Assembly: GCA_964640155.1 (NCBI GenBank)
Contig: CAZXEQ010000002.1
Span: 322,342 to 386,341, forward strand
Source of the DNA: an uncultured bacterium
GTDB taxonomy: Bacteria > Auribacterota > JACPWU01
DNA length: 64,000 nucleotides
Direction of reading: 5' to 3'
Shown: in pieces, positions 1 through 64,000 of the stretch
Layout of the letters: each line of letters starts with the position of its first letter
Position numbering within the stretch: the first letter of the stretch is position 1
The notes under the pieces: generated by a model
The model's database searches: none
What the model saw: the letters and a program-made list of their open reading frames with translations, nothing else
Told to the model about the DNA's origin: nothing
Program-made: the position numbers and the translations under genes

Positions 1-207
1 CCTTTTTCTAAAGACCCAGGGAAAAGAGAATCTGATAAATATTGCAGTTTTTGCTTTAATAACGGAGAGCTCTGTTACAAGGGCAATGATCTCAAAGAGT
101 TTCAAAAAGTATGCCATGAGAGCATGCTTGAAAAAGGCCTGAATAAGTTCGTGGCAAAATTTTTCACATTTTGTATTCGATTTGCCCCACGGTGGGAGAA
201 AAAGTAA
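1..207 (+). CDS. 5'-truncated ORF, C-terminal fragment with Cys-rich zinc-ribbon-like motif (CSFCF...CYKG...C)
   Basis: Open frame 1 from window edge to TAA at 205-207; Cys spacing suggests zinc ribbon; no N-terminus in window. Confidence 0.3.
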   Translation, partial: PFSKDPGKRESDKYCSFCFNNGELCYKGNDLKEFQKVCHESMLEKGLNKFVAKFFTFCIRFAPRWEKK

Positions 208-377
208 ATCTAGAGCAAAAAATTCTGTGTCACTTTATCTCATTCCATTTATGAATGCGAAAAGTGCTTTTTTATGTAAAATTTAAAAGCTAAGATTAAA
301 AATGGTTACAACAAATCAGAATCAGAAGAAAAGCGAACAAAGTGTAGAGATGATCAAAAATAATTAAAGGAGATTTT

Positions 378-737
378 ATGCGCTACGTTGATGGATATGT
401 TTTACCCGTACCTAAGAAAAATTTGAAAGCCTATATACAAATGGCACAAATGGCTAGAAAAGTTTGGCGAGAGCACGGGGCTCTTGAATACGTTGAATGT
501 ATGGCTGATGATGTGAAGTCAGGCAAGTCCACGTCTTTCCCGCAAAGCGTAAAGCTAAAACCTGGCGAGATTGTGATTTTCGCGTACGTTGTATTTAAGT
601 CGCGCGCTCATCGTGACCGTGTCAATAGTAAGGTCATGAAAGATCCGAGAATTGCAAACATGTGTGATTCGAAAAAGATGCCTTTTGACGGGATGCGCAT
701 GTTCTGGGGTGGATTTAAGAGTATCGTTGAAGGCTGA
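378..737 (+). CDS. DUF1428 family protein
   Basis: 119 aa; YVDGYV.PVP...REHGALEYVEC..DDV...MPFDG.RM.WGGF pattern typical of DUF1428; AGGAG-like RBS upstream. Confidence 0.7.
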   Translation: MRYVDGYVLPVPKKNLKAYIQMAQMARKVWREHGALEYVECMADDVKSGKSTSFPQSVKLKPGEIVIFAYVVFKSRAHRDRVNSKVMKDPRIANMCDSKKMPFDGMRMFWGGFKSIVEG

Positions 738-826
738 GCAATTTTAAAAGCTTCTTGATTTGACGAATATGGTATTTTGAACTTTTGAATCCATAGATAT
801 TCAGATAGAGAAGGGGAATAAATGCT

Positions 827-1246
827 ATGCCGTTTGTGATAGAAAGAATCTTTGATGCTCCTGTAGAAGCCGTTTGGAAAGCCATTACTGACAAAGATCA
901 AATGAAACAATGGTATTTTGAACTGGCTGAGTTCAAGCCGGAAGTGGGATTTAAATTTCAATTTTTAGCTGGGAAAGATAACAAACAATATCTCCATCTT
1001 TGCAAAATAACAGATGTAATTCCTCAAAAGAAACTTGCCTATGATTGGTATTATGAAGTCTATGAAGGGAAATCGCATGTAACGTTTGAGTTATTTCCTG
1101 ATGGGAATAAAACAAAATTAAAACTTACCCATGAGGGACTTGAAACTTTTCAAACAGACAATCCTGATTTTGCAAAGGAAAGCTTTGCTGAAGGATGGAC
1201 TTATATCATTGGGACTTCTCTTAAGAATTATTTGGAATCGAAGTAA
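827..1246 (+). CDS. SRPBCC / AHSA1-like (START-fold) domain protein
   Basis: 139 aa; N-terminal RIFDAPVEAVWKAITD..QWY motif characteristic of Aha1/SRPBCC family. Confidence 0.65.
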   Translation: MPFVIERIFDAPVEAVWKAITDKDQMKQWYFELAEFKPEVGFKFQFLAGKDNKQYLHLCKITDVIPQKKLAYDWYYEVYEGKSHVTFELFPDGNKTKLKLTHEGLETFQTDNPDFAKESFAEGWTYIIGTSLKNYLESK

Positions 1247-1294
1247 GACAAGAATCGGATAGAACTCGATAAATGGTCAGTTACAATAGGTTCT

Positions 1295-2134
1295 ATGAAA
1301 AATAGAGAGGGACTACTTATTCAAGAAAAGATGGTGAAAGCTTGTCGATATATTGAAGAGAAAGAGAATTTGCCAAGTTTATCGAATGTCGCTCAGCCTG
1401 TCAATTTAAGCCCTACCTATTTTCAGAAAGCTTTCACAAAAGCCTTAAGTATTTCTCCTCGTCATTATGCAGATGCCATTCGCTTCGATCGTTTGCGTGA
1501 AGGATTGCAACAAGGCCATGATATTAATCATTCACTCTATGATGCTGGATTTGGAGCGAATAGTCGCCTATATGAATTTGCCCATCAGTATTTAGGCATG
1601 ACCCCAAAAACGTATCAAAGAAAAGGCCAAGGAATGGTTATTAGCTACACAATTGTGAATTCTCCTTTAGATTATTTGCTTCTGGCTGCGACAGAAAAAG
1701 GCATATGCTCGGTTAAATTAGGCAATGATAAAAGAGAATTAGAGCAGGAATTTCAAAAAGAATTTCGATCAGCACAGTTAATTGAGAATGATAAATATTT
1801 AAAAAAATGGACTCAAATTCTGATTAATTATTTGTCGGGGCGTAAACCATGGCCTATTTTGCCCTACGATGTTCAAGCAACTGCTTTTCAAAGACGCGTG
1901 TGGGAAACCTTACGAGCGATTCCTTCTGGAAAAACTTATCACTATTCTGAATTGGCAAAGGCAATAGGACAACCTACTGCTGCACGAGCAGTTGCGCGTG
2001 CCTGTGCTACAAATCCAGTTGCGCTTGTGATTCCTTGCCATCGTATTGTGCCTAAATCGGGTGGAATAGGGGGATATCGTTGGCATCACGATCGTAAACA
2101 AAAGTTGTTGGCACGCGAAAAAGCAATACAATAA
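1295..2134 (+). CDS. Ada-like protein: AraC-type HTH fused to methylated-DNA-protein-cysteine methyltransferase (Ogt/MGMT)
   Basis: C-terminal PCHRIV active-site motif and YSELA..IGQPTAARAVA pattern of O6-alkylguanine alkyltransferase; N-terminal AraC-like HTH region. Confidence 0.8.
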   Translation: MKNREGLLIQEKMVKACRYIEEKENLPSLSNVAQPVNLSPTYFQKAFTKALSISPRHYADAIRFDRLREGLQQGHDINHSLYDAGFGANSRLYEFAHQYLGMTPKTYQRKGQGMVISYTIVNSPLDYLLLAATEKGICSVKLGNDKRELEQEFQKEFRSAQLIENDKYLKKWTQILINYLSGRKPWPILPYDVQATAFQRRVWETLRAIPSGKTYHYSELAKAIGQPTAARAVARACATNPVALVIPCHRIVPKSGGIGGYRWHHDRKQKLLAREKAIQ

Positions 2135-2148
2135 TAGAAAGGAAGATC

Positions 2149-2610
2149 ATGAAAACTCTTATTCTTTTACTGGTATTTTTAGGTTCAACATTTCCATCGT
2201 TTGCATATCGAGAGAGGTTTACAAAAGTAATCCATGCCGAGCTTCAATTTGAAGCCGGGGATAAAGTGAAGCTTTCGATGGATCGTACTTCCTTGAAATC
2301 TCTAGAGCTTATTGCTACACAAGGGTCTTCTTCTGTTCCTAAAAAAGATCTTGAAGGTATTGCATATCCGAAATTGGATAATATTGCAGTTTTATTTGGA
2401 ACTTATGGGGATAGGAATGGAGAGTTGAAAGGGGTTGAATATAAATACATTCGCTTGAATTATGGCTCCGAAGAAGATAAAGCGTTTGGTGAATATCCTT
2501 CGGTCTCTTTTTTCTTTTACAATGGAAAATATCATCATCGAGATATTACGAGGAAAGTGTCAGACGCTTCTTGGCAAATAAATTCATCAGAAAAAGATAA
2601 AACAAAGTAG
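2149..2610 (+). CDS. hypothetical secreted protein
   Basis: 153 aa ORF with N-terminal hydrophobic signal-peptide-like segment; no recognised domain. Confidence 0.45.
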   Translation: MKTLILLLVFLGSTFPSFAYRERFTKVIHAELQFEAGDKVKLSMDRTSLKSLELIATQGSSSVPKKDLEGIAYPKLDNIAVLFGTYGDRNGELKGVEYKYIRLNYGSEEDKAFGEYPSVSFFFYNGKYHHRDITRKVSDASWQINSSEKDKTK

Positions 2611-2642
2611 AACTTATAATATTAATATAAGGAAGAGCTCCT

Positions 2643-3194
2643 ATGAAACGAACAATTTTGTTGTTTGGCTTATTTTTATTTTCTGTGAATTGTTTTGTTT
2701 TTTCAAATCTCAAAGATCAAAAATTAAATTTTAAAAATACTGAATATTTTCATCGTTGGTCACAAAACGGACAACATGAATTTACACCCAAAGGGCAAGA
2801 AGATTTAGAAAAGTGGTCCGACATGGTCACAATCAATGTTTATTCTGATGCTAAAGATGGAGATGGGTTGGCTTCTATTGCCAATGCGGTGCTCGGAAAT
2901 TATCAAAACGCTGGGGCAAAGATTTTAAAGACAGATTCTGTCCCAAGAACAGCACAAAAAGAGGCTGAGCATTTTATTTCAGCCATATTTCCCCAACCTC
3001 GTTTTATAGAAGTAGTTTTTGCTCATTTGAAGATGGTGGACGGAGTGGGCTGTGCCGTGATTTACTCTCATCGCATTTATGGTGAAAAGGCTGGCAATGA
3101 AGCGAGTGCTTGGTTAAGAGATAATGGACAAGCGACAGAGCAAGCTTTGATGAGTTGGGAGGCTATGCCATCTTTAGCAGACTGGAGAAATTGA
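2643..3194 (+). CDS. hypothetical secreted protein
   Basis: 183 aa ORF with signal-peptide-like N-terminus; tandem with neighbours. Confidence 0.45.
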   Translation: MKRTILLFGLFLFSVNCFVFSNLKDQKLNFKNTEYFHRWSQNGQHEFTPKGQEDLEKWSDMVTINVYSDAKDGDGLASIANAVLGNYQNAGAKILKTDSVPRTAQKEAEHFISAIFPQPRFIEVVFAHLKMVDGVGCAVIYSHRIYGEKAGNEASAWLRDNGQATEQALMSWEAMPSLADWRN

Positions 3195-3207
3195 TAGGGA
3201 GATATTT

Positions 3208-3636
3208 ATGTTCCAAAGAAAAATGATTTTCAAATTAATTATATTATTATTCGTGAGTCATATGCCCTTTTTATCATTACAAGCGGACATGCATGACAAT
3301 AAAATTCAAGAGAAAGAGGAGCCTATGGGAAAATCTGAATATGCACAAACTCTTCCCAAGGGCGGTTGGTGGATCGGATCTTCTGAAACGCCTGATAAAT
3401 ATCAAGAAGCAATGCAAGTGGTTGAAGAACTCCTAAAAAGTAGAGATGAAGATCCGTATGAGTTTTATGTGACGGTCACAGAAAAAGACAAGGATATTAT
3501 TATATTTCATCTTTGGCATAAAGATGCTTTTAAACCAGAAAATAGAAGAGTTATAGGAAATCCTGGTGGACGTTGTCGAGATATCCAATATCACAGTAAA
3601 ATGAAGAGAATTATAAACCAGTTGTTTTGGCAATAG
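3208..3636 (+). CDS. hypothetical secreted protein
   Basis: 142 aa ORF with signal-peptide-like N-terminus. Confidence 0.45.
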   Translation: MFQRKMIFKLIILLFVSHMPFLSLQADMHDNKIQEKEEPMGKSEYAQTLPKGGWWIGSSETPDKYQEAMQVVEELLKSRDEDPYEFYVTVTEKDKDIIIFHLWHKDAFKPENRRVIGNPGGRCRDIQYHSKMKRIINQLFWQ

Positions 3637-3648
3637 CAAAAGAAGAGT

Positions 3649-4578
3649 TTATTTCCAAAACTTTTTTAACCACTTTGCAGTTCCAGAAATTTCAACAGAC
3701 TCTGCAAATTTAACAAGATCCGGAATTTTTTTGACTTCATCGAGCCCAATCACTTTTCCACTTGTGAAAATAGGTGCAAGGCGATGGTAGTTATCTCCTA
3801 GCATTTGACGACATTGATAATCCGTTACACCACTCACGCCTTCCATAAGGATATTAATAATAGGTTTAACCCATTGGGCATGTCCCCAATCAAGTTCTTT
3901 TTTCTCAATGCGCATGAGAGATTGGCCTGTTCCTAATGAAAGAAGAACAATTTTTTCTGGAGAAGGTGGATTTTTGATGGCTCGTCGGTCTTGGGTTTGC
4001 GCCAAAGCAGCCATGCCGGGACTATTGGCACAAACACCTCCATCGATATAACCGTCCACGGATGGGAAATAAGTGGGAGCTGCACTGGTGTAAAGCGCAA
4101 TTTTATAAATGAGCTGTTCTCCATCACTGTCAGAGCCAGGGAAGTTATGAAAAAATTTTGGAGCCCAAGATCGTTTGTTGGGATCTGGATTTTCATTGTC
4201 CAGATCAAAAGTTGGAATTAGAACGCGTTTTTGTAAATTTGCTAATTTAGTTTTTCCAAAGATTCTTTTGAGTTCTTTAGATAAATTTTTATTGTCATAT
4301 TGGGCCCCCGTGATATTTCCCATATCTTTGAGATTATCTAGCCATGAATCATCAAAAATTTCTTTTCCTTTGCTCTCGTATAAACTCCGAAGTTCAGAAA
4401 GAGAGAGCCCGTGAGCAAGTCCCAATGCAATAATCCCTCCTGTGGAGGTTCCAGCCAATAAATCTATCTTGTCAAGCCAACCAGGCATTTCTTTTTCTAA
4501 ACGCTCAAGTAGAATTAGAGATAGCAACCCTCGAATACCTCCTCCGTCTAGAGATAATATTTTATAAAAAGGTTTCAT
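3649..4578 (-). CDS. patatin-like phospholipase family protein
   Basis: GGGIRG oxyanion-hole motif, GTSTGG (GxSxG) nucleophile elbow, DGG catalytic Asp motif. Confidence 0.85.
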   Translation of the reverse strand: MKPFYKILSLDGGGIRGLLSLILLERLEKEMPGWLDKIDLLAGTSTGGIIALGLAHGLSLSELRSLYESKGKEIFDDSWLDNLKDMGNITGAQYDNKNLSKELKRIFGKTKLANLQKRVLIPTFDLDNENPDPNKRSWAPKFFHNFPGSDSDGEQLIYKIALYTSAAPTYFPSVDGYIDGGVCANSPGMAALAQTQDRRAIKNPPSPEKIVLLSLGTGQSLMRIEKKELDWGHAQWVKPIINILMEGVSGVTDYQCRQMLGDNYHRLAPIFTSGKVIGLDEVKKIPDLVKFAESVEISGTAKWLKKFWK

Positions 4579-4734
4579 ATCTTAAACTCCATTTCGAAAA
4601 GGTTCAAAATTTCTTCAAATATGTATTTATAATAATATACCATTTGTTGCTTCCTGATGAGCTCAATGTGATAATAGTGATATTATTTAGAAAATCTTCT
4701 TAGAATAAAATAATACAGATCAGGATTTTGAAAA

Positions 4735-5163
4735 ATGATGAAAAGACCTTTTGTGATTAATTTTATAAGAGTTCTTACGTGGATTAAAATATTTCTGATT
4801 TGCTTTATTTTAGGCTTAACGGTGTTGTTTGCTGTATATATTCCTCAAAGCAATTTTTTCGGGAATTTTAGAAGAGGATGGATGCAAGCAGCCTTTGGTC
4901 AGAATTGGCAAGAAACAACCTCTTATACCTTAGGACAATTTACAGGAACTCTTATTTTCCCTCTCATCATTTCTATTCTCACTCTTTTATTCATCAGAAA
5001 ACGAATTTTTTATGGTTTGGTTGTGATATTGTTGATTAATATTTTAATGAGTTTGAAGGGAGTTTTAGCTACTTGTGTAGCGGTTATTTTATTTCTCGTT
5101 TTTATTCTAAATAAAAAAGCAAAAAATTATATGAAAAGAATAGATTTGCCCAAGGTAGAATAG
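4735..5163 (+). CDS. hypothetical integral membrane protein
   Basis: 142 aa, several hydrophobic helices; no recognised motif. Confidence 0.4.
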   Translation: MMKRPFVINFIRVLTWIKIFLICFILGLTVLFAVYIPQSNFFGNFRRGWMQAAFGQNWQETTSYTLGQFTGTLIFPLIISILTLLFIRKRIFYGLVVILLINILMSLKGVLATCVAVILFLVFILNKKAKNYMKRIDLPKVE

Positions 5164-5206
5164 AATGAGATTACTTCCTAAAAGTTAAAATGAAAGAACT
5201 CTTTTT

Positions 5207-5665
5207 ATGGAAATGAGTCGCATTATTCAGCTGATTCAGCAAGTGCTAGCCCCTGTCGTCATGGTTTCGAGTACGGCTTTACTTCTATTAGGGCTACAAA
5301 ATAAATTCTCAAATTTGGCGAGTCGTTTTCGAGTGTTGAACCATGAAAAACGACTTTTGCTTGCAAAAACAAGTCGTGAAACGCTAGAGGAAAATAGATT
5401 TCATAACTTGGTAGCTCAAGTCGATCATCTTATGAAACGAGCACGTTATGTGAAAAACGCAATTGTCTTGAGTTATCTGGGCATTGTTTTCTTTACAGGG
5501 ACGTCGGTTCTCATTTTTCTAAGTGCTTTTGCATCTTTTATGCCTCAGCTTTTAACTATAGGGATTTTTATGATGGGTCTTTTATGTATTTTTATTGCAT
5601 CAATCCTTATGATTTTAGAAGTGAACTTATTTCATAAGATTATTAGTTTAGAGTCTGAGTCTTAG
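5207..5665 (+). CDS. hypothetical membrane protein (DUF2721-like)
   Basis: 152 aa with hydrophobic segments at both ends around a charged central region; family assignment from memory only. Confidence 0.45.
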   Translation: MEMSRIIQLIQQVLAPVVMVSSTALLLLGLQNKFSNLASRFRVLNHEKRLLLAKTSRETLEENRFHNLVAQVDHLMKRARYVKNAIVLSYLGIVFFTGTSVLIFLSAFASFMPQLLTIGIFMMGLLCIFIASILMILEVNLFHKIISLESES

Positions 5666-5745
5666 TCTGTAAAAATTAAGGGTTTATTTTTTATGCCAAT
5701 AGGCTTTATAATAGGCCAAAGTTTTATTCAGGGACCCCAGACCGA

Positions 5746-6117
5746 ATGATTTTCTTCTGGAATAAGAACAGTACAAAAAATCGACGTAAAAAAGAACGTG
5801 TTTCTTTTCACGTTCCTGTAAAGATACTTGTTCCTTCTCTGGCTTCTATTCGTGGAGAAGCATATGTAGAGGTTCATGGGAAAAATATCAGTGAAGGTGG
5901 TATCCTTGTTGAGGCCAAGCGCAGTTATCCAAGGCTTGTTCCTTGCAGAATTAAAATTGACGGTCCTGGAGAATCGCAAGGGGCCGTTTTAGATGGAATG
6001 ATTATTTGGGCTGATGAGAATAGTAAGGTAGGAAATTGGGAAGTAGGAATTGCTTTTATTAATTTGCGTGAAGAAGAGAGAATGTTTCTCCATCAAATCG
6101 TTCTTCAATCCCAGTAA
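5746..6117 (+). CDS. PilZ domain protein (putative c-di-GMP binding)
   Basis: RRKKER (RxxxR-like) followed by NISEGG (D/NxSxxG) motif typical of PilZ. Confidence 0.55.
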   Translation: MIFFWNKNSTKNRRKKERVSFHVPVKILVPSLASIRGEAYVEVHGKNISEGGILVEAKRSYPRLVPCRIKIDGPGESQGAVLDGMIIWADENSKVGNWEVGIAFINLREEERMFLHQIVLQSQ

Positions 6118-6199
6118 GAATCTTTTGTAAAGGTGGTTAATTCTAGTTTCAATTTAACCCTACGATCTATACCCTAATCCCTATTCCCTGCTTTTAAAT

Positions 6200-6284
6200 G
6201 GAGAGGTGCGTGAGCGGCTGAAGCGGCACGCCTGGAAAGCGTGTAAACTGAAAGGTTTCGGGGGTTCGAATCCCCCCCTCTCCG
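6200..6284 (+). tRNA. tRNA-Ser (anticodon GGA)
   Basis: Cloverleaf with long variable arm, anticodon loop cuGGAaa, T-arm GGTTCGAATCC; acceptor ggagagg/cctctcc. Confidence 0.85.
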
Positions 6285-6346
6285 AGATTTACTTCTATTT
6301 GGGACACAAATCTTATCGGATACTTAATGGAACTTGTCATTTCCTT

Positions 6347-6976
6347 ATGAAGAAAATAGAGGATCCAACAACCTTACACCATTTATCTTTGCAGGCTAAG
6401 AAGTATCTGAGTGCATTTACAGATCGATCCATAAGCAACATGCTACCCTTTGTAGCTCCAAAAGTTCTTGAAAAATTAGGTGGAGAAGAAAATTTTGAAC
6501 AGTGCATGAAGCAGATTTTTTCAGAAGCTGATGGGAATTTAGATAAGGCAGCAATGCTTGATATCACAATTCAAGATCCTAAAGAAATATGTTCTATAGA
6601 TAGTAAGTTTATAAGTATATTGAAAAGCGAAGTTCCTTTTGTATTAGAAGGAAAATTGCTTGGGATAATCAATGGGATTACTATCGCTCTTTCGTCTGAT
6701 AAAGGTGAACACTGGGTATTTGTTGAAGGTACAGAAAATGGATTATCCTTACTTGATGAGAAAGAACAGGAGACGTTGGAACAAATAGGCCTCCCTAAAC
6801 CATCTTTTAAACCTGTGAAAGGTAGAAAAAGAATATACAAAGACCAATCAAGCATGCAAAGACATATGTTACTTATGACGTTATCAATTATGAAGCCGGA
6901 AATGGTTGCGGACAGTGCGTTGGATTTACGTAAATTTGTACAGCAATTGTTTAAGAATGCAAAACCATATGAATAG
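6347..6976 (+). CDS. hypothetical protein
   Basis: ORF 6206-6976 trimmed to first Met downstream of the tRNA (MKKIED...); no recognised domain. Confidence 0.4.
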   Translation: MKKIEDPTTLHHLSLQAKKYLSAFTDRSISNMLPFVAPKVLEKLGGEENFEQCMKQIFSEADGNLDKAAMLDITIQDPKEICSIDSKFISILKSEVPFVLEGKLLGIINGITIALSSDKGEHWVFVEGTENGLSLLDEKEQETLEQIGLPKPSFKPVKGRKRIYKDQSSMQRHMLLMTLSIMKPEMVADSALDLRKFVQQLFKNAKPYE

Positions 6977-7062
6977 ACAAATCAAAGAGGAATGTCGGCA
7001 CAAAAAAGTAAAACGTCAACTTCTGTATATTTTATCAACCTTTTTACATCTAGGGATTAATA

Positions 7063-8781
7063 TTGAGATTTAAAATCAGTATATTTTTATCGATTTTTAT
7101 TTTAGGAGTTTTTACATTATCTATGGCCGAACCTTATTCTATTACTGCAAAAATAAAAATTTCTAAGAATGCTTTTCAAAAATATCTCAAGAGTCAGTCT
7201 GTATCTAGAGATGCCTATTCTGATTGGACGGATATGGATAAGAGCATCACCAAGGATTGGATAAAAGATATTAGAAAGAGCGAAGGGAAAGATTTGGATA
7301 AAGGTACAAATGCAGACTATTTTGCAGGAGTTTTGATCGATATTATCAATACACCACTTCAAGATATCTTTATATTTAAATATTTAGAAGAGGAGCAAAC
7401 TATTTTTTATTATCGCATGATCAATCATGATTGGTATGTGTTTGTAAGAAGCGAGTTGACAGCTCTTCGAGAAATTTCAAAGTACAAAGACATTGTAACA
7501 GAAGATATGGTTGTAATTTCTAATTATCCTTATGCAGATGGATTTAACAGCAATTTTGCTATTTTAAAAATATTCAAAGAGAAAAGTCATTTCATAAAAA
7601 ACGATACTTCTATTAAAGAAATAACCCGTTCATATGCATCTTCAATAGATGATTATTTTAATCAACTTGGTAAAAAATACAAAGATCCCAGTGTTGGAGA
7701 TTATTTTAAAGATAAAAAGTTTATTGAACCTATCATCAGGAATAGATATCTCTCATTATTAAAAAGAATAGAAAAAGAGGAAAAACCCTCAAAAATTGCG
7801 ACTGCAACTTCAGAAAAACCATTTTATCTTTGTGGTAATTTTTATACAGATGGGAAAAATGTTTATACTCATGCAGTTATCGAATATCGAATGGTAGAAA
7901 AAGTGGTCAAAGATGCAGATCCCTATAGCTTTAAGCCTTTAAAGGATAATTATTATATAGATAAAAATTTTGCTTATCATTTTTATCAAAAAATAGAAGG
8001 TAGTCACGGTCCGACTTTTAAGGTTTTACCTGGAACTGACGGTGTTTATTGTCTAGATAAAAATTATTTATATTACAGTGGTAACCTACTCAAAGATGTT
8101 GATGTCAAAAATTATAAATTGATTAAAAATGCCTTTGTTATTTCAGGCCATCACGTTTTTATTTATGGGGAAAAGGCAGATTTCTTGGATGGAGAAACTT
8201 TTGAAGTTTTGTCGTCATATTATTTCAAAGATAAAAAAGGTATCTATGGATTAAATGTTTATCCTCTCGATAAAGAATTGGTAAAAGATAGTCTTGAAAT
8301 TAAAGAGGCGGATAAAGAGACGTTTGAAGTTGTTTTTGATAATTTTGATACTGACTATGCTGGTGGAGAGCATTGTGCTTATGCCAAGGACAAAAATAAT
8401 GCGTATTTCAAAAATGCTGTTTTAAAAGGAATTGATCCTGAAAACTTTAATTATAAAGGTAAGGGATACTTGATTGATGGCCAGAATATCTATTACCTTA
8501 ATAAACGGATTCAAGGAAGTGATGCAAAGACGTTAGATATTGATTTGCCTTTCTATTTTGCCAAAGACAAAAACAAGGCTTATTACTGCGGAATAGAATT
8601 GCCGAATGTAGACATTAAAACGTTCAAAGTTTTGCCCAACAGCGCTTATGCCCGAGATAAAAACAAAATATATTATATGAGTAAAGCGATGGTAAATGTG
8701 GATATTGACTCCTTTGAAGTCGTTACTTGGAATCAGGCAAAAGATAAAAAATCAAAAATTTATATGGATGAAAGAATCTAA
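7063..8781 (+). CDS. DKNYY-repeat family protein, secreted
   Basis: 572 aa, signal-peptide-like N-terminus; repeated motifs YAKDKNNAYF, FAKDKNKAYY, YARDKNKIYY, LDKNYLYY. Confidence 0.6.
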   Translation: MRFKISIFLSIFILGVFTLSMAEPYSITAKIKISKNAFQKYLKSQSVSRDAYSDWTDMDKSITKDWIKDIRKSEGKDLDKGTNADYFAGVLIDIINTPLQDIFIFKYLEEEQTIFYYRMINHDWYVFVRSELTALREISKYKDIVTEDMVVISNYPYADGFNSNFAILKIFKEKSHFIKNDTSIKEITRSYASSIDDYFNQLGKKYKDPSVGDYFKDKKFIEPIIRNRYLSLLKRIEKEEKPSKIATATSEKPFYLCGNFYTDGKNVYTHAVIEYRMVEKVVKDADPYSFKPLKDNYYIDKNFAYHFYQKIEGSHGPTFKVLPGTDGVYCLDKNYLYYSGNLLKDVDVKNYKLIKNAFVISGHHVFIYGEKADFLDGETFEVLSSYYFKDKKGIYGLNVYPLDKELVKDSLEIKEADKETFEVVFDNFDTDYAGGEHCAYAKDKNNAYFKNAVLKGIDPENFNYKGKGYLIDGQNIYYLNKRIQGSDAKTLDIDLPFYFAKDKNKAYYCGIELPNVDIKTFKVLPNSAYARDKNKIYYMSKAMVNVDIDSFEVVTWNQAKDKKSKIYMDERI

Positions 8782-8835
8782 AGTATAAATTTTTTTGATC
8801 TAGAACGTTTCTTTTAACCTACACATCATCTAACC

Positions 8836-9189
8836 ATGAAAAAAGATCAGTTGTTTCATGATTATGTTATTCATGAGGTTTTGAAAAACGTTGCTGATAT
8901 TACCAGCCGTGCCATGTTTGGAGGTTGGGGCATTTACAAAGATGGCATTATTTTTGCAATTATCGCTGATGGTGAACTCTATTTTAAAGTGGATGATAGT
9001 AATCGTGTTAATTTCGAAAAATTTGACAGCCATCCGTTTGTCTATTCTCAGGGCAAACATAAACAGACCACGATGTCTTATTGGTTATTGCCAGAAGAAA
9101 TTATGGAAGACGAGCTAGAGCTTACTCGATGGGTAGAGGGTTCGGTAAATGTAAGTAAGCAGAGCAAGAAAAAGATAACTTTGCAATAG
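8836..9189 (+). CDS. TfoX N-terminal domain protein
   Basis: 117 aa; RAMFGGWGIYKDGIIFAII.DGELYFK pattern typical of TfoX/Sxy N-domain. Confidence 0.6.
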   Translation: MKKDQLFHDYVIHEVLKNVADITSRAMFGGWGIYKDGIIFAIIADGELYFKVDDSNRVNFEKFDSHPFVYSQGKHKQTTMSYWLLPEEIMEDELELTRWVEGSVNVSKQSKKKITLQ

Positions 9190-9305
9190 AATTTTTCTTA
9201 AACATACAGCACATGAATCAATATTGAAGACAGAATTTATTTTATGATCTATCTCATAGAGCCTGGCAGTCTTTTCCTTTAAGCTTTCTCTCAAAGGAGT
9301 GAAAT

Positions 9306-11534
9306 ATGCCTCAAAAAATTATTGTTGTGGGTGGGGTTGCTGGAGGAGCAAGTGCTGCTGCAAAGGCCAGACGTGTCGATGAACATGCTGAGATTATTAT
9401 TTTTGAAAGAGGGAGGTATGTCTCTTTTGCAAATTGTGGTTTGCCTTATTATGTGGGGGGCGCAATCTCCAAGAGAGAGGCTCTTCTACTTCAAACTCCA
9501 GAAAGTTTTTGGAAACGTTTCAGAGTTAAAGTGTATATCCTCCAGGAAGTTTTAAGTGTGGATCGTCCCAATAAAAAAGTGAAAGTTAAAGATCTTGCAA
9601 CATCTCATGTCTTAGATTTTTCTTATGATAAATTGATTCTTGCGACTGGAGCAGGTGCGATCATTCCCCCACTTCCAGGAATTCAAGCCTACAATATTTT
9701 TACCGTCAAGACAGTTCCAGATTCTGACAAAATCAAAGAATATATCTCGAAATATCATCCAAAGCGTGTTGTTGTTGTGGGAGGAGGTTTTATTGGACTT
9801 GAATCCGCAGAGGCTTTAAAAAATCTAGGTTTACAAGTGACTTTAGTAGAGGCATTGCCACAGATTCTCCCTCCTTTTGATCCGGATATGGCTCGCTTTG
9901 TTGCCGATCAGATGACCAATGCAGGGATTGATTTGGTATTGGGAGATGGGATCAAGTCTTTTCAGGGAGCAGCATTAGCCAATGAAGTTGAATTACAGAG
10001 TGGGCGAAAACTTCCCATGGATTTTGCCATTCTTTCGATTGGTGTTCGGCCAGAATTAAAATTGGCACAGGACGCAGGTTTGATGATCGGTCATTCAGGC
10101 GGGATCTCTGTAAATGAATATCAACAGACATCGGATCCCAATATTTATGCAGCGGGAGATGCTGTTGAGATTGTGCATCTTGTGACAGGAGAAAAAACAA
10201 GAATTCCTCTTGCAGGTCCGGCCAATAAACAAGGGCGTGTGGCTGGAGCTAATGCGGCCGGAGGACATCTTGTTTTCCCTGGAGCTGTAGGAACGGCAAT
10301 TGTTGAATGTATGGGAATTACAGCTGCAAAAACAGGCCTTTCGGAAAGGGAAGCAGAAAAAAATGGATTGAAATTTTATTCGTCTCAAACCCATTCTTTG
10401 GATCATGCAGGTTATTATCCTGGAAGTAGTCTGCTCCATATGAAGATGATTGTAGAAATAGAAACAGGGCGTTTGCTAGGGGCCCAGGTGATAGGTGAAA
10501 AAGGAGTGGATAAACGCATTGATGTATTAGCGACAGCTCTTTTTTGTAAGATGAAAGTCAGCGACGTTGAAAATTTAGATTTGGCTTATGCTCCTCAATT
10601 CTCTTCAGCTAAAGACCCAGTGATTATGGCGGGTTTTGTTGCATCCAATATTCAACGTGCCGAGTTCAAAGGAATCACTTGTCAAGCTCTTCAAGAAAAA
10701 CTTCAGAAAAACAAAGATATTCAAATTGTGGATGTTCGCACTCGCGAAGAAGTTGCAAGTGGCTCGATACCTCAAGCTATTCTTATCCCCCTGGATGAAT
10801 TGCGAGAATGTTTGGATAAATTAAATCCGGAAAAAGAAACAGTGGTTTATTGTAAAGTAGGATTAAGAGGATATTTAGCTGCTAGAATATTGGAGCAAAG
10901 TGGATTTCATCACGTATTTAATTTGACAGGAGGACTTTTGTCCTGTCCGAGTCATGAAAAAGCTTTTCATGACATCGGGGGGAAAAATCCTGTTTCGAGT
11001 GTGAACGTTCATGAATTAAAAGCAATGGTTGAAAACAAGTCATGCCTTGTTATTGATGTGAGAGAAAAAGATGAGTTTAGATATGAATTCATTCCTCAGA
11101 CAAAAAATATTCCTTTAAGTCAGCTGAACTTGGAGAAGAATCAGTTGTCCAAGGAAACTCCTGTTTATGTGATGTGTCAAGCCGGAGCACGTTCCCGCGT
11201 GGCTGTTGATCAGTTGAGATCTTGGGGTTTTACAAGTCCCATTCTTGTCGAAGGAGGGCTTCAGGCTTGGAAAAATGCAGGTTTTTCGATCAAAAAAGTA
11301 GGGCCTCTTCCTCTCATGCGCCAGGTCCAAATTGTTGCAGGAGTATTGATTTTGATAGGCTCTTTATTACCAGGATTTAAAGGTATTGCAATTTTTGTAG
11401 GGGCTGGGCTTGTTTTTGCAGGAGCAAGTGGCTGGTGCGGTATGGCCATGTTGTTACAAAAGATGCCTTGGAATCAGCGTTTTTCGAAAAACATAAGCTG
11501 TGATACCCAGAACTCTCCTTGTTCAAAGAATTAA
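9306..11534 (+). CDS. CoA-disulfide reductase-like FAD/NAD(P) oxidoreductase with two rhodanese domains and C-terminal membrane segment
   Basis: N-terminal GGVAGGASAA dinucleotide motif, second VVGGGFIGLE motif, single redox Cys (SFANCGLPYY), two rhodanese-like regions, hydrophobic C-terminus. Confidence 0.8.
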   Translation: MPQKIIVVGGVAGGASAAAKARRVDEHAEIIIFERGRYVSFANCGLPYYVGGAISKREALLLQTPESFWKRFRVKVYILQEVLSVDRPNKKVKVKDLATSHVLDFSYDKLILATGAGAIIPPLPGIQAYNIFTVKTVPDSDKIKEYISKYHPKRVVVVGGGFIGLESAEALKNLGLQVTLVEALPQILPPFDPDMARFVADQMTNAGIDLVLGDGIKSFQGAALANEVELQSGRKLPMDFAILSIGVRPELKLAQDAGLMIGHSGGISVNEYQQTSDPNIYAAGDAVEIVHLVTGEKTRIPLAGPANKQGRVAGANAAGGHLVFPGAVGTAIVECMGITAAKTGLSEREAEKNGLKFYSSQTHSLDHAGYYPGSSLLHMKMIVEIETGRLLGAQVIGEKGVDKRIDVLATALFCKMKVSDVENLDLAYAPQFSSAKDPVIMAGFVASNIQRAEFKGITCQALQEKLQKNKDIQIVDVRTREEVASGSIPQAILIPLDELRECLDKLNPEKETVVYCKVGLRGYLAARILEQSGFHHVFNLTGGLLSCPSHEKAFHDIGGKNPVSSVNVHELKAMVENKSCLVIDVREKDEFRYEFIPQTKNIPLSQLNLEKNQLSKETPVYVMCQAGARSRVAVDQLRSWGFTSPILVEGGLQAWKNAGFSIKKVGPLPLMRQVQIVAGVLILIGSLLPGFKGIAIFVGAGLVFAGASGWCGMAMLLQKMPWNQRFSKNISCDTQNSPCSKN

Positions 11535-11608
11535 TAATCAATTTTTGTTTAAAAAATCTTTTGAATTGTTGTTCTTTTCTAATCTTCTAACATTTATAAT
11601 TACTCCCT

Positions 11609-12583
11609 ATGACCATCCCTCAAAAATTCTCTCAAGAAAAACTTAGCTCTCTTCTTCAAAATGCTTTCAATAAGAGAAAGCGGTTGTTAAATATTACAAA
11701 TGCAATCCGATTGGTGAATGGACAGGGAGATGGTTTAAAGGGATTGGTGATTGATCGATATCATTCTCATTACATGGTTCAGGTTTATGATGATCAATGG
11801 GCCTCACGTTTGGAAGAGATAAAAAAGATTATTTTGGATGAAGAACATCCTGAGTTTTTAATCTTTAAAGAAACCTCCTCAGAAAAATCAGATCAAAATA
11901 GTTTTTATCGGGACTTAACATTTATGCAAGCAAGTTCTAAAACCATTGTTGCTGAAAATGGTCTAAAATTTGAGGTTGATCTTGATGATGGCATAAATGC
12001 AGGCCTTTTTTTAGACATGCGTGCGAATCGTCAAAAAATACGAGAGATTGTAAAAGGAAAAGAAGTCCTTAATTGTTTTGCCTATACTTGTTCTTTTGGA
12101 GTTTATGCTCGTGCAGGAGGTGCCCTCAGAGTTGTGAATGTAGATATCAGTCAAAAAGCTCTCGACAAAGGGAAAAAGAATTATGAATTAAATCATCTTT
12201 CTCTGTCTGAAAACGAATTTGTAAAAATGGAGACGATAGAATATTTGGAAAGAGCCATCATTAAAAAAAATGTATTTGATGTTGTCATTATTGATCCTCC
12301 TTCTTTTGCAAGATATGATGGGAAAGTCTTTTCTGTAAGAGAGAAAATGGGACGATTGATCGAATTTGCAATGAGGATTCTGAAGCCCTCAGGATATTTG
12401 TTAATCGCAACGAATTTTTCAGAATTTTCTCTTACGATGCTTGAAAATGAGATAAAAGATAGACTGAGATTTCTGGGGAAAAAGATAAAACAGGTGGATG
12501 TTTTAGGACAAGACAGTGATTTCCGTGGAAGTGGAACCATGAAGGAAAGTTATTTGGCTGCAGTTCTCATAAATTTAGTATGA
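11609..12583 (+). CDS. class I SAM-dependent rRNA methyltransferase (RlmI/RlmK-like)
   Basis: 324 aa; C-terminal VIIDPPSFAR motif and overall layout typical of RlmI-type m5C methyltransferases. Confidence 0.65.
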   Translation: MTIPQKFSQEKLSSLLQNAFNKRKRLLNITNAIRLVNGQGDGLKGLVIDRYHSHYMVQVYDDQWASRLEEIKKIILDEEHPEFLIFKETSSEKSDQNSFYRDLTFMQASSKTIVAENGLKFEVDLDDGINAGLFLDMRANRQKIREIVKGKEVLNCFAYTCSFGVYARAGGALRVVNVDISQKALDKGKKNYELNHLSLSENEFVKMETIEYLERAIIKKNVFDVVIIDPPSFARYDGKVFSVREKMGRLIEFAMRILKPSGYLLIATNFSEFSLTMLENEIKDRLRFLGKKIKQVDVLGQDSDFRGSGTMKESYLAAVLINLV

Positions 12584-12677
12584 GATGAAACATTTTGATA
12601 GAATAATGGGCTTTAGAGGGGTGTAATTATTAGACGGGTTTTTTGATCTTTAGAATACGATAGATGAGGTTTTTTTA

Positions 12678-12764
12678 GGAAGGGTGGCTGAGTGGTTGAA
12701 AGCGCGGGTCTCGAAAATCCGTTTCCGAGCAATCGGAACGTGGGTTCGAATCCCACCCCTTCCG
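12678..12764 (+). tRNA. tRNA-Ser (anticodon CGA)
   Basis: Long variable arm, anticodon loop cuCGAaa, T-arm GGTTCGAATCC, acceptor ggaaggg/cccttcc. Confidence 0.85.
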
Positions 12765-12787
12765 ATTCTAAAATTTTTTGAATATAT

Positions 12788-12898
12788 GGTAGGGATTCGA
12801 AGGGTACCCGAGCGCGTCCTGTGGACGATGAAGCGAGGGACCCCGGCTCCGGAGGAACGAATGAAATGAGTGGGGTAGGAGGAATCCCACCCCTTCCG
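12788..12898 (+). repeat. tRNA-downstream element copy 1 (starts GGGATTCGAAGGG, ends with duplicate of tRNA-Ser(CGA) 3' end)
   Basis: Shares 5' motif and CCGGAG...AACGAA...TAGG...AATCCC 3' module with the three other copies; terminal ggaatcccaccccttccg repeats the tRNA 3' end. Confidence 0.5.
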
Positions 12899-13044
12899 TC
12901 AGACTACGCTTCTGGGGGGACTTTGTCTGGCAGTGCCAGGCATGTAATCTTTTAATTTAAGAAGTAGGTGAGAGGGATCTATTAACTAAGTTATTCAAGT
13001 TGTGTTAAGATGTCCGCTAAACATTTAGTTTAAAGGAGGTTATT

Positions 13045-13425
13045 ATGGAAGGAATGGTTACACGAAAGGTGGAATTAAGAGGAATTGGATTTTTTTCAGT
13101 ATTTAAGATTTTTTTCTCAATCATATTGTTTTTTTCATTAGTTTTTCTTATCCTGTTTGATCTTTTTGGCTTTCAAATTGTGGGGACTTTGGCTGGATGG
13201 ATAGGGGATATCAGACAGCTTTTTGTTGATTTGCAAACAAAGTTTCCAAGTATTTTTGATAACAAGATATTATTTTCTTTGTTTCAATCTTTGTTATTAG
13301 GACTTATTTTAGGGCTGTTTATTGGTATTGCAACAGGCATTTTCAACCTTTTTGTAGCTCTTTTAGGTGGATTGAGTATTAAAATTAGAGAGAAGACCCC
13401 CGAGAAAAAAACATCATATCTTTAA
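13045..13425 (+). CDS. hypothetical membrane protein
   Basis: 126 aa, strongly hydrophobic; no recognised motif. Confidence 0.4.
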   Translation: MEGMVTRKVELRGIGFFSVFKIFFSIILFFSLVFLILFDLFGFQIVGTLAGWIGDIRQLFVDLQTKFPSIFDNKILFSLFQSLLLGLILGLFIGIATGIFNLFVALLGGLSIKIREKTPEKKTSYL

Positions 13426-13520
13426 AACTAGGGGATGGGGAGTAGGGCATAGGGTTTAGGGGAGGTAAGTATGAAAGTATTTTATCCCTGAATTTTAAGC
13501 TCTACTCTCTATTTTTGTCG

Positions 13521-13594
13521 CGCCCGTAGCTCAGCTGGATAGAGCACTTGCCTACGAAGCAAGGGGCCACAGGTTCAAATCCTGTCGGGCGCAC
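13521..13594 (+). tRNA. tRNA-Arg (anticodon ACG)
   Basis: gcgcccgTAGCTCAGCTGGATAGAGC D-arm, anticodon loop cuACGaa, T-arm GGTTCAAATCC, acceptor pairing gcgcccg/cgggcgc. Confidence 0.85.
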
Positions 13595-13632
13595 GAATTC
13601 ACGAGTGCAATAATTACTTGAGTCATTAACGG

Positions 13633-13727
13633 CAGGATTTGAAGGGAGGGCCGGGTGGCCGACTTGTAGGTCGAAGACCGGAAGGCACCAAATCCTCTCT
13701 CCGGAGACGGGCATGCTGTCGGGCCCC
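13633..13727 (+). repeat. tRNA-downstream element copy 2 (shorter or degenerate)
   Basis: GGATTTGAAGGGAG...GGGTGGCCGAC motifs shared with copies 3 and 4; ends near a partial match to the tRNA-Arg 3' end (tgtcgggc). Confidence 0.4.
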
Positions 13728-13751
13728 AAACTTTATATGAAGTGTGAATGT

Positions 13752-14228
13752 ATGATACAAGAGACTCCTATTGATGAAAAAGATATAAAGTATATGACTG
13801 AAGCTTTGAAAGAAGCTCAGTATGCTTTTGATGATGGAGAAACACCTGTAGGAGCTTGTATTGTGTATGAAGGGAAAATTATTGCACGCTCTCATAATCA
13901 AGTGGAGCTTTTAAGAGATTCTACGGCTCATGCTGAGATGATTGCCATGACTCAAGCTGCCGATTTTCTGAATAACTGGCGATTGTTAAATTGTACACTT
14001 TATGTGACAAAAGAGCCTTGTTTGATGTGCACAGGTGCGATTTTGCTTTCAAGAATTCCTCGGCTTGTTTTTGGTGCTTTTGATGTGAGAAATAGGGGAT
14101 TAAGAGATTTAATTCATCCAGGTTATGAACCAGAAATGAAACAATTAAATATAGTGCAGGGAGTTTTAGAAGCAGATTGTCAATTTCTTTTGAAAGAATT
14201 TTTTAAGAAGGCTAGAGAAAAATCATAG
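13752..14228 (+). CDS. tadA: tRNA-specific adenosine(34) deaminase
   Basis: HAEMIAM and PCLMCTGA zinc-binding motifs; ~155 aa; start moved to Met (MIQETP) downstream of the repeat-overlapping ORF start at 13713. Confidence 0.85.
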   Translation: MIQETPIDEKDIKYMTEALKEAQYAFDDGETPVGACIVYEGKIIARSHNQVELLRDSTAHAEMIAMTQAADFLNNWRLLNCTLYVTKEPCLMCTGAILLSRIPRLVFGAFDVRNRGLRDLIHPGYEPEMKQLNIVQGVLEADCQFLLKEFFKKAREKS

Positions 14229-14282
14229 GTTGTAAATTAGTTTTTTATTTCGAATTACGATATACGAGATACTATTTTTGAA

Positions 14283-14371
14283 GGAGAGGTGGCTGAGTGG
14301 CCTAAAGCGACGGCTTGCTAAGCCGTTGTACTGTTAATTCAGTACCGGGGGTTCGAATCCCCCCCTCTCCG
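14283..14371 (+). tRNA. tRNA-Ser (anticodon GCU)
   Basis: Long variable arm, anticodon loop uuGCUaa, T-arm GGTTCGAATCC, acceptor ggagagg/cctctcc. Confidence 0.85.
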
Positions 14372-14445
14372 AAGTTTATTGGTAGCTTTAAAGTTAGCGG
14401 AAAGCAGCTTGAGCAAGAGGTCCATGTCGGTTATTGGGATTCGAA

Positions 14446-14564
14446 GGGAGGCCTGACATAGCATAATGCAAATCATGCACTGCATGATTTGCGACTGTTA
14501 GGAGGGCCGGGTGGCCGACCGGAGTGAGTGTAACGAACGTAGGCGCCGAATCCCCCCCTCTCCG
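14446..14564 (+). repeat. tRNA-downstream element copy 3
   Basis: GGGATTCGAAGGGAG start, internal hairpin (gcaaatcatgca/tgcatgatttgc), GGGTGGCCGACCGGAGTGA module, ends with cgaatccccccctctccgaagttta duplicating the tRNA-Ser(GCU) 3' end and flank. Confidence 0.5.
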
Positions 14565-14571
14565 AAGTTTA

Positions 14572-15261
14572 TCAAATCCATCCGGCAAAGAAAGCCACAC
14601 GTCCTTCTATATTCATTTTATAATTTTTGAAATTTTGGCTCAGAACTTTCTCCAAATCAGTCGCAGAATCTTTCTGATTTCCAAAAATTCCCTTCTTATT
14701 ATAGAGATTCATTAATTTTCTTCCTAGAAAGTTGTGTTCAATCCCTCCTCCCAAAATAGTTGTTCCAAAAATAACTCCTTGGGAACCCATCAAAGGTTTT
14801 AAGTGTTCAAAAACCTTTGCTTTATCTTGCATGTTTCCTGGAAGACAATGAAGAAGATATCCAAGTCCTATGGATGTGAAGTTTTTCTCATTCAATGGAA
14901 TGGGCTTGAGAACGTTTGCAACAAGTGTTTTAGGACGATACCGAGCAATGCGTCTGGTGGTGACCTCTAGACAATGAGGATTTAGATCCAAAAGAGTCAA
15001 AGAGAGATGCTGTGACGGGAATTGGCATTTATCTAAAAAGTAACCAGTTCCTACACCCACTTCTAAATGATGATCCGTTACATGATTGTTGTAAAAATCT
15101 AAAATTTTTTTTGTAGAACATTTCCATGCAAAATGATTTGAAAGTCCTAAAACAAAAAGATCATAGAGAGATAATACAAGCTTGGTATATACTGCTGCTC
15201 CAGAGTTTTCAGATGTATGTGTAGGGGCCATATGAACCTGGTTTTTCATGCAAGATAACAT
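14572..15261 (-). CDS. class I SAM-dependent methyltransferase
   Basis: LEVGVGTGYF glycine-rich SAM-binding motif I. Confidence 0.65.
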   Translation of the reverse strand: MLSCMKNQVHMAPTHTSENSGAAVYTKLVLSLYDLFVLGLSNHFAWKCSTKKILDFYNNHVTDHHLEVGVGTGYFLDKCQFPSQHLSLTLLDLNPHCLEVTTRRIARYRPKTLVANVLKPIPLNEKNFTSIGLGYLLHCLPGNMQDKAKVFEHLKPLMGSQGVIFGTTILGGGIEHNFLGRKLMNLYNKKGIFGNQKDSATDLEKVLSQNFKNYKMNIEGRVAFFAGWI

Positions 15262-15296
15262 CTTTGTATGGGTAAGAAAATAAAAAGCGATTTTTT

Positions 15297-16106
15297 ATGA
15301 CTTCTTTACAGAATATAAGTATTCTTAACAATTTTCTCAAATTTTTCAACATTTCTTCAAGTTTAAATGAAACTATGTTACTCGAGGCTGTTGTAAAGTC
15401 TTTTTCAAAGCTTCCTTATGAGAATCTGACAAAGATTATTTGTAAAGCAGAGGAAGGGACCCCCCAACGTGCCAGAAGAAATCCACAGAGAGTTTTAGGG
15501 GATCACTTTGATTTCGGAACAGGTGGAACTTGTTTTTCTTTAACTTCTACGCTTTTATGTTTGATTCGTTCACTCGGTTGGCAAGCGGAGCCTATTTTGG
15601 CGGATCGGCCTTATGGGCCCAATACGCATTGTGCCTTGCTGATTTGGATAGAGGGTAAACCCCATCTTTTAGATCCAGGTTTTCTTATTTTGAAACCTGT
15701 GTTTGTAGGTTTTGAAGAAGATCTTTGTTTGGAAACTTCTTTTAATCAAATGATCCTTTCTTCGCATGACAACCGCTTGAATCTTGCAACTCTTGAAAAA
15801 GGACAAAAGAAATTGAGAATGACCTATAAATTAAATCCTGTAGAGAAAAGCGAATTTTTAAAGGTTTGGGATGAATCTTTTGATTGGGAGATGATGCGAT
15901 ATCCTCTTTTGACAAAGATTGTAGAAAATCATCAGATTTATTTGAGAAAGACCCGACTACAAAATCGTTTTGCCAATGAGGCTCATCATTATGAATTAGC
16001 CGAAACAGAACTTTTAAAGAAAATTTCTCAAGAATTTAAAATTGCACCCATCATTGTTTCTAAAGCTTTAAATATTTTAAAGACCCAAGGAGAGCTTTGT
16101 GGCTAA
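15297..16106 (+). CDS. arylamine N-acetyltransferase (NAT) family protein
   Basis: GGTCFSL...IRSLGW catalytic-Cys region and THCALLIWIEGKPHLLDPGF matching the NAT Cys-His-Asp triad context. Confidence 0.6.
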   Translation: MTSLQNISILNNFLKFFNISSSLNETMLLEAVVKSFSKLPYENLTKIICKAEEGTPQRARRNPQRVLGDHFDFGTGGTCFSLTSTLLCLIRSLGWQAEPILADRPYGPNTHCALLIWIEGKPHLLDPGFLILKPVFVGFEEDLCLETSFNQMILSSHDNRLNLATLEKGQKKLRMTYKLNPVEKSEFLKVWDESFDWEMMRYPLLTKIVENHQIYLRKTRLQNRFANEAHHYELAETELLKKISQEFKIAPIIVSKALNILKTQGELCG

Positions 16107-16623
16107 GACAAGTTTTCCAACTCCCGTGAAGCTTTTCGTGGCAGTGCTTTGGACTAATTCTGATGTTTTGAATAAAGCTTACAAAGTGCTTCAAGAAAAA
16201 TGGGGATCTTTTGATTTTGAGGGACAAGATCATGCATTTGATATCACTGATTATTATGAGAATGAAATGGGGAAAAATCTTAAACGCAGATTGATTGCTT
16301 TTGAGAAGCTTGTTTCACCTGAAATTCTTGCGGGGGCCAAAATTCTTTGCAATGAAGTTGAAGAAAAGCTTAAGATTGAAAATAAAAGGCAAATCAATTT
16401 GGACATTGGATATTTAGACCATAACAAAATTGTTTTGGCTTCTGCCAAGGGTGCTGGGCAAAAGATTTATTTAAGAGATGGGATTTATGCAGATTTTATT
16501 GCCCGTTTTGGGAAAGGGCATTATCGGCCTTTTGAATGGTGTTTCCCTGATTTTAAAGATGGGAGATATGATAAAGAGCTTTTACAGATTCGAGAGAAAT
16601 ATTTAACACAATTGAAGAAATAA
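16099..16623 (+). CDS. hypothetical protein (possibly DUF4416-like)
   Basis: 174 aa; 8-nt overlap with upstream NAT-like gene suggests co-transcription; family from memory only. Confidence 0.45.
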   Translation: MAKTSFPTPVKLFVAVLWTNSDVLNKAYKVLQEKWGSFDFEGQDHAFDITDYYENEMGKNLKRRLIAFEKLVSPEILAGAKILCNEVEEKLKIENKRQINLDIGYLDHNKIVLASAKGAGQKIYLRDGIYADFIARFGKGHYRPFEWCFPDFKDGRYDKELLQIREKYLTQLKK

Positions 16624-16630
16624 TATAGGT

Positions 16631-16769
16631 AAATTGTCCAACAGAGTGTTCAGGCACGTTCATTTACCCCGGCGAGGTAAATGAACTCAAGGGAGATCTT
16701 GCTCCCCTGATGTCCATCGGGGTCCTTGCTCGCTTGATCTCTAGTGGTCTTCACTCTCCGTTGGACAAT
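16631..16769 (+). ncRNA. candidate structured RNA upstream of dnaX (identity unresolved)
   Basis: Long-range inverted repeats aattgtccaacagagtg / cactctccgttggacaat enclosing nested hairpins (gttcatttacc...ggtaaatgaac; cccctgatgtccatcgggg); lies where SRP RNA often sits relative to dnaX, but the SRP domain IV motif was not seen. Confidence 0.3.
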
Positions 16770-16909
16770 AGACAAGTTGAGTGTCCAAATCTCATATCCA
16801 TGTGCAACAATTGTCTGTAGATAGAATGCGATGAATAAGAGTTACCTCTTGATCCTATGAAGGTTTATCGGTTAAAGTTAGTCCTGTAAATTTCTGTAAG
16901 GAGAACAAA

Positions 16910-18553
16910 GTGAGTTATCTTGTTTTAGCGCGTAAATGGAGGCCCCAAACTTTTGAAGAAATCGTGGGCCAGCCCCATGTGGTGACAACATTAAAAAATG
17001 CGATTACGATGAATCGTGTTGCGCATGCCTATCTTTTAAGTGGGCCCAGAGGAGTGGGTAAGACCAGTACTGCTCGTGTTTTTGCAAAAGCACTTAATTG
17101 TAAAAAGGCAATAACACCAGAGCCCTGCAATACTTGCGTGAATTGTACAGAAATTGCAGCTGGCTCCAGCATGGATATTTTAGAAATTGATGGTGCTTCT
17201 AACCGTGGAATTGATCAAGTACGGGAGCTTCGAGACAATGTTAAATTTGCTCCTGCCTCTGGACGCTTTAAAGTGTATATCATTGATGAAGTTCACATGC
17301 TGACTCAAGAAGCTTTTAATGCTCTTTTAAAAACTTTGGAAGAACCTCCAAGTCATGTGAAATTTGTTTTTGCAACTACAGAAATTCATAAAGTTCCTGC
17401 GACCATTCTTTCCCGATGTCAGAGATTTGATTTAAGAAAGATTTCTACAAGCCAGATTTTGAATCATCTCAAAGAAATGGTGAAGAAAGAAAAAGTAAAA
17501 GCCGATGAAAAAATTCTTTTTGCAGTTGCTAAAATGGGAGACGGCAGTCTTCGAGATGCAGAGAGTTTGCTTGATCAGCTCATTTCGTTTTCCGAAGGCC
17601 ATATCAAATATGAAGAAGCCATGGATATTTTGGGTTGTGTCCCGCGAGAAAAAGTTCTTCAGCTGGTTGTGGCTTTAAAAGAAGGGGACTGGGAAAATCT
17701 TTTTGAAAATATTCGTAAAATGGATGAAGAAGGTAAAGACTTGAGTGTATTTGTGAGAGAGTTAGGGGCTCATTTAAGAGATCTTTTGATCCTTCAAATG
17801 GATTCAAAGCAGGTAGCCTTGGTTGAATTAAGCCCAGAAGATTTAGAGGAAGGTAAGCGGCAAACTCAATTCTTTTCAAGAGATCAACTTTTGCAAATGT
17901 TGGAAGTAACATTAGAAGCAGAAGATCGATTTAAAAATGCTTTATCAAAACGCTTTTTGCTCGAAGCTTTGTCAGTTCGGCTTTTTTTGATTGGACAGTC
18001 GATATCACTAGAAACATTGATTTCAAAAATAGATACTTTGGGGAATCTTCCTGCTTCTATCGCTCCCTCTGTAAAAAATAAACAAGAATCTCCAGTGGAA
18101 ACGCTAAAAAAAAACGAATCTTTTAGTATAACTCCTCGTACAAATAGTGTAGCTCCTGGTCATAAGCATACCGAAACCTGGGGGAAATTTTTGGTGGACA
18201 TCGGTGGGCGTAAACCCCTTTTACACGCATATCTAAGAGAAGGAATGTTCCAATCAGACGGGATTCGTCTTCAATTGATTTTTCCACAAGATAAAGCCTT
18301 TTTTCTAGATTCCTTAAAAGCACCCGAAAATCAAAAAGTGATTCGCGAGGGGATTCAAAAAACTTTTGGGAATGAATTTTCATTGGAATTTGTTTTAGGT
18401 TTCAAGAGCCCAATACAAAAGATGCAAGAGCAACCGAACAAAGTTTCAGAGCCAAGTGTTGTTGTGTCATCTGACATGGCGATTCAAGATGACCCTATCG
18501 TACAAAAGGCACTTGAAATTTTCGAAGGAAAAATTACGGAAATCAAAAAGTAA
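16910..18553 (+). CDS. dnaX: DNA polymerase III subunit gamma/tau
   Basis: GPRGVGKTS Walker A, clamp-loader motifs (SRCQRFDL); GTG start after GGAGAA RBS. Confidence 0.9.
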   Translation: MSYLVLARKWRPQTFEEIVGQPHVVTTLKNAITMNRVAHAYLLSGPRGVGKTSTARVFAKALNCKKAITPEPCNTCVNCTEIAAGSSMDILEIDGASNRGIDQVRELRDNVKFAPASGRFKVYIIDEVHMLTQEAFNALLKTLEEPPSHVKFVFATTEIHKVPATILSRCQRFDLRKISTSQILNHLKEMVKKEKVKADEKILFAVAKMGDGSLRDAESLLDQLISFSEGHIKYEEAMDILGCVPREKVLQLVVALKEGDWENLFENIRKMDEEGKDLSVFVRELGAHLRDLLILQMDSKQVALVELSPEDLEEGKRQTQFFSRDQLLQMLEVTLEAEDRFKNALSKRFLLEALSVRLFLIGQSISLETLISKIDTLGNLPASIAPSVKNKQESPVETLKKNESFSITPRTNSVAPGHKHTETWGKFLVDIGGRKPLLHAYLREGMFQSDGIRLQLIFPQDKAFFLDSLKAPENQKVIREGIQKTFGNEFSLEFVLGFKSPIQKMQEQPNKVSEPSVVVSSDMAIQDDPIVQKALEIFEGKITEIKK

Positions 18554-18554
18554 T

Positions 18555-19154
18555 ATGAGTTATAAGCTAGATGCTTTTCAAGATTTAATAGATGCTTTTA
18601 AGCTTTTCCCGGGTATTGGTACGAAAACTGCTGAACGCATGGCCCTTCATTTATTGAAGGCTCCTCTTCAGAAAACCAAAGATTTTTCAAGAATGGTCCA
18701 GGTTGCGCGAGAGCGCTTGAGATTTTGTTCAGAGTGTTTTCTCTTTACTGAGAAAAATCCATGTGCTGTATGTCAGGATTCTGAAAGAGATAGAAATATC
18801 ATTTGTGTTGTGGAGGAGGCTAAAGATGCTTTTGTCCTTGAGAGATCTGGGGGATTTCAAGGACTTTATCATGTTTTAATGGGGAAAATTTCTCCTTTGG
18901 ATGGAATTGGTCCTGATGAATTAAAAGTCATGGAACTTTTAAAGCGTGTTCAACAACTGAAGCCACGAGAAATTATTTTGGCGACAGGAATGGATGTAGA
19001 AGGAGAAGCAACAGCGCTTTATTTAGGGAAGTTGTTGTCAACGGAAGGGATTGTTATTTCTCGAATTGCTTATGGAATCCCTGTGGGAATGGGCTTAGAC
19101 TATGCAGATGAATTGACTTTGACTAGAGCTTTGGAAGCAAGAACAAGTCTTTAA
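18555..19154 (+). CDS. recR: recombination protein RecR
   Basis: HhH motif PGIGTKTAERMA, C4 zinc finger CSECFLF...CAVC, Toprim region; ATG 1 nt after dnaX stop. Confidence 0.9.
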   Translation: MSYKLDAFQDLIDAFKLFPGIGTKTAERMALHLLKAPLQKTKDFSRMVQVARERLRFCSECFLFTEKNPCAVCQDSERDRNIICVVEEAKDAFVLERSGGFQGLYHVLMGKISPLDGIGPDELKVMELLKRVQQLKPREIILATGMDVEGEATALYLGKLLSTEGIVISRIAYGIPVGMGLDYADELTLTRALEARTSL

Positions 19155-19238
19155 AAGAAGGGATTTCATTGCATTTGGATCAGACCTGTGTTACTAAAGA
19201 TGCTTGTTCTACTGTAGAGGAAAGGAAGTAAGAGTTCT

Positions 19239-21176
19239 ATGGCTAAAAAGAAAAAAGGTTTCCCAAAAGAAATGATGCAAGGTAAGCCCTTTAAGCCAGC
19301 GATGTTTTGGATTTTATTAGGCGCAGCCCTTCTCTATCTTTTTAATATTAATAATATTGCTAAAAAGGGTGTGGATCATCCTTCCTATAGCCAATTCTTT
19401 GAGTCCGTGAAAAGTGGCAATGTGCGTGGAGTTGATCTTATGGGCGATATTGTTCGGGGTGAATATCAAAATGGACAACGGTTTTTACTCAACATTCCTA
19501 AGGAAGACAGTGCGTTATTGGCTGCGTTAAGAGAGAATGTTCGAGATTTTAATATTCGCTCGGAAAATAACCTTTGGGCCAGCCTTCTTTTTTCATTAGC
19601 CCCTATGGTGCTCTTTATTGGGTTTTTATGGTTTTTTGTTTATCGTCAAATGAAAGGGGTTGGAGGCGGTGCGCTCAGTTTTGGAAAATCTCGAGCCAAA
19701 CTTTTGACCAAAGATCGGGAAAAAATTACTTTCAAAGATGTTGCAGGTGTAGATGAGGCGAAAGAAGAACTACAGGAAATCATCGAGTTTTTAAAAGACC
19801 CTAAAAAATTTCAGAAATTAGGCGGACGTATTCCCAAAGGCGTTTTATTAATGGGACCTCCAGGTTCAGGGAAAACACTTCTTGCGAAATCGGTTGCGGG
19901 TGAGGCAGATGTTCCTTTTTTTACCATTAGCGGGTCAGATTTTGTGGAGATGTTTGTGGGTGTAGGGGCTTCTCGCGTTCGTGATCTTTTTGAACAGGGG
20001 AAGAAGCATGCCCCCTGTATTATTTTTATTGATGAAATTGATGCAGTGGGTCGCCATCGTGGAGCTGGTATTGGTGGCGGACATGATGAGCGTGAACAAA
20101 CGTTGAACGCTATTTTGGTGGAGATGGATGGATTTGATACACAAGAAGGCGTGATCATCATGGCGGCTACCAACCGACCTGATGTATTGGATCCAGCTCT
20201 TTTGAGACCAGGTAGATTCGATCGACAAGTGGTTGTAGATTTACCGGATCTTCATGGACGTTTGGGCATTTTAAAGGTGCATACCAAAAGAGTGGTTTTG
20301 GCTCAAGATATTGATCTTTCTATCATTGCACGTGGTACGCCTGGTTTTTCTGGAGCAGATTTGGCTAATTTGGTGAATGAAGCGGCTCTTTTGGCTGCAC
20401 GACATGGCAAGAAATCCATTAGCTTGCCGGAAATGGAAGAAGCCAGGGATAAGGTGCGTTGGGGGCGTGAACGAAAAAGTCGAAATCTTTCTGAAGAAGA
20501 TAAAAGGATTACTGCCTATCACGAATCTGGACATGCCTTGGTTCTGCATTTGCTTCCAGAAACAGAACCTTTACATAAGGTAACGATTATTCCTAGAGGT
20601 GTCGCTTATTTGGGAGCTACCATGCAGCTTCCAGAAAGAGATAAATACACAGAATCTAAAAAAGAAATCTTAGGCCAGATTACAGGTATGATGGGGGGTC
20701 GTGTAGCTGAAGAAATTATGTTTGGAGAAATTACTTCGGGTGCGTCCAATGACATCAAAAACGCAACAACACTCGCCCGAAAAATGGTATGCGAATGGGG
20801 GATGAGTGATAAGTTAGGCCCTATGACTTTTGGCGAGCATGAAGAACATATTTTTTTAGGTAGAGAAATTTCAAGATCTGTTGATTATTCGGAATCCACA
20901 GCCATTGAAATTGATCGTGAGGTACGTCGCATCATTGATGAATGCTATCAGAGAGCCAAAAGCATTATTATAGAAAATAAAGACAAATTGATTGCCCTGG
21001 CTGAAACTTTAATCAAAAGAGAAGTGATGGAAGGCAAAGAAGTTGATGCGATTATCTCTGGGAAAGTAGTTCCTCATATCGAACCTTCTGCAAATCCTTA
21101 TGACCGGATTTTAAAGAAGCGGTCTCAACAAGATGTACAGGCGATTCATGAACCCCAAACCGAGTCTGCCCCCTGA
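19239..21176 (+). CDS. ftsH: ATP-dependent zinc metalloprotease FtsH
   Basis: N-terminal TM segments, AAA Walker A GPPGSGKT, Walker [10 protein letters not shown], zinc protease motif HESGHAL. Confidence 0.93.
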
Positions 21177-22014
21177 AGTAAAATCTATTTGGAAAATTAA
21201 AGATCGAACGTTGACCTTTTCTCGGCGTCCTCTCATCATGGCTATTCTCAATGTTACTCCAGACTCTTTTTCAGATGGAGGGCGATTTTTAGATAGAGGA
21301 AAAGCAATTGAGCAGGCAATGATATTGGTTAAAGAAGGTGCGGATATTTTGGACATTGGAGGGATGTCAACACGTCCAGGTGCAGAGGAAATCCCTGTAG
21401 AAGAAGAACTGAGGCGTGTGATTGAAGTAATTCAAGCTTTGAGTTCTCAAATTAAAATTCCTATTTCTATTGATACCTATCGAGCGCAGGTTGCTGAACA
21501 GGCTTTAGCAGCGGGTGCCCATATTGTGAATGATATTGGGGCTTTAGGCCTAGATTCTAGAATGGCTTCTGTTGTGAGGGACATGGGGGCAGGTCTTATT
21601 CTGATGCATATGAGAGGAACTCCCCAGACCATGCAAAAAGACTTACATTATGAAGATTTACTAGAAGAGGTTTCGAAATTTTTAAAGAATCGTTTACAAG
21701 TTGCTCGAGAAAATGGAATTAGTGAGGAGCAAATGGTTGTGGATCCCGGTCTTGGTTTTGGAAAAAGTTTCGAGCAAAATTTAGAAATCTTAAAGAATCT
21801 AGAGTTCTTTCATCAGATGGAACGTCCTCTTCTTGTAGGCCCTTCCCGAAAATCATTCATTGGCCAAATCTTGCAGAATACTCCTGAAAAAAGGCTCTGG
21901 GGGACACTTGCTTCTGTCACGGCCTGTTTTTATCACAGAGCAAATATTCTTCGTGTTCATGATGTGCTCCCTGTTTTTGAGTTTTTAAAAGTCCTTTGTG
22001 AAATTGAGAAATAG
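21133..22014 (+). CDS. folP: dihydropteroate synthase
   Basis: ILNVTPDSFSDGG pterin-binding signature; overlaps 3' end of ftsH so true start is probably an internal Met. Confidence 0.85.
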   Translation: MYRRFMNPKPSLPPEVKSIWKIKDRTLTFSRRPLIMAILNVTPDSFSDGGRFLDRGKAIEQAMILVKEGADILDIGGMSTRPGAEEIPVEEELRRVIEVIQALSSQIKIPISIDTYRAQVAEQALAAGAHIVNDIGALGLDSRMASVVRDMGAGLILMHMRGTPQTMQKDLHYEDLLEEVSKFLKNRLQVARENGISEEQMVVDPGLGFGKSFEQNLEILKNLEFFHQMERPLLVGPSRKSFIGQILQNTPEKRLWGTLASVTACFYHRANILRVHDVLPVFEFLKVLCEIEK

Positions 22015-22030
22015 GTTTTGCTATAAAAAT

Positions 22031-22150
22031 ATATTCTTTAAGTAAGAAGCGGGTCCTGACGCTTGGCAGCCTCACCATACTTATGAAAAATTGCGCGCGG
22101 TGGGGCTTCCCCGCCAAGCGTCACCCATATCTATAAAGAACATACTTTTA
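22031..22150 (+). repeat. palindromic repeat element (RPE-like) copy A, intergenic folP-cdaA
   Basis: Aligns to the other six copies (gggtcctgac...aaaaattgcgcgcgg.ggggc..ccccgcc.agcgtcaccc); most diverged copy. Confidence 0.6.
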
Positions 22151-22244
22151 ATAAGTTCAACCGGAAAAGTAGATTTTTGAATTTTCCGTTATCTCTTTCG
22201 AATCAAAATGAAGTAAAATCTTTTTAACAACAAAGCGAGATTTT

Positions 22245-23042
22245 ATGTCAAGCATCATTCACTTTATAGCTACTTCTTGGCGACCCGTCATAGAAGTCTC
22301 TATTTTAGCTGTCTTCTTTTACTATCTTTTTGGTTTTATTCAAGGGACACGTGCGGTTCAAGTGCTTAAGGGATTGGTCATTTTGTTGGCTATTTTCTTT
22401 GTAGCGCAACGATTAGACTTAAGTATTGTTAATTGGATTTTAGGGCGTGTCTTTCCTGTGGCAGTCATTGCACTTATTATTCTCTTTCAGCCAGAATTAA
22501 GAAAAGTATTGGCAGGGTTAGGGGGGAATCCCTTTATTCCAAGTCTCGGAAGAAATGAAGCGGTACTGGATATGATTGCAGAAACGTGTGAAATTCTCTC
22601 AAAAAAAAGAATTGGAGCCTTGATTGCCATTGAAGATGATGTAGGGCTTAAAAATTATGTGGAGAGTGGAATAAAGATTGACGCCCTTGTTTCTCAAGAA
22701 CTTTTGATTACGATTTTTTTTCAGAAAACACCCCTTCATGATGGAGGAGTGATTATTGAAGGGGAGCATATTTCAGCTGCTGCTTGTCTTTTCCCTTTAA
22801 CGCAACAGCCTCATATTCAAAAGTCTGTAGGTACGAGGCATCGTGCAGCCTTAGGACTTTCTGAAGAAACCGATGCGGCTGTGATTGTTGTGTCTGAAGA
22901 AACAGGCAGAATCTCTGTTGCTTTGGATGGGAAATTTGTTGAAGATCTAGATCAAGAAACTTTAAAGAAACTTCTCAAAGTTCGGCTTATTGGAGATCAA
23001 TCAAAAAAGGGTTGGTTTTATACGAGAAGAAAAAAGCTATGA
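22245..23042 (+). CDS. cdaA: diadenylate cyclase CdaA (DisA_N/DAC domain)
   Basis: N-terminal TM helices, LHDGGVII and TRHRAALG motifs of DAC domain. Confidence 0.8.
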   Translation: MSSIIHFIATSWRPVIEVSILAVFFYYLFGFIQGTRAVQVLKGLVILLAIFFVAQRLDLSIVNWILGRVFPVAVIALIILFQPELRKVLAGLGGNPFIPSLGRNEAVLDMIAETCEILSKKRIGALIAIEDDVGLKNYVESGIKIDALVSQELLITIFFQKTPLHDGGVIIEGEHISAAACLFPLTQQPHIQKSVGTRHRAALGLSEETDAAVIVVSEETGRISVALDGKFVEDLDQETLKKLLKVRLIGDQSKKGWFYTRRKKL

Positions 23043-23980
23043 ACATTCCATCTTGGTTGCATCATAATTTTTTGCTCAAAATTTCCTCGGTGCTTTTATC
23101 CATTGCGGTATGGACCATGGTGCGAGGAGAAGTGAGGACGACTAAAGTTTTTCATCGAGTGAACTATCAACTGGAAATTCCTTCTTCCATGGGTGTCGTT
23201 GAAAAAAGTGTTCGCTTCCTCAAGATTACTCTTACAGGCCCTCGAGATGTCATGAGAGAGACATTAAAGAACTCGATTCGTATTGTTCATCGTTTAAAGG
23301 GAATTCAAGGACCAGGCGCTGTTCAATTTCAATTGTCTTCGAAGGATTTTGCATTACCATCAGGGGTGGAACTCTTAGATGTTTCGCCTAGGTATTTAAG
23401 AGTAGTTTTAGATCGTTTGATTGATAAAGAGTTAAAAGTAAAACCTCAATTTGTAGGAAATCCAGGACAGGGTTTTCAAATGAGAGAACACTCTGTGAAT
23501 CCTACGATTGTAAAGGTGAGGGGTCCGGAAGGAAAGTTACAAAAATTAACAGAAATTGAGACACAACCTATTCTTTTGACTGGGAGAACACGTTCTTTTA
23601 TTCAAACTGTTGCTTTGAAACCTCTTTTAGAAGAAATTCACCATCAAAAGGTTCAGTATGTGGATGTGTATGTAAAAATTCAAACACAGTTATCTAAAAA
23701 AACATTTGAACATGTGCGATTGATGACATTACAAGGGAGCAAAGGGGAACCCGTCCATTTCGAACCTGCTACTGTGAAAGTGACTTTGGAAGGTCCGGGT
23801 GATTTCTTGGAGAAAATAAATGATACCGATATTCGAGCTTATGTAGATGTTGCAGATTTAAAGTCTGGGAAATATCAACTTCCAGTCAATATATTACCTA
23901 TTCAAGGTACTTCTGTTGTGAATGTAGACCCTCATGTTGTAGAAGTGGAAGTAATTGGAGCATTGGAGACTGTTTCATGA
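23039..23980 (+). CDS. cdaR: CdaA regulatory protein CdaR (YbbR-like)
   Basis: Immediately downstream of and overlapping cdaA, N-terminal TM, repeated beta-rich YbbR-like segments; start set at internal Met (MNIPSW). Confidence 0.65.
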   Translation: MNIPSWLHHNFLLKISSVLLSIAVWTMVRGEVRTTKVFHRVNYQLEIPSSMGVVEKSVRFLKITLTGPRDVMRETLKNSIRIVHRLKGIQGPGAVQFQLSSKDFALPSGVELLDVSPRYLRVVLDRLIDKELKVKPQFVGNPGQGFQMREHSVNPTIVKVRGPEGKLQKLTEIETQPILLTGRTRSFIQTVALKPLLEEIHHQKVQYVDVYVKIQTQLSKKTFEHVRLMTLQGSKGEPVHFEPATVKVTLEGPGDFLEKINDTDIRAYVDVADLKSGKYQLPVNILPIQGTSVVNVDPHVVEVEVIGALETVS

Positions 23981-25335
23981 TCTTAAAATTATTTGGAACA
24001 GATGGTATTCGGGGTGTAGCCAATACAGAGCCCATGACTGTTGAGATTGCATTACAATTGGGCCGAGCAGCAGCTCATGTTTTTGGAAATGAATCTAGGC
24101 GACACAGCGTTGTCATCGGAAAAGATACAAGACTTTCTGGTTACATGTTTGAAAGCGCTTTAGCAGCAGGCCTTTGCTCAATGGGCGTCGATGTATTACT
24201 TCTGGGGCCTCTTCCAACACCCGGAGTTGCTTTTATTACAAGGAGTTTAAGGGCAGATGCGGGGATTGTTATTTCTGCAAGTCATAATTCTTTTGAGGAC
24301 AATGGGATTAAATTTTTTTCAAACGAAGGATTAAAACTTCCTGAAGAATTAGAGCGAAAGATAGAATCTTTGATTTCTGAAGGAACCATTACGCATATTC
24401 GACCTACAGCACATCATGTAGGTAAAGCTTTTCGTATTGAGGATGCTTTGGGACGTTATGTGGAATTCGTCAAAAATTCATTCCCTAAGGGGATGACGTT
24501 GGATGGTTTGAAAATTGCCTTAGATTGTGCGAATGGAGCAGCCTACAAAGCTGCTCCTCTGGTGCTTCGAGAACTTGGAGCAAAACTGACTGTGGATCAT
24601 AATCAGCCAGATGGAATGAATATTAATAAGAATTGTGGTTCTTTATATCCTGAGCAGATTTGCCAAAAAGTTGTCAGAGAGCATGCGGATGTGGGAATTG
24701 CTTTAGATGGAGATGCAGATCGTGTCATTTTTTCTGATGAGAAAGGTCGAGAAGTGGATGGCGATGATATTATGGCCATTTGTGCAAAAGATTTCTTTAA
24801 AGATTCGACACGCAAAAAGCTTCTTGTGGCGACGGTGATGAGTAATTTTGGTTTGGATAAATTGATTGAATCTTTGGGAGGACAATTGATTCGTGCTCGC
24901 GTGGGGGATCGTTTCGTCATCGAAGAAATGCTTAAGCATAATGCTTATTTTGGAGGAGAACAGTCAGGTCATATTATTTTTAAAGATTTTACAACAACGG
25001 GAGATGGTCTTATTACGGCCTTACAAATTTTAAGAATTATGGTTGAAACTGGGAAAAAACTTTCAGAATTATGTCAACCTTTCGAAAGATTTCCTCAGAT
25101 TCTGCTAAATGTGAAAGTGAGAGAAAAGAAAAATCTTGATGAAATTGCTTCTGTACAAAAAGCTATTACACATGCCAATGAAATCTTGCAAAAACGTGGG
25201 AGAACTTTTGTACGCTATTCTGGAACAGAGCCTATTGCGCGTGTGATGGTTGAAGGAGAAAATCAAGGTCAAATTCAGGAACTGGCACAAAATATCATTA
25301 CTGCGATTAAAAAAGAAATAGGGGAAAAACCGTAA
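23977..25335 (+). CDS. glmM: phosphoglucosamine mutase
   Basis: LFGTDGIRG start, active-site SASHNSFEDNGIKFF, GDGDADR metal-binding loop; start overlaps cdaR stop (ATGA). Confidence 0.9.
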   Translation: MILKLFGTDGIRGVANTEPMTVEIALQLGRAAAHVFGNESRRHSVVIGKDTRLSGYMFESALAAGLCSMGVDVLLLGPLPTPGVAFITRSLRADAGIVISASHNSFEDNGIKFFSNEGLKLPEELERKIESLISEGTITHIRPTAHHVGKAFRIEDALGRYVEFVKNSFPKGMTLDGLKIALDCANGAAYKAAPLVLRELGAKLTVDHNQPDGMNINKNCGSLYPEQICQKVVREHADVGIALDGDADRVIFSDEKGREVDGDDIMAICAKDFFKDSTRKKLLVATVMSNFGLDKLIESLGGQLIRARVGDRFVIEEMLKHNAYFGGEQSGHIIFKDFTTTGDGLITALQILRIMVETGKKLSELCQPFERFPQILLNVKVREKKNLDEIASVQKAITHANEILQKRGRTFVRYSGTEPIARVMVEGENQGQIQELAQNIITAIKKEIGEKP

Positions 25336-25409
25336 TACGTGATGACGTACTGTGAAAGAATTTATCAAACTAAACGCAGGACGAAATACGCATCACGCAT
25401 GACAAATGT

Positions 25410-26138
25410 ATGATTCATCTAGGCATTAATATTGATCATATTGCAACTTTAAGACAAGCTCGACAGGGAGTGGAACCAGATCCTGTATGGGCTGCTTCTA
25501 TTTGTGAACTTGCGGGAGCTTATAACATTACGGTTCATTTGCGTGAAGACCGTAGACATATTCAGTCTCGAGATTTGGTTCTTTTAAGAGAAACCGTTAA
25601 AAGTAAACTCAATCTTGAAATGGGAAATAATTCTCAAATTCTTCGTGAGGCTCTTGCAGTAAAACCTGATCAAGTGACTTTGGTCCCTGAACGACGAGAA
25701 GAATTGACCACAGAAGGTGGGCTAAATGTTATTAAACATCGGTCTTCTTTATTAAGTTCGATTCAAAAACTTCAGAAAAAAGGGATTGAAACGGGTGTTT
25801 TTATCGAACCAGATGAAGATCAGGTGAAGGCTTCTTCTGAGATAGGCGTGAGCTTTGTTGAATTTCATACAGGTCGTTTTGCAAATGCAAAAAATCTAAA
25901 AGTTCAAGAAAAGGAATTGATTTTATTGTGCCAGGCCGCTGAAGAAGCACATGGCTTAAATTTACATGTTCATGCAGGGCATGGGCTCAATTTTTTGAAT
26001 ATTCATCCCATCAAGAAAATGCCTTATCTTGAGGAGGTTAATATTGGACATGCTATTATCAGTCGAGCGGTATTTATGGGACTTCAAAATGCTGTTCAAG
26101 AAATGTTGAACCTTCTTCGTGTCCCTAGTCCATTATGA
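25410..26138 (+). CDS. pdxJ: pyridoxine 5'-phosphate synthase
   Basis: LGINIDHIATLRQAR N-terminus and EFHTG motif typical of PdxJ. Confidence 0.88.
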   Translation: MIHLGINIDHIATLRQARQGVEPDPVWAASICELAGAYNITVHLREDRRHIQSRDLVLLRETVKSKLNLEMGNNSQILREALAVKPDQVTLVPERREELTTEGGLNVIKHRSSLLSSIQKLQKKGIETGVFIEPDEDQVKASSEIGVSFVEFHTGRFANAKNLKVQEKELILLCQAAEEAHGLNLHVHAGHGLNFLNIHPIKKMPYLEEVNIGHAIISRAVFMGLQNAVQEMLNLLRVPSPL

Positions 26139-26506
26139 AAATTTTAGGCATGGGGTTGGAAATTTTGGATCATCAAGTCTGGGATCAAAAGATTTCTAAG
26201 AAAAGAGAAATTTTTTTAAAAAATAATTTTACACCCTCAGAGAGAAAATATTGTGAGCAAAAAAGAAATTCTAATATGCACTATGGAGTCCGATGGGCTT
26301 GCAAAAATGCGCTCATTCAAGCGTTGCAACTTTCAAAAAAAAATAAAGTTTTTAAAAATATTGAAATAAAATCAAATTCTTCAGGTGTTCCAAAAATTCA
26401 TTTAAACTCTAAGATCTTTCAAGATAAGTTTAAAATTAAAGAAATAAAGTTAAGTCTTTCACATTCAGATGCTTATTCTGTTGCTGAAGTGATTGTTTTT
26501 GGATAA
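26135..26506 (+). CDS. acpS: holo-[acyl-carrier-protein] synthase
   Basis: 123 aa, overlaps pdxJ stop; N-terminal ILGMGLEI and C-terminal SLSHSDAYSVAEVIV pattern. Confidence 0.7.
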   Translation: MKILGMGLEILDHQVWDQKISKKREIFLKNNFTPSERKYCEQKRNSNMHYGVRWACKNALIQALQLSKKNKVFKNIEIKSNSSGVPKIHLNSKIFQDKFKIKEIKLSLSHSDAYSVAEVIVFG

Positions 26507-26517
26507 AGGAATTCAAG

Positions 26518-28092
26518 ATGAAAATTGTTTCTTCTGCACAGATGAGAGATTTGGATCGAAAAGCTATTCAGAATCATGAGATCACTGCTTTGACCTTGAT
26601 GGAAAGAGCGGGGACTGGAGTCGCAAATTTAGTTTTAAAATTATTAGAAGAAAATCATTGGTCTCGTAAAGTTGTTTTTTTTTCAGGCAAAGGAAATAAT
26701 GCAGGAGATGCTTTCGTTGCTGCAAGATTACTCGATGAAAAAGATGTTAAAACTTTGACTTTGGTTTTAGCTTCATTTGATCAAGTTAAAGGGGAAGCTA
26801 AAGAAAACTTAAAAAAATTGCGTTCACGTACGAATCAGGTTTTAGAAATTAAAACACGTGAAGATTTGATACGAATCTTGCACGAATTTTCAGATTGTTC
26901 AATAGGTATTGATGGAATGGTTGGAACAGGGGTTAAGGGGACCACTTTACAAGGTTTATTTGCTGAAGCAGCTGATATTCTCAATGAACTTCCCCTTCGA
27001 TCTGTTGTAGCTATTGATATCCCCAGTGGATTAAATCCTGATACAGGTTTGGTTGAAGGTCCTACAGTTAGAGCAGACCATACCTTAACTTTGGGTCTTC
27101 CTAAAAAAGGGCTTCTTATTCAAGATGGTTTAGAGTGGGCAGGACAGATTCATGTTTTAGACTTAGGATTTCCTAAAGATTTATTAGAAGAACTTGTAAG
27201 TCGTGAATTTCTTTTGACTCCAGATGCATTAAGTCCTTTACCTCAAAGAAATCGAATCAGTCATAAAGGCATCTATGGACATCTTTTTATTTTGGGGGGA
27301 TCTCCTGGTTTAACAGGGGCTCCTTGTCTAGCGGCTCTATCTGCTTTGAGATCGGGTGCAGGTCTTGTTACAGTGGGGATTGCTCAAAGTTTGAACTCTA
27401 TTTTAGAGATCAAACTTACGGAGCCCATGACGTTTCCTTTGCCAGAAAACCCAATTGGATATATAGGCACAAGAGCTTTAGATTCGATCCTTACTTTTTT
27501 AGAACGATGTACGGCGGTTGTTATTGGGCCAGGGCTAGGAAGAGAGAAAGAAACAGTGGAGATGCTGCATCAATTATTTTTAAAATTAGAAATTCCTGTA
27601 GTGATTGATGCCGATGGTTTAAATGCACTTGCACAGGACATTTCTATTTTAAAGAAAATGAAAGCGCCTGTCATTTTAACTCCTCATCCTGGAGAAATGG
27701 CTCGTCTTATGGGGGAGAAAATTTCAGAAATTCAATCTCATCGTTTGGAAATTGCAAAGGACTTTGCAAAAGACTATCAAATCACTCTTGTTTTAAAAGG
27801 GGCAGGGACTGTGATTGCATCTGCCGAAGATTCTATTTTTGTGAATGTGACAGGCAATCCTGGAATGGCAACAGGGGGAATGGGGGATATTTTGGCAGGT
27901 ATTATTGGAGGGTTTTTAGCTCAAGGTGTGAGTCCTTTAGAATCAGCCAAGGCAGGTGTCTATCTTCATGGCATTTGTGGAGATGAAAGCAAAAAGAAGT
28001 ATGCAGAAGAAGGTTTACTTGCAAGTGATCTTTTAAATTTTATTCCGTCTGAACTCAAACAATTAAAACAAACCAGAAGGAAAAAAACATGA
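26518..28092 (+). CDS. nnr: bifunctional NAD(P)H-hydrate epimerase / ADP-dependent dehydratase
   Basis: N-terminal YjeF_N (GKGNNAGDAFVAAR) plus C-terminal carbohydrate-kinase domain (GGSPGLTGAP; GNPGMATGGMGDILAG). Confidence 0.85.
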   Translation: MKIVSSAQMRDLDRKAIQNHEITALTLMERAGTGVANLVLKLLEENHWSRKVVFFSGKGNNAGDAFVAARLLDEKDVKTLTLVLASFDQVKGEAKENLKKLRSRTNQVLEIKTREDLIRILHEFSDCSIGIDGMVGTGVKGTTLQGLFAEAADILNELPLRSVVAIDIPSGLNPDTGLVEGPTVRADHTLTLGLPKKGLLIQDGLEWAGQIHVLDLGFPKDLLEELVSREFLLTPDALSPLPQRNRISHKGIYGHLFILGGSPGLTGAPCLAALSALRSGAGLVTVGIAQSLNSILEIKLTEPMTFPLPENPIGYIGTRALDSILTFLERCTAVVIGPGLGREKETVEMLHQLFLKLEIPVVIDADGLNALAQDISILKKMKAPVILTPHPGEMARLMGEKISEIQSHRLEIAKDFAKDYQITLVLKGAGTVIASAEDSIFVNVTGNPGMATGGMGDILAGIIGGFLAQGVSPLESAKAGVYLHGICGDESKKKYAEEGLLASDLLNFIPSELKQLKQTRRKKT

Positions 28093-28565
28093 AAATAAAT
28101 CATTTTTTTCTAAATACTTTTCTTCTTATATGTACTCTATATGTTATGGGATGTGGAGGTTCTCCGAAAGAAAAAATTAGTCAACATCGTGTGGGAGAAA
28201 AGATTTTGATGGATGACATCGCCTTCACCGTGACTGCGGTTTCTCGTCATCCACAACCTTCCTCTGAATTTTCCGGGCCCGGAGGCCAAGAACAGCTGGT
28301 TATAGATATTGCAGTGATCAATGAAGGAAAGCACCCCGCCGTTTTTAAACTGGAAGAAATTTCTTTAAAAGATGCAAATGGTAAAGTTTATCAAGGAACT
28401 CCAGCAGGAGGACCTGGAAGTCTTTTAAGTACAGGTCGTTTTTTGGCTATGGGAGATAAAATCATAGGGTCATTGCTTTATCAGATTAGTCCGGGAACGA
28501 AGGGTTTGGTTTTGAAGTATGAATGTAAGAAGTTAAAGAAGACATGCTTCATTAAATTGGATTAA
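28089..28565 (+). CDS. hypothetical lipoprotein
   Basis: Signal peptide with lipobox-like VMGC; overlaps nnr stop. Confidence 0.5.
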   Translation: MKINHFFLNTFLLICTLYVMGCGGSPKEKISQHRVGEKILMDDIAFTVTAVSRHPQPSSEFSGPGGQEQLVIDIAVINEGKHPAVFKLEEISLKDANGKVYQGTPAGGPGSLLSTGRFLAMGDKIIGSLLYQISPGTKGLVLKYECKKLKKTCFIKLD

Positions 28566-28589
28566 TGGCGCCGCAATAATCCTGGTGTT

Positions 28590-30182
28590 TTAATCATAAA
28601 GGCAAACCAGTCTTGCCTCAGAGGTTTGATTAGAACTTCTTCGCATTAGATCTCCAAAGGAAAGTGTTGTCATTTGTTTGCCTAGAAAAATACCATCATC
28701 AGATATCTCAAAAGCTTCACAACCTCCAGGTTCAGAGTATTTCCACTTTAATTGACCCGTTTTTTTATCAAGGCACTGAAGTCGCATAGCTTCTCCAAGG
28801 GTTCCCATATCTAAAAGATTCATCGTCGGTCTATTTTCTAACAAATATAGAGAATTATTTTTGAAAATAGGTTTCCCTGAGCAAAAATCTTTTTGCCATT
28901 TTACTTTTCCATCTAAATTTGAAATGCCATATAGGCGATTGACAGAAAAAATATCCTCAATGTTAGTTGCCAGAGGAGACTGAACGAGACATAACATCTG
29001 CTTTAAAGAGGGAGACAATTTCTTTTTAGTTTTAAAACTTCCCAAGGCATAAATCATTTTAGGTGCAATCTCCAATTTTTCTCGGGTAATCCCAATAGCC
29101 ACTTTCCACAACTTTTTCCCATCGGACTTTCGATAGCAACTCAAGTTACTGCCAGAAAGAACCAGTGGATTTCCTTCTGAGGTGAATTGTATTTGTTCAG
29201 GTATACGCTCTAAGGGACGTTTCCACAGAAGCTCTCCTTGTAGATTGAGAAAAAGTAAATTTCTTTTTTCTACAAAAAGAATGCCATGAGACTGAATTAA
29301 GGGTTGTACAGGTGTATTTAGATTGAGAGAGAAAGCTTTTTGCCAAAGTCTTGATCCTGTTTTAATTCCAATGGACTGAATGTTTATTTTTTTTGAATTT
29401 TCATAATCAACAATGAATAAATTTTCTTCCAAAAATACCATTTGAGTCGGTGTTTTGAGCTTGAGCATAATCACTTTTTCTTGAAGAAAAGAAGATATGT
29501 TGAGCTTGATCAATTGAAAAGAAACAGGCTGCATGGTAATGCCACTCTCGCTTTGCTGTGAGCGTGGTATTTTGCTTAAAAGCCATAGATGAGACTTAAC
29601 TTTCAAGGGGGCTTGCGGCATGCTTTCAGGGGCTTGAAAATGGAGCATAGGTTTCCCCGTAAGGATATCGAGGCCATATAGATTTTTTTTGTCTGCAAAA
29701 ATGACTGTTTTATTTTGAATTTCTAAAAATGAGAATAGGGGCAAATGAGAGGGAGATTGAAACTCCCAAAGAAATTTTCCATCTTTTATTTGATAGGCTT
29801 TGGCTTGGTTAGATGAAAAAAGAGCGTAAGAAATAGGGTTCTGGGATTTTAGAAAAAAGGGGGCTTCATTCAAGGTCGTTTCCCAGCGAACTTTCCCTGA
29901 AACGTCCGAAGATTTTAAGATGATCCAAAAAGTTAATATTCCTATAATAAGAGAAGGAATAATCCACACAAGAGTGATGGCAAAATGATTAGCTTGTCGA
30001 TCTAAAATTGAGAGTTTTTGTTTTTGATGAGAAGTTAGAATGGGGGCAATTTTCTCTTGGGCATCTTGTTTACATCGATCACTGCAATAATAACCAAATT
30101 CCTGAATGCATTCAGGACAAATATTTTTCCCACAAAGAGTACATTCTCCAACTGTTTTCAGATGATGTGTCAGACAGGCCAT
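28590..30182 (-). CDS. membrane-anchored PQQ-like beta-propeller repeat protein with N-terminal zinc ribbon
   Basis: N-terminal CxxC...CxxC, single TM helix, then repeated G.L.W.K motifs (LLWKRPLE, KKLWKVAIG, GKVKWQKDF, GQLKWKYSE). Confidence 0.5.
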   Translation of the reverse strand: MACLTHHLKTVGECTLCGKNICPECIQEFGYYCSDRCKQDAQEKIAPILTSHQKQKLSILDRQANHFAITLVWIIPSLIIGILTFWIILKSSDVSGKVRWETTLNEAPFFLKSQNPISYALFSSNQAKAYQIKDGKFLWEFQSPSHLPLFSFLEIQNKTVIFADKKNLYGLDILTGKPMLHFQAPESMPQAPLKVKSHLWLLSKIPRSQQSESGITMQPVSFQLIKLNISSFLQEKVIMLKLKTPTQMVFLEENLFIVDYENSKKINIQSIGIKTGSRLWQKAFSLNLNTPVQPLIQSHGILFVEKRNLLFLNLQGELLWKRPLERIPEQIQFTSEGNPLVLSGSNLSCYRKSDGKKLWKVAIGITREKLEIAPKMIYALGSFKTKKKLSPSLKQMLCLVQSPLATNIEDIFSVNRLYGISNLDGKVKWQKDFCSGKPIFKNNSLYLLENRPTMNLLDMGTLGEAMRLQCLDKKTGQLKWKYSEPGGCEAFEISDDGIFLGKQMTTLSFGDLMRRSSNQTSEARLVCLYD

Positions 30183-30322
30183 GTTGGGGATGCGTTAAAA
30201 ACCGCTAAAGTTCCACATGTATTTTATTGCAAGAATCATGAGAAGGGTAACGATCAGAATAAAAATAAAGGCTTTCAAGTACATGAGAAACTCCTTTATT
30301 CCTGAATAGAGTAGATGAATAA

Positions 30323-30805
30323 TTAAGCTTTGTAAGCCTTAACAGAGAGCAGCTTAAACTTTTTAGAACTACCAGGCAAAATGACAGTAGCTTCTTCGCC
30401 GGCTTGTTTTCCAATTAATCCTTTGGCCAAGGGAGATTGAAAAGAAATAATGCCATTGTCTGCATCAGAGTCTTCAGGTCCAAGAATAGTATAAGTAAAC
30501 TCCTCCTTTGAGGATAAGTCTTTTACATGGATAACGGTTCCGATGCTGACACGATCGCCAGGAACACGTAGATCTTCAATGAATTGAACGGACATAAGGG
30601 TTTCTTTGATATTGCCAATCTCCGTCATCACCAGGGCTTGTTTTTGTTTGGCCATTTCATATTCAGCATTTTCTCGCAAATCTCCTTTTTCTCTGGCCAC
30701 GGCGATTTCTTTGGAGAGCTCAATGCTTTCAACTTGCGATAAATGCTCAAGCCGCTCATGAAGTTTTTGATGCGTTTTCTTGGTCATGTAATGAGGCATA
30801 ATCAC
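30323..30805 (-). CDS. greA: transcription elongation factor GreA
   Basis: N-terminal coiled coil with AREKGDLRENAEY and C-terminal FKBP-like domain (SFQSPLAKGLIGK); true start may be Met-7 (MTKK). Confidence 0.85.
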   Translation of the reverse strand: MIMPHYMTKKTHQKLHERLEHLSQVESIELSKEIAVAREKGDLRENAEYEMAKQKQALVMTEIGNIKETLMSVQFIEDLRVPGDRVSIGTVIHVKDLSSKEEFTYTILGPEDSDADNGIISFQSPLAKGLIGKQAGEEATVILPGSSKKFKLLSVKAYKA

Positions 30806-30875
30806 AAAGTATAGAATTTGTGATGAATCTTTTCAATGATTTATAACAATGTTTGCTCAATAGATATTGTAATTA

Positions 30876-30998
30876 AAAGTGTGTACTTTTAAAAAAGTGG
30901 CAGGGCCTGACACTCGTCATCCCCACCGTGCTCATAAAAAATTGCGCGCGGCGGGGCTCCCCGCCGAGTGTCACCCGTATTATAAAGGACACACTTTT
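30876..30998 (+). repeat. palindromic repeat element (RPE-like) copy B, intergenic greA-pbpC
   Basis: Terminal inverted repeats aaagtgtgtactttt / aaaggacacactttt, internal GC-rich hairpin gcgcgcggcggggctccccgccgag. Confidence 0.7.
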
Positions 30999-31008
30999 AT
31001 ACATGCTA

Positions 31009-33210
31009 TCACTCAACATGAATATTCACTTTTGCTGAAGCGCCTGTTTCGTCTGTAACGTAAATCTCATGCAGGCCAGGTTGAGGAATCCAAAAAAGAG
31101 CTTTTTCTGGACGGGTTTTCCCTATGAGAAGCCCATTCACAAACCACCATCGCCAGGAATGAGGCGATCCTCCTATAGACTGAAGAGGTAGTTTTTGATT
31201 TTTTTGAAAAGAGGGGGCGTCTAAGAAAAATTTTTGATTTGAAGAAATAGAAGAAATGGTTAGTTTAGAAATATCTTTTTCAAGTTCAATAGATTTTGCT
31301 AAACCTTCGTCCTGGATTTGAGGCCATGGTTTATTTTTCGGCTTTAAGCAAGATAGAAGTTTTAAAGTCAAGGGTGCTGCCAAAGTTTGTCCAACTAATT
31401 CATGAGAGCCTTTCCCAAGAGAGTTTCCAAGCCATGTTACAAGTGTGTATTCATGTGTTACTGCTACACACCAAGCATCTTTGTGTGCACTGCTTGTGCC
31501 TGTTTTCCAGGCAGGATTAAATGGAATGGCTTCAGGACAAACAGCGTAAGTTCGTTTGGGATCACTTAAGGCATTCAGTACTTGCCAGCATGCTTTTTGA
31601 GATAATATATTTTGATGGTGTGAATAAAAGTGCGGTCCTTTAAAAAGTGGCGGGTCCTGCCACTCGTCAGCCCCAACGTGCTCACTAAAAGTTGCGCGCG
31701 ATGGGGCCCCCCGCCGAGTGTCACCCGCATCTGTAAAGGACACACTTTTATCTACAGGATTTACATTTTGTGTGGCAGTGTCAGTATTAGATGTTAAAAG
31801 AGGAATATAAGTGACAGGCAGATGAATTCCTCCTCGCCCCAGTGTTGCAAAAGCTTCTGCAAGTTCTATAGGAGAAGCCTCGGCTCCTCCTATAGCTAAA
31901 GAAAGGCCATATCGATCTGGAAATTGCTCCAGTCTTTTAAATCCTAAACTTTGTAAAATTCCAACTACGCGAGCGATGCCTATTTTAGAAAGTAAAATCA
32001 TGGCGGGGATATTTCGACTTTGAGCAAGTGCTTCTGCCGCACACATAAAGCCTCTAAAAGTATGATCAAAATTGCTAGGGGTGTAGCCCTCCCAGCTCAA
32101 AGGAAGGTCTTTTAAAATTGTTGTGGGGGTGCAAATTCCTGCTTCAAAAGCGGCTGCGTAAATAAATGGTTTTAATGTAGAACCTGTTGAATAGTAACGG
32201 TTGGATAAATCTAAATTATTTGCATCGTCACATAAATTAATCGAGGCCAAACACTCAGAAGTTTGTGTGTTTAAAAGAACAAGTGAAAGAGCGTTGATCT
32301 GAGAAGATTTTAACTTTTCGAATTCTTGTTTGGCTATGAGGGTTAACTGCTCTTGAATATCTTTATCTAAAGAGGTTTTAAATTTTCCTTGTTGAAATTT
32401 TTCCTTTAAGGTCAGTAAGATGGGCAGAATTCCTGATTTTTTTTCTTGTGGCAGAGCTTGCCATGTGGCTTGAATAGGTTCTTCAATAGCGCGTGCGTAA
32501 TCTTGCTCAGAGATCATTTTTTCTGATAACATTCGAAACAAAACGTGATTACGTCTCTTAAGTGCACGTTCTATAAAACGATCTGGGCGATAGCGATTGG
32601 GACTTTGAGGAAGGCCTGCCAAAAGGGCAGCTTGGCTTAAAGAAAGATTGCGACATGAAATTCCAAAATATCTCCAGCTTGCAGCACCTACCCCGATTAA
32701 ATTCCCTCCCAAAGGACATCGATTGAGATATTCTGTCAAAATTTCATTCTTACTCATTTTTCTTTCTAATTGATAAGCACGAATAGATTCAATCAGTTTG
32801 GATGAGAAAGTCCGTGGTTTTGGATAACGTAAATGTTCAACTTGCATGGTAAGAGTGCTTGCGCCACGTATGATTTTCATGGCTTTAAAATCTTGCCAAA
32901 GAGCAGCAGCAACGCCAATCCAGTCCACTCCATGGTGTTGATAAAAACGATGATCTTCGACGGCAACAATTGCTTTAAAAAGATAAGGGCTTATTTCTTC
33001 TTCTTTTAATGGAAAATACCATTCATTTTTTTCTGAAACAAAAGCCCCCAAAGGCTTTCCTTCTCGATCTTCTATCCAAAGGCTGGGTGGAGGTTTTGGA
33101 GTGGGAGGATAAGACCAGGAGTAAACTGCAATAGAAAACGAAATACAAATAAAACTGAATACGCTAATAATTCCCAGTATGAAAATTTTGAAAGAATGTT
33201 TAATGGTCAT
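31009..33210 (-). CDS. pbpC: penicillin-binding protein 1C (transglycosylase/transpeptidase)
   Basis: N-terminal TM, glycosyltransferase motifs (EDHRFYQHHGVD; RGASTLTMQ), transpeptidase STGSTLKP; start overlaps stop of upstream A2M gene. Confidence 0.88.
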   Translation of the reverse strand: MTIKHSFKIFILGIISVFSFICISFSIAVYSWSYPPTPKPPPSLWIEDREGKPLGAFVSEKNEWYFPLKEEEISPYLFKAIVAVEDHRFYQHHGVDWIGVAAALWQDFKAMKIIRGASTLTMQVEHLRYPKPRTFSSKLIESIRAYQLERKMSKNEILTEYLNRCPLGGNLIGVGAASWRYFGISCRNLSLSQAALLAGLPQSPNRYRPDRFIERALKRRNHVLFRMLSEKMISEQDYARAIEEPIQATWQALPQEKKSGILPILLTLKEKFQQGKFKTSLDKDIQEQLTLIAKQEFEKLKSSQINALSLVLLNTQTSECLASINLCDDANNLDLSNRYYSTGSTLKPFIYAAAFEAGICTPTTILKDLPLSWEGYTPSNFDHTFRGFMCAAEALAQSRNIPAMILLSKIGIARVVGILQSLGFKRLEQFPDRYGLSLAIGGAEASPIELAEAFATLGRGGIHLPVTYIPLLTSNTDTATQNVNPVDKSVSFTDAGDTRRGAPSRATFSEHVGADEWQDPPLFKGPHFYSHHQNILSQKACWQVLNALSDPKRTYAVCPEAIPFNPAWKTGTSSAHKDAWCVAVTHEYTLVTWLGNSLGKGSHELVGQTLAAPLTLKLLSCLKPKNKPWPQIQDEGLAKSIELEKDISKLTISSISSNQKFFLDAPSFQKNQKLPLQSIGGSPHSWRWWFVNGLLIGKTRPEKALFWIPQPGLHEIYVTDETGASAKVNIHVE
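31627..31750 (+). repeat. palindromic repeat element (RPE-like) copy C, in frame inside pbpC
   Basis: Reverse complement translates without stops as KSVSFTDAGDTRRGAPSRATFSEHVGADEWQDPPLFKGPHF within the PbpC ORF. Confidence 0.7.
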
Positions 33211-36200
33211 GAATGTGAATGGGTTGCAATTTTCATTGTTTCATTGTCACGACTGATGCTGTTAATTGAAATATCATACATGCATTCAGCTTTTACAGGG
33301 GGAACAGTAAAAGTTCCAGGAGTCACAGCCCTGGCTAGATAAGTATATTGTGCTTTCCCTTTGTCTAACATTTTTCCGTAGAGCACAAGACGATCATCAC
33401 GAATATCGATATGACTATCCATAAATGTAGTTTGAGTAGGGTCTTTGAGAATAGAAGCTGAAGTTGCAAGCCTTGGATTTTCAATTTCAAGTCCAGCGGG
33501 AAGCAAATCTTCAATGACCATATTGTCATAACCCAAAGGACATTCTAGATGTATCTCTACTTGTATCAAGTCTCCACTACAAATTTTATCTAGGGCGATT
33601 GCGTGTCCCTGTTGATCAAGATATCTTTTTCTCACACTTATCCCATGATCTTCATTTAAAGGAGGCTCTTTGGCAAGGCCTGTGATGCTCCATGCAACAT
33701 AGCCCTTTGTTTTTTCAGCTCCTGAGATTTTAACTGAAAATTCTTTCCCATTCAGAAATTTATTTGAAGAATTCCAGAGAAGAGAATCTCCATTCCCTGT
33801 TTCAGAAATTTTCTCTGTCCCCGCCCAAAGTTCGGCTGATGTAAAAGGTTCTCCAAAATCTGTTTCCTTTAAATAAGACCCCAGTGCAAGAAGAGCAAAA
33901 GCATGATCTTGCGTACTTTGCCATTTTTTTTCGCCGCCGGCTTGGGCAAGTTCTTTAACCAATTTGGGAAGGGCTGGATTTTGTGGATCAAGTTCAATCA
34001 GACTTTGAATTAAAATAGCTTGATCTCGAATAGGGGACCCAATGTTTCCAGATAGGTCTCTGTTTTGGCGAGGGTGAGGTAGATTCTGAGGAATTAACTT
34101 TAAGGCCAAATCTCGTCTGCCAGAATAAAGCCAGGCCAGGGCAAGATAAAAGCGAGTTGAAGGATGGATGCTAGAGGAGATAGAAGTTGGGAGAGTGGAA
34201 GGTCTTTGAAAAATATCTTCCAGACGTGACATCATGGATCTCTGGGGATATCCCGCTTTAGCAAGAACAAAACAGGCATAAGCCTGAATCTCTAAAATAT
34301 TGGGTTGATCAGAACTTTCGTTTAATAATTTTCGAACATAATTTAAAAGTCGATCGCGAAAATCAGTTGGAATAGAGAAGCCGGCGTTTTCTGCTTCGGT
34401 GATAAAATGTGTTGCATAAACACTGGCCCAGCTCCAGCTCTCAGTATAGCCAGGCCACATAGCAAGTCCCCCTTCAGCTGTTTGCATACTGATCAAACGA
34501 TTAAGAGCTGTTTCAACTCTTTGATGAATGTATTGAGTATTAAATGGTTCTGGGAAAATCTTCTCTCCTAGTTTTTGCAATCCAATGAGAGGAAAGGTGG
34601 TGCTAACCGTTTGTTCGGCACATCCATGGGGGTATTCATTGAGATAATCCAAAGCCTTTGTCAGATTTAAAGTGGGAAATGGAGTTACGTGAATATTCAA
34701 CTGTGTTGTTCCCTCAATCCATTTTTCTGGAATTCTGATTTTAAAATCTTGATGGGGTTTAAGGGTTGCATATCCTCCTTCAGAAATTGAAGGACAGGCA
34801 GGACGAATAGGGAATATGAGATTTTGCTGATATTCTTGTCCATTGAGTTGCGCTTTGATTTTAAGACGAGCTATTCCCATTTTATTCTTAGCTTTCAAAG
34901 GAATGGTGATCACGGTTTGAGCGTTATCGGGAATGGAGTTTGTAGTAAAATTGATTTTTCTTTCGGAGGAGTGTGGAAAATAAACAGGACTTTTATTGTC
35001 TAGTTCTATTGAGAGGTTAGCAATGCCTTCACTTCCCGTATGATTGAAAATGACAATCGGTATTTCAAAATGATCATTATTTGCAGCAAAGCGAGGAGTA
35101 GTACTTTGTAACATGAGAGGAGATTTAACAAAAATGGGCTTAGATGCTGATCCAAAAAATTTTTTAGAATGAGCAATGGCCATGACTCGCAATTGACCTG
35201 TGAATTCTGGAAGACGAAAATCAACTTTTACGTTTCCATTTTCGTCACAGCGAAGTACTTTTGAAACAAGTGCAACATTTTTCATACGTTGTATAGACAA
35301 TGGAGTTAAATGACGTGGCTCATAACCTCCATCTCCTCCCACCGAACTTTTAGGATTTATTTTTGGAATCTCTGGGAAAAGTTCTCCATAAAGATCTGAA
35401 ACAAATACGTTCAAAGCTCGATTTCGATGAAAGAATGAAAAAGGATCTGGGGGTGAGAAATTCGTGAGTTGAAGAATCCCTTCATCTACGATTAACAAAG
35501 TGACCCTTGCATTTTTAGCAGGTTTATTTTGAGGGGTTAAAACTTTTGCTTCAACACGGATTTTGTTTTTGGGCAGGATTTCTTTTTTTGTTTGAATCTT
35601 TATTTTCAGCTTTTGATCGTTATTGTTGATCGCAAGGCGAGTCACGCCAAAAGCACGATGGATTTTCCATGGAGCCTTGGAATGGACGGGCTGAATCACC
35701 GTCGCACTTACATAGGCATTGGGACGATAGCTTTCTAAAATATCAATCGGAATAGATATATGAGATTGTGTCATGGTCAGAACTTTGTGAAAGAGAACAT
35801 TCTCTGTTTCTATCGTTAAAAGAAGTTGCCCTGGGAAAGGACTGCGAACAATGACTTGCGCTTGACCTCCAACTTTCAAAGAGGACGAATATCTATTAAA
35901 GTGCGTCTTTTTAAAAAGAAGTGGGTCCTGCCGCTCGTCAGCCCCATCGTGCTCAGTAAAAGTTGCGCTCGATGGGGCCCCCCGCCGAGCGTCACCCACA
36001 TTTTTAGAATCATTTTTTAATTCTTTGCCCATAGGAATAATTTCAATTTGTAATTGCTCTGGGTTCTCTCGAGAGACTGAATCCTCCCAGCCATTTTCAC
36101 TGCTCACATAAAATCCATGTGAAGTGAAGCTGCCTGTTTGAGAATCTTTGATAGCAATCACATAAGACCCTTCACTGGGAGGAATGATTTCAAAATGTCC

Positions 36201-38948
36201 TTTCTCTTGTTCTAAAATTGCATAAGAAGAAGATGCTTTTTCCAGTATACGTGTTGAGTCATAATGATAGCTCCCATCGCGATAGGTCATGATATTGTTC
36301 CAAGTCTCACGAAAAAGTTGTATCTCCATTTGTTTCGAAATCTTGGCTATTTGCCCATGCCCAGAAACACATGCAATATCAAAAACATACGGAGAACCGG
36401 GCTGAGCTTTTTGATTTTGTTGAGGACGTATGCCGACATAATATGGAACAGTATCAATGAAAACTCTTTTTGTGGCACTGACAGCCCTACCGCCCATTTC
36501 TTGAACACTTCCCAGAACAGTTAATTGCCAGGGACCCGTATACGAGGGGGTTTCTTTTATAAGAGAGTTCGGGGGGTGATTGAGAAGAAGAGAAAGATCT
36601 ACTTTCCATTCACCTTTGCCTTTCTCATTTAATTTAATCTTAGGCGACTCAATCGATTGTCCTTGGGGAAGAATACCTCCAAGTGTTTTAAAAGCATTGG
36701 CAGAATCTGTGAAAGTCCATTCTTTCCAATGTTTGGGTTTGAATGGTGCAGGATCGAGACGACTTGAAAGTGTTGCATCTGTTCCTGAAGCAGGTTGTCC
36801 AAAAAGATAGTTTGCTGCAATATGAACTGAAAGAGATTGTGAGGATAAAGTATAGCGATCATGGCGAATATTTTTTAAATTTAAAGCAACTTTCATTCTA
36901 TCGGGAATAAATTCCTCAACAAAAAAAGAAGTTGTTCCAAATGTTTTAGCATCAGCATCTTTTGATTTTGGAAGGCCAATGGATACAGTCCAATTTCCAG
37001 TGGGAATATCTTGAGGTAATTTGACAGAAAGGTAAACCATTCCAGAACTGTCCACCTTGGCCATGTGTCCTTTCCAATTTCTCCCATCGGGCCTATAAAA
37101 TTGACACCAGACAGGAAATTCTTCGGGGGTACTTAAATGAGGCCCTCGAATGATTGCCCAGAGATGGACTTTTTCACCGGGTCTATAGGCTCCACGTTCA
37201 GAGTAGACAAAAGCTTCATAGGCTTTGGATGAATAAGGACTCCCAGAAATATCAAAATGAGAATAGGAAAGTTCGCTTGTTCTTAAATCTAACCATGTCA
37301 AATGGGCGGGCTCTGTGGCAGCGTTAAAATTTGCAACTACTACGACAGGTTTCTCATCGTTAGAGGTTTCAATGGTATTGATTTTAATAATACCATTTTC
37401 ATCAGAAATTCCTTCTCCCAAAAGTTGATTCTTATTGGAAAATAAGCGAATGCGTACATGCTCCATGGGTTTACCTGTACTTAAAGACAGAGTCCAAACA
37501 AAAAGACCATGAGGGAATCTCTTGGCCACTAAACCAATGTCAGATAATGTAACAACCGTTGTATCGGATAACTCCCAGGCATATCCTTGATTCTCATTCT
37601 CGGCTTTGATTTGAATTTCATAAACCCCATTTTGCTTGAGATTTTCAGGCAGGAGCTCATCCAAGGATAAATGAATATCCTGAACTTTATTTTTCTCCAT
37701 TTCTAATTTAAGAGATTTTTGTGCGATTACTTGACTAAAATGATGAAGACCCATCCATTGATTCTCATAAACCGTGTTTCTCCAATGGACAATATTATTC
37801 TCATACATTTTTGTGAGAGTGATTTGAATGTTTTGAACATTGATAGCGTGAGCTAGAATCATTCGATTCCCTTTAGCTCCCAAAAACCCATGATCCTGTT
37901 CAAACCACACAGAAGCCTTACGATCTGGGATAAAAACACTAAAGAGATCTTCCTGAGGATAATTTTTCGAATCATTTTTGATGCGAGGTGCATTTACTTT
38001 CAATGCATATCGGTTTCCAGGGATAAAATCTGCCTCAAGACTGACTCCAAACCATTCTCGAATCAGTGTGAAGGGTAAAATAGGTTCAATAGAAAGAATT
38101 TCTTTTAAAATTTCTATATCGACATCATTATTGAAATAAAGTTGCAGTCTAATTTTTCCTTTTGAAGAAGAATAAGGTTCTACTTTTGTAATCATTAAGT
38201 GGCGGTTAAGGGTCAATTGCGTTTCATAAAGATTGGTTAATCCTAAAGGCCCACTAATCCCACATAGTCCTTCTCGAATCCTTACAATCACTTGAAGATA
38301 AGAGGATATATTTTGATAGAGAAAAGGAGTGGGCTCTGTCATCACGCGTATCACATTTGCGGTTACGCCTTCATAAAGGCGAAAAGGGATTTTTTGATGA
38401 ACCAGAGATTCAATCTCCAGAAATTTTGCAACTTCAGTTGGAAGCATTTTGTCGTTAAATTCAATTTCAATCATAAACTGATTTTTTTCGTCAAAGGCTG
38501 CTTGGCGTACAGATAAAATTTGCAAGGCTGGGGTTTTGACGGTTGCAGAATACGACTGATTCAGTAAAAACCCTTCCTTGGACTTTAAAGAATGAAGAGG
38601 AAAAGTAAAAGTAAAGGCTGTTGCTTTGGGGAGGTCTTTCTGGGGTGTAAAAGTAAGCTTTCGAGTGTTCACCCATTCCCAATGTCCAGGGATGAGGTAA
38701 GACGCATCGCCTGAACTCTTGATGATGACTTTGGATGAAACATCTTCACAAACCATATCTAAATTAAATTCCCAGGATAAAACAGGCCGTGTTCCTGTCT
38801 CAATATTGTTTCCTGGGTTAAAGCGTTCTATTTTAAGAACATTGAGCGTTTTTAATTGATAAGCATGATGAAATGCTGCCCAGGCAAGAATATTTGTAAT
38901 TGCAAAACAAAAAACGGTTATCCAAAATCGTTTGTGTAACATGAACAT
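33207..38948 (-). CDS. alpha-2-macroglobulin family protein (bacterial A2M, thioester-containing)
   Basis: 1913 aa, N-terminal signal/anchor, thioester motif GCAEQ, large MG-domain architecture; genetically coupled to pbpC. Confidence 0.9.
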   Translation of the reverse strand: MFMLHKRFWITVFCFAITNILAWAAFHHAYQLKTLNVLKIERFNPGNNIETGTRPVLSWEFNLDMVCEDVSSKVIIKSSGDASYLIPGHWEWVNTRKLTFTPQKDLPKATAFTFTFPLHSLKSKEGFLLNQSYSATVKTPALQILSVRQAAFDEKNQFMIEIEFNDKMLPTEVAKFLEIESLVHQKIPFRLYEGVTANVIRVMTEPTPFLYQNISSYLQVIVRIREGLCGISGPLGLTNLYETQLTLNRHLMITKVEPYSSSKGKIRLQLYFNNDVDIEILKEILSIEPILPFTLIREWFGVSLEADFIPGNRYALKVNAPRIKNDSKNYPQEDLFSVFIPDRKASVWFEQDHGFLGAKGNRMILAHAINVQNIQITLTKMYENNIVHWRNTVYENQWMGLHHFSQVIAQKSLKLEMEKNKVQDIHLSLDELLPENLKQNGVYEIQIKAENENQGYAWELSDTTVVTLSDIGLVAKRFPHGLFVWTLSLSTGKPMEHVRIRLFSNKNQLLGEGISDENGIIKINTIETSNDEKPVVVVANFNAATEPAHLTWLDLRTSELSYSHFDISGSPYSSKAYEAFVYSERGAYRPGEKVHLWAIIRGPHLSTPEEFPVWCQFYRPDGRNWKGHMAKVDSSGMVYLSVKLPQDIPTGNWTVSIGLPKSKDADAKTFGTTSFFVEEFIPDRMKVALNLKNIRHDRYTLSSQSLSVHIAANYLFGQPASGTDATLSSRLDPAPFKPKHWKEWTFTDSANAFKTLGGILPQGQSIESPKIKLNEKGKGEWKVDLSLLLNHPPNSLIKETPSYTGPWQLTVLGSVQEMGGRAVSATKRVFIDTVPYYVGIRPQQNQKAQPGSPYVFDIACVSGHGQIAKISKQMEIQLFRETWNNIMTYRDGSYHYDSTRILEKASSSYAILEQEKGHFEIIPPSEGSYVIAIKDSQTGSFTSHGFYVSSENGWEDSVSRENPEQLQIEIIPMGKELKNDSKNVGDARRGAPSSATFTEHDGADERQDPLLFKKTHFNRYSSSLKVGGQAQVIVRSPFPGQLLLTIETENVLFHKVLTMTQSHISIPIDILESYRPNAYVSATVIQPVHSKAPWKIHRAFGVTRLAINNNDQKLKIKIQTKKEILPKNKIRVEAKVLTPQNKPAKNARVTLLIVDEGILQLTNFSPPDPFSFFHRNRALNVFVSDLYGELFPEIPKINPKSSVGGDGGYEPRHLTPLSIQRMKNVALVSKVLRCDENGNVKVDFRLPEFTGQLRVMAIAHSKKFFGSASKPIFVKSPLMLQSTTPRFAANNDHFEIPIVIFNHTGSEGIANLSIELDNKSPVYFPHSSERKINFTTNSIPDNAQTVITIPLKAKNKMGIARLKIKAQLNGQEYQQNLIFPIRPACPSISEGGYATLKPHQDFKIRIPEKWIEGTTQLNIHVTPFPTLNLTKALDYLNEYPHGCAEQTVSTTFPLIGLQKLGEKIFPEPFNTQYIHQRVETALNRLISMQTAEGGLAMWPGYTESWSWASVYATHFITEAENAGFSIPTDFRDRLLNYVRKLLNESSDQPNILEIQAYACFVLAKAGYPQRSMMSRLEDIFQRPSTLPTSISSSIHPSTRFYLALAWLYSGRRDLALKLIPQNLPHPRQNRDLSGNIGSPIRDQAILIQSLIELDPQNPALPKLVKELAQAGGEKKWQSTQDHAFALLALGSYLKETDFGEPFTSAELWAGTEKISETGNGDSLLWNSSNKFLNGKEFSVKISGAEKTKGYVAWSITGLAKEPPLNEDHGISVRKRYLDQQGHAIALDKICSGDLIQVEIHLECPLGYDNMVIEDLLPAGLEIENPRLATSASILKDPTQTTFMDSHIDIRDDRLVLYGKMLDKGKAQYTYLARAVTPGTFTVPPVKAECMYDISINSISRDNETMKIATHSHS
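35898..36010 (+). repeat. palindromic repeat element (RPE-like) copy D, in frame inside the A2M gene
   Basis: Encodes VGDARRGAPSSATFTEHDGADERQDPLLFKKTHF inside the A2M ORF, homologous to the peptide encoded by copy C. Confidence 0.65.
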
Positions 38949-39008
38949 TCTCCAAAATCCAAAGTTTTTTAGTTAGAAATAGTAGGAAAATAATCTCACA
39001 TATAAACT

Positions 39009-39156
39009 TAAGTCCTCGGGCTTTTCACCGTCCTTTAGGATGAGGTAAGAAACGGGGCCTGCCACTCGTCAGCCCTACCGTGCTCATGAAAAATTGCGCG
39101 CGGGGCGGGGCTCCCCCCGCCGAGTGTCACCCGTATTGTAAAGGACACACTTTTTT
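39009..39156 (+). repeat. palindromic repeat element (RPE-like) copy E, long variant
   Basis: Core as other copies plus 5' extension gtcctcgggcttttcaccgtcctttaggatgaggtaagaaacgg shared with copy G. Confidence 0.7.
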
Positions 39157-39368
39157 ACACACGATCGGGAAAATTTTCTTAAAAACACTTTGAGATTTTC
39201 GAGAAGCAGGGTCAAGAAGAAAACAGAAGTGATTTATAAAATACGAAGTAACTCGCTGAAGGAGAGAAAGTAGGGATAAAATTTTTTTGAAAAATTATTT
39301 TACAATTAAAAAAACTTGAAGATTTTTCTAAATCTCAAGCTCGAAGTTTAAGGGATTTCTCAAAAGGA

Positions 39369-40508
39369 TTAAAGCTTTCTTACTTTGACATGAGCTTCTT
39401 CTAATAAGCGTAGACTTACATCCCCTACAGAATAGGCATGACTATAAACAACTTCTTTGATGCCACTATTGATAATCATTTTGGTACACATCAGACAAGG
39501 TGAAAAAGTAGAGTAAATTGTAGAGTCTTTAATGCTGACCCCATGATAAGCCGATTGTGTGATCGCATTTTCTTCAGCATGTGAGCATAAACATTCATCG
39601 AGCTGAGTCCCTTGTTGGGAGAAGCTGTTGCATCGTAGACAACCTCCATCCATACAATTCTTAGTACCACGGGGCGTTCCATTATAGCCCGTGGCAATGA
39701 TGCGTTTGTCTTTAACAATAACCGCCGCGACTTTTCGTTTGATACAATTGCTGCGTAAGGCAACTACTTTAGCAATTCCTATAAAATAATCATCCCAGCC
39801 AGGTCGACTAGAATTTGTTCCATATTTTTTTAATACCTCAATCACTTGTTCGTAAATTTTTTCAAGAGATCCTGCATTCATTAAAGAAGTATCTGAAATG
39901 GCTTGTGTTTGGTCTAGTTGTTGATGGTTAGGATTTTGAGATGAACGTTCTGCGTTTTCCAGACGTATAAATTCTTCTAGAGTCTGAGGGTCATTCTCTC
40001 TTCCTCGGGCTTTGATTCGCTCAAAACGTAGTTCCAGAGGAGCATCAATAAAAAGCAGAATAAAATCTTTTCTTTTCTTGAGGGATTTAGCTTCTTCAGG
40101 ATTGCGGATAGAATCTACAACATAATTTTTATCAACATCTAGAGTAGACGAAATCTTATCTGCTAAAACGGAAGGTCCAAACTGACTACGAAGTTCATTC
40201 CCAACTTGAATTAAATTTTCGCGTGTGATTTGAGTCCGTCGATTTTTGAGTTCATCTCGAAGAACATCCGAAAGCGAGGAATAAATAAACCCCCGTTGTT
40301 TTAAAAATTCTGCGATAACTCCTTTGCCTGAGCCATTTCTTCCAGTGAGTCCAATAATCACAAGATTAGAATCCTTTCTTATCAATTCTACTTTCTCGAT
40401 AGATTCTACTATGAGGCGAGTTGTTGGACAACCATTGTTTAAACTAAAAGCGAGAACGATTTTATAATTAAAAGTGTGTACTTTTAAAAAAGTGGCAGAG
40501 CCTGCCAC
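39369..40508 (-). CDS. P-loop nucleotide kinase / dCMP-type zinc deaminase fusion protein
   Basis: N-terminal IIGLTGRNGSGKG Walker A (CoaE/dNMP-kinase-like), C-terminal deaminase with CSHAEENAI and SPCLMCTKMI zinc motifs; the annotated Met start lies inside repeat copy F so the true start is uncertain. Confidence 0.7.
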   Translation of the reverse strand: MAGSATFLKVHTFNYKIVLAFSLNNGCPTTRLIVESIEKVELIRKDSNLVIIGLTGRNGSGKGVIAEFLKQRGFIYSSLSDVLRDELKNRRTQITRENLIQVGNELRSQFGPSVLADKISSTLDVDKNYVVDSIRNPEEAKSLKKRKDFILLFIDAPLELRFERIKARGRENDPQTLEEFIRLENAERSSQNPNHQQLDQTQAISDTSLMNAGSLEKIYEQVIEVLKKYGTNSSRPGWDDYFIGIAKVVALRSNCIKRKVAAVIVKDKRIIATGYNGTPRGTKNCMDGGCLRCNSFSQQGTQLDECLCSHAEENAITQSAYHGVSIKDSTIYSTFSPCLMCTKMIINSGIKEVVYSHAYSVGDVSLRLLEEAHVKVRKL

Positions 40509-40596
40509 TCGTCAGCCCCACCGTGCTCATGAAAAATTGCGCGCGGCGGGGCTCCCCCCGCCGAGTGTCACCCGCATATATAAAGTACACACTTTT
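40471..40596 (+). repeat. palindromic repeat element (RPE-like) copy F, overlapping the 5' end of the kinase-deaminase ORF
   Basis: Near-identical to copy B (aaagtgtgtacttttaaaaaagtggcag.gcctg...). Confidence 0.7.
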
Positions 40597-40831
40597 CTAC
40601 ACATCATCGCAAGAACTTCAATTAGAATATTTTAATTTTACTTTAATGATTTTTTAACCTTTCTACTGAGATAATGCCTCTGTTAAAAAAGGCAGCATTG
40701 TTTCAGAGATAAAAAAATCTTTTCTTCAAATAGGGGGTTATGGTATATTTTGCGCACCTTACTCATCATGTGGGATGATGAGAGGATGTAGTTCAAAGTT
40801 AATTATTTAAATCAAACCAAGGAGATCAGTA

Positions 40832-41398
40832 ATGAAGAAGTTATTAGCGATTGCCCTTCTTTGCTTAGGCGTAGCAGGTTATGCCAAGGCTGATGAAGGT
40901 TCAGCATGTGTGCTTCATGGTTTTTATCTTGAACCAACTGTAGAAGCTTTTATTCCTTTCAATGATGATTTGGATTCTACAGTTTATGCAGGCGGTAAAG
41001 GTGGATATCAGTTCAACGAATGGTTTGCTGCTGAAATCGAAGCAGGTTGGGCAAACCCAGATCTTGCTGATGTAGGTGATGTCTCCACAGTACCTTTGCT
41101 TTTCAATGCCCGCATTAATTTATGGCCTGGCGTTTACTGTGTTGATCCTTATGTATTCGGCGGTATTGGTATTGCTTTCAATGAACTTGATGGCGTTCCA
41201 GCCGGTGTTGAGATTGATGACAGCTTTGCAGGTCAAATTGGCGCAGGAATTGAATACCATATCAACGAATCTCTTTCAGCTCAGCTTGAGTTGGATTTCT
41301 ACTTTAACAGCCCCGATTTAAACGTCCCTTTATTAGATGAAGAGGATGTTGAATTAAATGCTTTCCGTATCGGTGGCGGTATTACTTGGAGATTCTAA
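40832..41398 (+). CDS. outer membrane beta-barrel protein (OmpW/OmpA-like small porin family)
   Basis: Signal peptide, alternating hydrophobic beta-strand pattern, C-terminal aromatic ITWRF typical of OMP barrels. Confidence 0.6.
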   Translation: MKKLLAIALLCLGVAGYAKADEGSACVLHGFYLEPTVEAFIPFNDDLDSTVYAGGKGGYQFNEWFAAEIEAGWANPDLADVGDVSTVPLLFNARINLWPGVYCVDPYVFGGIGIAFNELDGVPAGVEIDDSFAGQIGAGIEYHINESLSAQLELDFYFNSPDLNVPLLDEEDVELNAFRIGGGITWRF

Positions 41399-41428
41399 TT
41401 TCTCAAATTTGAGAAATTATTTTTTAAA

Positions 41429-41456
41429 GGGCGGGATTATTCCCGCCCTTTTTCTT
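41429..41456 (+). terminator. rho-independent terminator after the OMP gene
   Basis: Perfect hairpin gggcggga-ttat-tcccgccc followed by tttttcttttt. Confidence 0.65.
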
Positions 41457-41770
41457 TTTAGAGATTTTTCAGAAAAAGGGTGTTCTTTGTAATGCGGATG
41501 ACACTTGTCGGTGGGACTGACAAGTGGTAGGAACCACTATTCCTACAAAGAATACACTTGCTATAATTAATGTTTATTTACATTCTTTAAATTGGTATTC
41601 TTATCCAGTATTAGCTTCGCCCTTGGAGGGGAGCCAACGGGCCTATCCAACATTGTGAGAAAAACATTCAAATCCTATTAAAGGGATATTGAAAGTTTTT
41701 CTTTCTCTAGATTTTGGCCCTGTCAGTATTCGAATGTCCAACGTGTGTCTTGGGGAGCCATAAAGCTATT

Positions 41771-43078
41771 ATGAAAGCGCCAAAAGTTTTAGTGGTAGAT
41801 GATGAACAGGGAATACAAGAATCATTAAAAATGATTTTAAAAGAAGATTATCATGTCTTCACTGCTCCAAATGGTGAAGAGGCTTTTAAAGTTTTAAGTC
41901 AAGAATCTCCAGATTTGGTTCTCCTCGATGTTTTATTGCCTGGTATGGGTGGTATTGAAATTTTAAAAAAAGTAAAGGTTTCTAACCCGCAAACTCAAGT
42001 CATCATGGTGACAGGACAGGGGAAATTAAAAACAGCGGTAGAAGCTATTAAACTAGGTGCTTTCGATTACATTCATAAACCTTTTGATATTGAAGAATTA
42101 CGCAGAGTGGTCAAAAAGGCCATTGAACAAAGAAAATTTAAAGAGAGTGTTGATTTTCTAAAAGTAGAAGCCAAGCGCTCTTCCCAATTTGATGGAATTG
42201 TAGGATTTAGTCAAAAGATGAAGGACTTATTTGAAATCATCTCTCGTGTGATGAATTCGAATTCGAATGTTTTAATTACAGGAGAAAGTGGCACGGGAAA
42301 AGAATTGGTAGCTCGAGCTCTCCATTACAATGGTGTGAGAAAAGAAGGCCCTTTTGTGGTGGTTCATACTTCGGCGATTCCAGATAAACTCTTGGAAAGT
42401 GAACTTTTTGGCCATGAAAAAGGTGCCTTTACAGAAGAATTTCGACGTGTAGGTGGCATAGAATCGATTCATGTAGATGTTCGCTTTGTGGCTGCGACCA
42501 ATAAAAATTTAGAAAAGGCAATTCAATCAAATGACTTTCGAGAAGATCTATATTATAGATTGAGTGTGGTTCCTATCGTATTACCTCCATTGCGGGACAG
42601 AAGAGAAGATATCCCCTTGCTTGTTTATCATTTCCTTGAACGCAATCGTGCAAATAATAAAAATACGAAGGTAGAGGGATTTTCTCAAGAAGCTTTAGAT
42701 GCTTTAAGCTCTTATGATTGGCCCGGAAATGTTCGAGAATTACAAAATGTTATTGAAAACCTTGTTGTTATGAGCGATCGATATTTGATACAAATCGAAG
42801 ATCTTCCTCAAACCATTCGTATGAATCAATTGCAAAAAACTTTTTTTAATCGCAGTTCCCAAAATGGGGCTTCTTTGGAAGAAGTGGTTGCTGCTTTTGA
42901 GAAACAATTGATTTCTGAAGCCCTGCAAAAATGTAATGGTGTTTATACGCGAGCGGCTAAGCTCTTGGGAACAACGAGGCGTATCTTAAAATACCGTATT
43001 GATCAATTACAAATTGTGATTGAAAAGCGTAGACGACGAGTCTCTAAAATTAAAGAAGCAGTCCCTGTTTCTTTGTAA
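41771..43078 (+). CDS. sigma-54-dependent response regulator (receiver + AAA+ + Fis-type HTH), apparently lacking the Walker B region
   Basis: Receiver domain (VLVVDDE...LLDVLLPGMGG), Walker A GESGTGKE, ESELFGHEKGAFTEE (GAFTGA variant), R-finger FREDLYYRL, sensor II WPGNVREL, C-terminal HTH; start set at internal Met (MKAPKV). Confidence 0.8.
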   Translation: MKAPKVLVVDDEQGIQESLKMILKEDYHVFTAPNGEEAFKVLSQESPDLVLLDVLLPGMGGIEILKKVKVSNPQTQVIMVTGQGKLKTAVEAIKLGAFDYIHKPFDIEELRRVVKKAIEQRKFKESVDFLKVEAKRSSQFDGIVGFSQKMKDLFEIISRVMNSNSNVLITGESGTGKELVARALHYNGVRKEGPFVVVHTSAIPDKLLESELFGHEKGAFTEEFRRVGGIESIHVDVRFVAATNKNLEKAIQSNDFREDLYYRLSVVPIVLPPLRDRREDIPLLVYHFLERNRANNKNTKVEGFSQEALDALSSYDWPGNVRELQNVIENLVVMSDRYLIQIEDLPQTIRMNQLQKTFFNRSSQNGASLEEVVAAFEKQLISEALQKCNGVYTRAAKLLGTTRRILKYRIDQLQIVIEKRRRRVSKIKEAVPVSL

Positions 43079-43267
43079 ACATTTTTGTACAATCTTGTAT
43101 TTCTCGCCATTTTTGTTCATTCATATGCAAGTGCAATATCTTATCAGCATCCATCTCCTCACTTCTTAACTTGTTATGATTTAAATAGTTAAGACTATTT
43201 TTGTTGTTATTTTTATTTTTGGCATAAAACTTGATTATCCATAGGATGAGTGCTTCCTCGTTCAAAT

Positions 43268-43312
43268 CCCGCGGAAGGTAGGCAAAAACCTGCTTTCCGT
43301 GGGAATTTTTTT
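43268..43312 (+). terminator. candidate rho-independent terminator
   Basis: Stem cccgcggaagg / cctgctttccgtggg (with G-U pairs) followed by aattttttt. Confidence 0.4.
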
Positions 43313-43325
43313 GATATCCCTAATA

Positions 43326-43475
43326 AAAAGTGTGTCTTCGGACTTTTCGCCACCTTTAGGATTATATAAGAAACGGGTCCTGCCACTCGTCAGCCCCACC
43401 GTGCTCATAAAAAATTGCGCGCGGTGGGGGGCCTCTCCGCCGAGTGTCACCCGTAGTGTAAAGGACACACTTTTT
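43326..43475 (+). repeat. palindromic repeat element (RPE-like) copy G, long variant
   Basis: TIRs aaagtgtgtc / aaaggacacac; 5' extension cttcggacttttcgccacctttaggat shared with copy E. Confidence 0.7.
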
Positions 43476-43580
43476 GCGCACGATTGATTTTCCTCATTGG
43501 TCCTCAAATTCTACAGTTCTGGTCCCTATGACGTGAGTATGCATAAGAAAAAGTTTGAGGGTATTTAAAATTCGGATAGA

Positions 43581-44045
43581 ATGTTCCACATGTTTGGAAA
43601 AAGAATATTTCAAAAACCTGAGCAGCATGTTTCGGCAGGGGGGTTGGTTTATCGCCCACAAACTGCTGGAGCTATACAAGTTGTTTTAATTTCTCGTCTC
43701 GGGGGTAAGGTGTGGTGTCTGCCTAAGGGGCATGTTGAGAAAGGTGAAACCTTTGAGCAAGCTGCCCAAAGAGAAGTGAAAGAAGAAACAGGACTTGTGG
43801 CGGAGGTTGTTTCTCCCTTGGGGGATGTGCAGTATGGATATTATGACAAATGGGAGAAAAAGAAAATTTCTAAAACCGTTCATTTTTTTCTCCTACTTTA
43901 TAAAATGGGGGATGTCGATAACCATGATCGTGAAGTAGATGAAGCCAGATGGTTTTCAATTGAAGAAGCTTTGACAAAAATAACTTACTCAAGTGAAAGA
44001 GGCGTTTTTGAAAAAGCGATTAAAGCGTTAGAAAAGAATTTGTAA
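43581..44045 (+). CDS. NUDIX hydrolase
   Basis: Nudix box GHVEKGETFEQAAQREVKEETGL. Confidence 0.8.
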   Translation: MFHMFGKRIFQKPEQHVSAGGLVYRPQTAGAIQVVLISRLGGKVWCLPKGHVEKGETFEQAAQREVKEETGLVAEVVSPLGDVQYGYYDKWEKKKISKTVHFFLLLYKMGDVDNHDREVDEARWFSIEEALTKITYSSERGVFEKAIKALEKNL

Positions 44046-44152
44046 GTTCTGCATATTTAAATTAGATCTTAGCATTTTTTACGAATAGCATCTTCAGTGT
44101 TGAGGCTAAAAACTTTTTTTGTTAATGTCTCTGGTCGAAATTTAGAATTTAC

Positions 44153-44224
44153 GCTGGTGTAGCTCAACGGTAGAGCACCTGATTTGTAATCAGGCGGTTG
44201 CGGGTTCAAATCCCATCACCAGCT
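44153..44224 (+). tRNA. tRNA-Thr (anticodon UGU)
   Basis: gctggtgTAGCTCAACGGTAGAGC, anticodon loop uuUGUaa, T-loop TTCAAATCC; one apparent T-stem mismatch. Confidence 0.7.
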
Positions 44225-44277
44225 GTTTCTTTGTGCAGTAGGAAATTGCAAAGGAATCTCACAGACTTGAAGAGCTG

Positions 44278-44412
44278 ATGGGAGGATTTGAAGGGAGCTC
44301 CGACGCCTTTATGATGCTGATCATGCGGTGCATGATCAGCGACGTCTAGTCGGAGCGGGTGGCCGACCGGAGTGAACGAAGTGAACATAGGCGCCAAATC
44401 CCATCACCAGCT
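44278..44412 (+). repeat. tRNA-downstream element copy 4
   Basis: GGGAGGATTTGAAGGGAG start, long hairpin (gctccgac...gatgctgatcatgc-ggt-gcatgatcagc...gtcggagc), GGGTGGCCGACCGGAGTGA module, ends with caaatcccatcaccagctgtt duplicating the tRNA-Thr 3' end. Confidence 0.5.
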
Positions 44413-44486
44413 GTTTTTTTATCATTCATAAAATAACCTCTTGGTTTTTTCTGATCCGTAGTAAAATGTGAAAGGGATTTATCTAC

Positions 44487-45719
44487 ATGCAAATCACATT
44501 TATTTTTCTCTCTCTTATTCTAGGTGTTTTTTTGGGATTGGCTTTGGCAGGGCTTTTACGCTGGTTCAAAACGAGAACAGCTTATGAATTAGCAGAAGAA
44601 TTATATCGCCAGAATGAAACGATGAGAAAGAGTGAAGTGGGGGAACTCATTCAAAATCTAAAGGCGAATTTTGGCAGCCTCTCTCTTGAAGCTTTATCTA
44701 AGTCTACCGAAGAATTACTTAAACTTGCTCAATCTAAGTTTCAGTCTGAAAGAGAATCTTACACAAAAGATCTTGAAACAAAAAAAGGATTAATTGACCA
44801 ACAGCTGACGAACATGAATCAGGAATTGGAAAAAGTTACTGATTTGATGAAAACCTTGGAGAATGATCGTGTTCAAAAATTTGGACAATTAGAATCTCAG
44901 CTAAAAAATCAAAATGAACAAGTATCAAAATTATCTCAAACAGCACAAACTTTGAAAGAAGCCTTAGCCGGTACTAAAACCAGAGGACAATTAGGAGAGA
45001 AGCTTGCTGAAGATGTTTTGCGTTTGATGGGTTTTATCGAAAATGTCAATTATCAAAAACAACGCATGATTGAAACAGAGGGAACAAAACCAGATTTCAC
45101 GTTTCTTTTACCAAAAGATCTTAAACTTAACATGGATGTTAAATTCCCCTTAAGTAGTTACTTGAGGCATCTTGAAGCCCCGTCTAAAATAGAAAAAGAC
45201 CAGCATTTAGCGCAATTTTTGAAAGATGTTCGAGCTAGAGTCAAAGAGATTACGTCGCGTGATTATATTAATCCAGCGCAAAATACTTTAGATTACGTCC
45301 TTCTTTTTATCCCTAACGAGCAAGTTTATGCTTTTATTCAAGAGAACGATGCCAGCATTTTTGATGATGCTCTTAAAACCAAAGTTGTTTTTTGTTCTCC
45401 TTTAACGCTCTATGCCATTCTTGCTGTAATCCGGCAGGCCATTGATAATTTTGCTCTTGAGAAAGCATCTAAAGAAATGCTGTCTTTATTTGGAGCTTTT
45501 AGAAAGCAATGGACGGAATTCGTAAAGAAGATGGAAACCTTAGGTAAAAAAATTGATGATGCTCAAGAAACTTTTGCATCTTTGATGAGTACACGACAAA
45601 GAGAATTAGAAAAACCTCTCAATAAAATTGAAGAATTAAGAAAAGCAGAAGGTTTGCCTTTAGCGACAATCGAAGAGATAAAAGAACCTCTCTTACTATC
45701 AGAAGTAAAAGAGTCTTGA
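44487..45719 (+). CDS. rmuC: DNA recombination protein RmuC
   Basis: N-terminal TM, long coiled coil, C-terminal RmuC-type domain (TRGQLGEKLAEDVLRLMGF...). Confidence 0.75.
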   Translation: MQITFIFLSLILGVFLGLALAGLLRWFKTRTAYELAEELYRQNETMRKSEVGELIQNLKANFGSLSLEALSKSTEELLKLAQSKFQSERESYTKDLETKKGLIDQQLTNMNQELEKVTDLMKTLENDRVQKFGQLESQLKNQNEQVSKLSQTAQTLKEALAGTKTRGQLGEKLAEDVLRLMGFIENVNYQKQRMIETEGTKPDFTFLLPKDLKLNMDVKFPLSSYLRHLEAPSKIEKDQHLAQFLKDVRARVKEITSRDYINPAQNTLDYVLLFIPNEQVYAFIQENDASIFDDALKTKVVFCSPLTLYAILAVIRQAIDNFALEKASKEMLSLFGAFRKQWTEFVKKMETLGKKIDDAQETFASLMSTRQRELEKPLNKIEELRKAEGLPLATIEEIKEPLLLSEVKES

Positions 45720-46002
45720 AAGAACCGTACGTCTTTGAAAAATTATCTTGTCAAAAATAAGTGATTTAAGTTATAGTACCCCTACATGATTTAATTTTAA
45801 TCAAAGCTCTTAAGCGTAAAGAGCAGGTCGCTCTTTCTGCGTTTGGGTTTTGTTTTATTTTTACGGTTTAATTACAGTGTTCTGGCGTGAACCGCATCGT
45901 TTTCCTGTGGTGTTGCACTCCGGTAGAATCTGTAGCACAATCGGCAGTTGGATAATAGAACAGGGAATGCTTTATGTTTTTCCCTTGTTAATTTGGTATG
46001 CA

Positions 46003-46084
46003 GGGCAGGTACCAAAGCGGCCAACTGGGCCAGACTGTAAATCTGGTGGCTATGCCTACGAAGGTTCGAATCCTTCCCTGCCCA
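46003..46084 (+). tRNA. tRNA-Tyr (anticodon GUA)
   Basis: Acceptor gggcagg/cctgccc, D-arm CCAAAGCGGCCAACTGG, anticodon loop cuGUAaa, long variable arm, T-arm GAAGGTTCGAATCCTTC. Confidence 0.8.
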
Positions 46085-46174
46085 TAAAAGTAGGGTTTAG
46101 GGCATAGGGATAAGGGTTGAGAGATACGTTTTTCTCTAAACCCTAGACCCTATACGCTAAGTCCTGAGTTTAAT

Positions 46175-46245
46175 GCGGGAGTAGCTCAATGGTAGAGTTC
46201 CAGCCTTCCAAGCTGGCCATGCGGGTTCGATTCCCGTCTCCCGCT
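46175..46245 (+). tRNA. tRNA-Gly (anticodon UCC)
   Basis: gcgggagTAGCTCAATGGTAGAG, anticodon loop cuUCCaa, T-arm GGGTTCGATTCCCG. Confidence 0.85.
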
Positions 46246-46304
46246 CGAAAAACTCGAGCAGGTGAGACGAGATGTATAAGGTAATATAAGCCCTGATTTT
46301 AACT

Positions 46305-46377
46305 GCCGAGATAGCTCAGCCGGCAGAGCACGTCCTTGGTAAGGACGAGGCCACGGGTTCGATTCCCGTTCTCGGCT
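46305..46377 (+). tRNA. tRNA-Thr (anticodon GGU)
   Basis: gccgagaTAGCTCAGCCGGCAGAGC, anticodon loop uuGGUaa, T-arm CGGGTTCGATTCCCG. Confidence 0.85.
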
Positions 46378-46475
46378 AAGTTATGAGGCTTAGAATAAAT
46401 TTAGAAACAAACGGGATTTGAATTTTTTAAGACGTGGAAATATTAAGAAGAACTTGAATAGGGGAGAAAAACAAA

Positions 46476-47672
46476 ATGGCTAAGGAAAAATTTGAGAGAA
46501 AGAAACCACATGTAAACGTGGGAACGATTGGACACGTAGATCATGGTAAAACGACATTGACCGCAGCATTGACCAAAGTACTGTCAAAGAAGGGTCAAGC
46601 CAAAGAAATCACCTATGCCGACATCGCCAAAGGCGGAGTCGTGCGAGATGACTCAAAGATTGTAACCATTGCCGTATCACACGTAGAATACGAAAGCACC
46701 AATCGACACTATGCGCATATCGATTGTCCAGGACATGCCGACTATGTCAAAAACATGATCACTGGAGCAGCCCAAATGGATGGAGCCATTCTAGTGGTAA
46801 GTGCAACTGATGGACCCATGCCCCAAACAAGAGAACACATCTTATTGGCAAGGCAAGTCGGAGTACCTAACATCGTCGTATTCTTAAACAAATGTGACAC
46901 CGTAGATGATCCAGAACTATTAGACCTCGTAGAACTAGAAGTAAGAGAACTATTAACACAATATCAATTCCCCGGAGACAAAACTCCTATCGTCAGAGGA
47001 AGCGCATTAAAAGCACTACAGGGAGACACGAGCGAACTGGGAGAGCCATCCATTGCTAAACTACTAGAAGCATTGGACAGCTACATTCCAGAACCCAAAA
47101 GAGAAATCGACAAACCCTTCCTCATGCCCGTAGAAGACGTATTCAGCATCACTGGAAGAGGAACCGTAGCAACGGGAAGAATTGAAAGAGGCATCGTAAA
47201 AGTAGGAGAAACCCTAGAAGTCGTAGGACTCAAACCCACTAAAAACGTCGTCGTCACTGGAGTAGAAATGTTCCGAAAAGAACTAGACCAGGGACAAGCA
47301 GGAGACAACGTAGGAGCCTTGCTTAGAGGAGCAGAAAAAGACGACATCGAAAGAGGACAAGTCTTAGCGGCACCCGGAAGCATCAAGCCGCATACCAAAT
47401 TCAAAGCAGAAGTCTATGTCTTGAGCAAAGAAGAAGGAGGAAGGCACACACCCTTCTTCAATGGATACAGACCTCAATTCTACTTCAGAACAACGGATGT
47501 GACTGGAGTGGCGAACCTAGCAGGTGGAATAGAAATGGTAATGCCTGGAGACAACACGGCATTAGAAGTAGAGTTGATCAGTCCAATTGCAATGGACAAG
47601 GGCTTAAGATTTGCAATCCGAGAGGGAGGCAAGACCATCGGAGCAGGTAGAGTTACTGATATTATTGCGTAA
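46476..47672 (+). CDS. tuf: elongation factor Tu (copy 1)
   Basis: [11 protein letters not shown]1 motif, [12 protein letters not shown]; 398 aa; nucleotide-identical to copy at 62231-63427. Confidence 0.95.
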
Positions 47673-47722
47673 ATTAAATACAGGGAGCATGGAATAGGAT
47701 TTAGAACTATTCCTGATTTTAT

Positions 47723-47872
47723 ATGAGAGAAATGATTATTCTCGCGTGCACGGAATGTAAAGACCGAAATTATTGTACTTATAAAAATAAGAAAACGACT
47801 CAAAATCGGTTAGAAAGAAATAAGTTTTGTAGACATTGCCGCAAGCATACGTTGCACAAGGAGACGAAGTAA
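47723..47872 (+). CDS. rpmG: 50S ribosomal protein L33
   Basis: 49-aa [52 protein letters not shown] with CxxC...CxxC zinc ribbon; not in the supplied ORF track; conserved position before secE-nusG. Confidence 0.8.
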
Positions 47873-47964
47873 AAGCGTCGTTTGTTTCTCGCATTTTGTT
47901 TCGTTCAATAATTTTAGTCATAAAAACGAATTACGAATAACAACATACGAGAGACGGTTTTTGA

Positions 47965-48038
47965 AGGCCAGTAGCTCCAATGGCTAGAGCGGCGGTCTCC
48001 AAAACCGCATGTTGCAGGTTCAAGTCCTGCCTGGCCTG
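47965..48038 (+). tRNA. tRNA-Trp (anticodon CCA)
   Basis: aggccagTAGCTCCAATGGCTAGAGC, anticodon loop cuCCAaa, T-arm GCAGGTTCAAGTCCTGC. Confidence 0.85.
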
Positions 48039-48101
48039 GATATTAGAGGGTTAGAGGGCTTGAGTGGTTTTTAAAAATATTTTTATTTAAAAGGTTGAAG
48101 C

Positions 48102-48296
48102 ATGGCAAATCCTGTAAGAAAGTTAGCTAGTTTTTTTGTAGATGCACGACAGGAATTAAAAAAAGTGTCTTGGCCGACTTTAGATGAGTTAAGGGATTCA
48201 ACGATTGTTGTCATTGTTTCAATTGTCTTATTAGCAGCTTTTATTGGAGCAGTTGATTTTCTTTTATCAAAAGTGATTGAAGTTGTGATTCGTTAA
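48102..48296 (+). CDS. secE: preprotein translocase subunit SecE
   Basis: 64 aa, single C-terminal TM, ELKKVSWPT motif; conserved position upstream of nusG. Confidence 0.85.
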   Translation: MANPVRKLASFFVDARQELKKVSWPTLDELRDSTIVVIVSIVLLAAFIGAVDFLLSKVIEVVIR

Positions 48297-48318
48297 GGGA
48301 GAGCATAAGAGCATTGTT

Positions 48319-48846
48319 ATGGCACCTAAATGGTATGTAGTTCATACATTATCTGGTCAGGAAGCAAGAGTTAAAGAGCAACTAGATAAAAAGATTGCGA
48401 TGGAAGGCATTCAGGAAAAGATCACAAACGTCCTGGTCCCGATTGAAAATGTTTCTGAAATCCGATCAGGGAAGAAAAAAATTACAAAAAGAAAATTTTT
48501 CCCAGGATATATCCTTGTTGAAATGGATATGAATGATGATACCTGGTATTTAATAAAAAACACTCAAGGCGTGATTGGTTTTGTAGGTGCAGGAACTCCT
48601 GTCGCTTTGATGGAATCAGAAATTCAAAGCATTTTGAATCAGATTGAAGAGAAAAAAGAAAAGGTTAAACCCAAAGTTATTTTTGAAAAGGGTGAAGCGG
48701 TCAAAGTGAATGATGGTCCGTTCGTCAATTTTACAGGGACTGTCGAAGAATTAGATCCAGATCGAGGCAAGCTTAAAGTCATGGTTTCTATTTTTGGAAG
48801 AGCAACTCCAGTTGAGCTTGAATATTGGCAGGTGGAGAGATCTTAA
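48319..48846 (+). CDS. nusG: transcription termination/antitermination factor NusG
   Basis: WYVVHT.SGQE NGN-domain start and C-terminal KOW motif (GEAVKVNDGPF). Confidence 0.92.
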   Translation: MAPKWYVVHTLSGQEARVKEQLDKKIAMEGIQEKITNVLVPIENVSEIRSGKKKITKRKFFPGYILVEMDMNDDTWYLIKNTQGVIGFVGAGTPVALMESEIQSILNQIEEKKEKVKPKVIFEKGEAVKVNDGPFVNFTGTVEELDPDRGKLKVMVSIFGRATPVELEYWQVERS

Positions 48847-48891
48847 AGAGCGTATATTGCATCTTGAAGTTCGTTATAAAGGAATAAGACA

Positions 48892-49317
48892 ATGGCAAAA
48901 AAAGTAACGGCATTGATTAAATTACAAGTTTCAGCAGGTCAAGCAAATCCTGCTCCTCCGATTGGTCCAGCCTTGGGTCAGCATGGAGTTAATATTATGG
49001 AGTTTTGCAAACAGTTTAATGCAAAAACTCAAGATAAAGCAGGATTGGTGATTCCTGTTGTGATCACTGTTTTTCAGGATAGAACATTTACTTTTATCAT
49101 GAAATCACCCCCTGTTGCTACGCTTCTGAAGCGAGCGGTCGGGATTGCAGTTGCATCTGGAAAACCTAACAAAGAAAAAGTAGGGAAAGTGACCTTAGCT
49201 CAGGTAAAAGAAATCGTGAAGCAGAAAATGGAAGATTTGAATACCAAGAGTGAAGATGCTGCAATGAAAATGGTCATGGGGACGGCTCGAAGTATGGGCA
49301 TTGATATTGCAAGTTAA
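48892..49317 (+). CDS. rplK: 50S ribosomal protein L11
   Basis: [28 protein letters not shown] signature. Confidence 0.93.
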
Positions 49318-49343
49318 ACATACCCAAAGTTAGAAGGTTCTTT

Positions 49344-50048
49344 ATGAAGACACATTCGAAAAGATTTGAAGCAGGAAAAAAATTGGTTGATTCAGAAAAA
49401 TTATACTCTGTTGCAGAAAGCGTTTCTGTATTGAAAAGTTTTCCAAAAACAAAGTTTGATGAGACAGTAGATTTATCTATTAAATTGGGCGTAGATCCTA
49501 AGCAAACAGATCAACAAGTCCGTGGTACTGTTTCCCTTCCTCATGGAACGGGGAAAAAAGTACGTGTGGTTGTTTTTGCAAAAGGTGAATCAGCCAAACT
49601 TGCAAAGGAAGCAGGAGCAGACCATGTAGGGTTAGACGATTTGGTAGAAAAGATTAATAAAGGTTGGTTTGACTTTGATGTGGTGATTGCTTCTCCAGAA
49701 ACCATGAGAGAAGTAGGAAAGCTTGGAAAAGTATTAGGTCCTAAGGGATTGATGCCAAGCCCAAAGACGGGAACAGTTACCCTTGATGTTGACAAAGCTG
49801 TTAAGGAAGTTAAAGCCGGACGTGTTGAGTTTAAAATGGATAAAAGTGGAAATTTACATTTACCGATTGGAAAAATTTCTTTTGAAGAAAAAGCTTTGGT
49901 TGAAAATGCTTCTGCCGTTTTAGATGCGGTTTATCGATCAAAGCCTTCCACAAGCAAAGGTAGTTTTATGGAAGGGTGTACCATTTCGTCAACCATGAGT
50001 CCGGGAGTTCGCATTCGTACGAGAGGTGGTGAGTCAGATGAGGCCTGA
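49344..50048 (+). CDS. rplA: 50S ribosomal protein L1
   Basis: L1 family sequence ([16 protein letters not shown]...[13 protein letters not shown]). Confidence 0.93.
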
Positions 50049-50571
50049 GAAAGTTTGGATAGTCGATAACCTTAAAAGTGTTTCTAAAGATAAGCCTGTT
50101 ATCGTTTTAACAGACTACACGGGTGTTTCTGCAATTGCGCTTGGAAAACTCAGGGCGCGTTTGAAAGAAGTTTCCGGATCTTATCTTGTTGTTAAAAATC
50201 GTTTGTTTAGATTCGCAGCTAAGGAAGTTTTAGGAGAGGAATCTGTTACAAAAGTTTCTGGGTCTACCGGAGTGGCTTACAGTGACGATCCTGTGAGTCT
50301 TGCTAAAGTCTTGAAAGATTTTTCATCTGAAAATGAAGCTTTCAAGTTGAAAATGGGCTTCTTAAAAAATCGTGTTTTGGATAAGGCTCAAATACTAGAG
50401 CTTTCAAAAATTCCATCCAAGCCGGTTTTAATTGCTCAACTGCTTGGGATTCTCAAGCGCCCCATGTCAGATTTAGTATACGTCTTGAAATCACAAATTT
50501 CAGGCTTGGCCATTGCATTAGAGGCCATTAAGGAACAAAAACAAAAGGCCGAACAAAATAAGGCTTCATAA
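50038..50571 (+). CDS. rplJ: 50S ribosomal protein L10
   Basis: L10 family; conserved rplA-rplJ-rplL order; start ambiguous between 50026 and 50038. Confidence 0.85.
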   Translation: MRPEKVWIVDNLKSVSKDKPVIVLTDYTGVSAIALGKLRARLKEVSGSYLVVKNRLFRFAAKEVLGEESVTKVSGSTGVAYSDDPVSLAKVLKDFSSENEAFKLKMGFLKNRVLDKAQILELSKIPSKPVLIAQLLGILKRPMSDLVYVLKSQISGLAIALEAIKEQKQKAEQNKAS

Positions 50572-50631
50572 AGATAAATCTATAAAAAAGAAAACAATCA
50601 AGATAAAGAAAGAATATAGGAGGAAGAAAAC

Positions 50632-51012
50632 ATGCAACAAATGATCGAGCAAATCGAAAAAATGACAGTATTAGAGCTTTCAGAGTTAGTGAAGGCTTTG
50701 GAGCAAAAGTTTGGTGTAACAGCTCAAGCCCCAGTCATGGGCGTTGCTGTCGCAGGTGCCGCTGGTCAAGCAGGTGGTGCAGCAGCTGCAGTAGAAGAGA
50801 AAACAGAGTTCACTGTTATTCTTGCCAATGCTGGCGATAAGAAAATCAATGTCATTAAAGAAGTAAGAGCCATTACAGGATTAGGCTTAAAAGAAGCGAA
50901 AGATTTAGTTGAGGGAGCTCCAAAACCATTGAAGGAAGGCGTTGCCAAGAAAGAAGCTGAAGAGATCAAGGCAAAGCTTGAAGCTCAGGGTGCAAAGATC
51001 GAACTCAAGTAA
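50632..51012 (+). CDS. rplL: 50S ribosomal protein L7/L12
   Basis: Ala-rich hinge, C-terminal domain [24 protein letters not shown]. Confidence 0.93.
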
Positions 51013-51212
51013 TCTAGAGTTTTTAAAGACGAGTTTTGAATACAGAAATTAAGAATCATTCATAAGAAGAAGTGGTTCGTATGTTGGATTAAGTTGTTTT
51101 GATTAAACAATATACGAGTCCCCAATCTGCTGCCCTCCAGGTCAGATGATTAATCTGTAGGCTCAAAAACTTTAAGACTGACGACTCGCGACTTTTATTA
51201 TAAAGGAAGGTT

Positions 51213-54200
51213 ATGGCCACAAAAACAAAGACAGAGTTAGGGGAATTTGAAGGGAAGAATATTCAAGAGATTTTAGAGCTTCCTAATTTAATTCAAATTC
51301 AAACAAAATCTTATTATGACTTTTTGCAGGCGGAGGTTTTGCCTGAAGAGCGTGAAAATGTTGGACTTCATGCTGTTTTTAATGAAGTTTTCCCAATTCA
51401 AAGTTACGATGAAAACTTGTCTTTGGAATATCTAGGATATTCTTTAGGGGCTCCTAAATATGACATTCTTGAGTCTCAGAGAAGAGGCCTTACCTATTCA
51501 GCTCCTTTGAATGTTACTTTCCGGTTAAAAGAAGGTGACACTGTTAAAGAAGAAACCGTTTATATGGGCAATATCCCCTTAATGACGGATACAGGTACTT
51601 TTATTATCAACGGTGCTGAACGTGTTATTGTCAGTCAGTTGCATCGTTCTCCAGGTGTTTTCTTCGAGCATGAAATCCATGCTGGAGGAATGACTTTATA
51701 TGTCGCTCGTATTATTCCTTATCGTGGAACGTGGATTGAATCCCAATTTGATATTAATGACGTCATTTATGTCTATATGGATAGGCAGAAGAGACGACGA
51801 AAAATTTTAGCAACAGCATTCTTGAGAGCTTTAGGGTATTCCTCAGACAAAGATATTTTGTCTCTTTTCTATGAAGTTGAAGAAGTCAATATTGATAAGA
51901 AGCTCGATCCTTCGACCATTAAAAATCGAATTCTTGCTGATTCTGTGGTTGAGACAAGTACAGGGGCAGTGATTGAAAAAGCAGGTCACAAAGTTTCCAA
52001 AGCCTTGCTTGATAAAATGGATATGTTAGGTCTTAAGAAGCTTTCATTATTAAAAGATGCAGCAGAAGAAGATCCTATGATTAAGATGATTGTGCGTGAT
52101 GCGACAGATTCTACAGATGCTGCTTTAAAAGAAATTTATCGCAGACTGCGACCCGGAGATCCTCCGACTGTTTCTAATGCTAGAACTTTGATTAAAAGGC
52201 TTTTCTTTGATTCAAAGCGCTATGATTTGGGCCGCGTAGGGCGATATAAATTAAATCAACGTCTGGGTCTTTCCATGACGGATGCGCGTCTTCGTAATAC
52301 AGTTCTTGAAAAAGAAGATGTGGTTGAGTCCCTTCGGTATTTGCTTGATTTACGAAAAGGAAAAGGCCAAACGGATGATATTGATCATTTAGGAAATCGT
52401 CGTATTCGTTCCGTAGGCGAGCTTTTGATGAATCAATGTCGTGTAGGTTTAGCAAGAATGGAAAGAGTGATTCGTGAAAGAATGAATCTTTTTGACTCAG
52501 AGGCAGAAATGTTGACGCCTCATAAATTATTGAATCCAAAAGGTCTTTCCGGTGTGATCCGTGATTTCTTTGGTCGCAGTCAGCTTTCTCAATTTTTAGA
52601 TCAAACCAATCCTTTGGCTGAGCTAACGCATAAGCGTCGTCTTTCAGCTCTTGGACCAGGCGGGTTGAATCGAGATCGTGCAGGATTTGAAGTCCGTGAC
52701 GTTCACACCAGTCATTATGGGCGTATTTGTCCTATTGAAACACCTGAAGGTCCAAACATTGGACTTATTTCATCTTTGTCCACTTACGCTAGAATCAATG
52801 ATTATGGGTTTCTTGAAACGCCCTATCGAAAAGTAGTGGATGGTTGTGTGACGGATAAAATTGTTCATGTCACTGCAGATTTGGAAGAAAATAATGTAAT
52901 CGCTCAGGCCAGTGCGAAATTGGATGAAAAAGGGCGCTTTCTGGAAGAATGGGTTCAGGTTCGCCATAAAGGTGAATTCATGAAAGTAGAACCTGCTCGA
53001 GTCGATTATATGGACGTGTCACCTCTTCAGTTGGTGAGTGTGGCTGCAGGGTTGATTCCTTTCTTGGAACATGATGATGCAAACCGAGCTTTGATGGGAT
53101 CGAACATGCAACGTCAGGGAGTTCCTCTTCTTTCAACAGAAGCTCCTCTTGTTTCAACAGGATTAGAACATCGTGCTGCGAAGGATTCGGGGGTTGTGGT
53201 TGTTGCTCGTAATTCTGGTGAAGTTACCTATTCAGATTCTTCTGAGATTGTGATTGGAGATCAAGTTCACCCTCTTAAGAAATTCTTAAGGTCTAATGCA
53301 GGTACAACGGTGAATCAGAGACCTTTGGTTAAAAAAGGTGACAAGGTTAAAGCGGGACAAGTGATTGCAGACGGTATGGCGACAAAAGGTGGGCATTTGG
53401 CTTTGGGGCGAAATGTGTTGGTCGCCTTTATGCCATGGGAAGGATATAACTTTGAAGATGCTATTTTGATCAGTCAAAGATTGGTCAAAGAAGATGTATA
53501 CACCTCTATTCATATTGAGGAATTTGAAATTGGAGCTCGCGATACTAAGTTAGGTAAAGAAGAAATTACCCGTGATATTCCCAATGTCGGTGAAGAAGCC
53601 TTAAAAAATCTTGGCGAAGACGGCATCATTCGCATTGGTGCTGAAGTAAAGCCAGGGGATGTTTTGGTTGGAAAAATCACACCCAAAAGTGAAACAGAAC
53701 TTTCTCCAGAAGAGCGCTTGCTCAGAGCCATTTTCGGCGAAAAAGCGGCAGATGTAAGAGACACTTCTTTGAGAGTGCCCAGCGGTACTGAAGGCATTGT
53801 TATTGATGTGAAAGTATTTTCCAGAAAAGAAAAAGCTGCTGGGGATGAAGAACAGGCCGAAGAGAGATCCAAAGTTCGTCGCTTGAATGATGATTATCGT
53901 AAGAAATGTGCAGATTTGAAGAAAACGGCTTTTACTAAAATTCGCGATATTTTGTTAGATGTTAAATTGGCAGTGGATATTGTCAATTCTGAAACAGGCG
54001 AAATTGTAATTCCTCGTAACAACAAAGTTAGTAAAGCCATGCTCGATAAATTAGAAGAGATGGAATATGAATCAATCGAGATGGAAAAATGTGTTGAGCG
54101 AGATAGAATGAAAATGGCTCTTTGGGAATATCGCAATAGCTTAGATGCTGTTCAAACCATTCATAGCATGGAAATTGAGAAATTGAAAAAAGGCGACGAG

Positions 54201-54944
54201 CTTGAACCCGGCGTGATTAAGAAAGTAAAGGCATATGTTGCAACTAAACGAAAGCTTTCTGTCGGTGATAAAATGGCCGGTCGTCATGGAAATAAAGGTG
54301 TTATTGCAAAAGTAATTCCTGAAGAAGATATGCCATTTTTGGCAGATGGAACACCCGTAGATATGGTGTTGAATCCTTTGGGTGTGCCCTCCAGAATGAA
54401 CGTGGGACAGGTTATGGAAACCCATTTGGGAATTGTTGCTAGAACATTAGGAATGAAAATTGTGTCTCCTGTGTTTAGAGGTATTAAAGATGCTGATATC
54501 CGTGCTTTGTTAAAACAAGCAGGTTATCCTGAAACTGGCAAAATGATTCTTTATGATGGAAGAACAGGAGAGTCTTTTGATCAAGATGTCGTAGTGGGAT
54601 ATATTTATATGTTGAAGTTGGCTCATTTGGCAGCAGATAAGATTCATGCCAGAGCCATTGGTCCTTACTCTTTGGTGACACAACAGCCTTTGGGTGGTAA
54701 AGCCCAATTTGGTGGCCAGAGATTTGGAGAAATGGAAGTTTGGGCTTTAGAGGCCTATGGAGCAGCTTATACATTGCAGGAAATTTTGACAGTTAAATCT
54801 GATGATGTGGCAGGTCGAACCAGGATGTATGAATCCATTGTCAAAGGACAAAATGTATTAGAAGCTGGAACTCCAGAATCATTTAATGTTTTGGTGAAAG
54901 AAATCCAAAGTCTTGCTTTGGATATTCGGGCCGAAAAAGACTAA
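51213..54944 (+). CDS. rpoB: DNA-directed RNA polymerase subunit beta
   Basis: 1243 aa with conserved beta-subunit blocks (e.g. [18 protein letters not shown]; NMQRQ). Confidence 0.97.
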
Positions 54945-54972
54945 CAGCTCAGGCGACTTCTTAATAAGGAGA

Positions 54973-57900
54973 ATGAATCAAATGTCAGAACTAGATTTAG
55001 AGAAAAAAGCAATATTGGGTTTCGATGAAGGTCCTTTGTTCAGCAAGATTTCTATTCGTCTTGCCCCAGGGGAAATAATTAAAGAATGGTCAAAAGGAGA
55101 AGTAAAAAATCCAGAGACCATTAATTATCGTACTTTCAAGCCTGAAAAAGGTGGTCTTTTCTGTGAAAGAATTTTTGGTCCTACCAAAGATTGGGAATGC
55201 AGTTGCGGTAAATACAAAAGAATTAAACACAAGGGCGTGGTGTGCGATCGTTGCGGTGTAGAAGTCACACAAGCTCGTGTAAGACGTGAACGTATGGGGC
55301 ATATTGAACTTGCGGCTCCTGTGGCGCATATTTGGTTTTTTAAAGCGATGCCGAGTCGTATCGGTAATATGTTAGGTATTTCTACGCGATCTTTGGAAAG
55401 AGTTCTTTACTATGAAGATCATATTGTGACAGATCCTGGAAATACTGCTTTAGAGCTTCAACAACTTTTAACGGAATCTGAATATCGTCAAGCACAAGAA
55501 ACGTATGGTAAGGGTTTTACTGCTAAGATGGGTGCAGAGGCTATTAAAGAACTTTTGAAAAAAATTGATCTTTCAAAGCTTGCGACTCAATTAAGAGCAG
55601 AGCTGAAGAAAACAAAAAGTCAGCAAGCGAAGAAAAAAATCAGCAAACGCTTGAAGATTGTCGAAGGTTTTCGTAGATCAGCCAATAAACCAGATTCAAT
55701 GATTTTAGATGTGGTTCCTGTGATCCCGCCTGATTTAAGACCTTTAGTTCCTTTAGAAGGCGGTCGTTTTGCTACGTCTGATTTGAATGATCTCTATCGA
55801 CGTGTGATTAACCGAAATAATCGTCTGAAAACCATTTTGCAATTAAAAACGCCGGATGTTATTGTTCGCAATGAAAAGCGCATGCTTCAGGAAGCAGTGG
55901 ATGCTCTTTTTGATAATGGAAGACATGGGCGTCCTGTGTTGGGTTCAGGAAATCGTCCTTTAAAATCATTGGCAGAAATGCTGAAGGGTAAACAGGGGCG
56001 TTTTAGGCAAAACTTACTCGGTAAACGTGTGGATTATTCAGGCCGTGCGGTTATTGTGGTGGGCCCTGAATTGAAGCTTCATCAATGTGGACTCCCAAAG
56101 AAAATGGCTTTAGAGCTTTTTGAGCCTTTTATCATTCGTCATTTAAAAGATTTGGGGCATGTTCATACGATTCGAAGTGCAAAAAAAATGATTGAGTCGG
56201 GTGCGCCCGAAGTATGGGATATTTTGGAAACAGTGACGAAGGACCATCCGGTTCTTTTGAATCGAGCTCCAACGCTGCATCGTTTGGGAATTCAAGCTTT
56301 TGAGCCTGTCCTTGTTGAGGGAGAAGCGATTCGTGTTCATCCTCTTGTTTGTACAGCCTTTAATGCTGACTTTGATGGTGACCAGATGGCGGTTCACGTG
56401 CCTCTTTCTGTTGAAGCTCAGTTGGAAGCGCGTTTGCTGATGCTTTCATCCAATAATGTGTTTTCTCCTTCAAGTGGAAAACCCGTTTTAACACCTACGC
56501 AGGATATTATTTTGGGTTGTTATTATTTAACGAAGAGTCCACGCCCAAATTCTAAAGTGACAAAATCATTTTCAAGTGTGGATGAAGTGATGTTGGCCTA
56601 TTCAGAAAAAGTCATTAAAATTCATGATTTGATTAAAATCCGTATTGATGGCAAATCGATTGAGACCACATGTGGACGTGCAATTTTCAACGAAAGTTTG
56701 CCCAAAGAGTTATGGTTTGTGAATCATGAAATTGATAAAAAAGCCCTTTCTAAGTTGATCATCCGTTGTTATGAAAAAGTAGGGCATCAACGAACGATTG
56801 AAACTTTGGATCGCCTTAAACAGTTGGGTTTCCATTCTGCGACGAAGGCCGGTATTTCTATTTCAGTGTCCGACATGATGATTCCAAAAGAGAAAGATGG
56901 AATTATTCAAGCTGCGCACAAAGAAGTTGAAAAAGTTGAAAAGCAATATCGTGCAGGGTCTATCACAGAAGGTGAACGTTATAATAAAATTATTGATATT
57001 TGGACACATGCGACCGATGGTATTTCTGAAGCCTTGTTTAGAGGCCTTGAAGATAATCGTGAGAATAGAGGTATTAATCCTCTCTTTATCATGGTGGATT
57101 CAGGCGCCAGAGGTTCTAAACAACAGATTCGTCAGCTTTCAGGAATGCGTGGTTTGATGGCGAAGCCTTCAGGAGAAATTATTGAAAGCCCCATTACATC
57201 AAACTTTAAAGAAGGCTTGAGCGTGTTGGAATACTTTATTTCAACGCACGGAGCTCGTAAAGGTCTTGCCGATACAGCCTTGAAAACAGCCGATTCAGGC
57301 TATTTAACGCGTCGATTGGTGGATGTCGGACAAGATGTCATTATTACTGAGATGGATTGCCGAACATTGAATGGAATTGAAGCTCGTCCTATTTTTGAAG
57401 GTGACGAAGAAATGGTCACTTTGCGCGAAAGAATTTTTGGACGCGTAAGTTTGGATGATGTATTTAATCCTATTACCAAAGAAGCGGTGGTTCATGCCGA
57501 TGAAGAAATAAATGAAAAAGCTTGTGAGAATGTTGAGAAAATGGGTCTTGAAAAACTCAGAATCCGATCTGTTTTAACTTGTGAGTCTCTTCGAGGAATT
57601 TGTGCCAAATGTTATGGTCGAAATCTTTCAACAGGAAAGCTTGTGGATCTTGGAGTTGCAGCGGGAATTATAGCAGCCCAATCGATTGGAGAGCCTGGAA
57701 CGCAGTTGACCATGAGAACGTTCCATATCGGTGGAACGGCCAGTCAGATTTTTAAACAACCCCAGATTGCTGCAAAAAATGACGGGACTTTGCGTTATAA
57801 CGAAGCCAAAGTCGTTGTTAATAAAGAAGGCAATCACATTGTTCTAAATAAAACAGGAACGGTGTCTGTTGATAGTGACGATGGACGAGAGCTTGAGAAG

Positions 57901-59046
57901 CATACTTTAGTCGTGGGTGCTGTGGTTAGCATTCCTCCTGGAGGTAAGGTGAAGAAGGGGGAGATCTTTATTCGATGGGATCCATACAATATTCCTATTT
58001 TGACAGAACAATCAGGTTATATTCGATTCCACGATATTATTGAAGGTTCCACCATGAAAAAAGATCTTGATCAATCCACGGGATTGATCGGGACGATCAT
58101 CATGGAGCACAAAGAAGATCTACATCCTCAAATTATCGTAACTGATAAGGATGGAAAAGAAATTTACGGATATTATTCTATTCCAGCTGGAGCTCACGTT
58201 GTAGTGAGTGAAGGGGATCATGTTGAGGGAGGAAGTTTATTAGCAAAAACACCTCGAAAAGTTTCAAAAACAAAAGATATCACTGGAGGTCTTCCACGTG
58301 TGGCTGAACTTTTTGAAGCGCGTCGTCCTAAAGATGCCTCTGAAATTGCAAAAATTGATGGAGTTGTGGAATTCAGAGGAACGTTCAAAGGTAAGCGTTT
58401 ATTAATAGTGAAGGATGAAATTACAGGTATTGAAGAGGAGCATCTTATTCCTCACAAGAAACATTTGACAGTTTATAAAGGGGATCGTGTTAAGAAAGGC
58501 CAGCAATTAACGGAAGGCCCAATTGTTCCTCAAGAAATATTACAAGTGTGCGGACCAAAAGAATTGCAAGAATATCTGGTCAATCAGATCCAAGAAGTGT
58601 ATCGTCTTCAGGGAGTTGAAATTAACGATAAGCATATTGAAATTATTATTCGTCAGATGCTGAGAAAGGTTTCAATTACAGATCCAGGAGATACGGATTT
58701 TCTTTTCAATGAACAAATTGATAAAATCCGTTTTCGACAAGAAAATGAACGCGTGATTAAGAATGGTGGAACGCCTGCAGAGGCTTCTCCTCTTCTCTTG
58801 GGAATTACCAAAGCTTCATTAACAACAGAGAGCTTTATTTCGGCAGCATCGTTCCAAGAAACAACACGTGTCTTGACGGAAGCCGCTTCAGAGGGCAAAA
58901 TAGATTATTTACGCGGGTTTAAAGAGAATGTCATCATGGGACATCTTATCCCGGCTGGAACAGGCGCTACGACATATCGCGATATTAAAGTTGTTAAAGG
59001 TAAGTCAGAAGAGCTTGCGATATTAGAAGAGTCTGGAAAAATATGA
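54973..59046 (+). CDS. rpoC: DNA-directed RNA polymerase subunit beta'
   Basis: Zinc-binding CxxC region, [12 protein letters not shown] catalytic motif; start placed at ATG after AAGGAG RBS rather than the overlapping upstream Met. Confidence 0.95.
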
Positions 59047-59067
59047 AATTGATGATAGGGAGTTTTT

Positions 59068-59457
59068 ATGCCAACAATTAATCAATTGGTAAGAAAAGGG
59101 CGTCGTAAGCCTGTGTATCGAAGTAAAAGTCCTGCTCTTGTGGGTTCTCCTCAAAGACGAGGGGTATGTTTGGTTGTTAAAACGATGACACCTAAAAAGC
59201 CAAACTCAGCACTTCGTAAAATTGCTCGTGTACGTTTAAGCAATGGTCAAGAAGTGACGGCCTATATTCCGGGCATCGGACATAATTTACAAGAACACTC
59301 GATTGTTTTAGTTCGTGGAGGACGTGTCAAAGATTTACCAGGTGTTCGTTATCATATTGTACGAGGAACATTGGATGCTCAAGGCGTTGCGAATCGTGGT
59401 CAAGGTCGCAGCAAGTACGGAGCTAAGGTTCCTAAGCAATCCGAAAAGAAAGCGTAA
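59068..59457 (+). CDS. rpsL: 30S ribosomal protein S12
   Basis: [12 protein letters not shown] start, [10 protein letters not shown] motif. Confidence 0.96.
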
Positions 59458-59469
59458 AAGGATAGAGTC

Positions 59470-59937
59470 ATGAGAAGAAGACAGGCGATTAAAAGAAAAT
59501 CATCACCCGACATTCGTTATGGCAGCTTAGCTGTGACAAGATTTATTAATACGATTTTACGATGCGGGAAAAGAAGTTTGGCAGAACGTATTTTTTATAA
59601 CGCTCTCTCGAAAGTAAGCGAGAAGGTTGGGAAGCCTCCGATGGATGTTCTTGAAAAGGCTTTGAATCACGTGAAGCCTATCATTGAAACAAAGTCGCGA
59701 AGAGTGGGCGGTGCTACGTATCAAGTGCCCGTTGAAATTACTCCTGAGCGCCAGATTGCATTGGCCAGTCGTTGGATTATTGATTATGCAAAAGATCGTA
59801 AAGGTGTGGCCATGGAAGATGCTTTGGTTCAAGAGTTAGTAGATGCTTACAACAATACAGGTGCGGCTCTCAAGAAAAGAGAAGATACGCATAAAATGGC
59901 AGAATCCAATCGGGCTTTTGCTCATTATAGATGGTAA
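59470..59937 (+). CDS. rpsG: 30S ribosomal protein S7
   Basis: S7 family sequence; conserved rpsL-rpsG order. Confidence 0.95.
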   Translation: MRRRQAIKRKSSPDIRYGSLAVTRFINTILRCGKRSLAERIFYNALSKVSEKVGKPPMDVLEKALNHVKPIIETKSRRVGGATYQVPVEITPERQIALASRWIIDYAKDRKGVAMEDALVQELVDAYNNTGAALKKREDTHKMAESNRAFAHYRW

Positions 59938-59969
59938 TTTAAACAAAGCTTAAAGGTTCAGAAAAAGTT

Positions 59970-60083
59970 ATGAAAGTAAGAGCTTCGATTAAAAGATTAT
60001 GTGTGAAATGCAAAATTGTTCGTCGTAAAGGACGACTTTATATTATTTGTTCGGATTCTCGACACAAACAAAGACAAGGATAA
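59970..60083 (+). CDS. rpmJ: ribosomal protein L36-like (zinc-ribbon type)
   Basis: 37-aa [40 protein letters not shown] matching the L36 pattern (C-x2-C...C...H); not in the supplied ORF track; unusual position between rpsG and fusA. Confidence 0.7.
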
Positions 60084-60124
60084 ATTAATCCGAAAATAAA
60101 AATTTGGATTTTAAAAGAGATTTT

Positions 60125-62194
60125 ATGGCAAGAGAATACCCTTTAGAAAAAACAAGAAATATTGGAATTTCTGCGCATATTGATGCAGGTAAAACCACGA
60201 CGACAGAACGTATCCTCTTTTATACTGGAAAAGTTCATAAAATTGGAGAAGTTCATGATGGTGCAGCTACCATGGATTGGATGCCTCAGGAGCAAGAACG
60301 AGGTATTACGATTACGGCTGCTTGTACAACCTGCTTTTGGAGAGGAATGCGTGTTAATATTATTGATACGCCAGGACATGTGGACTTCACGATGGAAGTT
60401 GAAAGATCTTTGCGTGTTTTGGATGGAGCTGTGATTGTTTTTTGTGGCGTTGGAGGTGTAGAGCCTCAATCTGAAACGGTTTGGCGTCAGGCGGAACGTT
60501 ATGTCGTTCCACGTATTACTTTTGTTAACAAAATGGATCGTATTGGTGCAGATTTTTTTACTGCAGTAGCTGAGATGAAAGAAAAATTAGGAGCGCATGC
60601 TGTTCCTATTCAAATTCCCTTGGGATCCGAAGACCAATTAAAAGGCGTGATTGATCTTGTTAAAATGAAGGCCATTGTTTTTGATGAAGAATCAAAAGGT
60701 CAAAAATTTGAAGAAGTTGAAATCCCAGCAGAGTATGCAGAAAAGGCTAAAGAATGGCATCACAAGTTGATTGAAGGTTTGGCTGAAAACGACGAAGCTA
60801 TTTTAGAACAGTTCATTGAAGGAAAAGAGCCAACGATTCCAGAGATCAAAGCATCGATTCGAAAAAGTTGTATTGCTGTAAAATTATTTCCAGTAGTGTG
60901 TGGCTCTGCTTTTAAAAACAAAGGTGTTCAGCAAATGTTGGATGCTGTCATTGACTATCTTCCAAGTCCCTTGGATAAACCTCCTGTCATAGGGAAAGAT
61001 CCTGTGACGCATGCAGAAATAGAAAGAAGTACTGGGGATGAAAAACCTCTCTCTGCTTTGGCTTTTAAAATTATGAGTGATCCCTTTGTAGGAAAATTAA
61101 CTTATTTTAGAGTTTATTCAGGCGTTCTTTCCAAAGGTTCTTATGTTTATAACAGTGTAACAGGTCGTAAAGAAAGAATTGGAAGACTTTTAAGAATGCA
61201 TGCGAATCATCGCGAAGACATCGATGAGGTTGGTTCTGGAGATATTGCAGCTGCGGTGGGTATTAAAGAAACACTGACAGGTCAGACTATTTGTGATGAA
61301 GAAAATCAGGTTATTTTAGAATCGATGCATTTCCCAGAACCTGTTATTTCTATGGCCATTGAGCCAAAGACGCAAGCGGATCGCGACAAGCTTTCTATTG
61401 CTTTAGGACGTTTATCTGAAGAAGATCCAACTTTTAGGGTGACTTCGAATCCAGAAACAGGTCAAACCATTATCAGTGGAATGGGAGAGCTTCATTTGGA
61501 TGTTTTAAGAGACAGAATGTTTAGAGAATTTAAGGTTGAGGCCAATGTTGGCGCTCCTCAAGTCGCTTATCGTGAAACCATTGAGAAGCCTGCAGAAGCT
61601 GAAGGAAAATATATTCGACAAACGGGAGGTCGTGGACAGTATGGACATGTCTATGTTGAAATTGAACCTCTTGAGCGTGGCAAGGGTCTTGAATTTGTTG
61701 ACAAAATTGTAGGAGGCGTTGTTCCTCGAGAATATATTTCTTCCGTTGAGACCGGTATCGTCAACGCTGCAAAAGGCGGAATTCTTGGTGGATATCCAGT
61801 GGTAGACCTTCAAGTAAGATTGGTGGATGGTTCTTATCATGAAGTGGATTCGTCAGATATTGCATTCCAAATTGCAGGTTCATACGCTTTTAAAGATGCA
61901 GTCAAAAAGGCATCCCCGATTCTTCTAGAACCCATTATGAAAGTAGATGTGCTTACGCCTGAAGATTATATGGGAGATATTATTGGAGATTTAAACTCCA
62001 GACGTGGACGTATCAATGATATTGAAACTCGTACGAAGAGCAAAGTAGTTCATGCGGATGTTCCTTTGTCTGAAATGTTCGGATATGCGACAGCAATACG
62101 GTCCTTGACAAAGGGACGTGCAAGTTATTCAATGGAGCCCAGTCATTTTGAAAAGGTTCCCAGAAATATTTCTGAAAAGGTGTTAGCAAAATAA
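60125..62194 (+). CDS. fusA: elongation factor G
   Basis: [13 protein letters not shown]1 motif and five-domain EF-G architecture; start set at ATG (MAREYP) rather than the upstream TTG used by the ORF track. Confidence 0.95.
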
Positions 62195-62230
62195 ATTTTG
62201 ATTTAAATTTTTAATCATAGGAGACAATCC

Positions 62231-63427
62231 ATGGCTAAGGAAAAATTTGAGAGAAAGAAACCACATGTAAACGTGGGAACGATTGGACACGTAGATCATG
62301 GTAAAACGACATTGACCGCAGCATTGACCAAAGTACTGTCAAAGAAGGGTCAAGCCAAAGAAATCACCTATGCCGACATCGCCAAAGGCGGAGTCGTGCG
62401 AGATGACTCAAAGATTGTAACCATTGCCGTATCACACGTAGAATACGAAAGCACCAATCGACACTATGCGCATATCGATTGTCCAGGACATGCCGACTAT
62501 GTCAAAAACATGATCACTGGAGCAGCCCAAATGGATGGAGCCATTCTAGTGGTAAGTGCAACTGATGGACCCATGCCCCAAACAAGAGAACACATCTTAT
62601 TGGCAAGGCAAGTCGGAGTACCTAACATCGTCGTATTCTTAAACAAATGTGACACCGTAGATGATCCAGAACTATTAGACCTCGTAGAACTAGAAGTAAG
62701 AGAACTATTAACACAATATCAATTCCCCGGAGACAAAACTCCTATCGTCAGAGGAAGCGCATTAAAAGCACTACAGGGAGACACGAGCGAACTGGGAGAG
62801 CCATCCATTGCTAAACTACTAGAAGCATTGGACAGCTACATTCCAGAACCCAAAAGAGAAATCGACAAACCCTTCCTCATGCCCGTAGAAGACGTATTCA
62901 GCATCACTGGAAGAGGAACCGTAGCAACGGGAAGAATTGAAAGAGGCATCGTAAAAGTAGGAGAAACCCTAGAAGTCGTAGGACTCAAACCCACTAAAAA
63001 CGTCGTCGTCACTGGAGTAGAAATGTTCCGAAAAGAACTAGACCAGGGACAAGCAGGAGACAACGTAGGAGCCTTGCTTAGAGGAGCAGAAAAAGACGAC
63101 ATCGAAAGAGGACAAGTCTTAGCGGCACCCGGAAGCATCAAGCCGCATACCAAATTCAAAGCAGAAGTCTATGTCTTGAGCAAAGAAGAAGGAGGAAGGC
63201 ACACACCCTTCTTCAATGGATACAGACCTCAATTCTACTTCAGAACAACGGATGTGACTGGAGTGGCGAACCTAGCAGGTGGAATAGAAATGGTAATGCC
63301 TGGAGACAACACGGCATTAGAAGTAGAGTTGATCAGTCCAATTGCAATGGACAAGGGCTTAAGATTTGCAATCCGAGAGGGAGGCAAGACCATCGGAGCA
63401 GGTAGAGTTACTGATATTATTGCGTAA
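62231..63427 (+). CDS. tuf: elongation factor Tu (copy 2)
   Basis: Identical in nucleotide sequence to 46476-47672 as far as I can read it; canonical fusA-tuf-rpsJ position. Confidence 0.95.
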
Positions 63428-63499
63428 AAAAGTTTACGATTTTCAGTGTAAAATTCACAGCAAATGGTAGACTGCTAACTTAAAAGTTATAGGGAAGTC

Positions 63500-63802
63500 A
63501 TGCAAAGGATTAGAATTAAGCTTAGAGGATATGATCAAAGAGTTTTAGATCAATCAACAACTGAGATTGTAGATACGGCAAAGAGAACGGGTGCTTCTAT
63601 TAAAGGCCCCATTCCGTTACCTACTCAGATCGAGAGATTTACTGTTTTAAGATCTCCTCATGTGGATAAAAAATCTAGAGAACAGTTTGAGATTCGAACG
63701 CATAAACGGCTTTTGGATATTGTAGATCCGACGGCAAAAACAATTGATGAGTTGAAAAGGTTGAATTTGCCAGCCGGAGTTGATATCAATATTAAGCTCT
63801 AA
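63500..63802 (+). CDS. rpsJ: 30S ribosomal protein S10
   Basis: [12 protein letters not shown]...[14 protein letters not shown]10 signature. Confidence 0.95.
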
Positions 63803-63891
63803 AAATCGAAAAAAAATAAAAACTCTTGAATTAAATCTCAAGAGAAGCTATTCTTTTTTGCTTTTTAGGGAACTTTTTAAGGGGATTAAAA

Positions 63892-64000
63892 ATGTCGATC
63901 GGTATGTTGGGTAAAAAAGTAGGTATGACAAGAATATTCAATGAAGCAGGTAAGGCTATTCCTGTGACAGTGATTGAAGCAGGTCCTTGTAAAGTTACAC
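63892..64000 (+). CDS. rplC: 50S ribosomal protein L3 (3'-truncated at window edge)
   Basis: ATG at 63892 then [33 protein letters not shown], typical L3 N-terminus; runs off the window. Confidence 0.8.

Follow-up and report, generated by a model that had tools for sequence, protein, structure and literature searches.

Units downstream of tRNA genes

The window, that is, the whole stretch of 64 kb that was analysed, has nine tRNA genes, and directly 3' of four of them lies a small non-coding insert, in all four cases on the same strand as the tRNA. The explanation that we favour, tentatively, is that these units (E1 to E4) are non-autonomous insertions that target tRNA genes and are maintained as structured RNA. 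The units of the family are 110-200 bp long and located 12-110 nt from the tRNA. None of them has any protein-coding capacity, the ORFs present being chance ones only, in agreement with a preliminary description that considered them too small to encode an integrase.

The preliminary description had reported elements after tRNA-Ser(CGA), tRNA-Arg(ACG) and tRNA-Ser(GCU); the tRNA calls and the sequence locate all three there, and a further one had been missed. The 5' motif GGATTYGAAGGG occurs five times in the window, as compared to 0.85 expected, and its fourth exact match led to the additional copy E4, after tRNA-Thr(UGU). A covariance model (R1), trained on 11 copies, found exactly four copies in the window, from 137 bits (E3) to 17.5 bits (E1), and no score above noise beyond E1-E4. 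The features are as follows (positions in the window, all on the + strand).

12678-12764, +, tRNA-Ser(CGA), host of E1 (ARAGORN; Rfam tRNA, 60 bits)
12765-12898, +, E1, divergent subtype (sequence; R1 17.5 bits, E=0.006): spacer 12765-12787; complementary segment GGTAGGGATTCG 12788-12799; junction AAGGGTA from 12800; hairpins; CCGGAGGAACGAA
13520-13594, +, tRNA-Arg(ACG), host of E2 (ARAGORN; Rfam)
13595-13725, +, E2, degraded copy (R1 46.6 bits): complementary segment GGCAGGATTTG 13631-13641; GAAGGGAG 13641-13648; GGGTGGCCGAC 13653-13663; CCGGAAGGCACC 13678-13689
14283-14371, +, tRNA-Ser(GCU), host of E3 (ARAGORN; Rfam)
14372-14572, +, E3, full-length (R1 137 bits): spacer 14372-14435; P1 5' strand GGGATTCG 14436-14443; junction AAGGGAG 14444-14450; P2 14450-14454 with 14504-14508; P3 hairpin 14468-14492; invariant 19-mer 14509-14527; P5 3' strand GGCGCC 14542-14547
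44153-44224, +, tRNA-Thr(UGU), host of E4 (ARAGORN; Rfam), with a promoter-like site at 44119-44148
44225-44416, +, E4, full-length (R1 127 bits; fold z = -2.66): spacer 44225-44272; P1 5' strand AGCTGATGGGAGGATTTG 44273-44290; junction 44291-44297; P2 44297-44304 with 44349-44356; P3 44317-44339; 19-mer 44357-44375; GGCGCC 44390-44395; tRNA-end copy 44396-44412; duplicated GTTT 44413-44416, then a T run
46305-46386, +, empty site: native trailer AAGTTATGA directly after tRNA-Thr(GGU) (alignment with L004)

Each unit had been described as ending in a repeat of the 3' end of its tRNA. This holds for E1, whose structured part (12787-12898) terminates at 12882-12898 in GAATCCCACCCCTTCCG, a 17-nt copy without mismatch, and for E3, where the copy GAATCCCCCCCTCTCCG (14548-14564) is followed by 8 nt of duplicated trailer, AAGTTTAT (14565-14572). 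In E2 the repeat is interrupted: a palindromic insert of 20 nt separates CAAATCCT (13689-13696) from TGTCGGGC (13717-13724). The central hairpin is missing from E2, the P2/P3 arm being deleted, and alignment with the orthologous element of L041, which is full-length, places this deletion between two GGGAGG repeats.

The ends of the units match the upstream tRNA

The family sample comprises 17 distinct copies, in which the order of parts is spacer, complementary segment, motif GAAGGGAG, covarying helix with hairpin, the near-invariant module GGGUGGCCGACCGGAGUGA...AGGCGCC and tRNA-end copy. The latter corresponds to tRNA positions 56/57-73 and measures 17-18 nt, or 21 nt with an encoded CCA; this is true for eight tRNA species, and the repeats are exact or have one mismatch in 15 of the 17 copies. 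The left boundary is C56/R57, in the T-loop, in every intact copy. Overall, the duplication spans 17-27 bp; its left end is constant, while its right end varies and includes 0-9 nt of trailer.

In a feature that the preliminary description had not noted, the 5' motif is reverse-complementary to the T-loop and to the 3' side of the T-stem, GGATTCG occurring with TTCGAATCC tRNAs and GGATTTG with TTCAAATCC tRNAs. The mean duplex energy of the complementary segment was -16.3 kcal/mol with its own repeat as compared to -11.6 kcal/mol with the repeats of other tRNA species, and the element of tRNA-Tyr in L006 carries a perfect 13-nt complement. The segment is thus specific to its own tRNA, and likely the device by which a copy would be matched to its tRNA.

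Filled and empty sites, and the same core at different tRNAs

In the relative L004 a 196-bp element, which scores 109 bits with the covariance model, lies between tRNA-Thr(GGU) and the same native trailer that follows this tRNA directly in the window, where the site is precisely empty; at the filled site the trailer follows the distal tRNA-end copy. Moreover, E2 is present in the window and absent from the same spacer of L012, and one 120-bp unit in L033 corresponds to two in tandem in L002. These polymorphisms, filled/empty and single/double, are static comparisons, and an empty site could equally be one that was never filled or the product of a precise deletion between 17-bp repeats, that is, a gain or a loss. 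Together with the intact tRNA, the insert and the displaced copy from position 56/57 to the discriminator, the Thr(GGU) site and the tandem bear out the earlier suggestion that the units carry the footprint of tRNA-targeted integration.

The same core is found with different tRNAs. The E3-type core occurs at both Ser-GCU and Thr-GGU, and the E1-type core at Ser-CGA in the window and at Ser-GCU in the locus L041 (R1 26 bits), in each case with ends matching the respective tRNA. The spacers of such same-type pairs are homologous (35 vs. 19.5 ± 3.8; 0/500 shuffles). Different tRNA genes have probably gained units or lost them, and the footprint is the one left by an integration anchored in the T-loop, with a regenerated tRNA and a displaced 3' fragment. 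A simple T-loop crossover into a new tRNA species would, however, yield chimeric tRNAs, which counts against this reading. Evidence for target duplication into the intergenic region was not convincing: when the left part of the L004 element was compared to the native Thr(GGU)-tuf spacer, 21/500 and 84/500 shuffles were at least as good.

Since the units encode nothing, a mobilising factor would have to be encoded elsewhere. No recombinase, transposase or reverse transcriptase was found among the neighbours in the window, which are RlmI-like, TadA, RmuC and methyltransferases. There was no tnpB or iscB nearby and no Rfam match to the IS200/IS605 guide RNAs (omega RNA) or HEARO. An autonomous integrase-bearing relative, for which the preliminary description proposed to search by means of the shared ends, was found neither in about 20 loci nor in viral contigs; in IMG/VR, pattern scans turned up no match, or a single chance one in a high-GC coding region. 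The promoter scan detected no convincing promoter at the elements, and for this reason the unit is probably co-transcribed with the tRNA.

Selection on the core and covariation of its helices

The core of E3 is 97.7% identical to its orthologue in L012, its spacer 86%, and E4 is 98.5% identical to its orthologue in L004. In comparison, the identity was 80.6% for tadA, 89.4% for rmuC, 78% for another CDS and 46-75% for intergenic DNA. Judged from these identities, E3 and E4 are under a purifying selection as strong as that on tRNAs, so that the folded RNA (or the single strand) presumably does something. The proposal that the elements are decayed does not agree with this result, and E2 is the only copy that looks degraded.

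The predicted fold is a three-way junction, whose closing helix P1 is formed by the complementary segment and the tRNA-end copy. In the best-preserved copies P1 is a base-for-base imitation of the tRNA acceptor and T-stem helix; in some copies, such as E3 and E1, it spans only 8-10 bp, and the acceptor mimicry is incomplete for this reason. P2 and P3 form a covarying arm, P5 and P4 an arm made from the near-invariant module, and the conserved purine run of the motif after the complementary segment is the junction strand. RNAalifold recovers P1, P2 and P5. The covariation score is 0.258, as compared to 0.096 ± 0.02 in shuffles (0/500 reach it) and to values not above 0.098 with slid partners. 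In P2 both partners have changed in four of the five pairs. A U.G pair persists in P5, with C-G in its place in one copy, which indicates the tRNA-sense strand. Inspection shows three two-sided changes and one U.G between the P3 hairpin of E3 and that of the Ser(GCU) copy of L042. Of 15 copies, 10 fold better on the plus than on the minus strand. Covariation, the U.G pair and the strand bias suggest that the units act as RNA and, with the recurrence in four phylum-level groups described below, they strengthen the earlier idea of a tRNA-linked small RNA family. The most likely role would be that of a mimic of the tRNA top half, which might be handled by tRNA-processing enzymes and present the conserved core to a partner.

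Mini-ORFs (MQIMHCMICDC-like) are present in P3 of E3, E4 and the L004 element. A small peptide was rejected upon inspection: the frame is lost in the L042, planctomycete and verrucomicrobial copies, and the AUGs are for this reason regarded as a by-product of the AUCAUGC/GCAUGAU palindrome.

Distribution in relatives

The family was found on contigs of Auribacterota, Omnitrophota, Planctomycetota and Verrucomicrobiota, behind eight tRNA species, and every copy in the other loci also lies immediately 3' of a tRNA on the same strand. The distribution is patchy, no element being present at the orthologous Arg-tadA-Ser loci of L043-L058 or in the L061 tRNA cluster. The 19-mer is identical across the four phylum-level groups, which suggests either extreme constraint or horizontal movement. 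Because scans of genome and metagenome collections with the 19-mer gave mostly chance matches in high-GC coding DNA, the family sample is small; look-ups based on EF-Tu gave mostly the other tuf copy, without tRNAs.

Alternative explanations

A less probable explanation, which nevertheless deserves consideration, is that the units are a domesticated small RNA linked to tRNAs and no longer mobile, which would have had a tRNA-Ser-like origin, been seeded long ago and been homogenised within a genome by gene conversion, the empty sites being deletions between the direct repeats. The P5 arm resembles the D-arm of class-II tRNAs (GGUGGCCGA..GG..AGGCGC) and UAGGAGNGG the acceptor 5' strand of tRNA-Ser, although the likeness to the D-arm is a reading of the sequence. 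Selection at the level of tRNAs agrees with domestication, and so do two shared associations: the Arg(ACG) element is common to the lineage of the window and to L041, whose TadA is only 71% identical, and Ser(GCU) carries the E3 type in L012 and L042 as well as in the window. The 17-bp repeats would suffice for slippage deletion and unequal crossing-over, as L002 and L033 may illustrate. On the other hand, the same subtype and spacer occur at different tRNAs with re-matched ends, for which gene conversion of the interior only is insufficient, and the patchy occurrence among relatives also counts against this view, as does a 19-mer identical in four phylum-level groups, through either extreme constraint or horizontal movement.

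We consider it rather unlikely that the units are protein-less, self-targeting parasites or symbionts of tRNA genes, in which a tRNA-specific mobile element of about 130 nt and of a new kind would be both guided by nucleic acid and a top-half mimic, or else a decoy or repair donor of the host. As a guide, the 5' complementary segment would recognise any tRNA gene or transcript by its conserved T-loop and T-stem, and insertion would occur behind the recognised gene with the 3' end of the target copied in. If used by the host, a spare tRNA 3' end co-expressed on a conserved scaffold might serve as decoy or repair donor and might protect against nucleases that attack the T-loop or the acceptor end.

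Still less probable is a cis-acting device for the upstream tRNA, in which the complementary segment could pair with either the real tRNA or the downstream copy, and this strand exchange would control folding, 3' processing or termination. The units are always in cis on the tRNA strand at 12-110 nt, and for E4, E1 and the Ser(GCU) unit of L005 the minimum-energy folds of tRNA plus element prefer a strand-swapped form, with the complementary segment paired to the 3' side of the real tRNA, a preference that speaks against the favoured explanation. In addition, a run of seven T comes after the closing helix of E4. In the predicted folds, however, the strand-swapped tRNA would be useless, with an insertion of about 200 nt in its T-loop, and this form would be harmful unless kinetically avoided. 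No element accompanies most of the tRNAs in the genomes concerned, or the orthologous tRNAs in relatives, and the invariant P5 module would be needless for a folding switch. The scan for intrinsic terminators was blank at the elements, the long helix and seven T of E4 falling outside the definition of the scan.

That the units are inert remnants of integrase-bearing islands or prophages, with the interior deleted and the att arms and displaced fragment left, is very improbable. It agrees with attB sites in the T-loop, such as that of mycobacteriophage Ms6 (PMC1762012), but not with a conservation of 98% (vs. 78-89% for genes), with the compensatory changes in the helices, with a compact architecture shared by four phylum-level groups, or with the failure to find a large form in the loci and viral contigs searched. 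Chance similarity or an assembly artefact, which the end of contig L067 exactly at the 3' end of tRNA-Ser(GCU) might suggest, is refuted by the identical sequence in L067, an independent assembly, by orthologues in other samples and phyla and by covariance model scores of up to 137 bits.

Comparison with known systems

No described RNA or mobile-element family was found to match the units. In the window and six other loci, Rfam gave only the real tRNAs, whether the gathering score or a limit of E = 10 was applied. None of the tRNA-like families (tmRNA, YrlA, viral TLS) reached the gathering score. The matches to tmRNA_permuted (13.6 bits) and YrlA (16 bits) were at noise level and driven by the T-arm of the real tRNA, those to sX4 and Plastid-psbI-rps4 were caused by the tRNA itself, and a single group II match, at 69-136 of L041, falls outside the element, on the upstream side of the tRNA. 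Over the elements there was no Rfam match to self-cleaving ribozymes or introns (hammerhead, twister, twister-sister, pistol, hatchet, HDV-like, group I/II), and a literature search, including one by sequence string, gave no description of the family.

tRNA genes are classic landing sites of large mobile DNA. Comparable systems are the genomic islands and prophages that tyrosine integrases insert into tRNA or tmRNA genes with crossover in the T-loop (Islander database, PMC4383910; Ms6 attP/attB, PMC1762012). When the attP core of Ms6 was edited to the T-loop of another tRNA, integration was retargeted, a precedent for the choice of a target by homology (PMC1762012). As in tRNA islands, foreign DNA comes after an intact tRNA; next come a displaced copy from the T-loop to the 3' end with a few bases of trailer and, last, the native trailer. 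Unlike them, the units are of 110-200 bp, have no integrase or ORF and no large relatives that we found, contain a covarying and strongly selected fold in place of protein-binding arms, carry an extra inverted copy of the target, and occur as one lineage at no fewer than eight tRNA species.

Bacterial MITEs and structured repeats (Correia, ERIC, REP/BIME and the palindromes derived from IS200/IS605) are small, non-coding, multi-copy, non-autonomous and polymorphic for presence or absence, are co-transcribed with neighbouring genes and form stable hairpins. The units are likewise small and non-coding, with several copies per genome (four in 64 kb) and presence/absence polymorphism. However, their ends are target-specific and their interior constant, whereas MITEs have constant, element-specific terminal inverted repeats; and the duplication of 17-27 bp is anchored at one tRNA position, as compared to a short target duplication of fixed length. 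We know of no parent IS for the units.

The 5' sequence GGAUUCGAAGGGA of the units resembles what we take to be the 5' region of E. coli tmRNA, GGAUUCGACGGGA. As in the tRNA-like domain of tmRNA and in YrlA (PMC4201824), the 5' and 3' ends form an acceptor-like helix, and a structured body is joined to a tRNA-like module. In contrast to these RNAs, the units have no Rfam match, no tag reading frame and many copies per genome, and they mimic whichever tRNA is upstream, not one fixed identity. Because the T-loop half is base-paired, there is no complete T-arm in the unit.

Integron attC sites and the attP hairpin of CTX phage, which imitates dif, are folded single-strand substrates of a recombinase encoded elsewhere. 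By analogy, the units conserve structure over sequence in parts and would need a recombinase from elsewhere. If the complementary segment and the tRNA-end copy paired within one molecule, a duplex identical to the target in the chromosome would be restored, much as the CTX hairpin restores dif; the target is here a tRNA gene, and the comparison is a mechanistic analogy only. Group I and group II introns have internal guide sequences complementary to the flanking target, and in the units too an internal segment is complementary to the flanking target and changes with it. By contrast, the units are far too small and have no intron core according to Rfam, and splicing is not required in them, given that the tRNA is already complete upstream.

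What would be new in this element of about 130 nt with the landing geometry of tRNA insertions is that it is gene-less, re-matched to at least eight tRNAs and conserved as tightly as tRNAs. If mobile, it would need trans-acting machinery and a way to copy the target into both ends. If domesticated, little-studied phyla (Auribacterota, Omnitrophota, Planctomycetota and Verrucomicrobiota) would make, alongside many tRNAs, a "shadow" RNA that has the same 3' end and a conserved scaffold, which would imply an unrecognised layer of tRNA biology. In practice, such repeats break assemblies at tRNA ends, the point at which contig L067 stops indicating that they disturb assemblers, and the units can mislead island-finding programs that use displaced tRNA fragments.

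Some minor resemblances were provisionally treated as coincidence. The sequence GACCGGAGUG is identical over 10 nt to what we take to be the 23S strand on the 3' side of the sarcin-ricin loop, some GGA motifs are similar to CsrA sites, and P5 may contain a kink-turn.

tRNA-linked units in the window

Nine tRNA genes were found in the window, all on the + strand (ARAGORN and Rfam). The preliminary description had reported three small elements (here E1, E2 and E3), and the sequence downstream of the three tRNAs concerned bears them out. The motif GGATTYGAAGGG, which occurs five times in the window as compared to 0.85 expected, together with the 11-mer GGGTGGCCGAC, exposed a fourth copy (E4), and others are found in further contigs. 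The unit-bearing genes are the following.

12678-12764, + strand: tRNA-Ser(CGA) (ARAGORN, Rfam), E1 downstream
13520-13594, + strand: tRNA-Arg(ACG) (ARAGORN, Rfam), E2 downstream
14283-14371, + strand: tRNA-Ser(GCU) (ARAGORN, Rfam), E3 downstream
44153-44224, + strand: tRNA-Thr(UGU), E4 downstream

A covariance model built on 11 full-length copies and run unfiltered on both strands of the whole 64 kb gave four significant matches, namely E3 (137 bits), E4 (127), E2 (46.6) and E1 (17.5). A unit follows four of the nine tRNAs, in each case immediately 3' of the gene and on its strand; the other five have ordinary trailers. A 20-nt insert (13697-13716), which contains the palindrome TCTCCGGAGA, interrupts the tRNA-end copy of E2; the junction, AAATCCTCTCTCCG, resembles a tRNA-Ser-type end. 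An independent assembly of the same strain (L067, Logan SRR8893623) agrees with the window at every position over about 1.8 kb, E1 and E2 included, and its contig stops exactly at the final base of tRNA-Ser(GCU), indicating that the repeated tRNA end breaks short-read assemblies.

Anatomy of the full-length units

After the discriminator base, E3 and E4 consist, in this order, of a spacer, a complementary segment, GAAGGGAG, helix P2, hairpin P3, the return strand of P2, a 19-mer, P4, (G)AACGNAGGCGCC and the copy of the tRNA 3' end. The spacer varies from 12 to 110 nt. In the complementary segment, the T-loop 3' half and T-stem 3' strand of the tRNA recur in reverse complement, at times together with the acceptor 3' strand, and the purine run GAAGGGAG comes next; the 19-mer is GGGUGGCCGACCGGAGUGA, and P4 is a small variable hairpin. 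The copy spans C56/R57 to N73 of the tRNA. It is 17-18 nt long and exact, or with one mismatch, in 15 of the 17 copies examined, and reaches 21 nt in contig L042, whose tRNA-Arg gene encodes CCA; 0-9 nt of trailer are also duplicated beyond it.

The 5' motif tracks the T-loop, being GGAUUCG with UUCGAAUCC, GGAUUUG with UUCAAAUCC and GGAAUCG with UUCGAUUCC. It matches the T-loop complement, and therefore the 5' motif first reported is not arbitrary. The verrucomicrobial tRNA-Tyr copy has a segment, GGGCAGGCCAGGG, that complements the T-stem 3' and acceptor 3' strands perfectly over 13 nt and is identical to the acceptor 5' and T-stem 5' strands of tRNA-Tyr joined together. Across 14 copies, the complementary segment pairs at -16.3 kcal/mol with its own repeat, as compared to -11.6 kcal/mol with the repeats of other tRNA species; its own repeat is the best partner in 5 and among the top three in 9 of them.

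No Rfam family matched the units of the window or of six other loci. The units contain no conserved ORF (mini-ORFs in P3 disappear in other lineages) and no evident promoter or terminator of their own, no recombinase, transposase or reverse transcriptase adjoins them, and pattern scans of IMG/VR placed them in no viral contig. A literature search, sequence-string query included, found no published description of the family. Plastid-psbI-rps4 (RF04351) matches the - strand of tRNA-Ser genes (window 12714-12764 and 14318-14371) with at most 62.9 bits, just below its gathering score of 68; this model seems to be largely antisense tRNA-Ser.

Fold and covariation

Alignment and covariation analysis, the check for RNA structure that had been proposed, revealed a covarying fold. 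RNAalifold on 11 sequences gave a three-way junction (P1, P2, P5), in which P1 is formed by the complementary segment and the portion of the copy that comes from the T-loop and T-stem, and P5 pairs GGUG(G)CC with GGCGCC. Paired cells amount to 90.9% in the alignment and 81.7% in shuffles. The covariation score was 0.258, as compared to 0.096 ± 0.02 in shuffles, none of 500 reaching it, and did not exceed 0.098 when partners were slid by 1-3 columns. Both-side changes occur at four of the five P2 pairs; P2 is often lengthened by tandem G.A/A.G, which are Watson-Crick pairs in E4 and in metagenome contig L030. Every full-length copy has a P3 hairpin of 8-12 bp, with at least five unrelated sequences among them; between E3 and the L042 copy at the same tRNA, inspection shows three both-side changes and one U.G. 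The conserved U.G of P5 is C-G in one planctomycete copy, and for 10 of 15 copies the + strand is the better-folding one of the two. Taken together, these observations indicate that the structure is selected on the tRNA-sense strand, as RNA or possibly as single-stranded DNA.

Conservation of the core

The window was compared with a related Auribacterota MAG.

Identity between the window and the related MAG
tRNAs: 99-100%
E4, complementary segment to copy: 98.5%
E3, complementary segment to copy: 97.7%
rmuC: 89.4%
E3 spacer: 85.9%
tadA: 80.6%
Convergent CDS after E3: 78.1%
Two intergenic regions: 75% and 46%

Within E3, the core and the spacer have diverged to different extents, a pattern that favours purifying selection on the core over a recent transfer of the whole unit. 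The suggestion that the elements are decayed does not agree with cores that, in E3 and E4, are better conserved than rmuC and tadA. At the level of the folded strand, the data support the view that the units are functional and constrained.

Distribution among other bacteria

The family sample comprises 17 distinct copies. Genomes and metagenomes were scanned by exact match to the 19-mer, and divergent members are therefore under-sampled. Units of the same build, invariably 3' of a tRNA, were found in contigs of four labelled groups and in metagenomes.

Contigs found by the 19-mer scans
Candidatus Auribacterota: L004, L012, close relatives of the window organism
Candidatus Omnitrophota: L002
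Planctomycetales: L005, two copies
Lacunisphaera, Verrucomicrobiota: L006, two copies
Metagenome contigs (three): L024, L030, L033

The remaining matches are due to chance, in high-GC coding DNA. TadA-anchored look-ups added L041 (two copies) and L042 (three copies). The host tRNAs to date are Ser(CGA), Ser(GCU), Arg(ACG), Thr(UGU), Thr(GGU), Gly(UCC), Tyr(GUA) and Leu(UAG). The distribution is patchy: no unit is present at the conserved tRNA-Arg-tadA-tRNA-Ser locus of L043 (TadA 69% identical) or of L045-L058 (all Omnitrophota and other loci there), nor in the Thr-Tyr-Gly-Thr tRNA cluster of L061. The stretches read from L006 and L011, tRNA-Tyr element included, are identical, and these contigs were deposited by the same study in a Lacunisphaera (Verrucomicrobiota) and a Candidatus Omnitrophota MAG, respectively; at least one bin is therefore contaminated, and the phylum labels of these contigs call for caution.

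The covariance model missed a unit of L042 (2134-2298, behind tRNA-Ser(CGA)) that has the GGAAGGGAG motif and repeats the tRNA end exactly over 18 nt, but whose interior differs and lacks GGGUGGCCGACCGGAG. The family probably extends beyond what the 19-mer scans recovered. Downstream of tRNA-Ser(GGA), L005 2675-2820 begins with GAGGGATTCGAA, a T-loop complement as in the elements, followed by an unrelated long hairpin and no tRNA-end copy; possibly it is a remnant, or else a further variant.

Signs of insertion, loss and movement

In L004, a 196-bp unit lies between tRNA-Thr(GGU) and the trailer AAGTTATGA, whereas in the window AAGTTATGA directly follows this tRNA, so that the two sites differ by precisely one unit and one 17-nt repeat. 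E2, which the window and L041 share and L012 lacks, is the orthologue of a full-length L041 element, with P2-P3 deleted between two GGGAGG repeats. L002 has two identical tandem 120-bp units where L033 has one. At all these polymorphic sites, whether filled or empty or differing in copy number, gain and loss give the same picture.

The same subtype is found at different tRNAs, with ends matching each. The E3 type occurs at both Ser(GCU) and Thr(GGU), with interiors about 95% identical (estimated from the alignment) and significantly similar spacers, and the E1 type at Ser(CGA) in the window and Ser(GCU) in L041. At the DNA level, these data support small non-autonomous insertions, gained or lost at different tRNA genes, whose footprint is anchored in the T-loop. 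This T-loop boundary agrees with T-loop attB sites, for instance that of phage Ms6, and an altered attP core redirects Ms6 integration to other tRNA T-loops (PMC1762012).

Interpretation

The signs of movement at the DNA level and of constraint on the folded strand lead us to propose tentatively, as the favoured reading, an element that targets tRNA genes and is maintained as a structured RNA. The helix that closes it would imitate the acceptor/T-arm helix of whichever tRNA precedes it. The unit would be co-transcribed with this tRNA and processed by RNase P, RNase Z and the CCA-adding enzyme; a putative partner would bind GAAGGGAG and the P5 module, and a factor encoded elsewhere may mobilise it.

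In whole-transcript folds the complementary segment is able to invade the real tRNA. This predicted invasion is what a cis-regulatory role of the unit for its upstream tRNA would have in its favour, a role that we consider improbable.

For the tRNA-targeting element, the hardest fact to explain is the matching of both ends to the new tRNA, because a plain T-loop crossover would yield a chimeric tRNA. The most economical idea is a putative guide-like role of the complementary segment, which would pair with the target, the heteroduplex then being corrected towards the target.

Other repeats and genes around these tRNAs

TAGGG-repeat clusters (TAGGGNNTAGGG) are a second tRNA-associated repeat, unrelated to the units. 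They match six times in the window (0.27 expected), always beside tRNA genes, and similar runs flank tRNAs in L043 and L002.

6172-6183, - strand: cluster upstream of tRNA-Ser(GGA)
13443-13461, + strand: cluster upstream of tRNA-Arg(ACG)
46091-46109 (+) and 46141-46152 (-): hairpin-forming inverted pair, between tRNA-Tyr and tRNA-Gly

Homing-endonuclease-like ORFs lie directly upstream of element-bearing tRNA-Ser genes at three unrelated loci, and none in the window; they may possibly be linked to movement of these tRNA regions.

L005 1264-2328: LAGLIDADG_3 ORF (E = 1e-11)
L042 1665-1910: GIY-YIG ORF, 81 aa
L041 1077-1217: GIY-YIG fragment, 46 aa

Group II intron domain V/VI is matched at the end of the L041 contig (69-136; 56 bits, above the gathering score of 40), some 75 nt upstream of tRNA-Arg(ACG), which bears an element; this shows a reverse-transcriptase-encoding retroelement to be resident in that genome.

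The EF-Tu homologues P0126-P0128 (475-491 aa) carry annotated extensions of about 80 residues, found among several close homologues. These probably reflect a mis-called start, since in L061 the extended gene call (5001-6428) begins only about 50 nt downstream of tRNA-Thr(GGU) (4872-4947).

Follow-up and report, generated by a model that had tools for sequence, protein, structure and literature searches.

We analysed a 64-kb stretch of DNA (hereafter the window) in which tadA (13713-14228), a tRNA-Ser gene, a methyltransferase gene on the minus strand, an N-acetyltransferase gene (15297-16106) and a DUF4416 gene were followed, in this order, by a short structured element, dnaX, recR and ftsH (Table 1). 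The element begins 9 nt past the DUF4416 stop codon, and a further 141 nt separate its end from the GTG start of dnaX; an earlier note, written from this DNA alone, had placed it immediately upstream of dnaX, which was right as to the side and not as to the distance. Between the element and dnaX we found a promoter-like block (TTGAT., a 17-18-nt spacer and TA[AG]AGT, about 30-60 nt 5′ of the dnaX start) that was near-identical in the close relative L091 (about 3931-3960) and recognisable in four further relatives (L083, L085, L087 and L084). Specifically, this block was conserved among relatives with DnaX identities of 53-90%, while everything farther upstream was variable; in a consensus promoter scan it fell below threshold. 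From its conservation we infer that dnaX has its own promoter, 3′ of the element, and since the block lies downstream of the element, the latter is probably outside the dnaX mRNA leader.

Table 1. Features of the window referred to in the text (positions are those of the whole 64-kb stretch).
Feature	Position	Strand	Remarks
DUF4416 gene	16099-16623	+	PF14385, E = 1.4e-51
Lineage-specific segment holding the element	16620-16841, 222 nt		L091 has an unrelated 102 nt, 3822-3923
Foldback element	16633-16769, 137 nt		Closing stem = terminal inverted repeats; encloses a junction with two hairpins
Closing-stem 5′ arm = left terminal inverted repeat	16633-16648		ATTGTCCAACAGAGTG; includes GTCCAAC 16636-16642, fits RYYYAAC
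Hairpin H1	16658-16686		11-bp perfect stem GTTCATTTACC / GGTAAATGAAC; loop CCGGCGA
Hairpin H2, basal stem	16692-16742		7 bp, 16692-16698 / 16736-16742; H2 as a whole, pair probability 0.5-0.8
CTTGCTC motifs in internal loop of H2	16698-16704, 16725-16731		Flank the apical stem-loop
Hairpin H2, apical stem	16705-16711 / 16716-16722		7 bp; loop GUCC
Closing-stem 3′ arm = right terminal inverted repeat	16752-16769		CACTCT-CC-GTTGGACAAT; GTTGGAC 16760-16766 fits GTTRRRY
TGTCCAA heptamer, third copy	16782-16788		Inverted relative to TTGGACA 16761-16767; within the lineage-specific segment
Promoter-like block for dnaX	16849-16878	+	TTGATC 16849-16854, 18-nt spacer, TAAAGT 16873-16878
dnaX (DNA polymerase III gamma/tau subunit)	16910-18553	+	TIGR02397, E = 3.9e-140; start GTG 16910
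recR and ftsH, downstream of dnaX			recR TIGR00615; FtsH TIGR01241
GC-rich family, strong copies 1-4	22012-22163, 30861-31010, 31611-31761, 35883-36017	+
GC-rich family, strong copies 5-7	38998-39168, 40455-40609, 43322-43486	+
GC-rich family, weak copy	41473-41559	-

The predicted secondary structure bore out the architecture described in the earlier note, namely a region of about 140 nt closed by long-range complementarity and holding nested hairpins, with a symmetric pair of TTGCTC motifs around a central stem-loop. The closing stem comprised 16 bp in two parts, an outer helix of 10 bp (16633-16642 / 16760-16769, AUUGUCCAAC/GUUGGACAAU; pair probability 0.98) and an inner helix of 6 bp (16643-16648 / 16752-16757, AGAGUG/CACUCU; pair probability 0.86), interrupted by a CC bulge at 16758-16759. 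Within it, the nested hairpins were H1, whose stem (16658-16668 / 16676-16686) had a pair probability of 1.00 and appeared as an inverted repeat with 14-nt arms that were 93% complementary, and H2, which carries the two CTTGCTC copies and is the part of the predicted fold known with the least certainty. The further inverted repeats that had been reported (ttggacaa / tgtccaa) were likewise present, as TTGGACA (16761-16767) and TGTCCAA (16782-16788); the significance of the TGTCCAA heptamer is doubtful, because 7-mer repeats around the element occurred at chance frequency (12 direct and 12 inverted pairs in a 450-nt region).

The stability of this fold was exceptional on both strands. A 157-nt stretch holding the element folded to -58.3 kcal/mol on the plus strand (shuffles, -42.2 ± 4.2; z = -3.8) and to -58.6 kcal/mol on the minus strand (z = -5.1), and none of 200 dinucleotide shuffles (0/200) equalled the native fold on either strand. 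The element itself had minimum free energies of -57.0 kcal/mol (plus) and -57.2 kcal/mol (minus), the former tied for the most stable 140-nt plus-strand fold when the 64 kb were sampled every 35 nt, and its fold was kept when embedded in 350 nt of context. Its helices were nearly all Watson-Crick, with G.U accounting for 3 of 49 pairs on the plus strand and 4 of 47 on the minus strand. The GC content, 50% vs 39% in the window (98th percentile), suggests a foreign or structure-driven composition. Two independent SRA assemblies (L081 and L082) carried an element sequence identical to that of the window, which excludes an assembly artefact.

The sole close relative found was L091 (GCA_041906865.1), whose DnaX is 90% identical. 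L091 and the window were colinear over about 8 kb at 83-85% DNA identity (blastn), with L091 972-3821 corresponding to window 13772-16619 and L091 3924-9117 to window 16842-22018, and this colinearity broke exactly at the segment holding the element. Global alignment of the segment with the L091 spacer yielded z = -2.0 in full and z = -1.1 minus the element, whereas four other intergenic spacers compared between the window and L091 reached z = 4.9, 6.3, 17.5 and 53 over shuffled controls; because these other spacers are conserved, high neutral turnover is not general here. A clean-insertion model was rejected, as the 83 nt remaining once the element was removed were still not alignable to L091. 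The L091 spacer was weakly structured (-12 kcal/mol over 90 nt).

The DUF4416 protein itself is shortened at the segment boundary, with a C-terminus reading ..QLKK* vs ..QLKNLRNVS* in L091 and ..QLRExKx* in L083/L085. This truncation points to a derived replacement in the lineage of the window, in a comparison of two genomes that cannot polarise the change firmly; with only two close genomes compared, there may have been a loss in L091 rather than a gain in the window. The earlier note had named conservation in relatives as a check on its candidate structured RNA and had taken a lack of conservation, together with a lack of transcript, as refuting it, and the element proved to be missing from L091 with both flanks conserved. 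On these alignments, a conserved small-RNA gene is excluded. What survived of the candidate was the stable branched fold; the idea of a conserved RNA gene fell, there being no Rfam match and no counterpart in L091.

Besides L091, the closest DnaX proteins (53-62% identity) came from MAGs labelled Chlamydiae/Chlamydiota, and among these relatives the slot 5′ of dnaX differed. In L083 and L085/L086 it was occupied by an unannotated ORF of 149-163 aa, in L087/L088 by a VapBC pair, and in L084, L089 and L090 by other genes. The ORF, located between DUF4416 and dnaX (L083 646-1137; L085 2405-2854; L086 194-643; DnaX about 60%), had no Pfam domain, a hydrophobic N-terminus and a conserved centre (..SEPFYAIILK..CSVSEEERLKVQ.LFLKNKVFS..), and was missing from both the window and L091. 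We rejected the element as a pseudogene remnant of this ORF, since tblastn and blastn returned nothing.

The earlier note had also pointed out that a small RNA, often SRP RNA, is commonly found beside dnaX-recR. This arrangement was recovered in 11 of 20 distant loci that had been retrieved through DnaX, where SRP RNA (Rfam small or large) lay on the same strand directly 5′ of dnaX and the models scored 57-196 bits, but in none of the Chlamydiota relatives L083-L088, whose dnaX upstream regions contained no Rfam RNA, SRP included; SRP-dnaX synteny is therefore inapplicable in this clade. At the element, an Rfam scan of the whole window at the gathering threshold placed no family, and a search of 16550-16950 at E<=10 on both strands gave noise only (mir-7950, snoZ162 and lncRNA fragments). 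Neither RF00169 nor RF01854 matched at the element on either strand, at the gathering threshold or at E<=10. The scan for SRP, 6S and other families that the earlier note had proposed thus identified no family, even at the permissive cutoff.

Searches for further copies pursued the element as DNA, as RNA and as protein. The element was present once in the 64 kb and about 2 kb of flank that was reached via edge proteins, with no second copy detected in the window by pattern search or blastn and none in the added flank. Additionally, blastn found no copy among 95 fetched loci or in plasmids and phages. A covariance model (R1), built from the single sequence and its predicted structure, recovered only the element itself from 621 kb that included the dnaX upstream regions of the relatives, and two scans of JGI metagenome contigs, which used the terminal arms and the internal-loop core, respectively, gave 0 matches. 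Three scans of viral contigs returned matches in L092 and L093 only, by way of a terminal-arm pattern, which we discarded as chance because both are one identical coding-like sequence with nothing in common with the element beyond the 11-nt arms. A six-frame pseudo-protein search, aimed at catching spurious ORF calls in hidden copies of the element, found no match at E<=10 among 5.8 billion predicted proteins. As ORFs within the element region were only 26-41 aa and no protein matched at E<=10, we also rejected a small protein encoded by the element.

The same genome hosts other elements with terminal inverted repeats, above all a GC-rich family with 7-8 copies in the window (Table 1). Members of this family were about 130-150 nt long, had 15-nt terminal inverted repeats (AAAAGTGTGTACTTT / AAAGTACACACTTTT) and folded to -54 to -63 kcal/mol, and all seven strong copies in the 64 kb shared one orientation. 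The central helix showed compensatory changes between copies (GACACTCG/CGAGTGTC, GACGCTTGG/CCAAGCGTC and GCCGCTCG/CGAGCGTC), and we found neither an Rfam match nor a copy in the other fetched loci. Two copies were located in-frame within protein genes on the minus strand: that at 31611-31761 within ORF 31009-33210, a class A PBP whose Pfam transpeptidase match reaches only to residue 490, where the repeat starts, and that at 35883-36017 within ORF 33207-38948, a bacterial alpha-2-macroglobulin, between the bMG6 and bait-region domains. Both inserts encode a common peptide, roughly GD(T/A)RRGAPS.ATF.EH.GADE.QDP.LFK. In-frame repeats within protein genes are best known from the Rickettsia palindromic elements, which these copies resemble.

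Turnover of such elements could be followed at the spacer at 22014. Here, window 22019-22153 is a copy of the GC-rich family that is missing from L091 (9118-9138), and a different 166-nt element at L091 9192-9357, bounded by the 15-nt terminal inverted repeats GCTTAGAAACGGAAG / CTTCGATTTCTAAGC and possibly flanked by a TAA target duplication, is missing from the window at about 22227. From these reciprocal clean insertions it follows that small elements with terminal inverted repeats were gained or lost since the window and L091 split. The element 5′ of dnaX is not a member of the GC-rich family, having no match to it by nhmmer at E<=10 and none by blastn.

Other repeats and duplications were encountered in the window. 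A repeat of about 120 nt was found at 14437-14554 and 44284-44402, downstream of tRNA-Ser and tRNA-Thr, respectively, with 74-75% identity between the copies, and it also occurred in L091 (1638-1755) beside a tRNA-like stretch. Inverted copies of tRNA 3′ ends were located 42 nt downstream of tRNA-Arg (13574-13587 / 13630-13643, 14 nt) and of tRNA-Thr (44205-44227 / 44270-44292, 23 nt); these copies may pair with the tRNA into long hairpins, or may be remnants of integration sites. There were also two 398-aa ORFs, 46476-47672 and 62231-63427. The second is EF-Tu by Pfam, and an identical protein is encoded on a contig of an unrelated run (DRR784955); the first is located in a tRNA cluster and may be a second tuf copy.

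Taken together, the element is real and strongly structured, an orphan at a single locus whose conservation does not extend even to a congener. Our preferred reading, held at about even confidence, is that it represents a lineage-specific, non-coding imperfect-palindrome (foldback) insertion, that is, a MITE-like mobile element or the relic of one. Bacterial MITEs are defined as shorter than 500 bp and bounded by terminal inverted repeats of about 4-30 bp, and the direct repeats that flank them decay with age (PMC10969869). The element is 137 nt long, its 17-nt terminal inverted repeats are complementary at 15 of 17 positions, and it encodes no protein (six frames, no match at E<=10). It is also polymorphic, being present in the window, L081 and L082 and absent from L091, in the form of a replacement and not of a clean insertion. 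Both-strand stability and near-pure Watson-Crick pairing, as predicted, would fit DNA-level palindromy better than an evolved RNA, if weakly so. The DUF4416 truncation at the segment boundary, the deviating GC content, the lack of an Rfam match and the turnover of other small elements with terminal inverted repeats between the window and L091 favour this reading too. At the flanks (..GGTAA/ATTGTCC and GGACAAT/AGACAA) there was no target-site duplication; we considered the ACAATTG direct repeat (16608, 16807) for this role and rejected it because the homology with L091 runs on to 16619. No transposase or integrase was identified among the ten unassigned ORFs of the window that were tested. Further points against this reading are that a single copy was found in the 64 kb and about 2 kb of flank, and that MITEs are typically AT-rich, whereas the element is GC-enriched. 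We infer mobility of this particular element, in which case the 222-nt segment carrying it would have replaced the original spacer in the lineage of this species and, on arrival, would have removed the final codons of DUF4416. Given a start 9 nt past the stop codon and a location 5′ of the conserved dnaX promoter, the element would probably be present in RNA only at the untranslated 3′ end of the NAT-DUF4416 mRNA. In that position, so stable a structure could act as a passive obstacle to 3′ exonucleases or hinder read-through into dnaX, as has been proposed for other bacterial palindromic repeats.

Several readings treat the structure as something that acts in RNA. That it is a young, lineage-specific functional RNA, either a small RNA from one of the two strands or a cis-acting element of the NAT-DUF4416 3′ UTR, is somewhat unlikely in our estimation. 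Such an RNA would be in keeping with a fold that is exceptional against shuffles on both strands, tied for the best in the window and kept in context, with a site between the end of an operon and a conserved promoter, and with the documentation of MITE-derived sRNAs in other systems (PMC10969869); one variant would be a functional 3′ UTR that terminates the NAT-DUF4416 transcript or insulates it from dnaX, or that is processed to a stable RNA. However, the structure is not conserved in L091, whose spacer reaches only -12 kcal/mol over 90 nt, and the identity of L081 and L082 to the window leaves no base changes for covariation. Moreover, a consensus scan found promoter-like sites on neither strand and, on the plus strand, no terminator with a U-tract, G.U pairing showed no strand asymmetry, and Rfam had no match. 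A narrower form, in which a three-way-junction sRNA, newly born or horizontally acquired, was brought in by a mobile insertion and would have a function in this single Chlamydiota lineage, perhaps that of a regulator processed from the 3′ UTR, is decidedly unlikely; it would place an RNA in the slot where SRP RNA sits in other phyla. As for the element being a highly divergent SRP (4.5S/ffs) RNA in its usual slot 5′ of dnaX, we regard this as virtually impossible, even though SRP RNA directly precedes dnaX on the same strand in 11 of the 20 loci from other phyla and the tadA...dnaX-recR neighbourhood resembles the tadA-ffs-dnaX-recR gene order of Firmicutes. Neither SRP model matched, even at E<=10. 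In domain IV of SRP RNA, a GNAR tetraloop caps a stem in which conserved symmetric and asymmetric loops follow at a short distance, and we read no GNAR tetraloop with a conserved symmetric loop 3 bp beneath it in this sequence; in agreement with the earlier note, which had not seen the domain IV motif, the apical loops are GUCC (GGAC on the minus strand) and CCGGCGA, on apical stems of 7 and 11 bp, and do not resemble that domain. An essential RNA with a fixed locus could hardly be absent from the syntenic site of L091, and other clade members have no SRP RNA near dnaX. A terminator plus promoter and nothing else, with the structure ending the DUF4416 operon, has a natural position, directly after the stop codon with the conserved dnaX promoter block farther downstream, and is nevertheless quite improbable: no U-run follows any plus-strand helix (the sequence past the closing stem is TAGACAAG), the consensus scan gave no plus-strand site and one weak minus-strand site inside H2, a 137-nt three-helix structure far exceeds the size of an intrinsic terminator, and L091 has no comparable structure at the site. 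Retron, bridge-RNA and IS605-type guide RNA candidates were set aside for want of an adjacent reverse transcriptase, recombinase or transposase gene, and a sigma-54 promoter in the TTGCT motifs was dismissed on the GG/GC spacing, which, read from the sequence, is wrong.

Other readings concern the DNA itself. Under a neutral local origin, which we consider unlikely, the spacer would be one of fast turnover in which mutations such as template switches or inverted duplications produced the palindrome locally, with neither mobility nor function. This agrees with the non-homology of the whole 222 nt, which extends beyond the unit bounded by the terminal inverted repeats, with a single copy that has no target duplication, with near-perfect helices of the kind expected from recent inverted duplications, and with a slot 5′ of dnaX that differs in every relative. 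Set against it are three nested near-perfect helices together with GC enrichment, which are hard to produce by a single local event, the lack of a local source for the arms by blastn, and the conservation of all the other spacers tested between the window and L091. We also weighed a solitary integron attC-like recombination site. attC sites have R boxes of the form RYYYAAC / GTTRRRY and lengths of 57-141 bp; in each arm, 5-6 nt between the R and L boxes stay unpaired as a central spacer, and near L'' there are 2-3 extrahelical bases, of which the first and last are separated by a 6-bp stem (PMC5027507). GTCCAAC and GTTGGAC in the terminal arms fit the R boxes, span 131 bp, within the length range, and are the window's sole complementary R boxes at a distance of 57-141 bp, either consensus occurring in just 1.6% of random 17-mers from the window. 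This resemblance, which was spotted post hoc, stops at the boxes: there is no 5-6-nt central spacer, with a 2-nt bulge on one side and then 6 more bp past the R box, and the unpaired bases are one contiguous CC bulge (16758-16759) in place of spaced extrahelical bases. Given also that the window has no second attC-like site, that no integrase was among the ten unassigned ORFs tested, and that the neighbours are syntenic housekeeping genes with no array or cassettes, an attC site is very improbable.

These results remove a false lead, that of a divergent SRP RNA or novel conserved RNA beside dnaX, and show that, where structured repeats have colonised a genome, synteny combined with a strong predicted fold is insufficient for calling an RNA gene. 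The element itself matters little. Of wider interest is that a Chlamydiota-related genome holds several families of small structured elements bounded by terminal inverted repeats, which have moved since the split from its congener, and the more noteworthy result, though an incidental one, is the in-frame GC-rich repeat family.

In comparison with known systems, the element shares with bacterial SRP RNA (RF00169 / RF01854) the slot just 5′ of dnaX, the strand and the paired 5′ and 3′ ends, but it is branched rather than rod-like, has no covariance-model match and no domain IV, and does not occur in L091. Like an integron attC site, it forms an imperfect hairpin (131 bp) whose ends carry RYYYAAC / GTTRRRY boxes and whose terminal structure is branched; unlike one, it has no central spacer, spaced extrahelical bases, integrase or array. 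The GC-rich (RPE-like) family of the same genome is similar in length, fold energy, GC-rich structured core, terminal inverted repeats and presence or absence in L091, without sequence similarity (nhmmer at E<=10, blastn). The element departs from bacterial MITEs in that no second copy, direct repeats or partner transposase were found, and in its GC enrichment and unclean insertion. What it has in common with MITEs and palindromic repeats such as ERIC, Correia, RUP and QMITE is a length of about 100-200 nt, terminal inverted repeats, a non-coding nature and a stable stem-loop, along with a location outside genes or clipping gene ends and a presence or absence that varies between close relatives (PMC10969869). 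Most simply, then, it would be filed among the small palindromic or MITE-like insertions, an already known kind.

Follow-up and report, generated by a model that had tools for sequence, protein, structure and literature searches.

Rickettsia palindromic elements (RPE) are palindromes of ~100–150 bp that are old and decaying, many of which lie in frame in unrelated housekeeping genes. PMC10969869, which summarises Ogata et al. 2000 (Science 290:347) and 2002 (Genome Res 12:808), describes them as having no known transposase and as varying in presence between related genomes. A second system is QMITE2 of Coxiella burnetii (PMC5896051). This MITE of 150–190 bp has terminal inverted repeats (TIRs) and direct repeats of 7–11 bp that differ between copies, and its hairpin is predicted to be very stable. 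IS1111 targets the GTAG-type REP within it, and its overlap with genes is limited to a few bases at their ends. REPs themselves are 20–40 bp long, carry a GTAG or CGTC head, are mobilised by RAYT and come with no target duplication (PMC3733652).

Against this background we analysed a repeat family in a 64-kb stretch of DNA, referred to in the following as the window. Its host, judging by sequence, is an uncultured PVC/Chlamydiae-like bacterium, whose RpoB is closest to that of MAGs labelled 'Chlamydiae bacterium' (82%), followed by Candidatus Auribacterota (~66%). Gene order and GC content had suggested the Coxiella QMITEs as a candidate, which was set aside when the host turned out to be other than Coxiella. 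The repeats very probably make up a MITE family, non-autonomous and transposed in the cut-and-paste manner, and two of its copies appear to have become part of proteins.

The family comprises eight copies in the window, seven of full length on the + strand and one, c8, on the − strand, which has lost the central hairpin through an internal deletion of ~45 nt (Table 1). An earlier note on this DNA had described seven copies of ~120–150 bp, all in the same orientation. These seven were recovered by repeat search (family D1, starting at 22029, 30880, 31630, 35901, 39032, 40475 and 43353), by alignment and by nhmmer, with E values of 1e-36 to 6e-43 for each. The eighth had been overlooked, however, and the uniform orientation thus becomes one of 7/8 copies. 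As to size, the TIR and the hairpin had been recognised correctly, but the element runs ~13 nt past the TIR noted then and measures 146–175 nt: 146–151 nt in five full-length copies and 173–175 nt in c5 and c7, a long subfamily with an additional segment of 23–25 nt in the left arm.

Table 1 Copies of the repeat family and the two genes that contain copies, in positions of the window
Feature	Position	Strand	Length	Context and remarks	Flanking repeat
c1	22015..22163	+	149 nt	intergenic, beginning directly 3' of the stop codon of a pterin-binding (folP-like) gene (21133-22014); ends AT-decayed; nhmmer E 1.6e-37	
c2	30863..31010	+	148 nt	between greA (30323-30805, -) and pbpC, whose stop codon is overlapped by the outer end of c2	GCTCAATA / ACTCAACA
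pbpC	31009..33210	-	733 aa	penicillin-binding protein 1C; host of c3	
c3	31614..31761	+	148 nt	within pbpC	TATATTTT(G) / TACATTTT(G)
a2m	33207..38948	-	1913 aa	bacterial alpha-2-macroglobulin gene; host of c4	
c4	35885..36030	+	146 nt	within the alpha-2-macroglobulin gene; ends decayed	
c5	38992..39166	+	175 nt	long subfamily; flanked by the start of a2m and the stop of a kinase/dCMP-deaminase gene	AGGAAAAT / GGGAAAAT
c6	40458..40608	+	151 nt	contains the GTG start (40508) assigned mechanically to ORF 39369-40508	GCGAGAAC / GCAAGAAC
c8	41472..41559	-	~88 nt	directly after a terminator-like hairpin (41426-41451); AT-decayed; nhmmer E 5.1e-7	
c7	43314..43486	+	173 nt	long subfamily; upstream of a NUDIX gene, inserted in the T-tract of a terminator-like hairpin (43267-43304)	

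The typical unit of ~148 nt has no coding capacity of its own and consists of TIRs of ~27 nt around a GC-rich, hairpin-forming core. In the consensus, an inner TIR of 16 nt (AAAAGTGTGTCCTTTA / TAAAGGACACACTTTT) shows no mismatch between its two arms and extends outwards to ~27 nt (GAT..TGT..AT plus the inner TIR), giving the consensus GATnnTGTrnATAAAAGTGTGTCCTTTA. Both motifs quoted in the earlier note could be located: the hairpin GCGCGCGGCGGGGCTCCCCGCCGAG has an exact match at 30944, with 0 matches expected by chance, and the TIR motif AAAGTGTGTCCTTTA has 13 matches at ≤3 mismatches compared with 2.95 expected, 10 of the 13 lying within copies. The described contrast of a GC-rich hairpin with AT-rich surroundings is equally real, with a GC fraction of 0.57–0.69 in the core versus 0.36–0.40 in the flanks. 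Five of the six reading frames through the core contain no stop codon.

An unconstrained search for direct repeats in the flanks was non-discriminating in this AT-rich DNA, and only a test at one fixed offset worked, in which 8 positions per pair were compared 13 nt beyond the inner TIR at either end. Own-flank identity summed to 45/72 positions, a value reached in none of 20000 permutations, while flanks paired across copies agreed on average at 2.24 of 8 positions and never reached 6 (0/72 pairs). Individually, c3, c5 and c6 each score 7/8 and c2 scores 6/8, the duplications of c1, c4, c7 and the copy in sample L004 (see below) being weak at 3–4 of 8. The copy-specific duplications span 8–9 bp, and their sequence varies from copy to copy, which identifies them as duplicated target and not as element sequence. 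Correia elements and other IS630/Tc1-type MITEs duplicate the dinucleotide TA. The inner TIR border had at first seemed to show such a duplication, an idea that was dropped as the true ends lie 13 nt further out; the TA seen at some of these borders belongs to the element. The likeness to Correia elements that the earlier note had proposed thus breaks down on duplication size, even though length (~100–160 bp), TIRs of ~26 nt, dispersal between and sometimes within genes and RNA hairpins are common to both. A variable duplication of 8–9 bp in place of TA points to a transposase family different from the Correia type.

Insertions can also be followed in related genomes. In GCA_041906865.1 (L002), which shares the gene order and ~79% nucleotide identity with the window, c2 and c3 are absent. 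The spacer at the c2 site measures 54 nt there versus 203 nt in the window, the c3 target is present once at the empty site, and PbpC is 681 aa long versus 733 aa, a difference of 52 codons that equals 148 + 8 nt. The more distant relative L003 lacks c4, its orthologue showing a gap of 51 residues. Conversely, L002 carries a copy of its own between a2m and pbpC, two genes that overlap in the window. Relative to these genes this copy has the opposite orientation; it has no recognisable TIRs, and reflects either an old insertion in L002 or a loss in the window. Orthologous loci are thus polymorphic for the presence of copies. The family also extends beyond this locus: two other samples, L004 and L005, contain full copies that are 85–90% identical to c3 and have unrelated surroundings, with TTTATGGC / TTTAATGGC at the predicted ends in L005, and on a further NCBI contig a copy adjoins a glycosyltransferase gene.

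Copies are unevenly spread over the window, all eight falling within 21.5 kb while the remaining 42 kb has none, and the most similar pairs are neighbours (c2/c6 91%, c5/c7 85%). Both observations would fit a local origin, in which segmental duplication or gene conversion within the 21-kb region, not transposition, multiplied the repeat. We give this practically no weight: sharing is limited to the ~148-nt unit, with unrelated flanks and a separate flanking repeat for each copy, further copies lie on other contigs and in other samples (L004, L005, P0121), and c3 is closer to other-sample copies (85–88%) than to most copies of the window. Overall, pairwise identities of 60–91% indicate an old and decaying family.

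The presence of c3 and c4 inside open reading frames was missing from the earlier description. In PbpC, c3 is read in frame at residues ~482–533 (...GDTRRGAPSRATFSEHVGADEWQDPPLFKGPHF...; insert stretch GDTRRGAPSRATFSEH), in an indel-rich part between the SRN (398) and KTG (569) motifs, which are kept along with SxxK (344). In alpha-2-macroglobulin, c4 is read in frame at residues ~974–1025 (...GDARRGAPSSATFTEHDGADERQDPLLFKKTHF...; insert stretch GDARRGAPSSATFTEH), between the bMG6 (839–948) and bait-region (1022–1161) domains, and the thioester CAEQ (1443) is intact. Both copies use the same frame, antisense to the '+' orientation of the fold, and 26/55 aligned residues are invariant. As far as reading frames can tell, c3 and c4 are read through as extra protein in intact ORFs with their catalytic motifs kept, and these insertions are probably neutral. 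For PbpC, AlphaFold with an alignment of 7 sequences gave a model with a pLDDT of 53, too low to assess how exposed the insert is at the surface.

Can the conserved palindrome itself explain why the copies exist? RNA folding bears out the palindromic structure described earlier, the folds on the + strand being stable with z of −2.9 to −7.7. Helix 2 is 82.8% paired across 9 copies, and in the conserved fold 83.5% of the cells are paired versus ≤57% in slid controls. Double-sided changes are found at 16 pairs versus 10.1 in shuffles, only 2/500 of which reach the observed value. This suggests that pairing in the hairpin is maintained by compensatory base changes, which a plain double-strand cut-and-paste model does not demand. 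These values, together with the location of several copies at gene ends or beside terminators, are what one would look for in functional structured RNAs or in cis-regulatory hairpins with a stabilising or terminating role, retained for their fold. We nevertheless regard such a function as an unlikely account of the family. Copies c3 and c4 lie in coding sequence, where they are translated antisense to the '+' fold, and the contexts of the copies are a mixture of 3' ends, 5' ends and divergent promoters. Close relatives differ in presence at orthologous sites, a scan found no excess of promoter- or terminator-like sites at the copies, and none of the copies has an Rfam match at gathering thresholds or even at E≤1. 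Moreover, a few subfamily founders could yield the compensatory changes. A structured-RNA role would in any case be compatible with a MITE origin, as an additional layer.

The same fold raises the question of whether the units could be REP/REPIN-like or of the IS200/IS605 type, in which case a Y1 (HUH) transposase, for example a RAYT, would move them as a folded single DNA strand. The whole unit forms one long imperfect hairpin whose pairing is kept by compensatory changes, and 7/8 copies share their orientation under a GC skew that is uniformly positive along the copy-bearing stretch, as strand-specific transposition of single-stranded DNA would produce. The orientation bias, however, is not significant (binomial p 0.07), and the L002 copy is inverted. 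HUH-type single-strand transposition, as in IS200/IS605 and REPINs, leaves no target duplication, whereas copy-specific duplications of 8–9 bp flank these units. Their termini are true 27-nt inverted repeats and not subterminal hairpins, a conserved GTAG or CGTC head is absent, and the Pfam scan detailed below found no RAYT, TnpA or other Y1 transposase in the window. Movement of this kind is therefore very improbable. Two more speculative ideas deserve mention, although we would not expect either to hold: the hairpin, if itself under selection as the compensatory changes in the internal stems suggest, might move or act as a folded single strand of DNA or RNA and yet produce 8–9-bp duplications, a combination that to our knowledge is undescribed for known bacterial transposition systems, or the in-frame copies might have been recruited by PbpC and alpha-2-macroglobulin, two functionally linked periplasmic proteins, as a common peptide module at the surface.

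A double-strand MITE would call for a transposase acting on it from elsewhere. In line with the earlier note, which had seen none, Pfam identified no transposase in the 64-kb window among 36 ORFs covering most of 378–45719, the ribosomal-protein/rpoBC block past 46 kb being identified from gene order and ORF lengths only. A search for a parent IS with an 18-nt TIR in 100,044 reference genomes gave five matches at chance level and none in related taxa, and no longer element with the same ends was found in the window or, via the TIR, in the reference genomes. Plasmids and phages returned no blastn match, so that neither these nor the Rfam and TIR searches mark the repeats as the end of a known IS or prophage. 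The core pattern TTGCGCKCGN{8,16}CCGCCRAGYGTCACCC has no match in the 100,044 reference genomes or in JGI metagenomes, as the genomes of the family are absent from those collections. An exhaustive profile search with the encoded peptide yielded five true matches in 1.84 billion proteins, with no RPE-bearing Rickettsia proteins among them, and a word-indexed protein search with the concatenated six-frame peptides as query returned P0121 only. No sequence similarity was found beyond the small clade of the host, these searches having detected the family in a few related assemblies only.

How does the family then relate to the systems introduced above? The likeness to RPE pointed out in the earlier note gains substance from the two in-frame gene insertions. 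As in RPE, a palindrome of ~150 bp contributes a conserved peptide at sites that the protein tolerates, and its presence varies among relatives. In contrast to RPE, the host belongs to the PVC superphylum and is neither an alphaproteobacterium nor a Rickettsia. The present family has clear 27-nt TIRs and 8–9-bp duplications, and the search with the encoded peptide gave no sign of homology to RPE-1 to RPE-10 or of an occurrence in Rickettsia. With QMITE2 it shares size, TIRs, a stable hairpin and direct repeats specific to each copy, as well as full-size and shorter versions and a location mostly at gene 3' ends and between genes, but it has no GTAG-type REP and includes two full in-frame insertions. 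A relationship to QMITE2 was not detected with the core pattern, which has no match in the reference genomes, a set that may not include C. burnetii. REPs and REPINs are likewise GC-rich palindromes in an ordinary genome, and their copies, too, retain the pairing of the hairpin, yet the present unit is 148 nt long and has long TIRs, flanking duplications and no conserved tetranucleotide head. Separately from this family, we noticed a tRNA-linked structured insert that appears more unusual than the repeats described here.

All these observations point in the direction of a MITE: a small unit without coding capacity for a transposase, TIRs, a fold, copy-specific duplications of fixed length and variable sequence, insertion polymorphism with empty and filled sites, and copies elsewhere. 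In the mechanism that we propose, a transposase encoded outside the window, probably of the DDE type and acting in trans, would bind the element at both ends and place it in AT-rich DNA through a staggered cut of 8–9 bp, the repair of which would leave a short direct repeat around each copy. Where unit and duplication add up to a multiple of three (148 + 8 = 156 nt) and fall into a permissive loop, ~52 residues would be added and the gene would survive, which is the proposed history of pbpC and of the alpha-2-macroglobulin gene. The family appears to be inactive at present. As a MITE family it is new, and it is one with insertions in frame like those of RPE.

On the practical side, the repeats break short-read assemblies, the Logan contig L001 ending inside c7, and create false gene starts and tiny false ORFs (P0121, P0123–P0126 and the start of ORF 39369-40508), while the duplication of 8–9 bp limits where the transposase has to be sought. 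As natural experiments, c3 and c4 test the tolerance of PBP1C and bacterial alpha-2-macroglobulin for added sequence. The family adds a case from a poorly known PVC/Chlamydiae-like lineage, in which filled sites are unusually cleanly paired with empty ones and the target duplication is defined, and extends to a host outside Rickettsia the RPE-like phenomenon of selfish palindromic DNA that survives in genes as extra protein.

The seven copies of the palindromic repeat claimed in the earlier note were confirmed as one family. A repeat search of the window grouped them together, they can be aligned over ~150 nt, and a profile built from them recovered each copy with an E-value of 1e-36 to 6e-43. 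Since this profile scores weakly on the opposite strand, the orientation of the copies is well defined. The quoted hairpin and terminal inverted repeat (TIR) motif both occur far above chance, and the cores are GC-rich as described (0.57–0.69 against 0.39 for the window). Other parts of the description need amendment. The profile matched an eighth copy (c8), which had been missed and lies on the minus strand, so that a common orientation holds for seven of eight. The unit is indeed palindromic with TIRs, but longer than described, and two copies, c3 and c4, lie inside genes.

The unit contains an inner inverted repeat, AAAAGTGTGTCCTTTA ... TAAAGGACACACTTTT, followed outwards by ~13 nt of a weaker one (GAT..TGT..AT / AT..ACA..ATC). 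Its outer ends are the exact limits of BLAST alignments with copies from other samples. Full units measure 146–151 nt; c5 and c7 are longer (173–175 nt) and make up a subfamily whose left arm has 23–25 additional nt. Pairwise identities between copies of 60–91% show that the family is old. The predicted fold of each copy is a single long, imperfect hairpin whose central stem-loop is GC-rich (-43 to -59 kcal/mol, z -2.9 to -7.7). In a nine-copy alignment 83.5% of the cells are paired, compared with 37–57% when partners are slid, and both partners have changed in 16 pairs. Shuffling gives 10.1 such pairs, and 2 of 500 shuffles reach 16. Within the core stem, for instance, A-U is replaced by G-C and C-G by U-A. 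Because the fold is conserved, the intergenic copies might act as functional RNAs, a role that leaves unexplained both the translated copies and the insertion polymorphism described below.

A short direct repeat, specific to each copy, lies directly outside the outer ends. Summed over the copies at one fixed offset, 45 of 72 positions agree between own flanks; cross-copy flank pairs average 2.24 of 8, none of the 72 reaching 6, and 0 of 20000 permutations reach the observed own-flank sum. The signal spans 8–9 nt. An origin of the copies by local duplication is contradicted by their unrelated flanks and by the existence of copies elsewhere. A single-strand mechanism of the REPIN or IS200/IS605 type is likewise contradicted, by the target duplications and the true TIRs; the orientation bias (7/8) is not significant (p 0.07). 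The combination of an 8–9-bp duplication with ~27-nt TIRs suggests that a DDE transposase would move the element in trans. Duplications of this size are made by IS256, ISL3, IS6, IS66, IS1595, ISAs1 and IS1, which serve as a lead only. The earlier note saw no transposase, and the window appears to hold none: no such domain is present in any of the ORFs tested. Within the window the TIR is confined to the copies, and in reference genomes its consensus gave chance-level matches only. No similarity of the element to plasmids, phages or Rfam families was found.

Coordinates and flanking direct repeats of the repeat copies and tRNA-linked inserts
Feature	Coordinates	Strand	Detail
c2			GCTCAATA / ACTCAACA
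c3			TATATTTT(G) / TACATTTT(G)
c5			AGGAAAAT / GGGAAAAT
c6	40458-40608	+	GCGAGAAC / GCAAGAAC; contains GTG start of kinase/dCMP-deaminase ORF 39369-40508
c8	41472-41559	-	central hairpin lost
Copy in another sample (L005)			TTTATGGC / TTTAATGGC
tRNA Ser-cga	12678-12764		insert region 12765-12898
tRNA Ser-gct	14283-14371		insert region 14372-14573
tRNA Thr-tgt	44153-44224		insert region 44225-44418
Insert, metagenome contig L011	6897-7012		
Insert, metagenome contig L012	1888-2022	-	
Insert, metagenome contig L017	5243-5398	-	

Mobility, for which presence or absence in relatives had been proposed as a check, is borne out by empty and filled sites. A PbpC search found a relative, GCA_041906865.1, with ~79% DNA identity and the gene order a2m-pbpC-greA-PQQ of the window. 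It lacks c2 (pbpC-greA spacer of 54 nt vs 203 nt in the window) and c3 (PbpC of 681 aa vs 733 aa in the window); the 52 codons (156 nt) by which its pbpC is shorter equal a 148-nt unit plus an 8-nt duplication, and the c3 target CAAAATGTA (gene orientation) is single. This relative carries a truncated copy of its own between a2m and pbpC, inverted relative to the genes, at a site where the two genes overlap by ATGA in the window. The more distant GCA_016178005.1 lacks c4: in its alpha-2-macroglobulin (A2M) a clean gap of 51 residues marks the place.

Both host genes of the in-gene copies are intact ORFs. In each, translation runs through the minus strand of the element in one shared frame, yielding the common peptide GD(T/A)RRGAPS(R/S)ATF(S/T)EH.GADE.QDP.LFK; of the unit's six reading frames, five are largely without stops. 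PbpC (domains Transgly, Transpeptidase and BiPBP_C) keeps its SxxK, SRN and KTG motifs with c3, which occupies a stretch where other lineages also have lineage-specific insertions; the structure model was too poor to inform. The bacterial A2M of 1913 aa keeps its CAEQ thioester, with c4 placed between bMG6 and the bait-region domains.

GCA_016178005.1 also holds a different GC-rich repeat, GGGGGGAGATTTGAATCCACCCTCCCCTAACCCCTCCC... (8122-8175 and 9928-9981). One copy lies in the A2M ORF, where read-through gives ...GDLNPPSPNPSHLGRG..., the second in the a2m-pbpC spacer; the PbpC of this genome (P0003) carries an insertion of its own at the hinge where c3 lies. Repeats inserted in frame may be a frequent feature of this clade.

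Public data contain few traces of the palindromic family. Its core pattern has 0 matches in reference genomes and JGI metagenomes, and an exhaustive search of 1.84 billion proteins with a profile of the encoded peptide returned only A2M itself and four tiny ORFs on other copies; by way of two of these ORFs, complete copies were located in other samples (L004, L005). In RpoB the host is closest to MAGs labelled 'Chlamydiae bacterium' (82%), followed by Candidatus Auribacterota (~66%) and Verrucomicrobia (64%), which makes it an uncultured bacterium of the PVC group. The element also creates annotation and assembly artefacts: besides the ORF starting in c6, four database 'proteins' of 33–63 aa (P0123–P0126) are translated copies, a glycosyltransferase on another NCBI contig (P0121) has been given a spurious N-terminus that lies within a copy, and the short-read contig L001 is broken inside c7. 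Strong terminator-like hairpins (43267-43304 and 41426-41451) stand directly beside c7 and c8, c7 being in the T-tract itself; the element may prefer AT-rich tracts at gene ends.

Elsewhere in the window, an NtrC-like sigma-54 response regulator (41714-43078) matches Sigma54_activat in two separate stretches, the better one (162-241) covering profile positions 1-80 of 168. Judged by the sequence ...GHEKGAFTEEFRRVGG..., its ATPase seems to lack the Walker B segment, and the regulator may be degenerate. Two tuf (EF-Tu) genes (46476-47672 and 62231-63427), both of 398 aa and 100% identical over their first 300 nt, bracket a tRNA-Trp-secE-nusG-rplKAJL-rpoBC-rpsLG-fusA block; gene conversion has probably acted between them.

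The window has nine tRNA genes, and for three of them the 3' part of the gene recurs, in direct orientation, 119-178 nt further downstream. The repeated stretch (16–25 nt) extends from the T-loop to a few nt beyond the tRNA end. The insert lying in between carries the T-loop core in inverted form, varying with the tRNA (GGGATTCGAA for Ser, GGATTTGAA for Thr and Leu), a helix in which 5 of 8 pairs show compensatory changes in four sequences, and a near-invariant block, CGGGTGGCCGACCGGAGTGA, then ..AGGCGCC. Inserts built in the same way are found behind tRNA genes in three unrelated metagenome contigs of 48–66% GC. Searches gave no Rfam match at E<=1, none in viral contigs and none in the literature. 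It has the look of a miniature element with a structure of its own, inserting at tRNA T-loops in several phyla, and it seems more unusual than the MITE.

For the palindromic repeat, no description of such an element in the host's group was found in the literature, and Chlamydiae go unmentioned in a 2024 review of prokaryotic MITEs. Nearest in anatomy are MITEs such as Coxiella QMITE2, with direct repeats of 7–11 bp (PMC5896051). The suggested resemblance to Rickettsia palindromic elements, in-frame 'selfish DNA in genes' (PMC10969869), is real in behaviour, as copies sit in frame within genes, and these are the nearest system in that respect; by sequence the repeat appears to belong to neither. 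It appears to be a new family of an already known element type.

Follow-up and report, generated by a model that had tools for sequence, protein, structure and literature searches.

A palindromic, MITE-like repeat read in frame through the transpeptidase domain of penicillin-binding protein 1C

Background

How does a palindromic repeat come to lie within the reading frame of an enzyme, and does the gene survive it? This question is raised by pbpC, the gene for penicillin-binding protein 1C (PBP1C), in a 64-kb stretch of DNA that was analysed as a whole and is called the window in the following. Its tuf...rpoBC...tuf gene layout is suggestive of Coxiella burnetii and hence of a QMITE, but this origin was rejected in view of a GC content of about 39%, a nearest named PbpC that is chlamydial and the lack of any Coxiella match to the core pattern of the repeat. 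The initial annotation had placed a palindromic element at positions 31627-31750 within pbpC and had regarded it as a lineage-specific in-frame insertion of about 40 residues between the transpeptidase region and the C-terminal domain, an event taken to be rare outside Rickettsia. Our analysis leads us to propose, with a probability of roughly 0.85, that pbpC was the target of a non-autonomous transposon (MITE) and that the gene survived its insertion.

Results

The annotated element is contained in a longer repeat copy (31614-31761; Table 1), across which the minus-strand ORF 31009-33210 is open with neither stop codon nor frameshift, and the peptide quoted in the initial annotation is indeed part of the translation. 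PbpC, whose nearest named relative comes from a Chlamydiae MAG, is matched by Pfam PF00912, PF00905 and PF06832, and its catalytic motifs SxxK (residues 344-347), SxN (398-400) and KTG (569-571) are all intact. The match to PF00905 is broken at residue 490 and covers profile positions 2-207 of 299, whereas the BiPBP_C domain comprises residues 648-730; the insert hence interrupts the transpeptidase domain itself, after SxN and before KTG, rather than separating this domain from the C-terminal one as first described. It is also longer than had been estimated. The element (148 bp) and an 8-bp duplication add up to 156 bp, or 52 codons, and in alignment with the closest ortholog the insert measures 159 bp and encodes 53 aa (residues 479-531), since a separate 3-nt indel adds to the 148-bp element and the 8-bp duplication. 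An intein was considered and rejected, 52 aa being too short, and so was an intron, since in an Rfam search of the window tRNAs alone reached gathering score, with no repeat or intron family among the matches. In the mRNA sense the pbpC copy is predicted to form one long imperfect hairpin of -65.6 kcal/mol (z = -5.3), an energy equalled in 0 of 200 shuffles, and such a hairpin within the pbpC mRNA could affect translation or stability.

Table 1. Host genes, repeat copies and target-site duplications in the 64-kb window
Feature	Position	Strand	Remarks
pbpC (penicillin-binding protein 1C)	31009..33210	-	733 aa; Transgly, Transpeptidase, BiPBP_C domains
alpha-2-macroglobulin gene	33207..38948	-	1913 aa; upstream operon partner of pbpC, overlapping pbpC start by 4 nt
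short-form copy inside pbpC	31614..31761	+	148 nt; translated on minus strand as residues ~480-528
target-site duplication TATATTTT	31606..31613	.	mRNA-downstream copy AAAATATA, within Q-N-I codons
target-site duplication TACATTTT	31762..31769	.	mRNA-upstream copy AAAATGTA, within Q-N-V codons
short-form copy abutting pbpC 3' end	30863..31010	+	duplication GCTCAATA / ACTCAACA
in-frame copy in alpha-2-macroglobulin gene	35886..36030	+	145 nt, most degraded; residues 973-1021
long-form copy just upstream of alpha-2-macroglobulin gene	38992..39166	+	175 nt; duplication AGGAAAAT / GGGAAAAT
short-form intergenic copy	40458..40608	+	151 nt; duplication GCGAGAAC / GCAAGAAC
long-form intergenic copy	43313..43486	+	174 nt; duplication ATTTTTTT / ATTTTCCT
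diverged short-form copy	22014..22161	+	begins at stop codon of folP-like gene (21133-22014)
degenerate copy, internal deletion	41462..41579	-	orientation opposite to other copies

The copy in pbpC belongs to a palindromic repeat family with seven full copies and one degenerate copy in the window, two of the eight being genic. Seven copies, all in one orientation, were found by repeat search, and the core 14-mer has seven matches as against 0.11 expected; an nhmmer profile detected each of the seven full copies with E = 1e-38 to 1e-45 and added the degenerate one at 41462-41579. Copies range from 145 to 175 nt in length, with the copy at 38992-39166 containing an extra ~27 nt near its left end as compared to the short form. 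Besides the eight copies in 64 kb, members of the family are present in L001 (the locus of the closest ortholog) and L010; a copy on a 1-kb Logan contig has a duplication that matches at 7 of 8 positions. Most copies carry terminal inverted repeats of ~24 nt at both ends (GATnnnGTnnATAAAAGTGTGTCC). When the element ends are placed 12 nt outside the AAAAGTG core, a choice made after inspection of the data, the flanking 8-mers of the seven copies match at 4, 6, 7, 3, 7, 7 and 6 of 8 positions, that is, an 8-bp target-site duplication with 6-7 matching positions accompanies five of the seven copies (under the null, P(>=6) = 0.009 for each site) and a weak one (3-4 of 8) the remaining two, the alpha-2-macroglobulin copy among them. 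Because of the ~24-nt inverted repeats and the 8-bp duplication per copy we regard the repeat as a MITE. The element itself, small and multicopy throughout, lacks a transposase-coding ORF, and neither a transposase nor an autonomous parent element was found in the 64-kb window, so the mechanism of mobilisation is deduced from the duplications alone.

The stop codon of pbpC (TGA) is made up of one nucleotide of a duplication and two of the copy at 30863-31010. The mechanically listed ORF 39369-40508 extends 51 nt into the copy at 40458-40608. A simple terminator scan made no call within any copy of the element, and blastn against plasmids gave no match. When 100,044 species genomes and the JGI metagenomes were scanned with the exact pattern of the conserved core, a test that would overlook distant homologs, nothing but chance matches emerged, in genomes with a GC content of 65-68%.

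Evidence for an insertion comes from the closest ortholog, in L001, which is syntenic and encodes a PbpC 79% identical to that of the window. It is devoid of the insert and at the exact site contains the 8-mer AAAATGTA once, as expected of an empty site, which bears out the lineage-specific in-frame insertion proposed at the outset. The copy abutting the pbpC 3' end is likewise missing from L001, which provides a second comparison of a filled with an empty site, for which the pbpC-greA spacer, misaligned by MAFFT, was aligned by eye on the duplication. Conversely, L001 has a family member of its own in the spacer between the alpha-2-macroglobulin gene and pbpC (nhmmer E = 1.7e-30), a diverged copy that an exact 14-mer scan missed and nhmmer recovered. 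This, together with the vacancy in L001 of sites that are filled in the window, indicates that site occupancy has changed since the two lineages split. One might argue that the segment is an ancestral one that relatives have lost by deletion, or that it is an assembly artefact due to repeat collapse or chimerism, as assemblers can be misled by repeats and the comparison is with one close ortholog. However, neither version readily explains inverted repeats and an 8-bp duplication on one side and exactly one 8-mer in the relative on the other; moreover, collinearity with L001 extends to either side of the insertion site, the insert sequence is missing from the 87 other PbpC homologs, and a 502-kb NCBI contig is recorded as encoding this same 733-aa product. 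We therefore consider such an origin extremely unlikely.

But is the gene that received the element still functional? pbpC is dispensable in E. coli, the insert lies within the catalytic domain, and the presence of four copies of the element in or beside one operon suggests relaxed constraint. The insertion might therefore have inactivated pbpC, the open frame being that of a pseudogene still too young to have acquired stops. Yet the window PbpC retains every column invariant over 88 homologs, among them those of SxxK, SxN, KTG and the glycosyltransferase motifs, before as well as after the insert. The overall dN/dS is about 0.11, and for the part downstream of the insert it is 0.13, although at a dS of ~1.06, near saturation, these values average over the whole divergence rather than the time since insertion. 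Nor is the copy brand new: one of its eight duplicated positions is mismatched, the copy most similar to it is 88% identical, and it has undergone a -1/+1 indel pair; still the 2.2-kb frame is open. The AlphaFold2 model of PbpC (mean pLDDT 88.6, pTM 0.83) predicts an intact host fold with confidence and only the insert to be disordered, residues 477-479 and 486-529 being the only segments with pLDDT below 50 and without secondary structure; the insert is thus modelled as a disordered surface loop, which answers a check suggested in the initial annotation, and pbpC does not look like a pseudogene. Finally, the homologs accommodate up to 127 aa in this loop. Inactivation of pbpC hence appears quite improbable. 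Most likely, pbpC yields a functional PBP1C of full length, extended by a floppy loop of 52 aa, which we infer to be made and active, and the insert is a tolerated passenger that adds no new domain.

A second in-frame copy is found in the alpha-2-macroglobulin gene, where it adds 51 aa (145 + 8 = 153 bp) and adjoins the N-terminal edge of the match to the A2M_BRD (bait-region) domain (residues 1022-1161). This insert is present neither in the L002 ortholog nor in most homologs; the homolog search gave distant fragments only, among which the insertion site is variable. The copies in the two adjacent genes are translated in the same element frame and share the peptide GDxRRGAPSxATFxEHxGADExQDPxLFK, and over their common 112-nt core they are 86% identical, the pbpC copy sharing 61-74% identity with the rest of the family in the window. 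It is therefore conceivable that the insert was co-opted, with the ~40-aa element peptide giving the alpha-2-macroglobulin/PBP1C pair a shared function, be it as an interaction motif, as a flexible tether or by offering additional bait for proteases beside the bait-region domain. Against this, the peptide is predicted to be disordered, the close relative L001 manages without the insert, and over the full element the macroglobulin copy, at 66-76% identity to the others, is the most degraded. Moreover, nearly the same peptide is encoded by intergenic copies, from which it follows that the similarity reflects common descent and not selection. A word-indexed protein search with the element peptide returned three small ORFs only, missing even the two known host proteins, and when 1.84 billion representative proteins were searched exhaustively, the only additions were the macroglobulin, an ORF of 33 aa and a weak match to the unrelated P0138; apart from its two hosts, the peptide was thus found there only in small spurious ORFs within element copies. 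All this makes co-option very unlikely.

The tolerated insertion of a passenger, by contrast, agrees well with the properties of the landing site. In 88 homologs the PbpC loop varies from 10 to 127 aa in length (median 26), and in the solved structure of Pseudomonas PBP1a (4oon) a long acidic stretch aligns at this loop. In all six other long-loop homologs examined (L002, L011-L015) this loop likewise contains palindromic DNA in frame (z = -4.1 to -10.8), unrelated to the window element, so that with the window seven of seven carry palindromic DNA there, mutually unrelated. Tentatively, the transpeptidase loop of PBP1C may serve widely as a landing pad in which palindromic MITE- or REP-like repeats are captured in frame repeatedly. 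The window family, with its one nearly open frame, would then be a chlamydial counterpart of the Rickettsia palindromic elements (RPEs), and further insertions in frame would be expected in other parts of the genome, even if we are inclined to doubt a statement this broad. Were it true, repeat capture rather than ordinary indels would drive most of the variation in loop length in the PVC group and other bacteria.

Taken together, a 148-nt MITE, over its length a nearly perfect palindrome, would have jumped into pbpC, making an 8-bp target-site duplication, and may have been mobilised by a DDE-type transposase. The frame was kept because element and duplication together make 52 codons. The gene survived because the element frame that is read is free of stops in this copy and because the element landed in a hypervariable loop at the protein surface, disordered and tolerant of extra length. 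In the element frame read in pbpC, other copies have a TAA in a run of T/A homopolymers, and this usual stop of the family is bypassed in the pbpC copy by the -1/+1 indel pair.

Discussion

In-frame insertion of palindromes cannot be called rare outside Rickettsia, as had initially been assumed: in-frame MITE fusions are "not unusual" according to a 2024 review (PMC10969869), in-frame insertions of QMITE2 have been reported in Coxiella (PMC5896051), and the other long-loop homologs of PbpC provide six cases out of six. The type of event being already established in the literature, our finding extends known biology and does not change it. What it offers is a worked example of a mobile element that adds protein sequence while leaving the gene unbroken, documented by an empty site, a duplication, the arithmetic of the frame and structural tolerance. 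The host is not a Rickettsia, two genes of a single operon are affected, and one of them encodes an enzyme with well-understood active-site geometry. By extension, variation in PBP1C loop length and unexplained low-complexity inserts in proteins of the PVC group can be traces of palindromic repeats and not functional domains.

A close parallel in behaviour is offered by the RPEs (Ogata et al. 2000, 2002, via PMC10969869), which resemble the window element as ~150-bp palindromic repeats of an intracellular-type bacterium that insert in frame into unrelated housekeeping genes and encode a conserved peptide sited where the fold of the host protein stays undisturbed. Insertion in frame and compatible with the host fold is also what we find here, the frame being open and the insert alone disordered in a confidently modelled fold. 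The likeness proposed here is nevertheless one of behaviour, the host, probably a chlamydia-like bacterium, belongs to a different phylum, only two of the eight window copies are genic, and we do not claim membership of the RPEs. The window element has clear ~24-nt inverted repeats and 8-bp duplications, and we know of no report of either for RPEs. On account of these features the family is best filed as a MITE behaving like an RPE, rather than as an RPE.

REPs, to our knowledge, make no target duplication. REP/REPIN sequences, mobilised by RAYT transposases, share with the window element that they are GC-rich palindromes, mostly extragenic, located at gene 3' ends and biased in orientation (PMC3733652), but they are 20-40 bp long with GTAG or CGTC tags (PMC3733652) as opposed to 148 bp with terminal inverted repeats and 8-bp duplications. 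Among enterobacterial MITEs, intragenic ERIC and others (Delihas 2007, via PMC10969869) are similarly small, bear terminal inverted repeats and open frames and occur in frame in genes, yet are unrelated in sequence and host. QMITE2 of Coxiella burnetii is alike in being 150-190 bp long and highly structured, in its variable direct repeats of 7-11 nt, in having long and short versions, distinguished by some 40 nt in a 5' segment, and in the location of its copies, mostly at gene 3' ends, some overlapping stop codons and occasionally inserted in frame in ORFs (PMC5896051). However, the search of 100,044 species genomes with the exact conserved-core pattern detected no sequence relationship (no match in Coxiella), QMITE2 has a GTAG REP core and is targeted by IS1111, whereas the window element has no consistent GTAG tag and the window no IS1111, and the in-frame cases in Coxiella lie in hypothetical ORFs as opposed to the well-defined enzyme described here (PMC5896051). 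The window element represents a new MITE family that behaves like the RPEs of Rickettsia.

Results

The window carries on its minus strand an open reading frame for a class A penicillin-binding protein of the PBP1C type, whose nearest named homolog comes from a Chlamydiae MAG and whose start overlaps by 4 nt with the stop of an alpha-2-macroglobulin gene, the usual operon partner of pbpC. Four copies of a palindromic element lie in or beside this operon. The pbpC frame is open across one of them with neither stop nor frameshift, as the initial annotation had stated; the interval it gave for the palindromic repeat (31627-31750) falls inside this copy and the peptide it quoted is found in the translation. 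At the copy abutting the 3' end of pbpC, the stop codon TGA (31009-31018 region) consists of one target-site-duplication base and two terminal element bases, and this copy leaves the length of the protein as it is in the closest syntenic relative (contig L001).

Genes, element copies, other repeats and transpeptidase loops. Coordinates refer to the window unless a contig is named; loop z compares the folding energy of the loop DNA with shuffles.
Feature	Location	Strand	Loop z	Remarks
pbpC	31009-33210	minus		733 aa
PbpC domains (Pfam)	residues 51-227; from 309; 648-730			Transgly; Transpeptidase; BiPBP_C
Alpha-2-macroglobulin gene	33207-38948	minus		1913 aa, bacterial type
Element copy in pbpC	31614-31761		-3.9	insert under study
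Element copy at pbpC 3' end	30863-31010			inserted into last codons of pbpC
Second in-frame element copy	35886-36030			within minus-strand alpha-2-macroglobulin ORF; same element frame as in pbpC
Eighth element copy	41462-41579	other strand		internally deleted
Core-only family member	L001:609-714			alpha-2-macroglobulin-pbpC spacer
tuf genes	46476-47672; 62231-63427			one after tRNA cluster (Tyr, Gly, Thr), the other after rpsL-rpsG-fusA
~92-nt repeat	14463-14554; 44311-44402			77% identical, two copies
P0002 loop	L001		0.0	short loop, no insert
P0003 loop	L002:11384-11584		-5.3	chlamydial MAG
P0022 loop	L011:11321-11674		-6.3	21-bp perfect arms
P0005 loop	L012:11510-11764		-5.5	24-bp perfect arms
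P0108 loop	L013		-10.3
P0066 loop	L014		-10.8	35-bp perfect arms
P0014 loop	L015		-4.1	20-bp arms

A repeat search found seven co-oriented copies in the window, the core 14-mer having 7 matches against 0.11 expected, and an nhmmer profile built from them scored each at E = 1e-38 to 1e-45 and detected the eighth. In an alignment of the copies and their flanks the element comes in two sizes, a short form (148 nt, with copies of 145-151 nt) and a long form (174-175 nt) that exceeds it by about 27 nt close to one end. It is bounded by terminal inverted repeats, each roughly 24 nt long (GATnnnGTnnATAAAAGTGTGTCC), and has a GC-rich palindromic core, the GC content of the element being 43-54% as compared to about 39% in the window. 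In mRNA sense the pbpC copy forms a single long imperfect hairpin (-65.6 kcal/mol, z = -5.3). The flanking 8-mers of the seven copies match at 4, 6, 7, 3, 7, 7 and 6 of 8 positions, where a null of 200,000 site pairs drawn at random from the window gave probabilities of 0.009 for at least 6 and 0.001 for at least 7 matches; an additional copy, carried by the Logan contig L010 (1 kb), matches at 7/8. For this comparison the ends were placed 12 nt beyond the AAAAGTG core, an offset picked after inspecting the data that holds identically at 5/7 independent sites. Because of its size forms, inverted repeats and flanking matches the element is, at the sequence level, a MITE that duplicates 8 bp of its target site. 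No transposase gene was found in the 64-kb window.

All seven full copies (22014-43486) point one way and only the degenerate eighth is inverted; four of the seven lie in the minus-strand operon, the others follow plus-strand genes, and GC skew is positive throughout the window. The copies are therefore co-oriented with replication, not with transcription. An ORF predicted to encode a kinase/deaminase fusion (39369-40508), listed mechanically, has its GTG start 51 nt inside the copy at 40458-40608. It has no Pfam domain before residue 52, so that the listed start is putative and the element may contribute N-terminal residues.

The closest PbpC (P0002, 79% identical) is encoded on L001, a 7-kb contig with the gene order of the window (alpha-2-macroglobulin, pbpC, greA, a 531-aa gene, DUF4352 and a YjeF-type gene). 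In mRNA sense its site reads GAGACACAAC, the 8-mer AAAATGTA and TTACC, with no element, as compared to CCACAC, AAAATGTA, the 148-nt element, the 8-mer AAAATATA and TTATC in the window. With this ortholog site empty, the proposal of a lineage-specific insertion is borne out. The two sites differ by 159 bp or 53 codons (residues 479-531), made up of 148 + 8 bp and a separate 3-nt indel a few bases upstream; the insert thus measures 52-53 amino acids (156 bp for element plus duplication, 159 bp against L001) and not about 40, as first estimated. L001 also lacks the copy abutting the pbpC 3' end and carries a core-only family member (E = 1.7e-30) in an alpha-2-macroglobulin-pbpC spacer that has no counterpart in the window. 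With two sites empty and the spacer filled, site occupancy has therefore changed since the lineages split, and the family itself must predate, or have crossed, that split. The core-only member is without the outer inverted repeats and is flanked by CAATTGAT and CATTGAT; a composite element, or a palindromic core that is mobile by itself, may account for it.

Among 100,044 species-representative genomes and JGI metagenomes the core pattern had only chance matches, in high-GC genomes; blastn against plasmids gave no match to the element, and Rfam scored tRNAs alone in the window. An exhaustive HMMER search of 1.84 billion representative proteins with the element peptide returned four small ORFs in element copies, the window's macroglobulin and one weak, unrelated match; PbpC is presumably represented in this set by an insert-free relative, and host proteins can be missed. 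Judged from these sequences and within the limits of the searches, the family is confined to the window's lineage and a near relative.

The pbpC insert had been placed between the transpeptidase region and the C-terminal domain. It lies inside the transpeptidase domain, between helices 447-458 and 538-548, following SxN (398-400) and preceding KTG (569-571), and the Pfam transpeptidase match breaks at residue 490. Loop length across 88 homologs is 10-127 amino acids (median 26), and in the solved Pseudomonas PBP1a (4oon) a long acidic stretch aligns here. The suggested structure check does place the insert in a loop: an AlphaFold2 model from the 88-sequence alignment (mean pLDDT 88.6, pTM 0.83) has a confident host fold and pLDDT below 50 only at 477-479 and 486-529, both without secondary structure. 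On this evidence the insertion site is a permissive loop.

Several homologs with long loops have peptides, SPGTPGEGRGEG and LTLSRRTGRGD among them, of the sort that GC-rich repeats typically yield when translated. For six of the long-loop homologs we compared the folding energy of the loop DNA with that of loop shuffles and of windows of equal length from other parts of the gene. In 6/6 the loop carries strongly palindromic DNA in frame (z = -4.1 to -10.8), control windows lying mostly between -2 and +0.5, and the six inserts are mutually unrelated in sequence. In-frame palindromic DNA at this position is therefore recurrent, not rare, and palindromic repeats seem to use the PBP1C transpeptidase loop repeatedly as a landing pad. 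In the planctomycete-type pbpC of L012 (10001-12352) one control window elsewhere in the gene has z = -8.6, which suggests a second palindromic insertion.

The alpha-2-macroglobulin copy, translated as GDARRGAPSSATFTEHDGADERQDPLLFKK versus GDTRRGAPSRATFSEHVGADEWQDPPLFKG in PbpC, adds 51 amino acids (145 + 8 = 153 bp; residues 973-1021) between strands one and two of the macroglobulin domain (Pfam A2M_BRD), on the margin of the bait-region domain. This site is vacant in the chlamydial ortholog on L002 and in most homologs; a few carry other short inserts. With 66-76% identity to the others, this is the most degraded copy; its hairpin is the weakest, its duplication is poor, and its age is probably greater.

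The two tuf genes have 100% identical 1197-nt coding sequences in differing flanks, a pattern that suggests ongoing gene conversion; a duplicated tuf would not be expected in a chlamydia-like genome. Both copies of a different repeat of about 92 nt lie about 90 nt downstream of a tRNA gene (Ser-gct and Thr-tgt), open with a perfect hairpin of 12 bp and continue with a conserved GGGTGGCCGACCGGAGTGA segment; the repeat matched no Rfam family.

Discussion

Why would pbpC survive such an insertion? A canonical insertion of 148 + 8 = 156 bp amounts to 52 codons and thus never shifts the frame. In the frame used, the pbpC copy has zero stops, other copies having 0-4. The three copies compared at this point, c30880, c43353 and that on L010, have a TAA in the T/A run that directly follows ...LF; the T-run of the pbpC copy has one base fewer and an extra base stands 10 nt beyond, whereby the TAA is bypassed and 148 nt are kept. 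The small ORFs P0122 and P0123, which are other element copies, likewise lack this stop, so that the stop-free variant may already have existed before this insertion. All invariant family columns are kept on either side of the insert, including EDxxFxxHxG, SxxK, SxN and KTG, and dN/dS against L001 (Nei-Gojobori) is 0.11 overall, with 0.13 in the 200 codons that follow the insert, values that come with a dS of about 1.06, near saturation, and average the whole divergence, not only the time since insertion. Pseudogenisation of pbpC we consider very unlikely, with the frame open and the motifs retained. Co-option of the insert, disordered in the model, seems slightly less probable still. We propose that pbpC would survive through a 156-bp unit that keeps the frame, an element frame that is stop-free in this copy, and a landing site in a permissive loop of the transpeptidase domain. 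Taken together, the most likely state, at a probability of about 85%, is a predicted functional PBP1C with a passenger loop that is neutral and disordered.

Size, inverted repeats and duplications rule out a REP/REPIN identity. In the literature covered, which was incomplete, no paper described such an element in Chlamydiae, and no sequence link to QMITE2 and no GTAG or IS1111 association was found. The initial annotation had seen the in-frame palindrome as a hallmark of Rickettsia RPEs. The RPE-like behaviour stands, as both are palindromes of about 150 bp inserted in frame with the peptide placed where the fold tolerates it, and intragenic MITEs generally behave alike; the element itself, RPEs being compared by behaviour, is a new MITE family and not an RPE. 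Nor is such insertion rare outside Rickettsia, as had been supposed, and it is least rare in this loop, considering the six palindromic loops and a 2024 review in which in-frame MITE fusions are "not unusual" and RPEs the extreme case (PMC10969869). Closest in architecture is QMITE2 of Coxiella, which resembles the element in size (150-190 bp), in long and short forms, in direct repeats (variable, 7-11 nt), in copies at gene 3' ends and in occasional in-frame insertions (PMC5896051). The finding gains a little from the in-frame copies that stand in tandem in a functionally linked gene pair, and from other lineages in which this loop is used recurrently.
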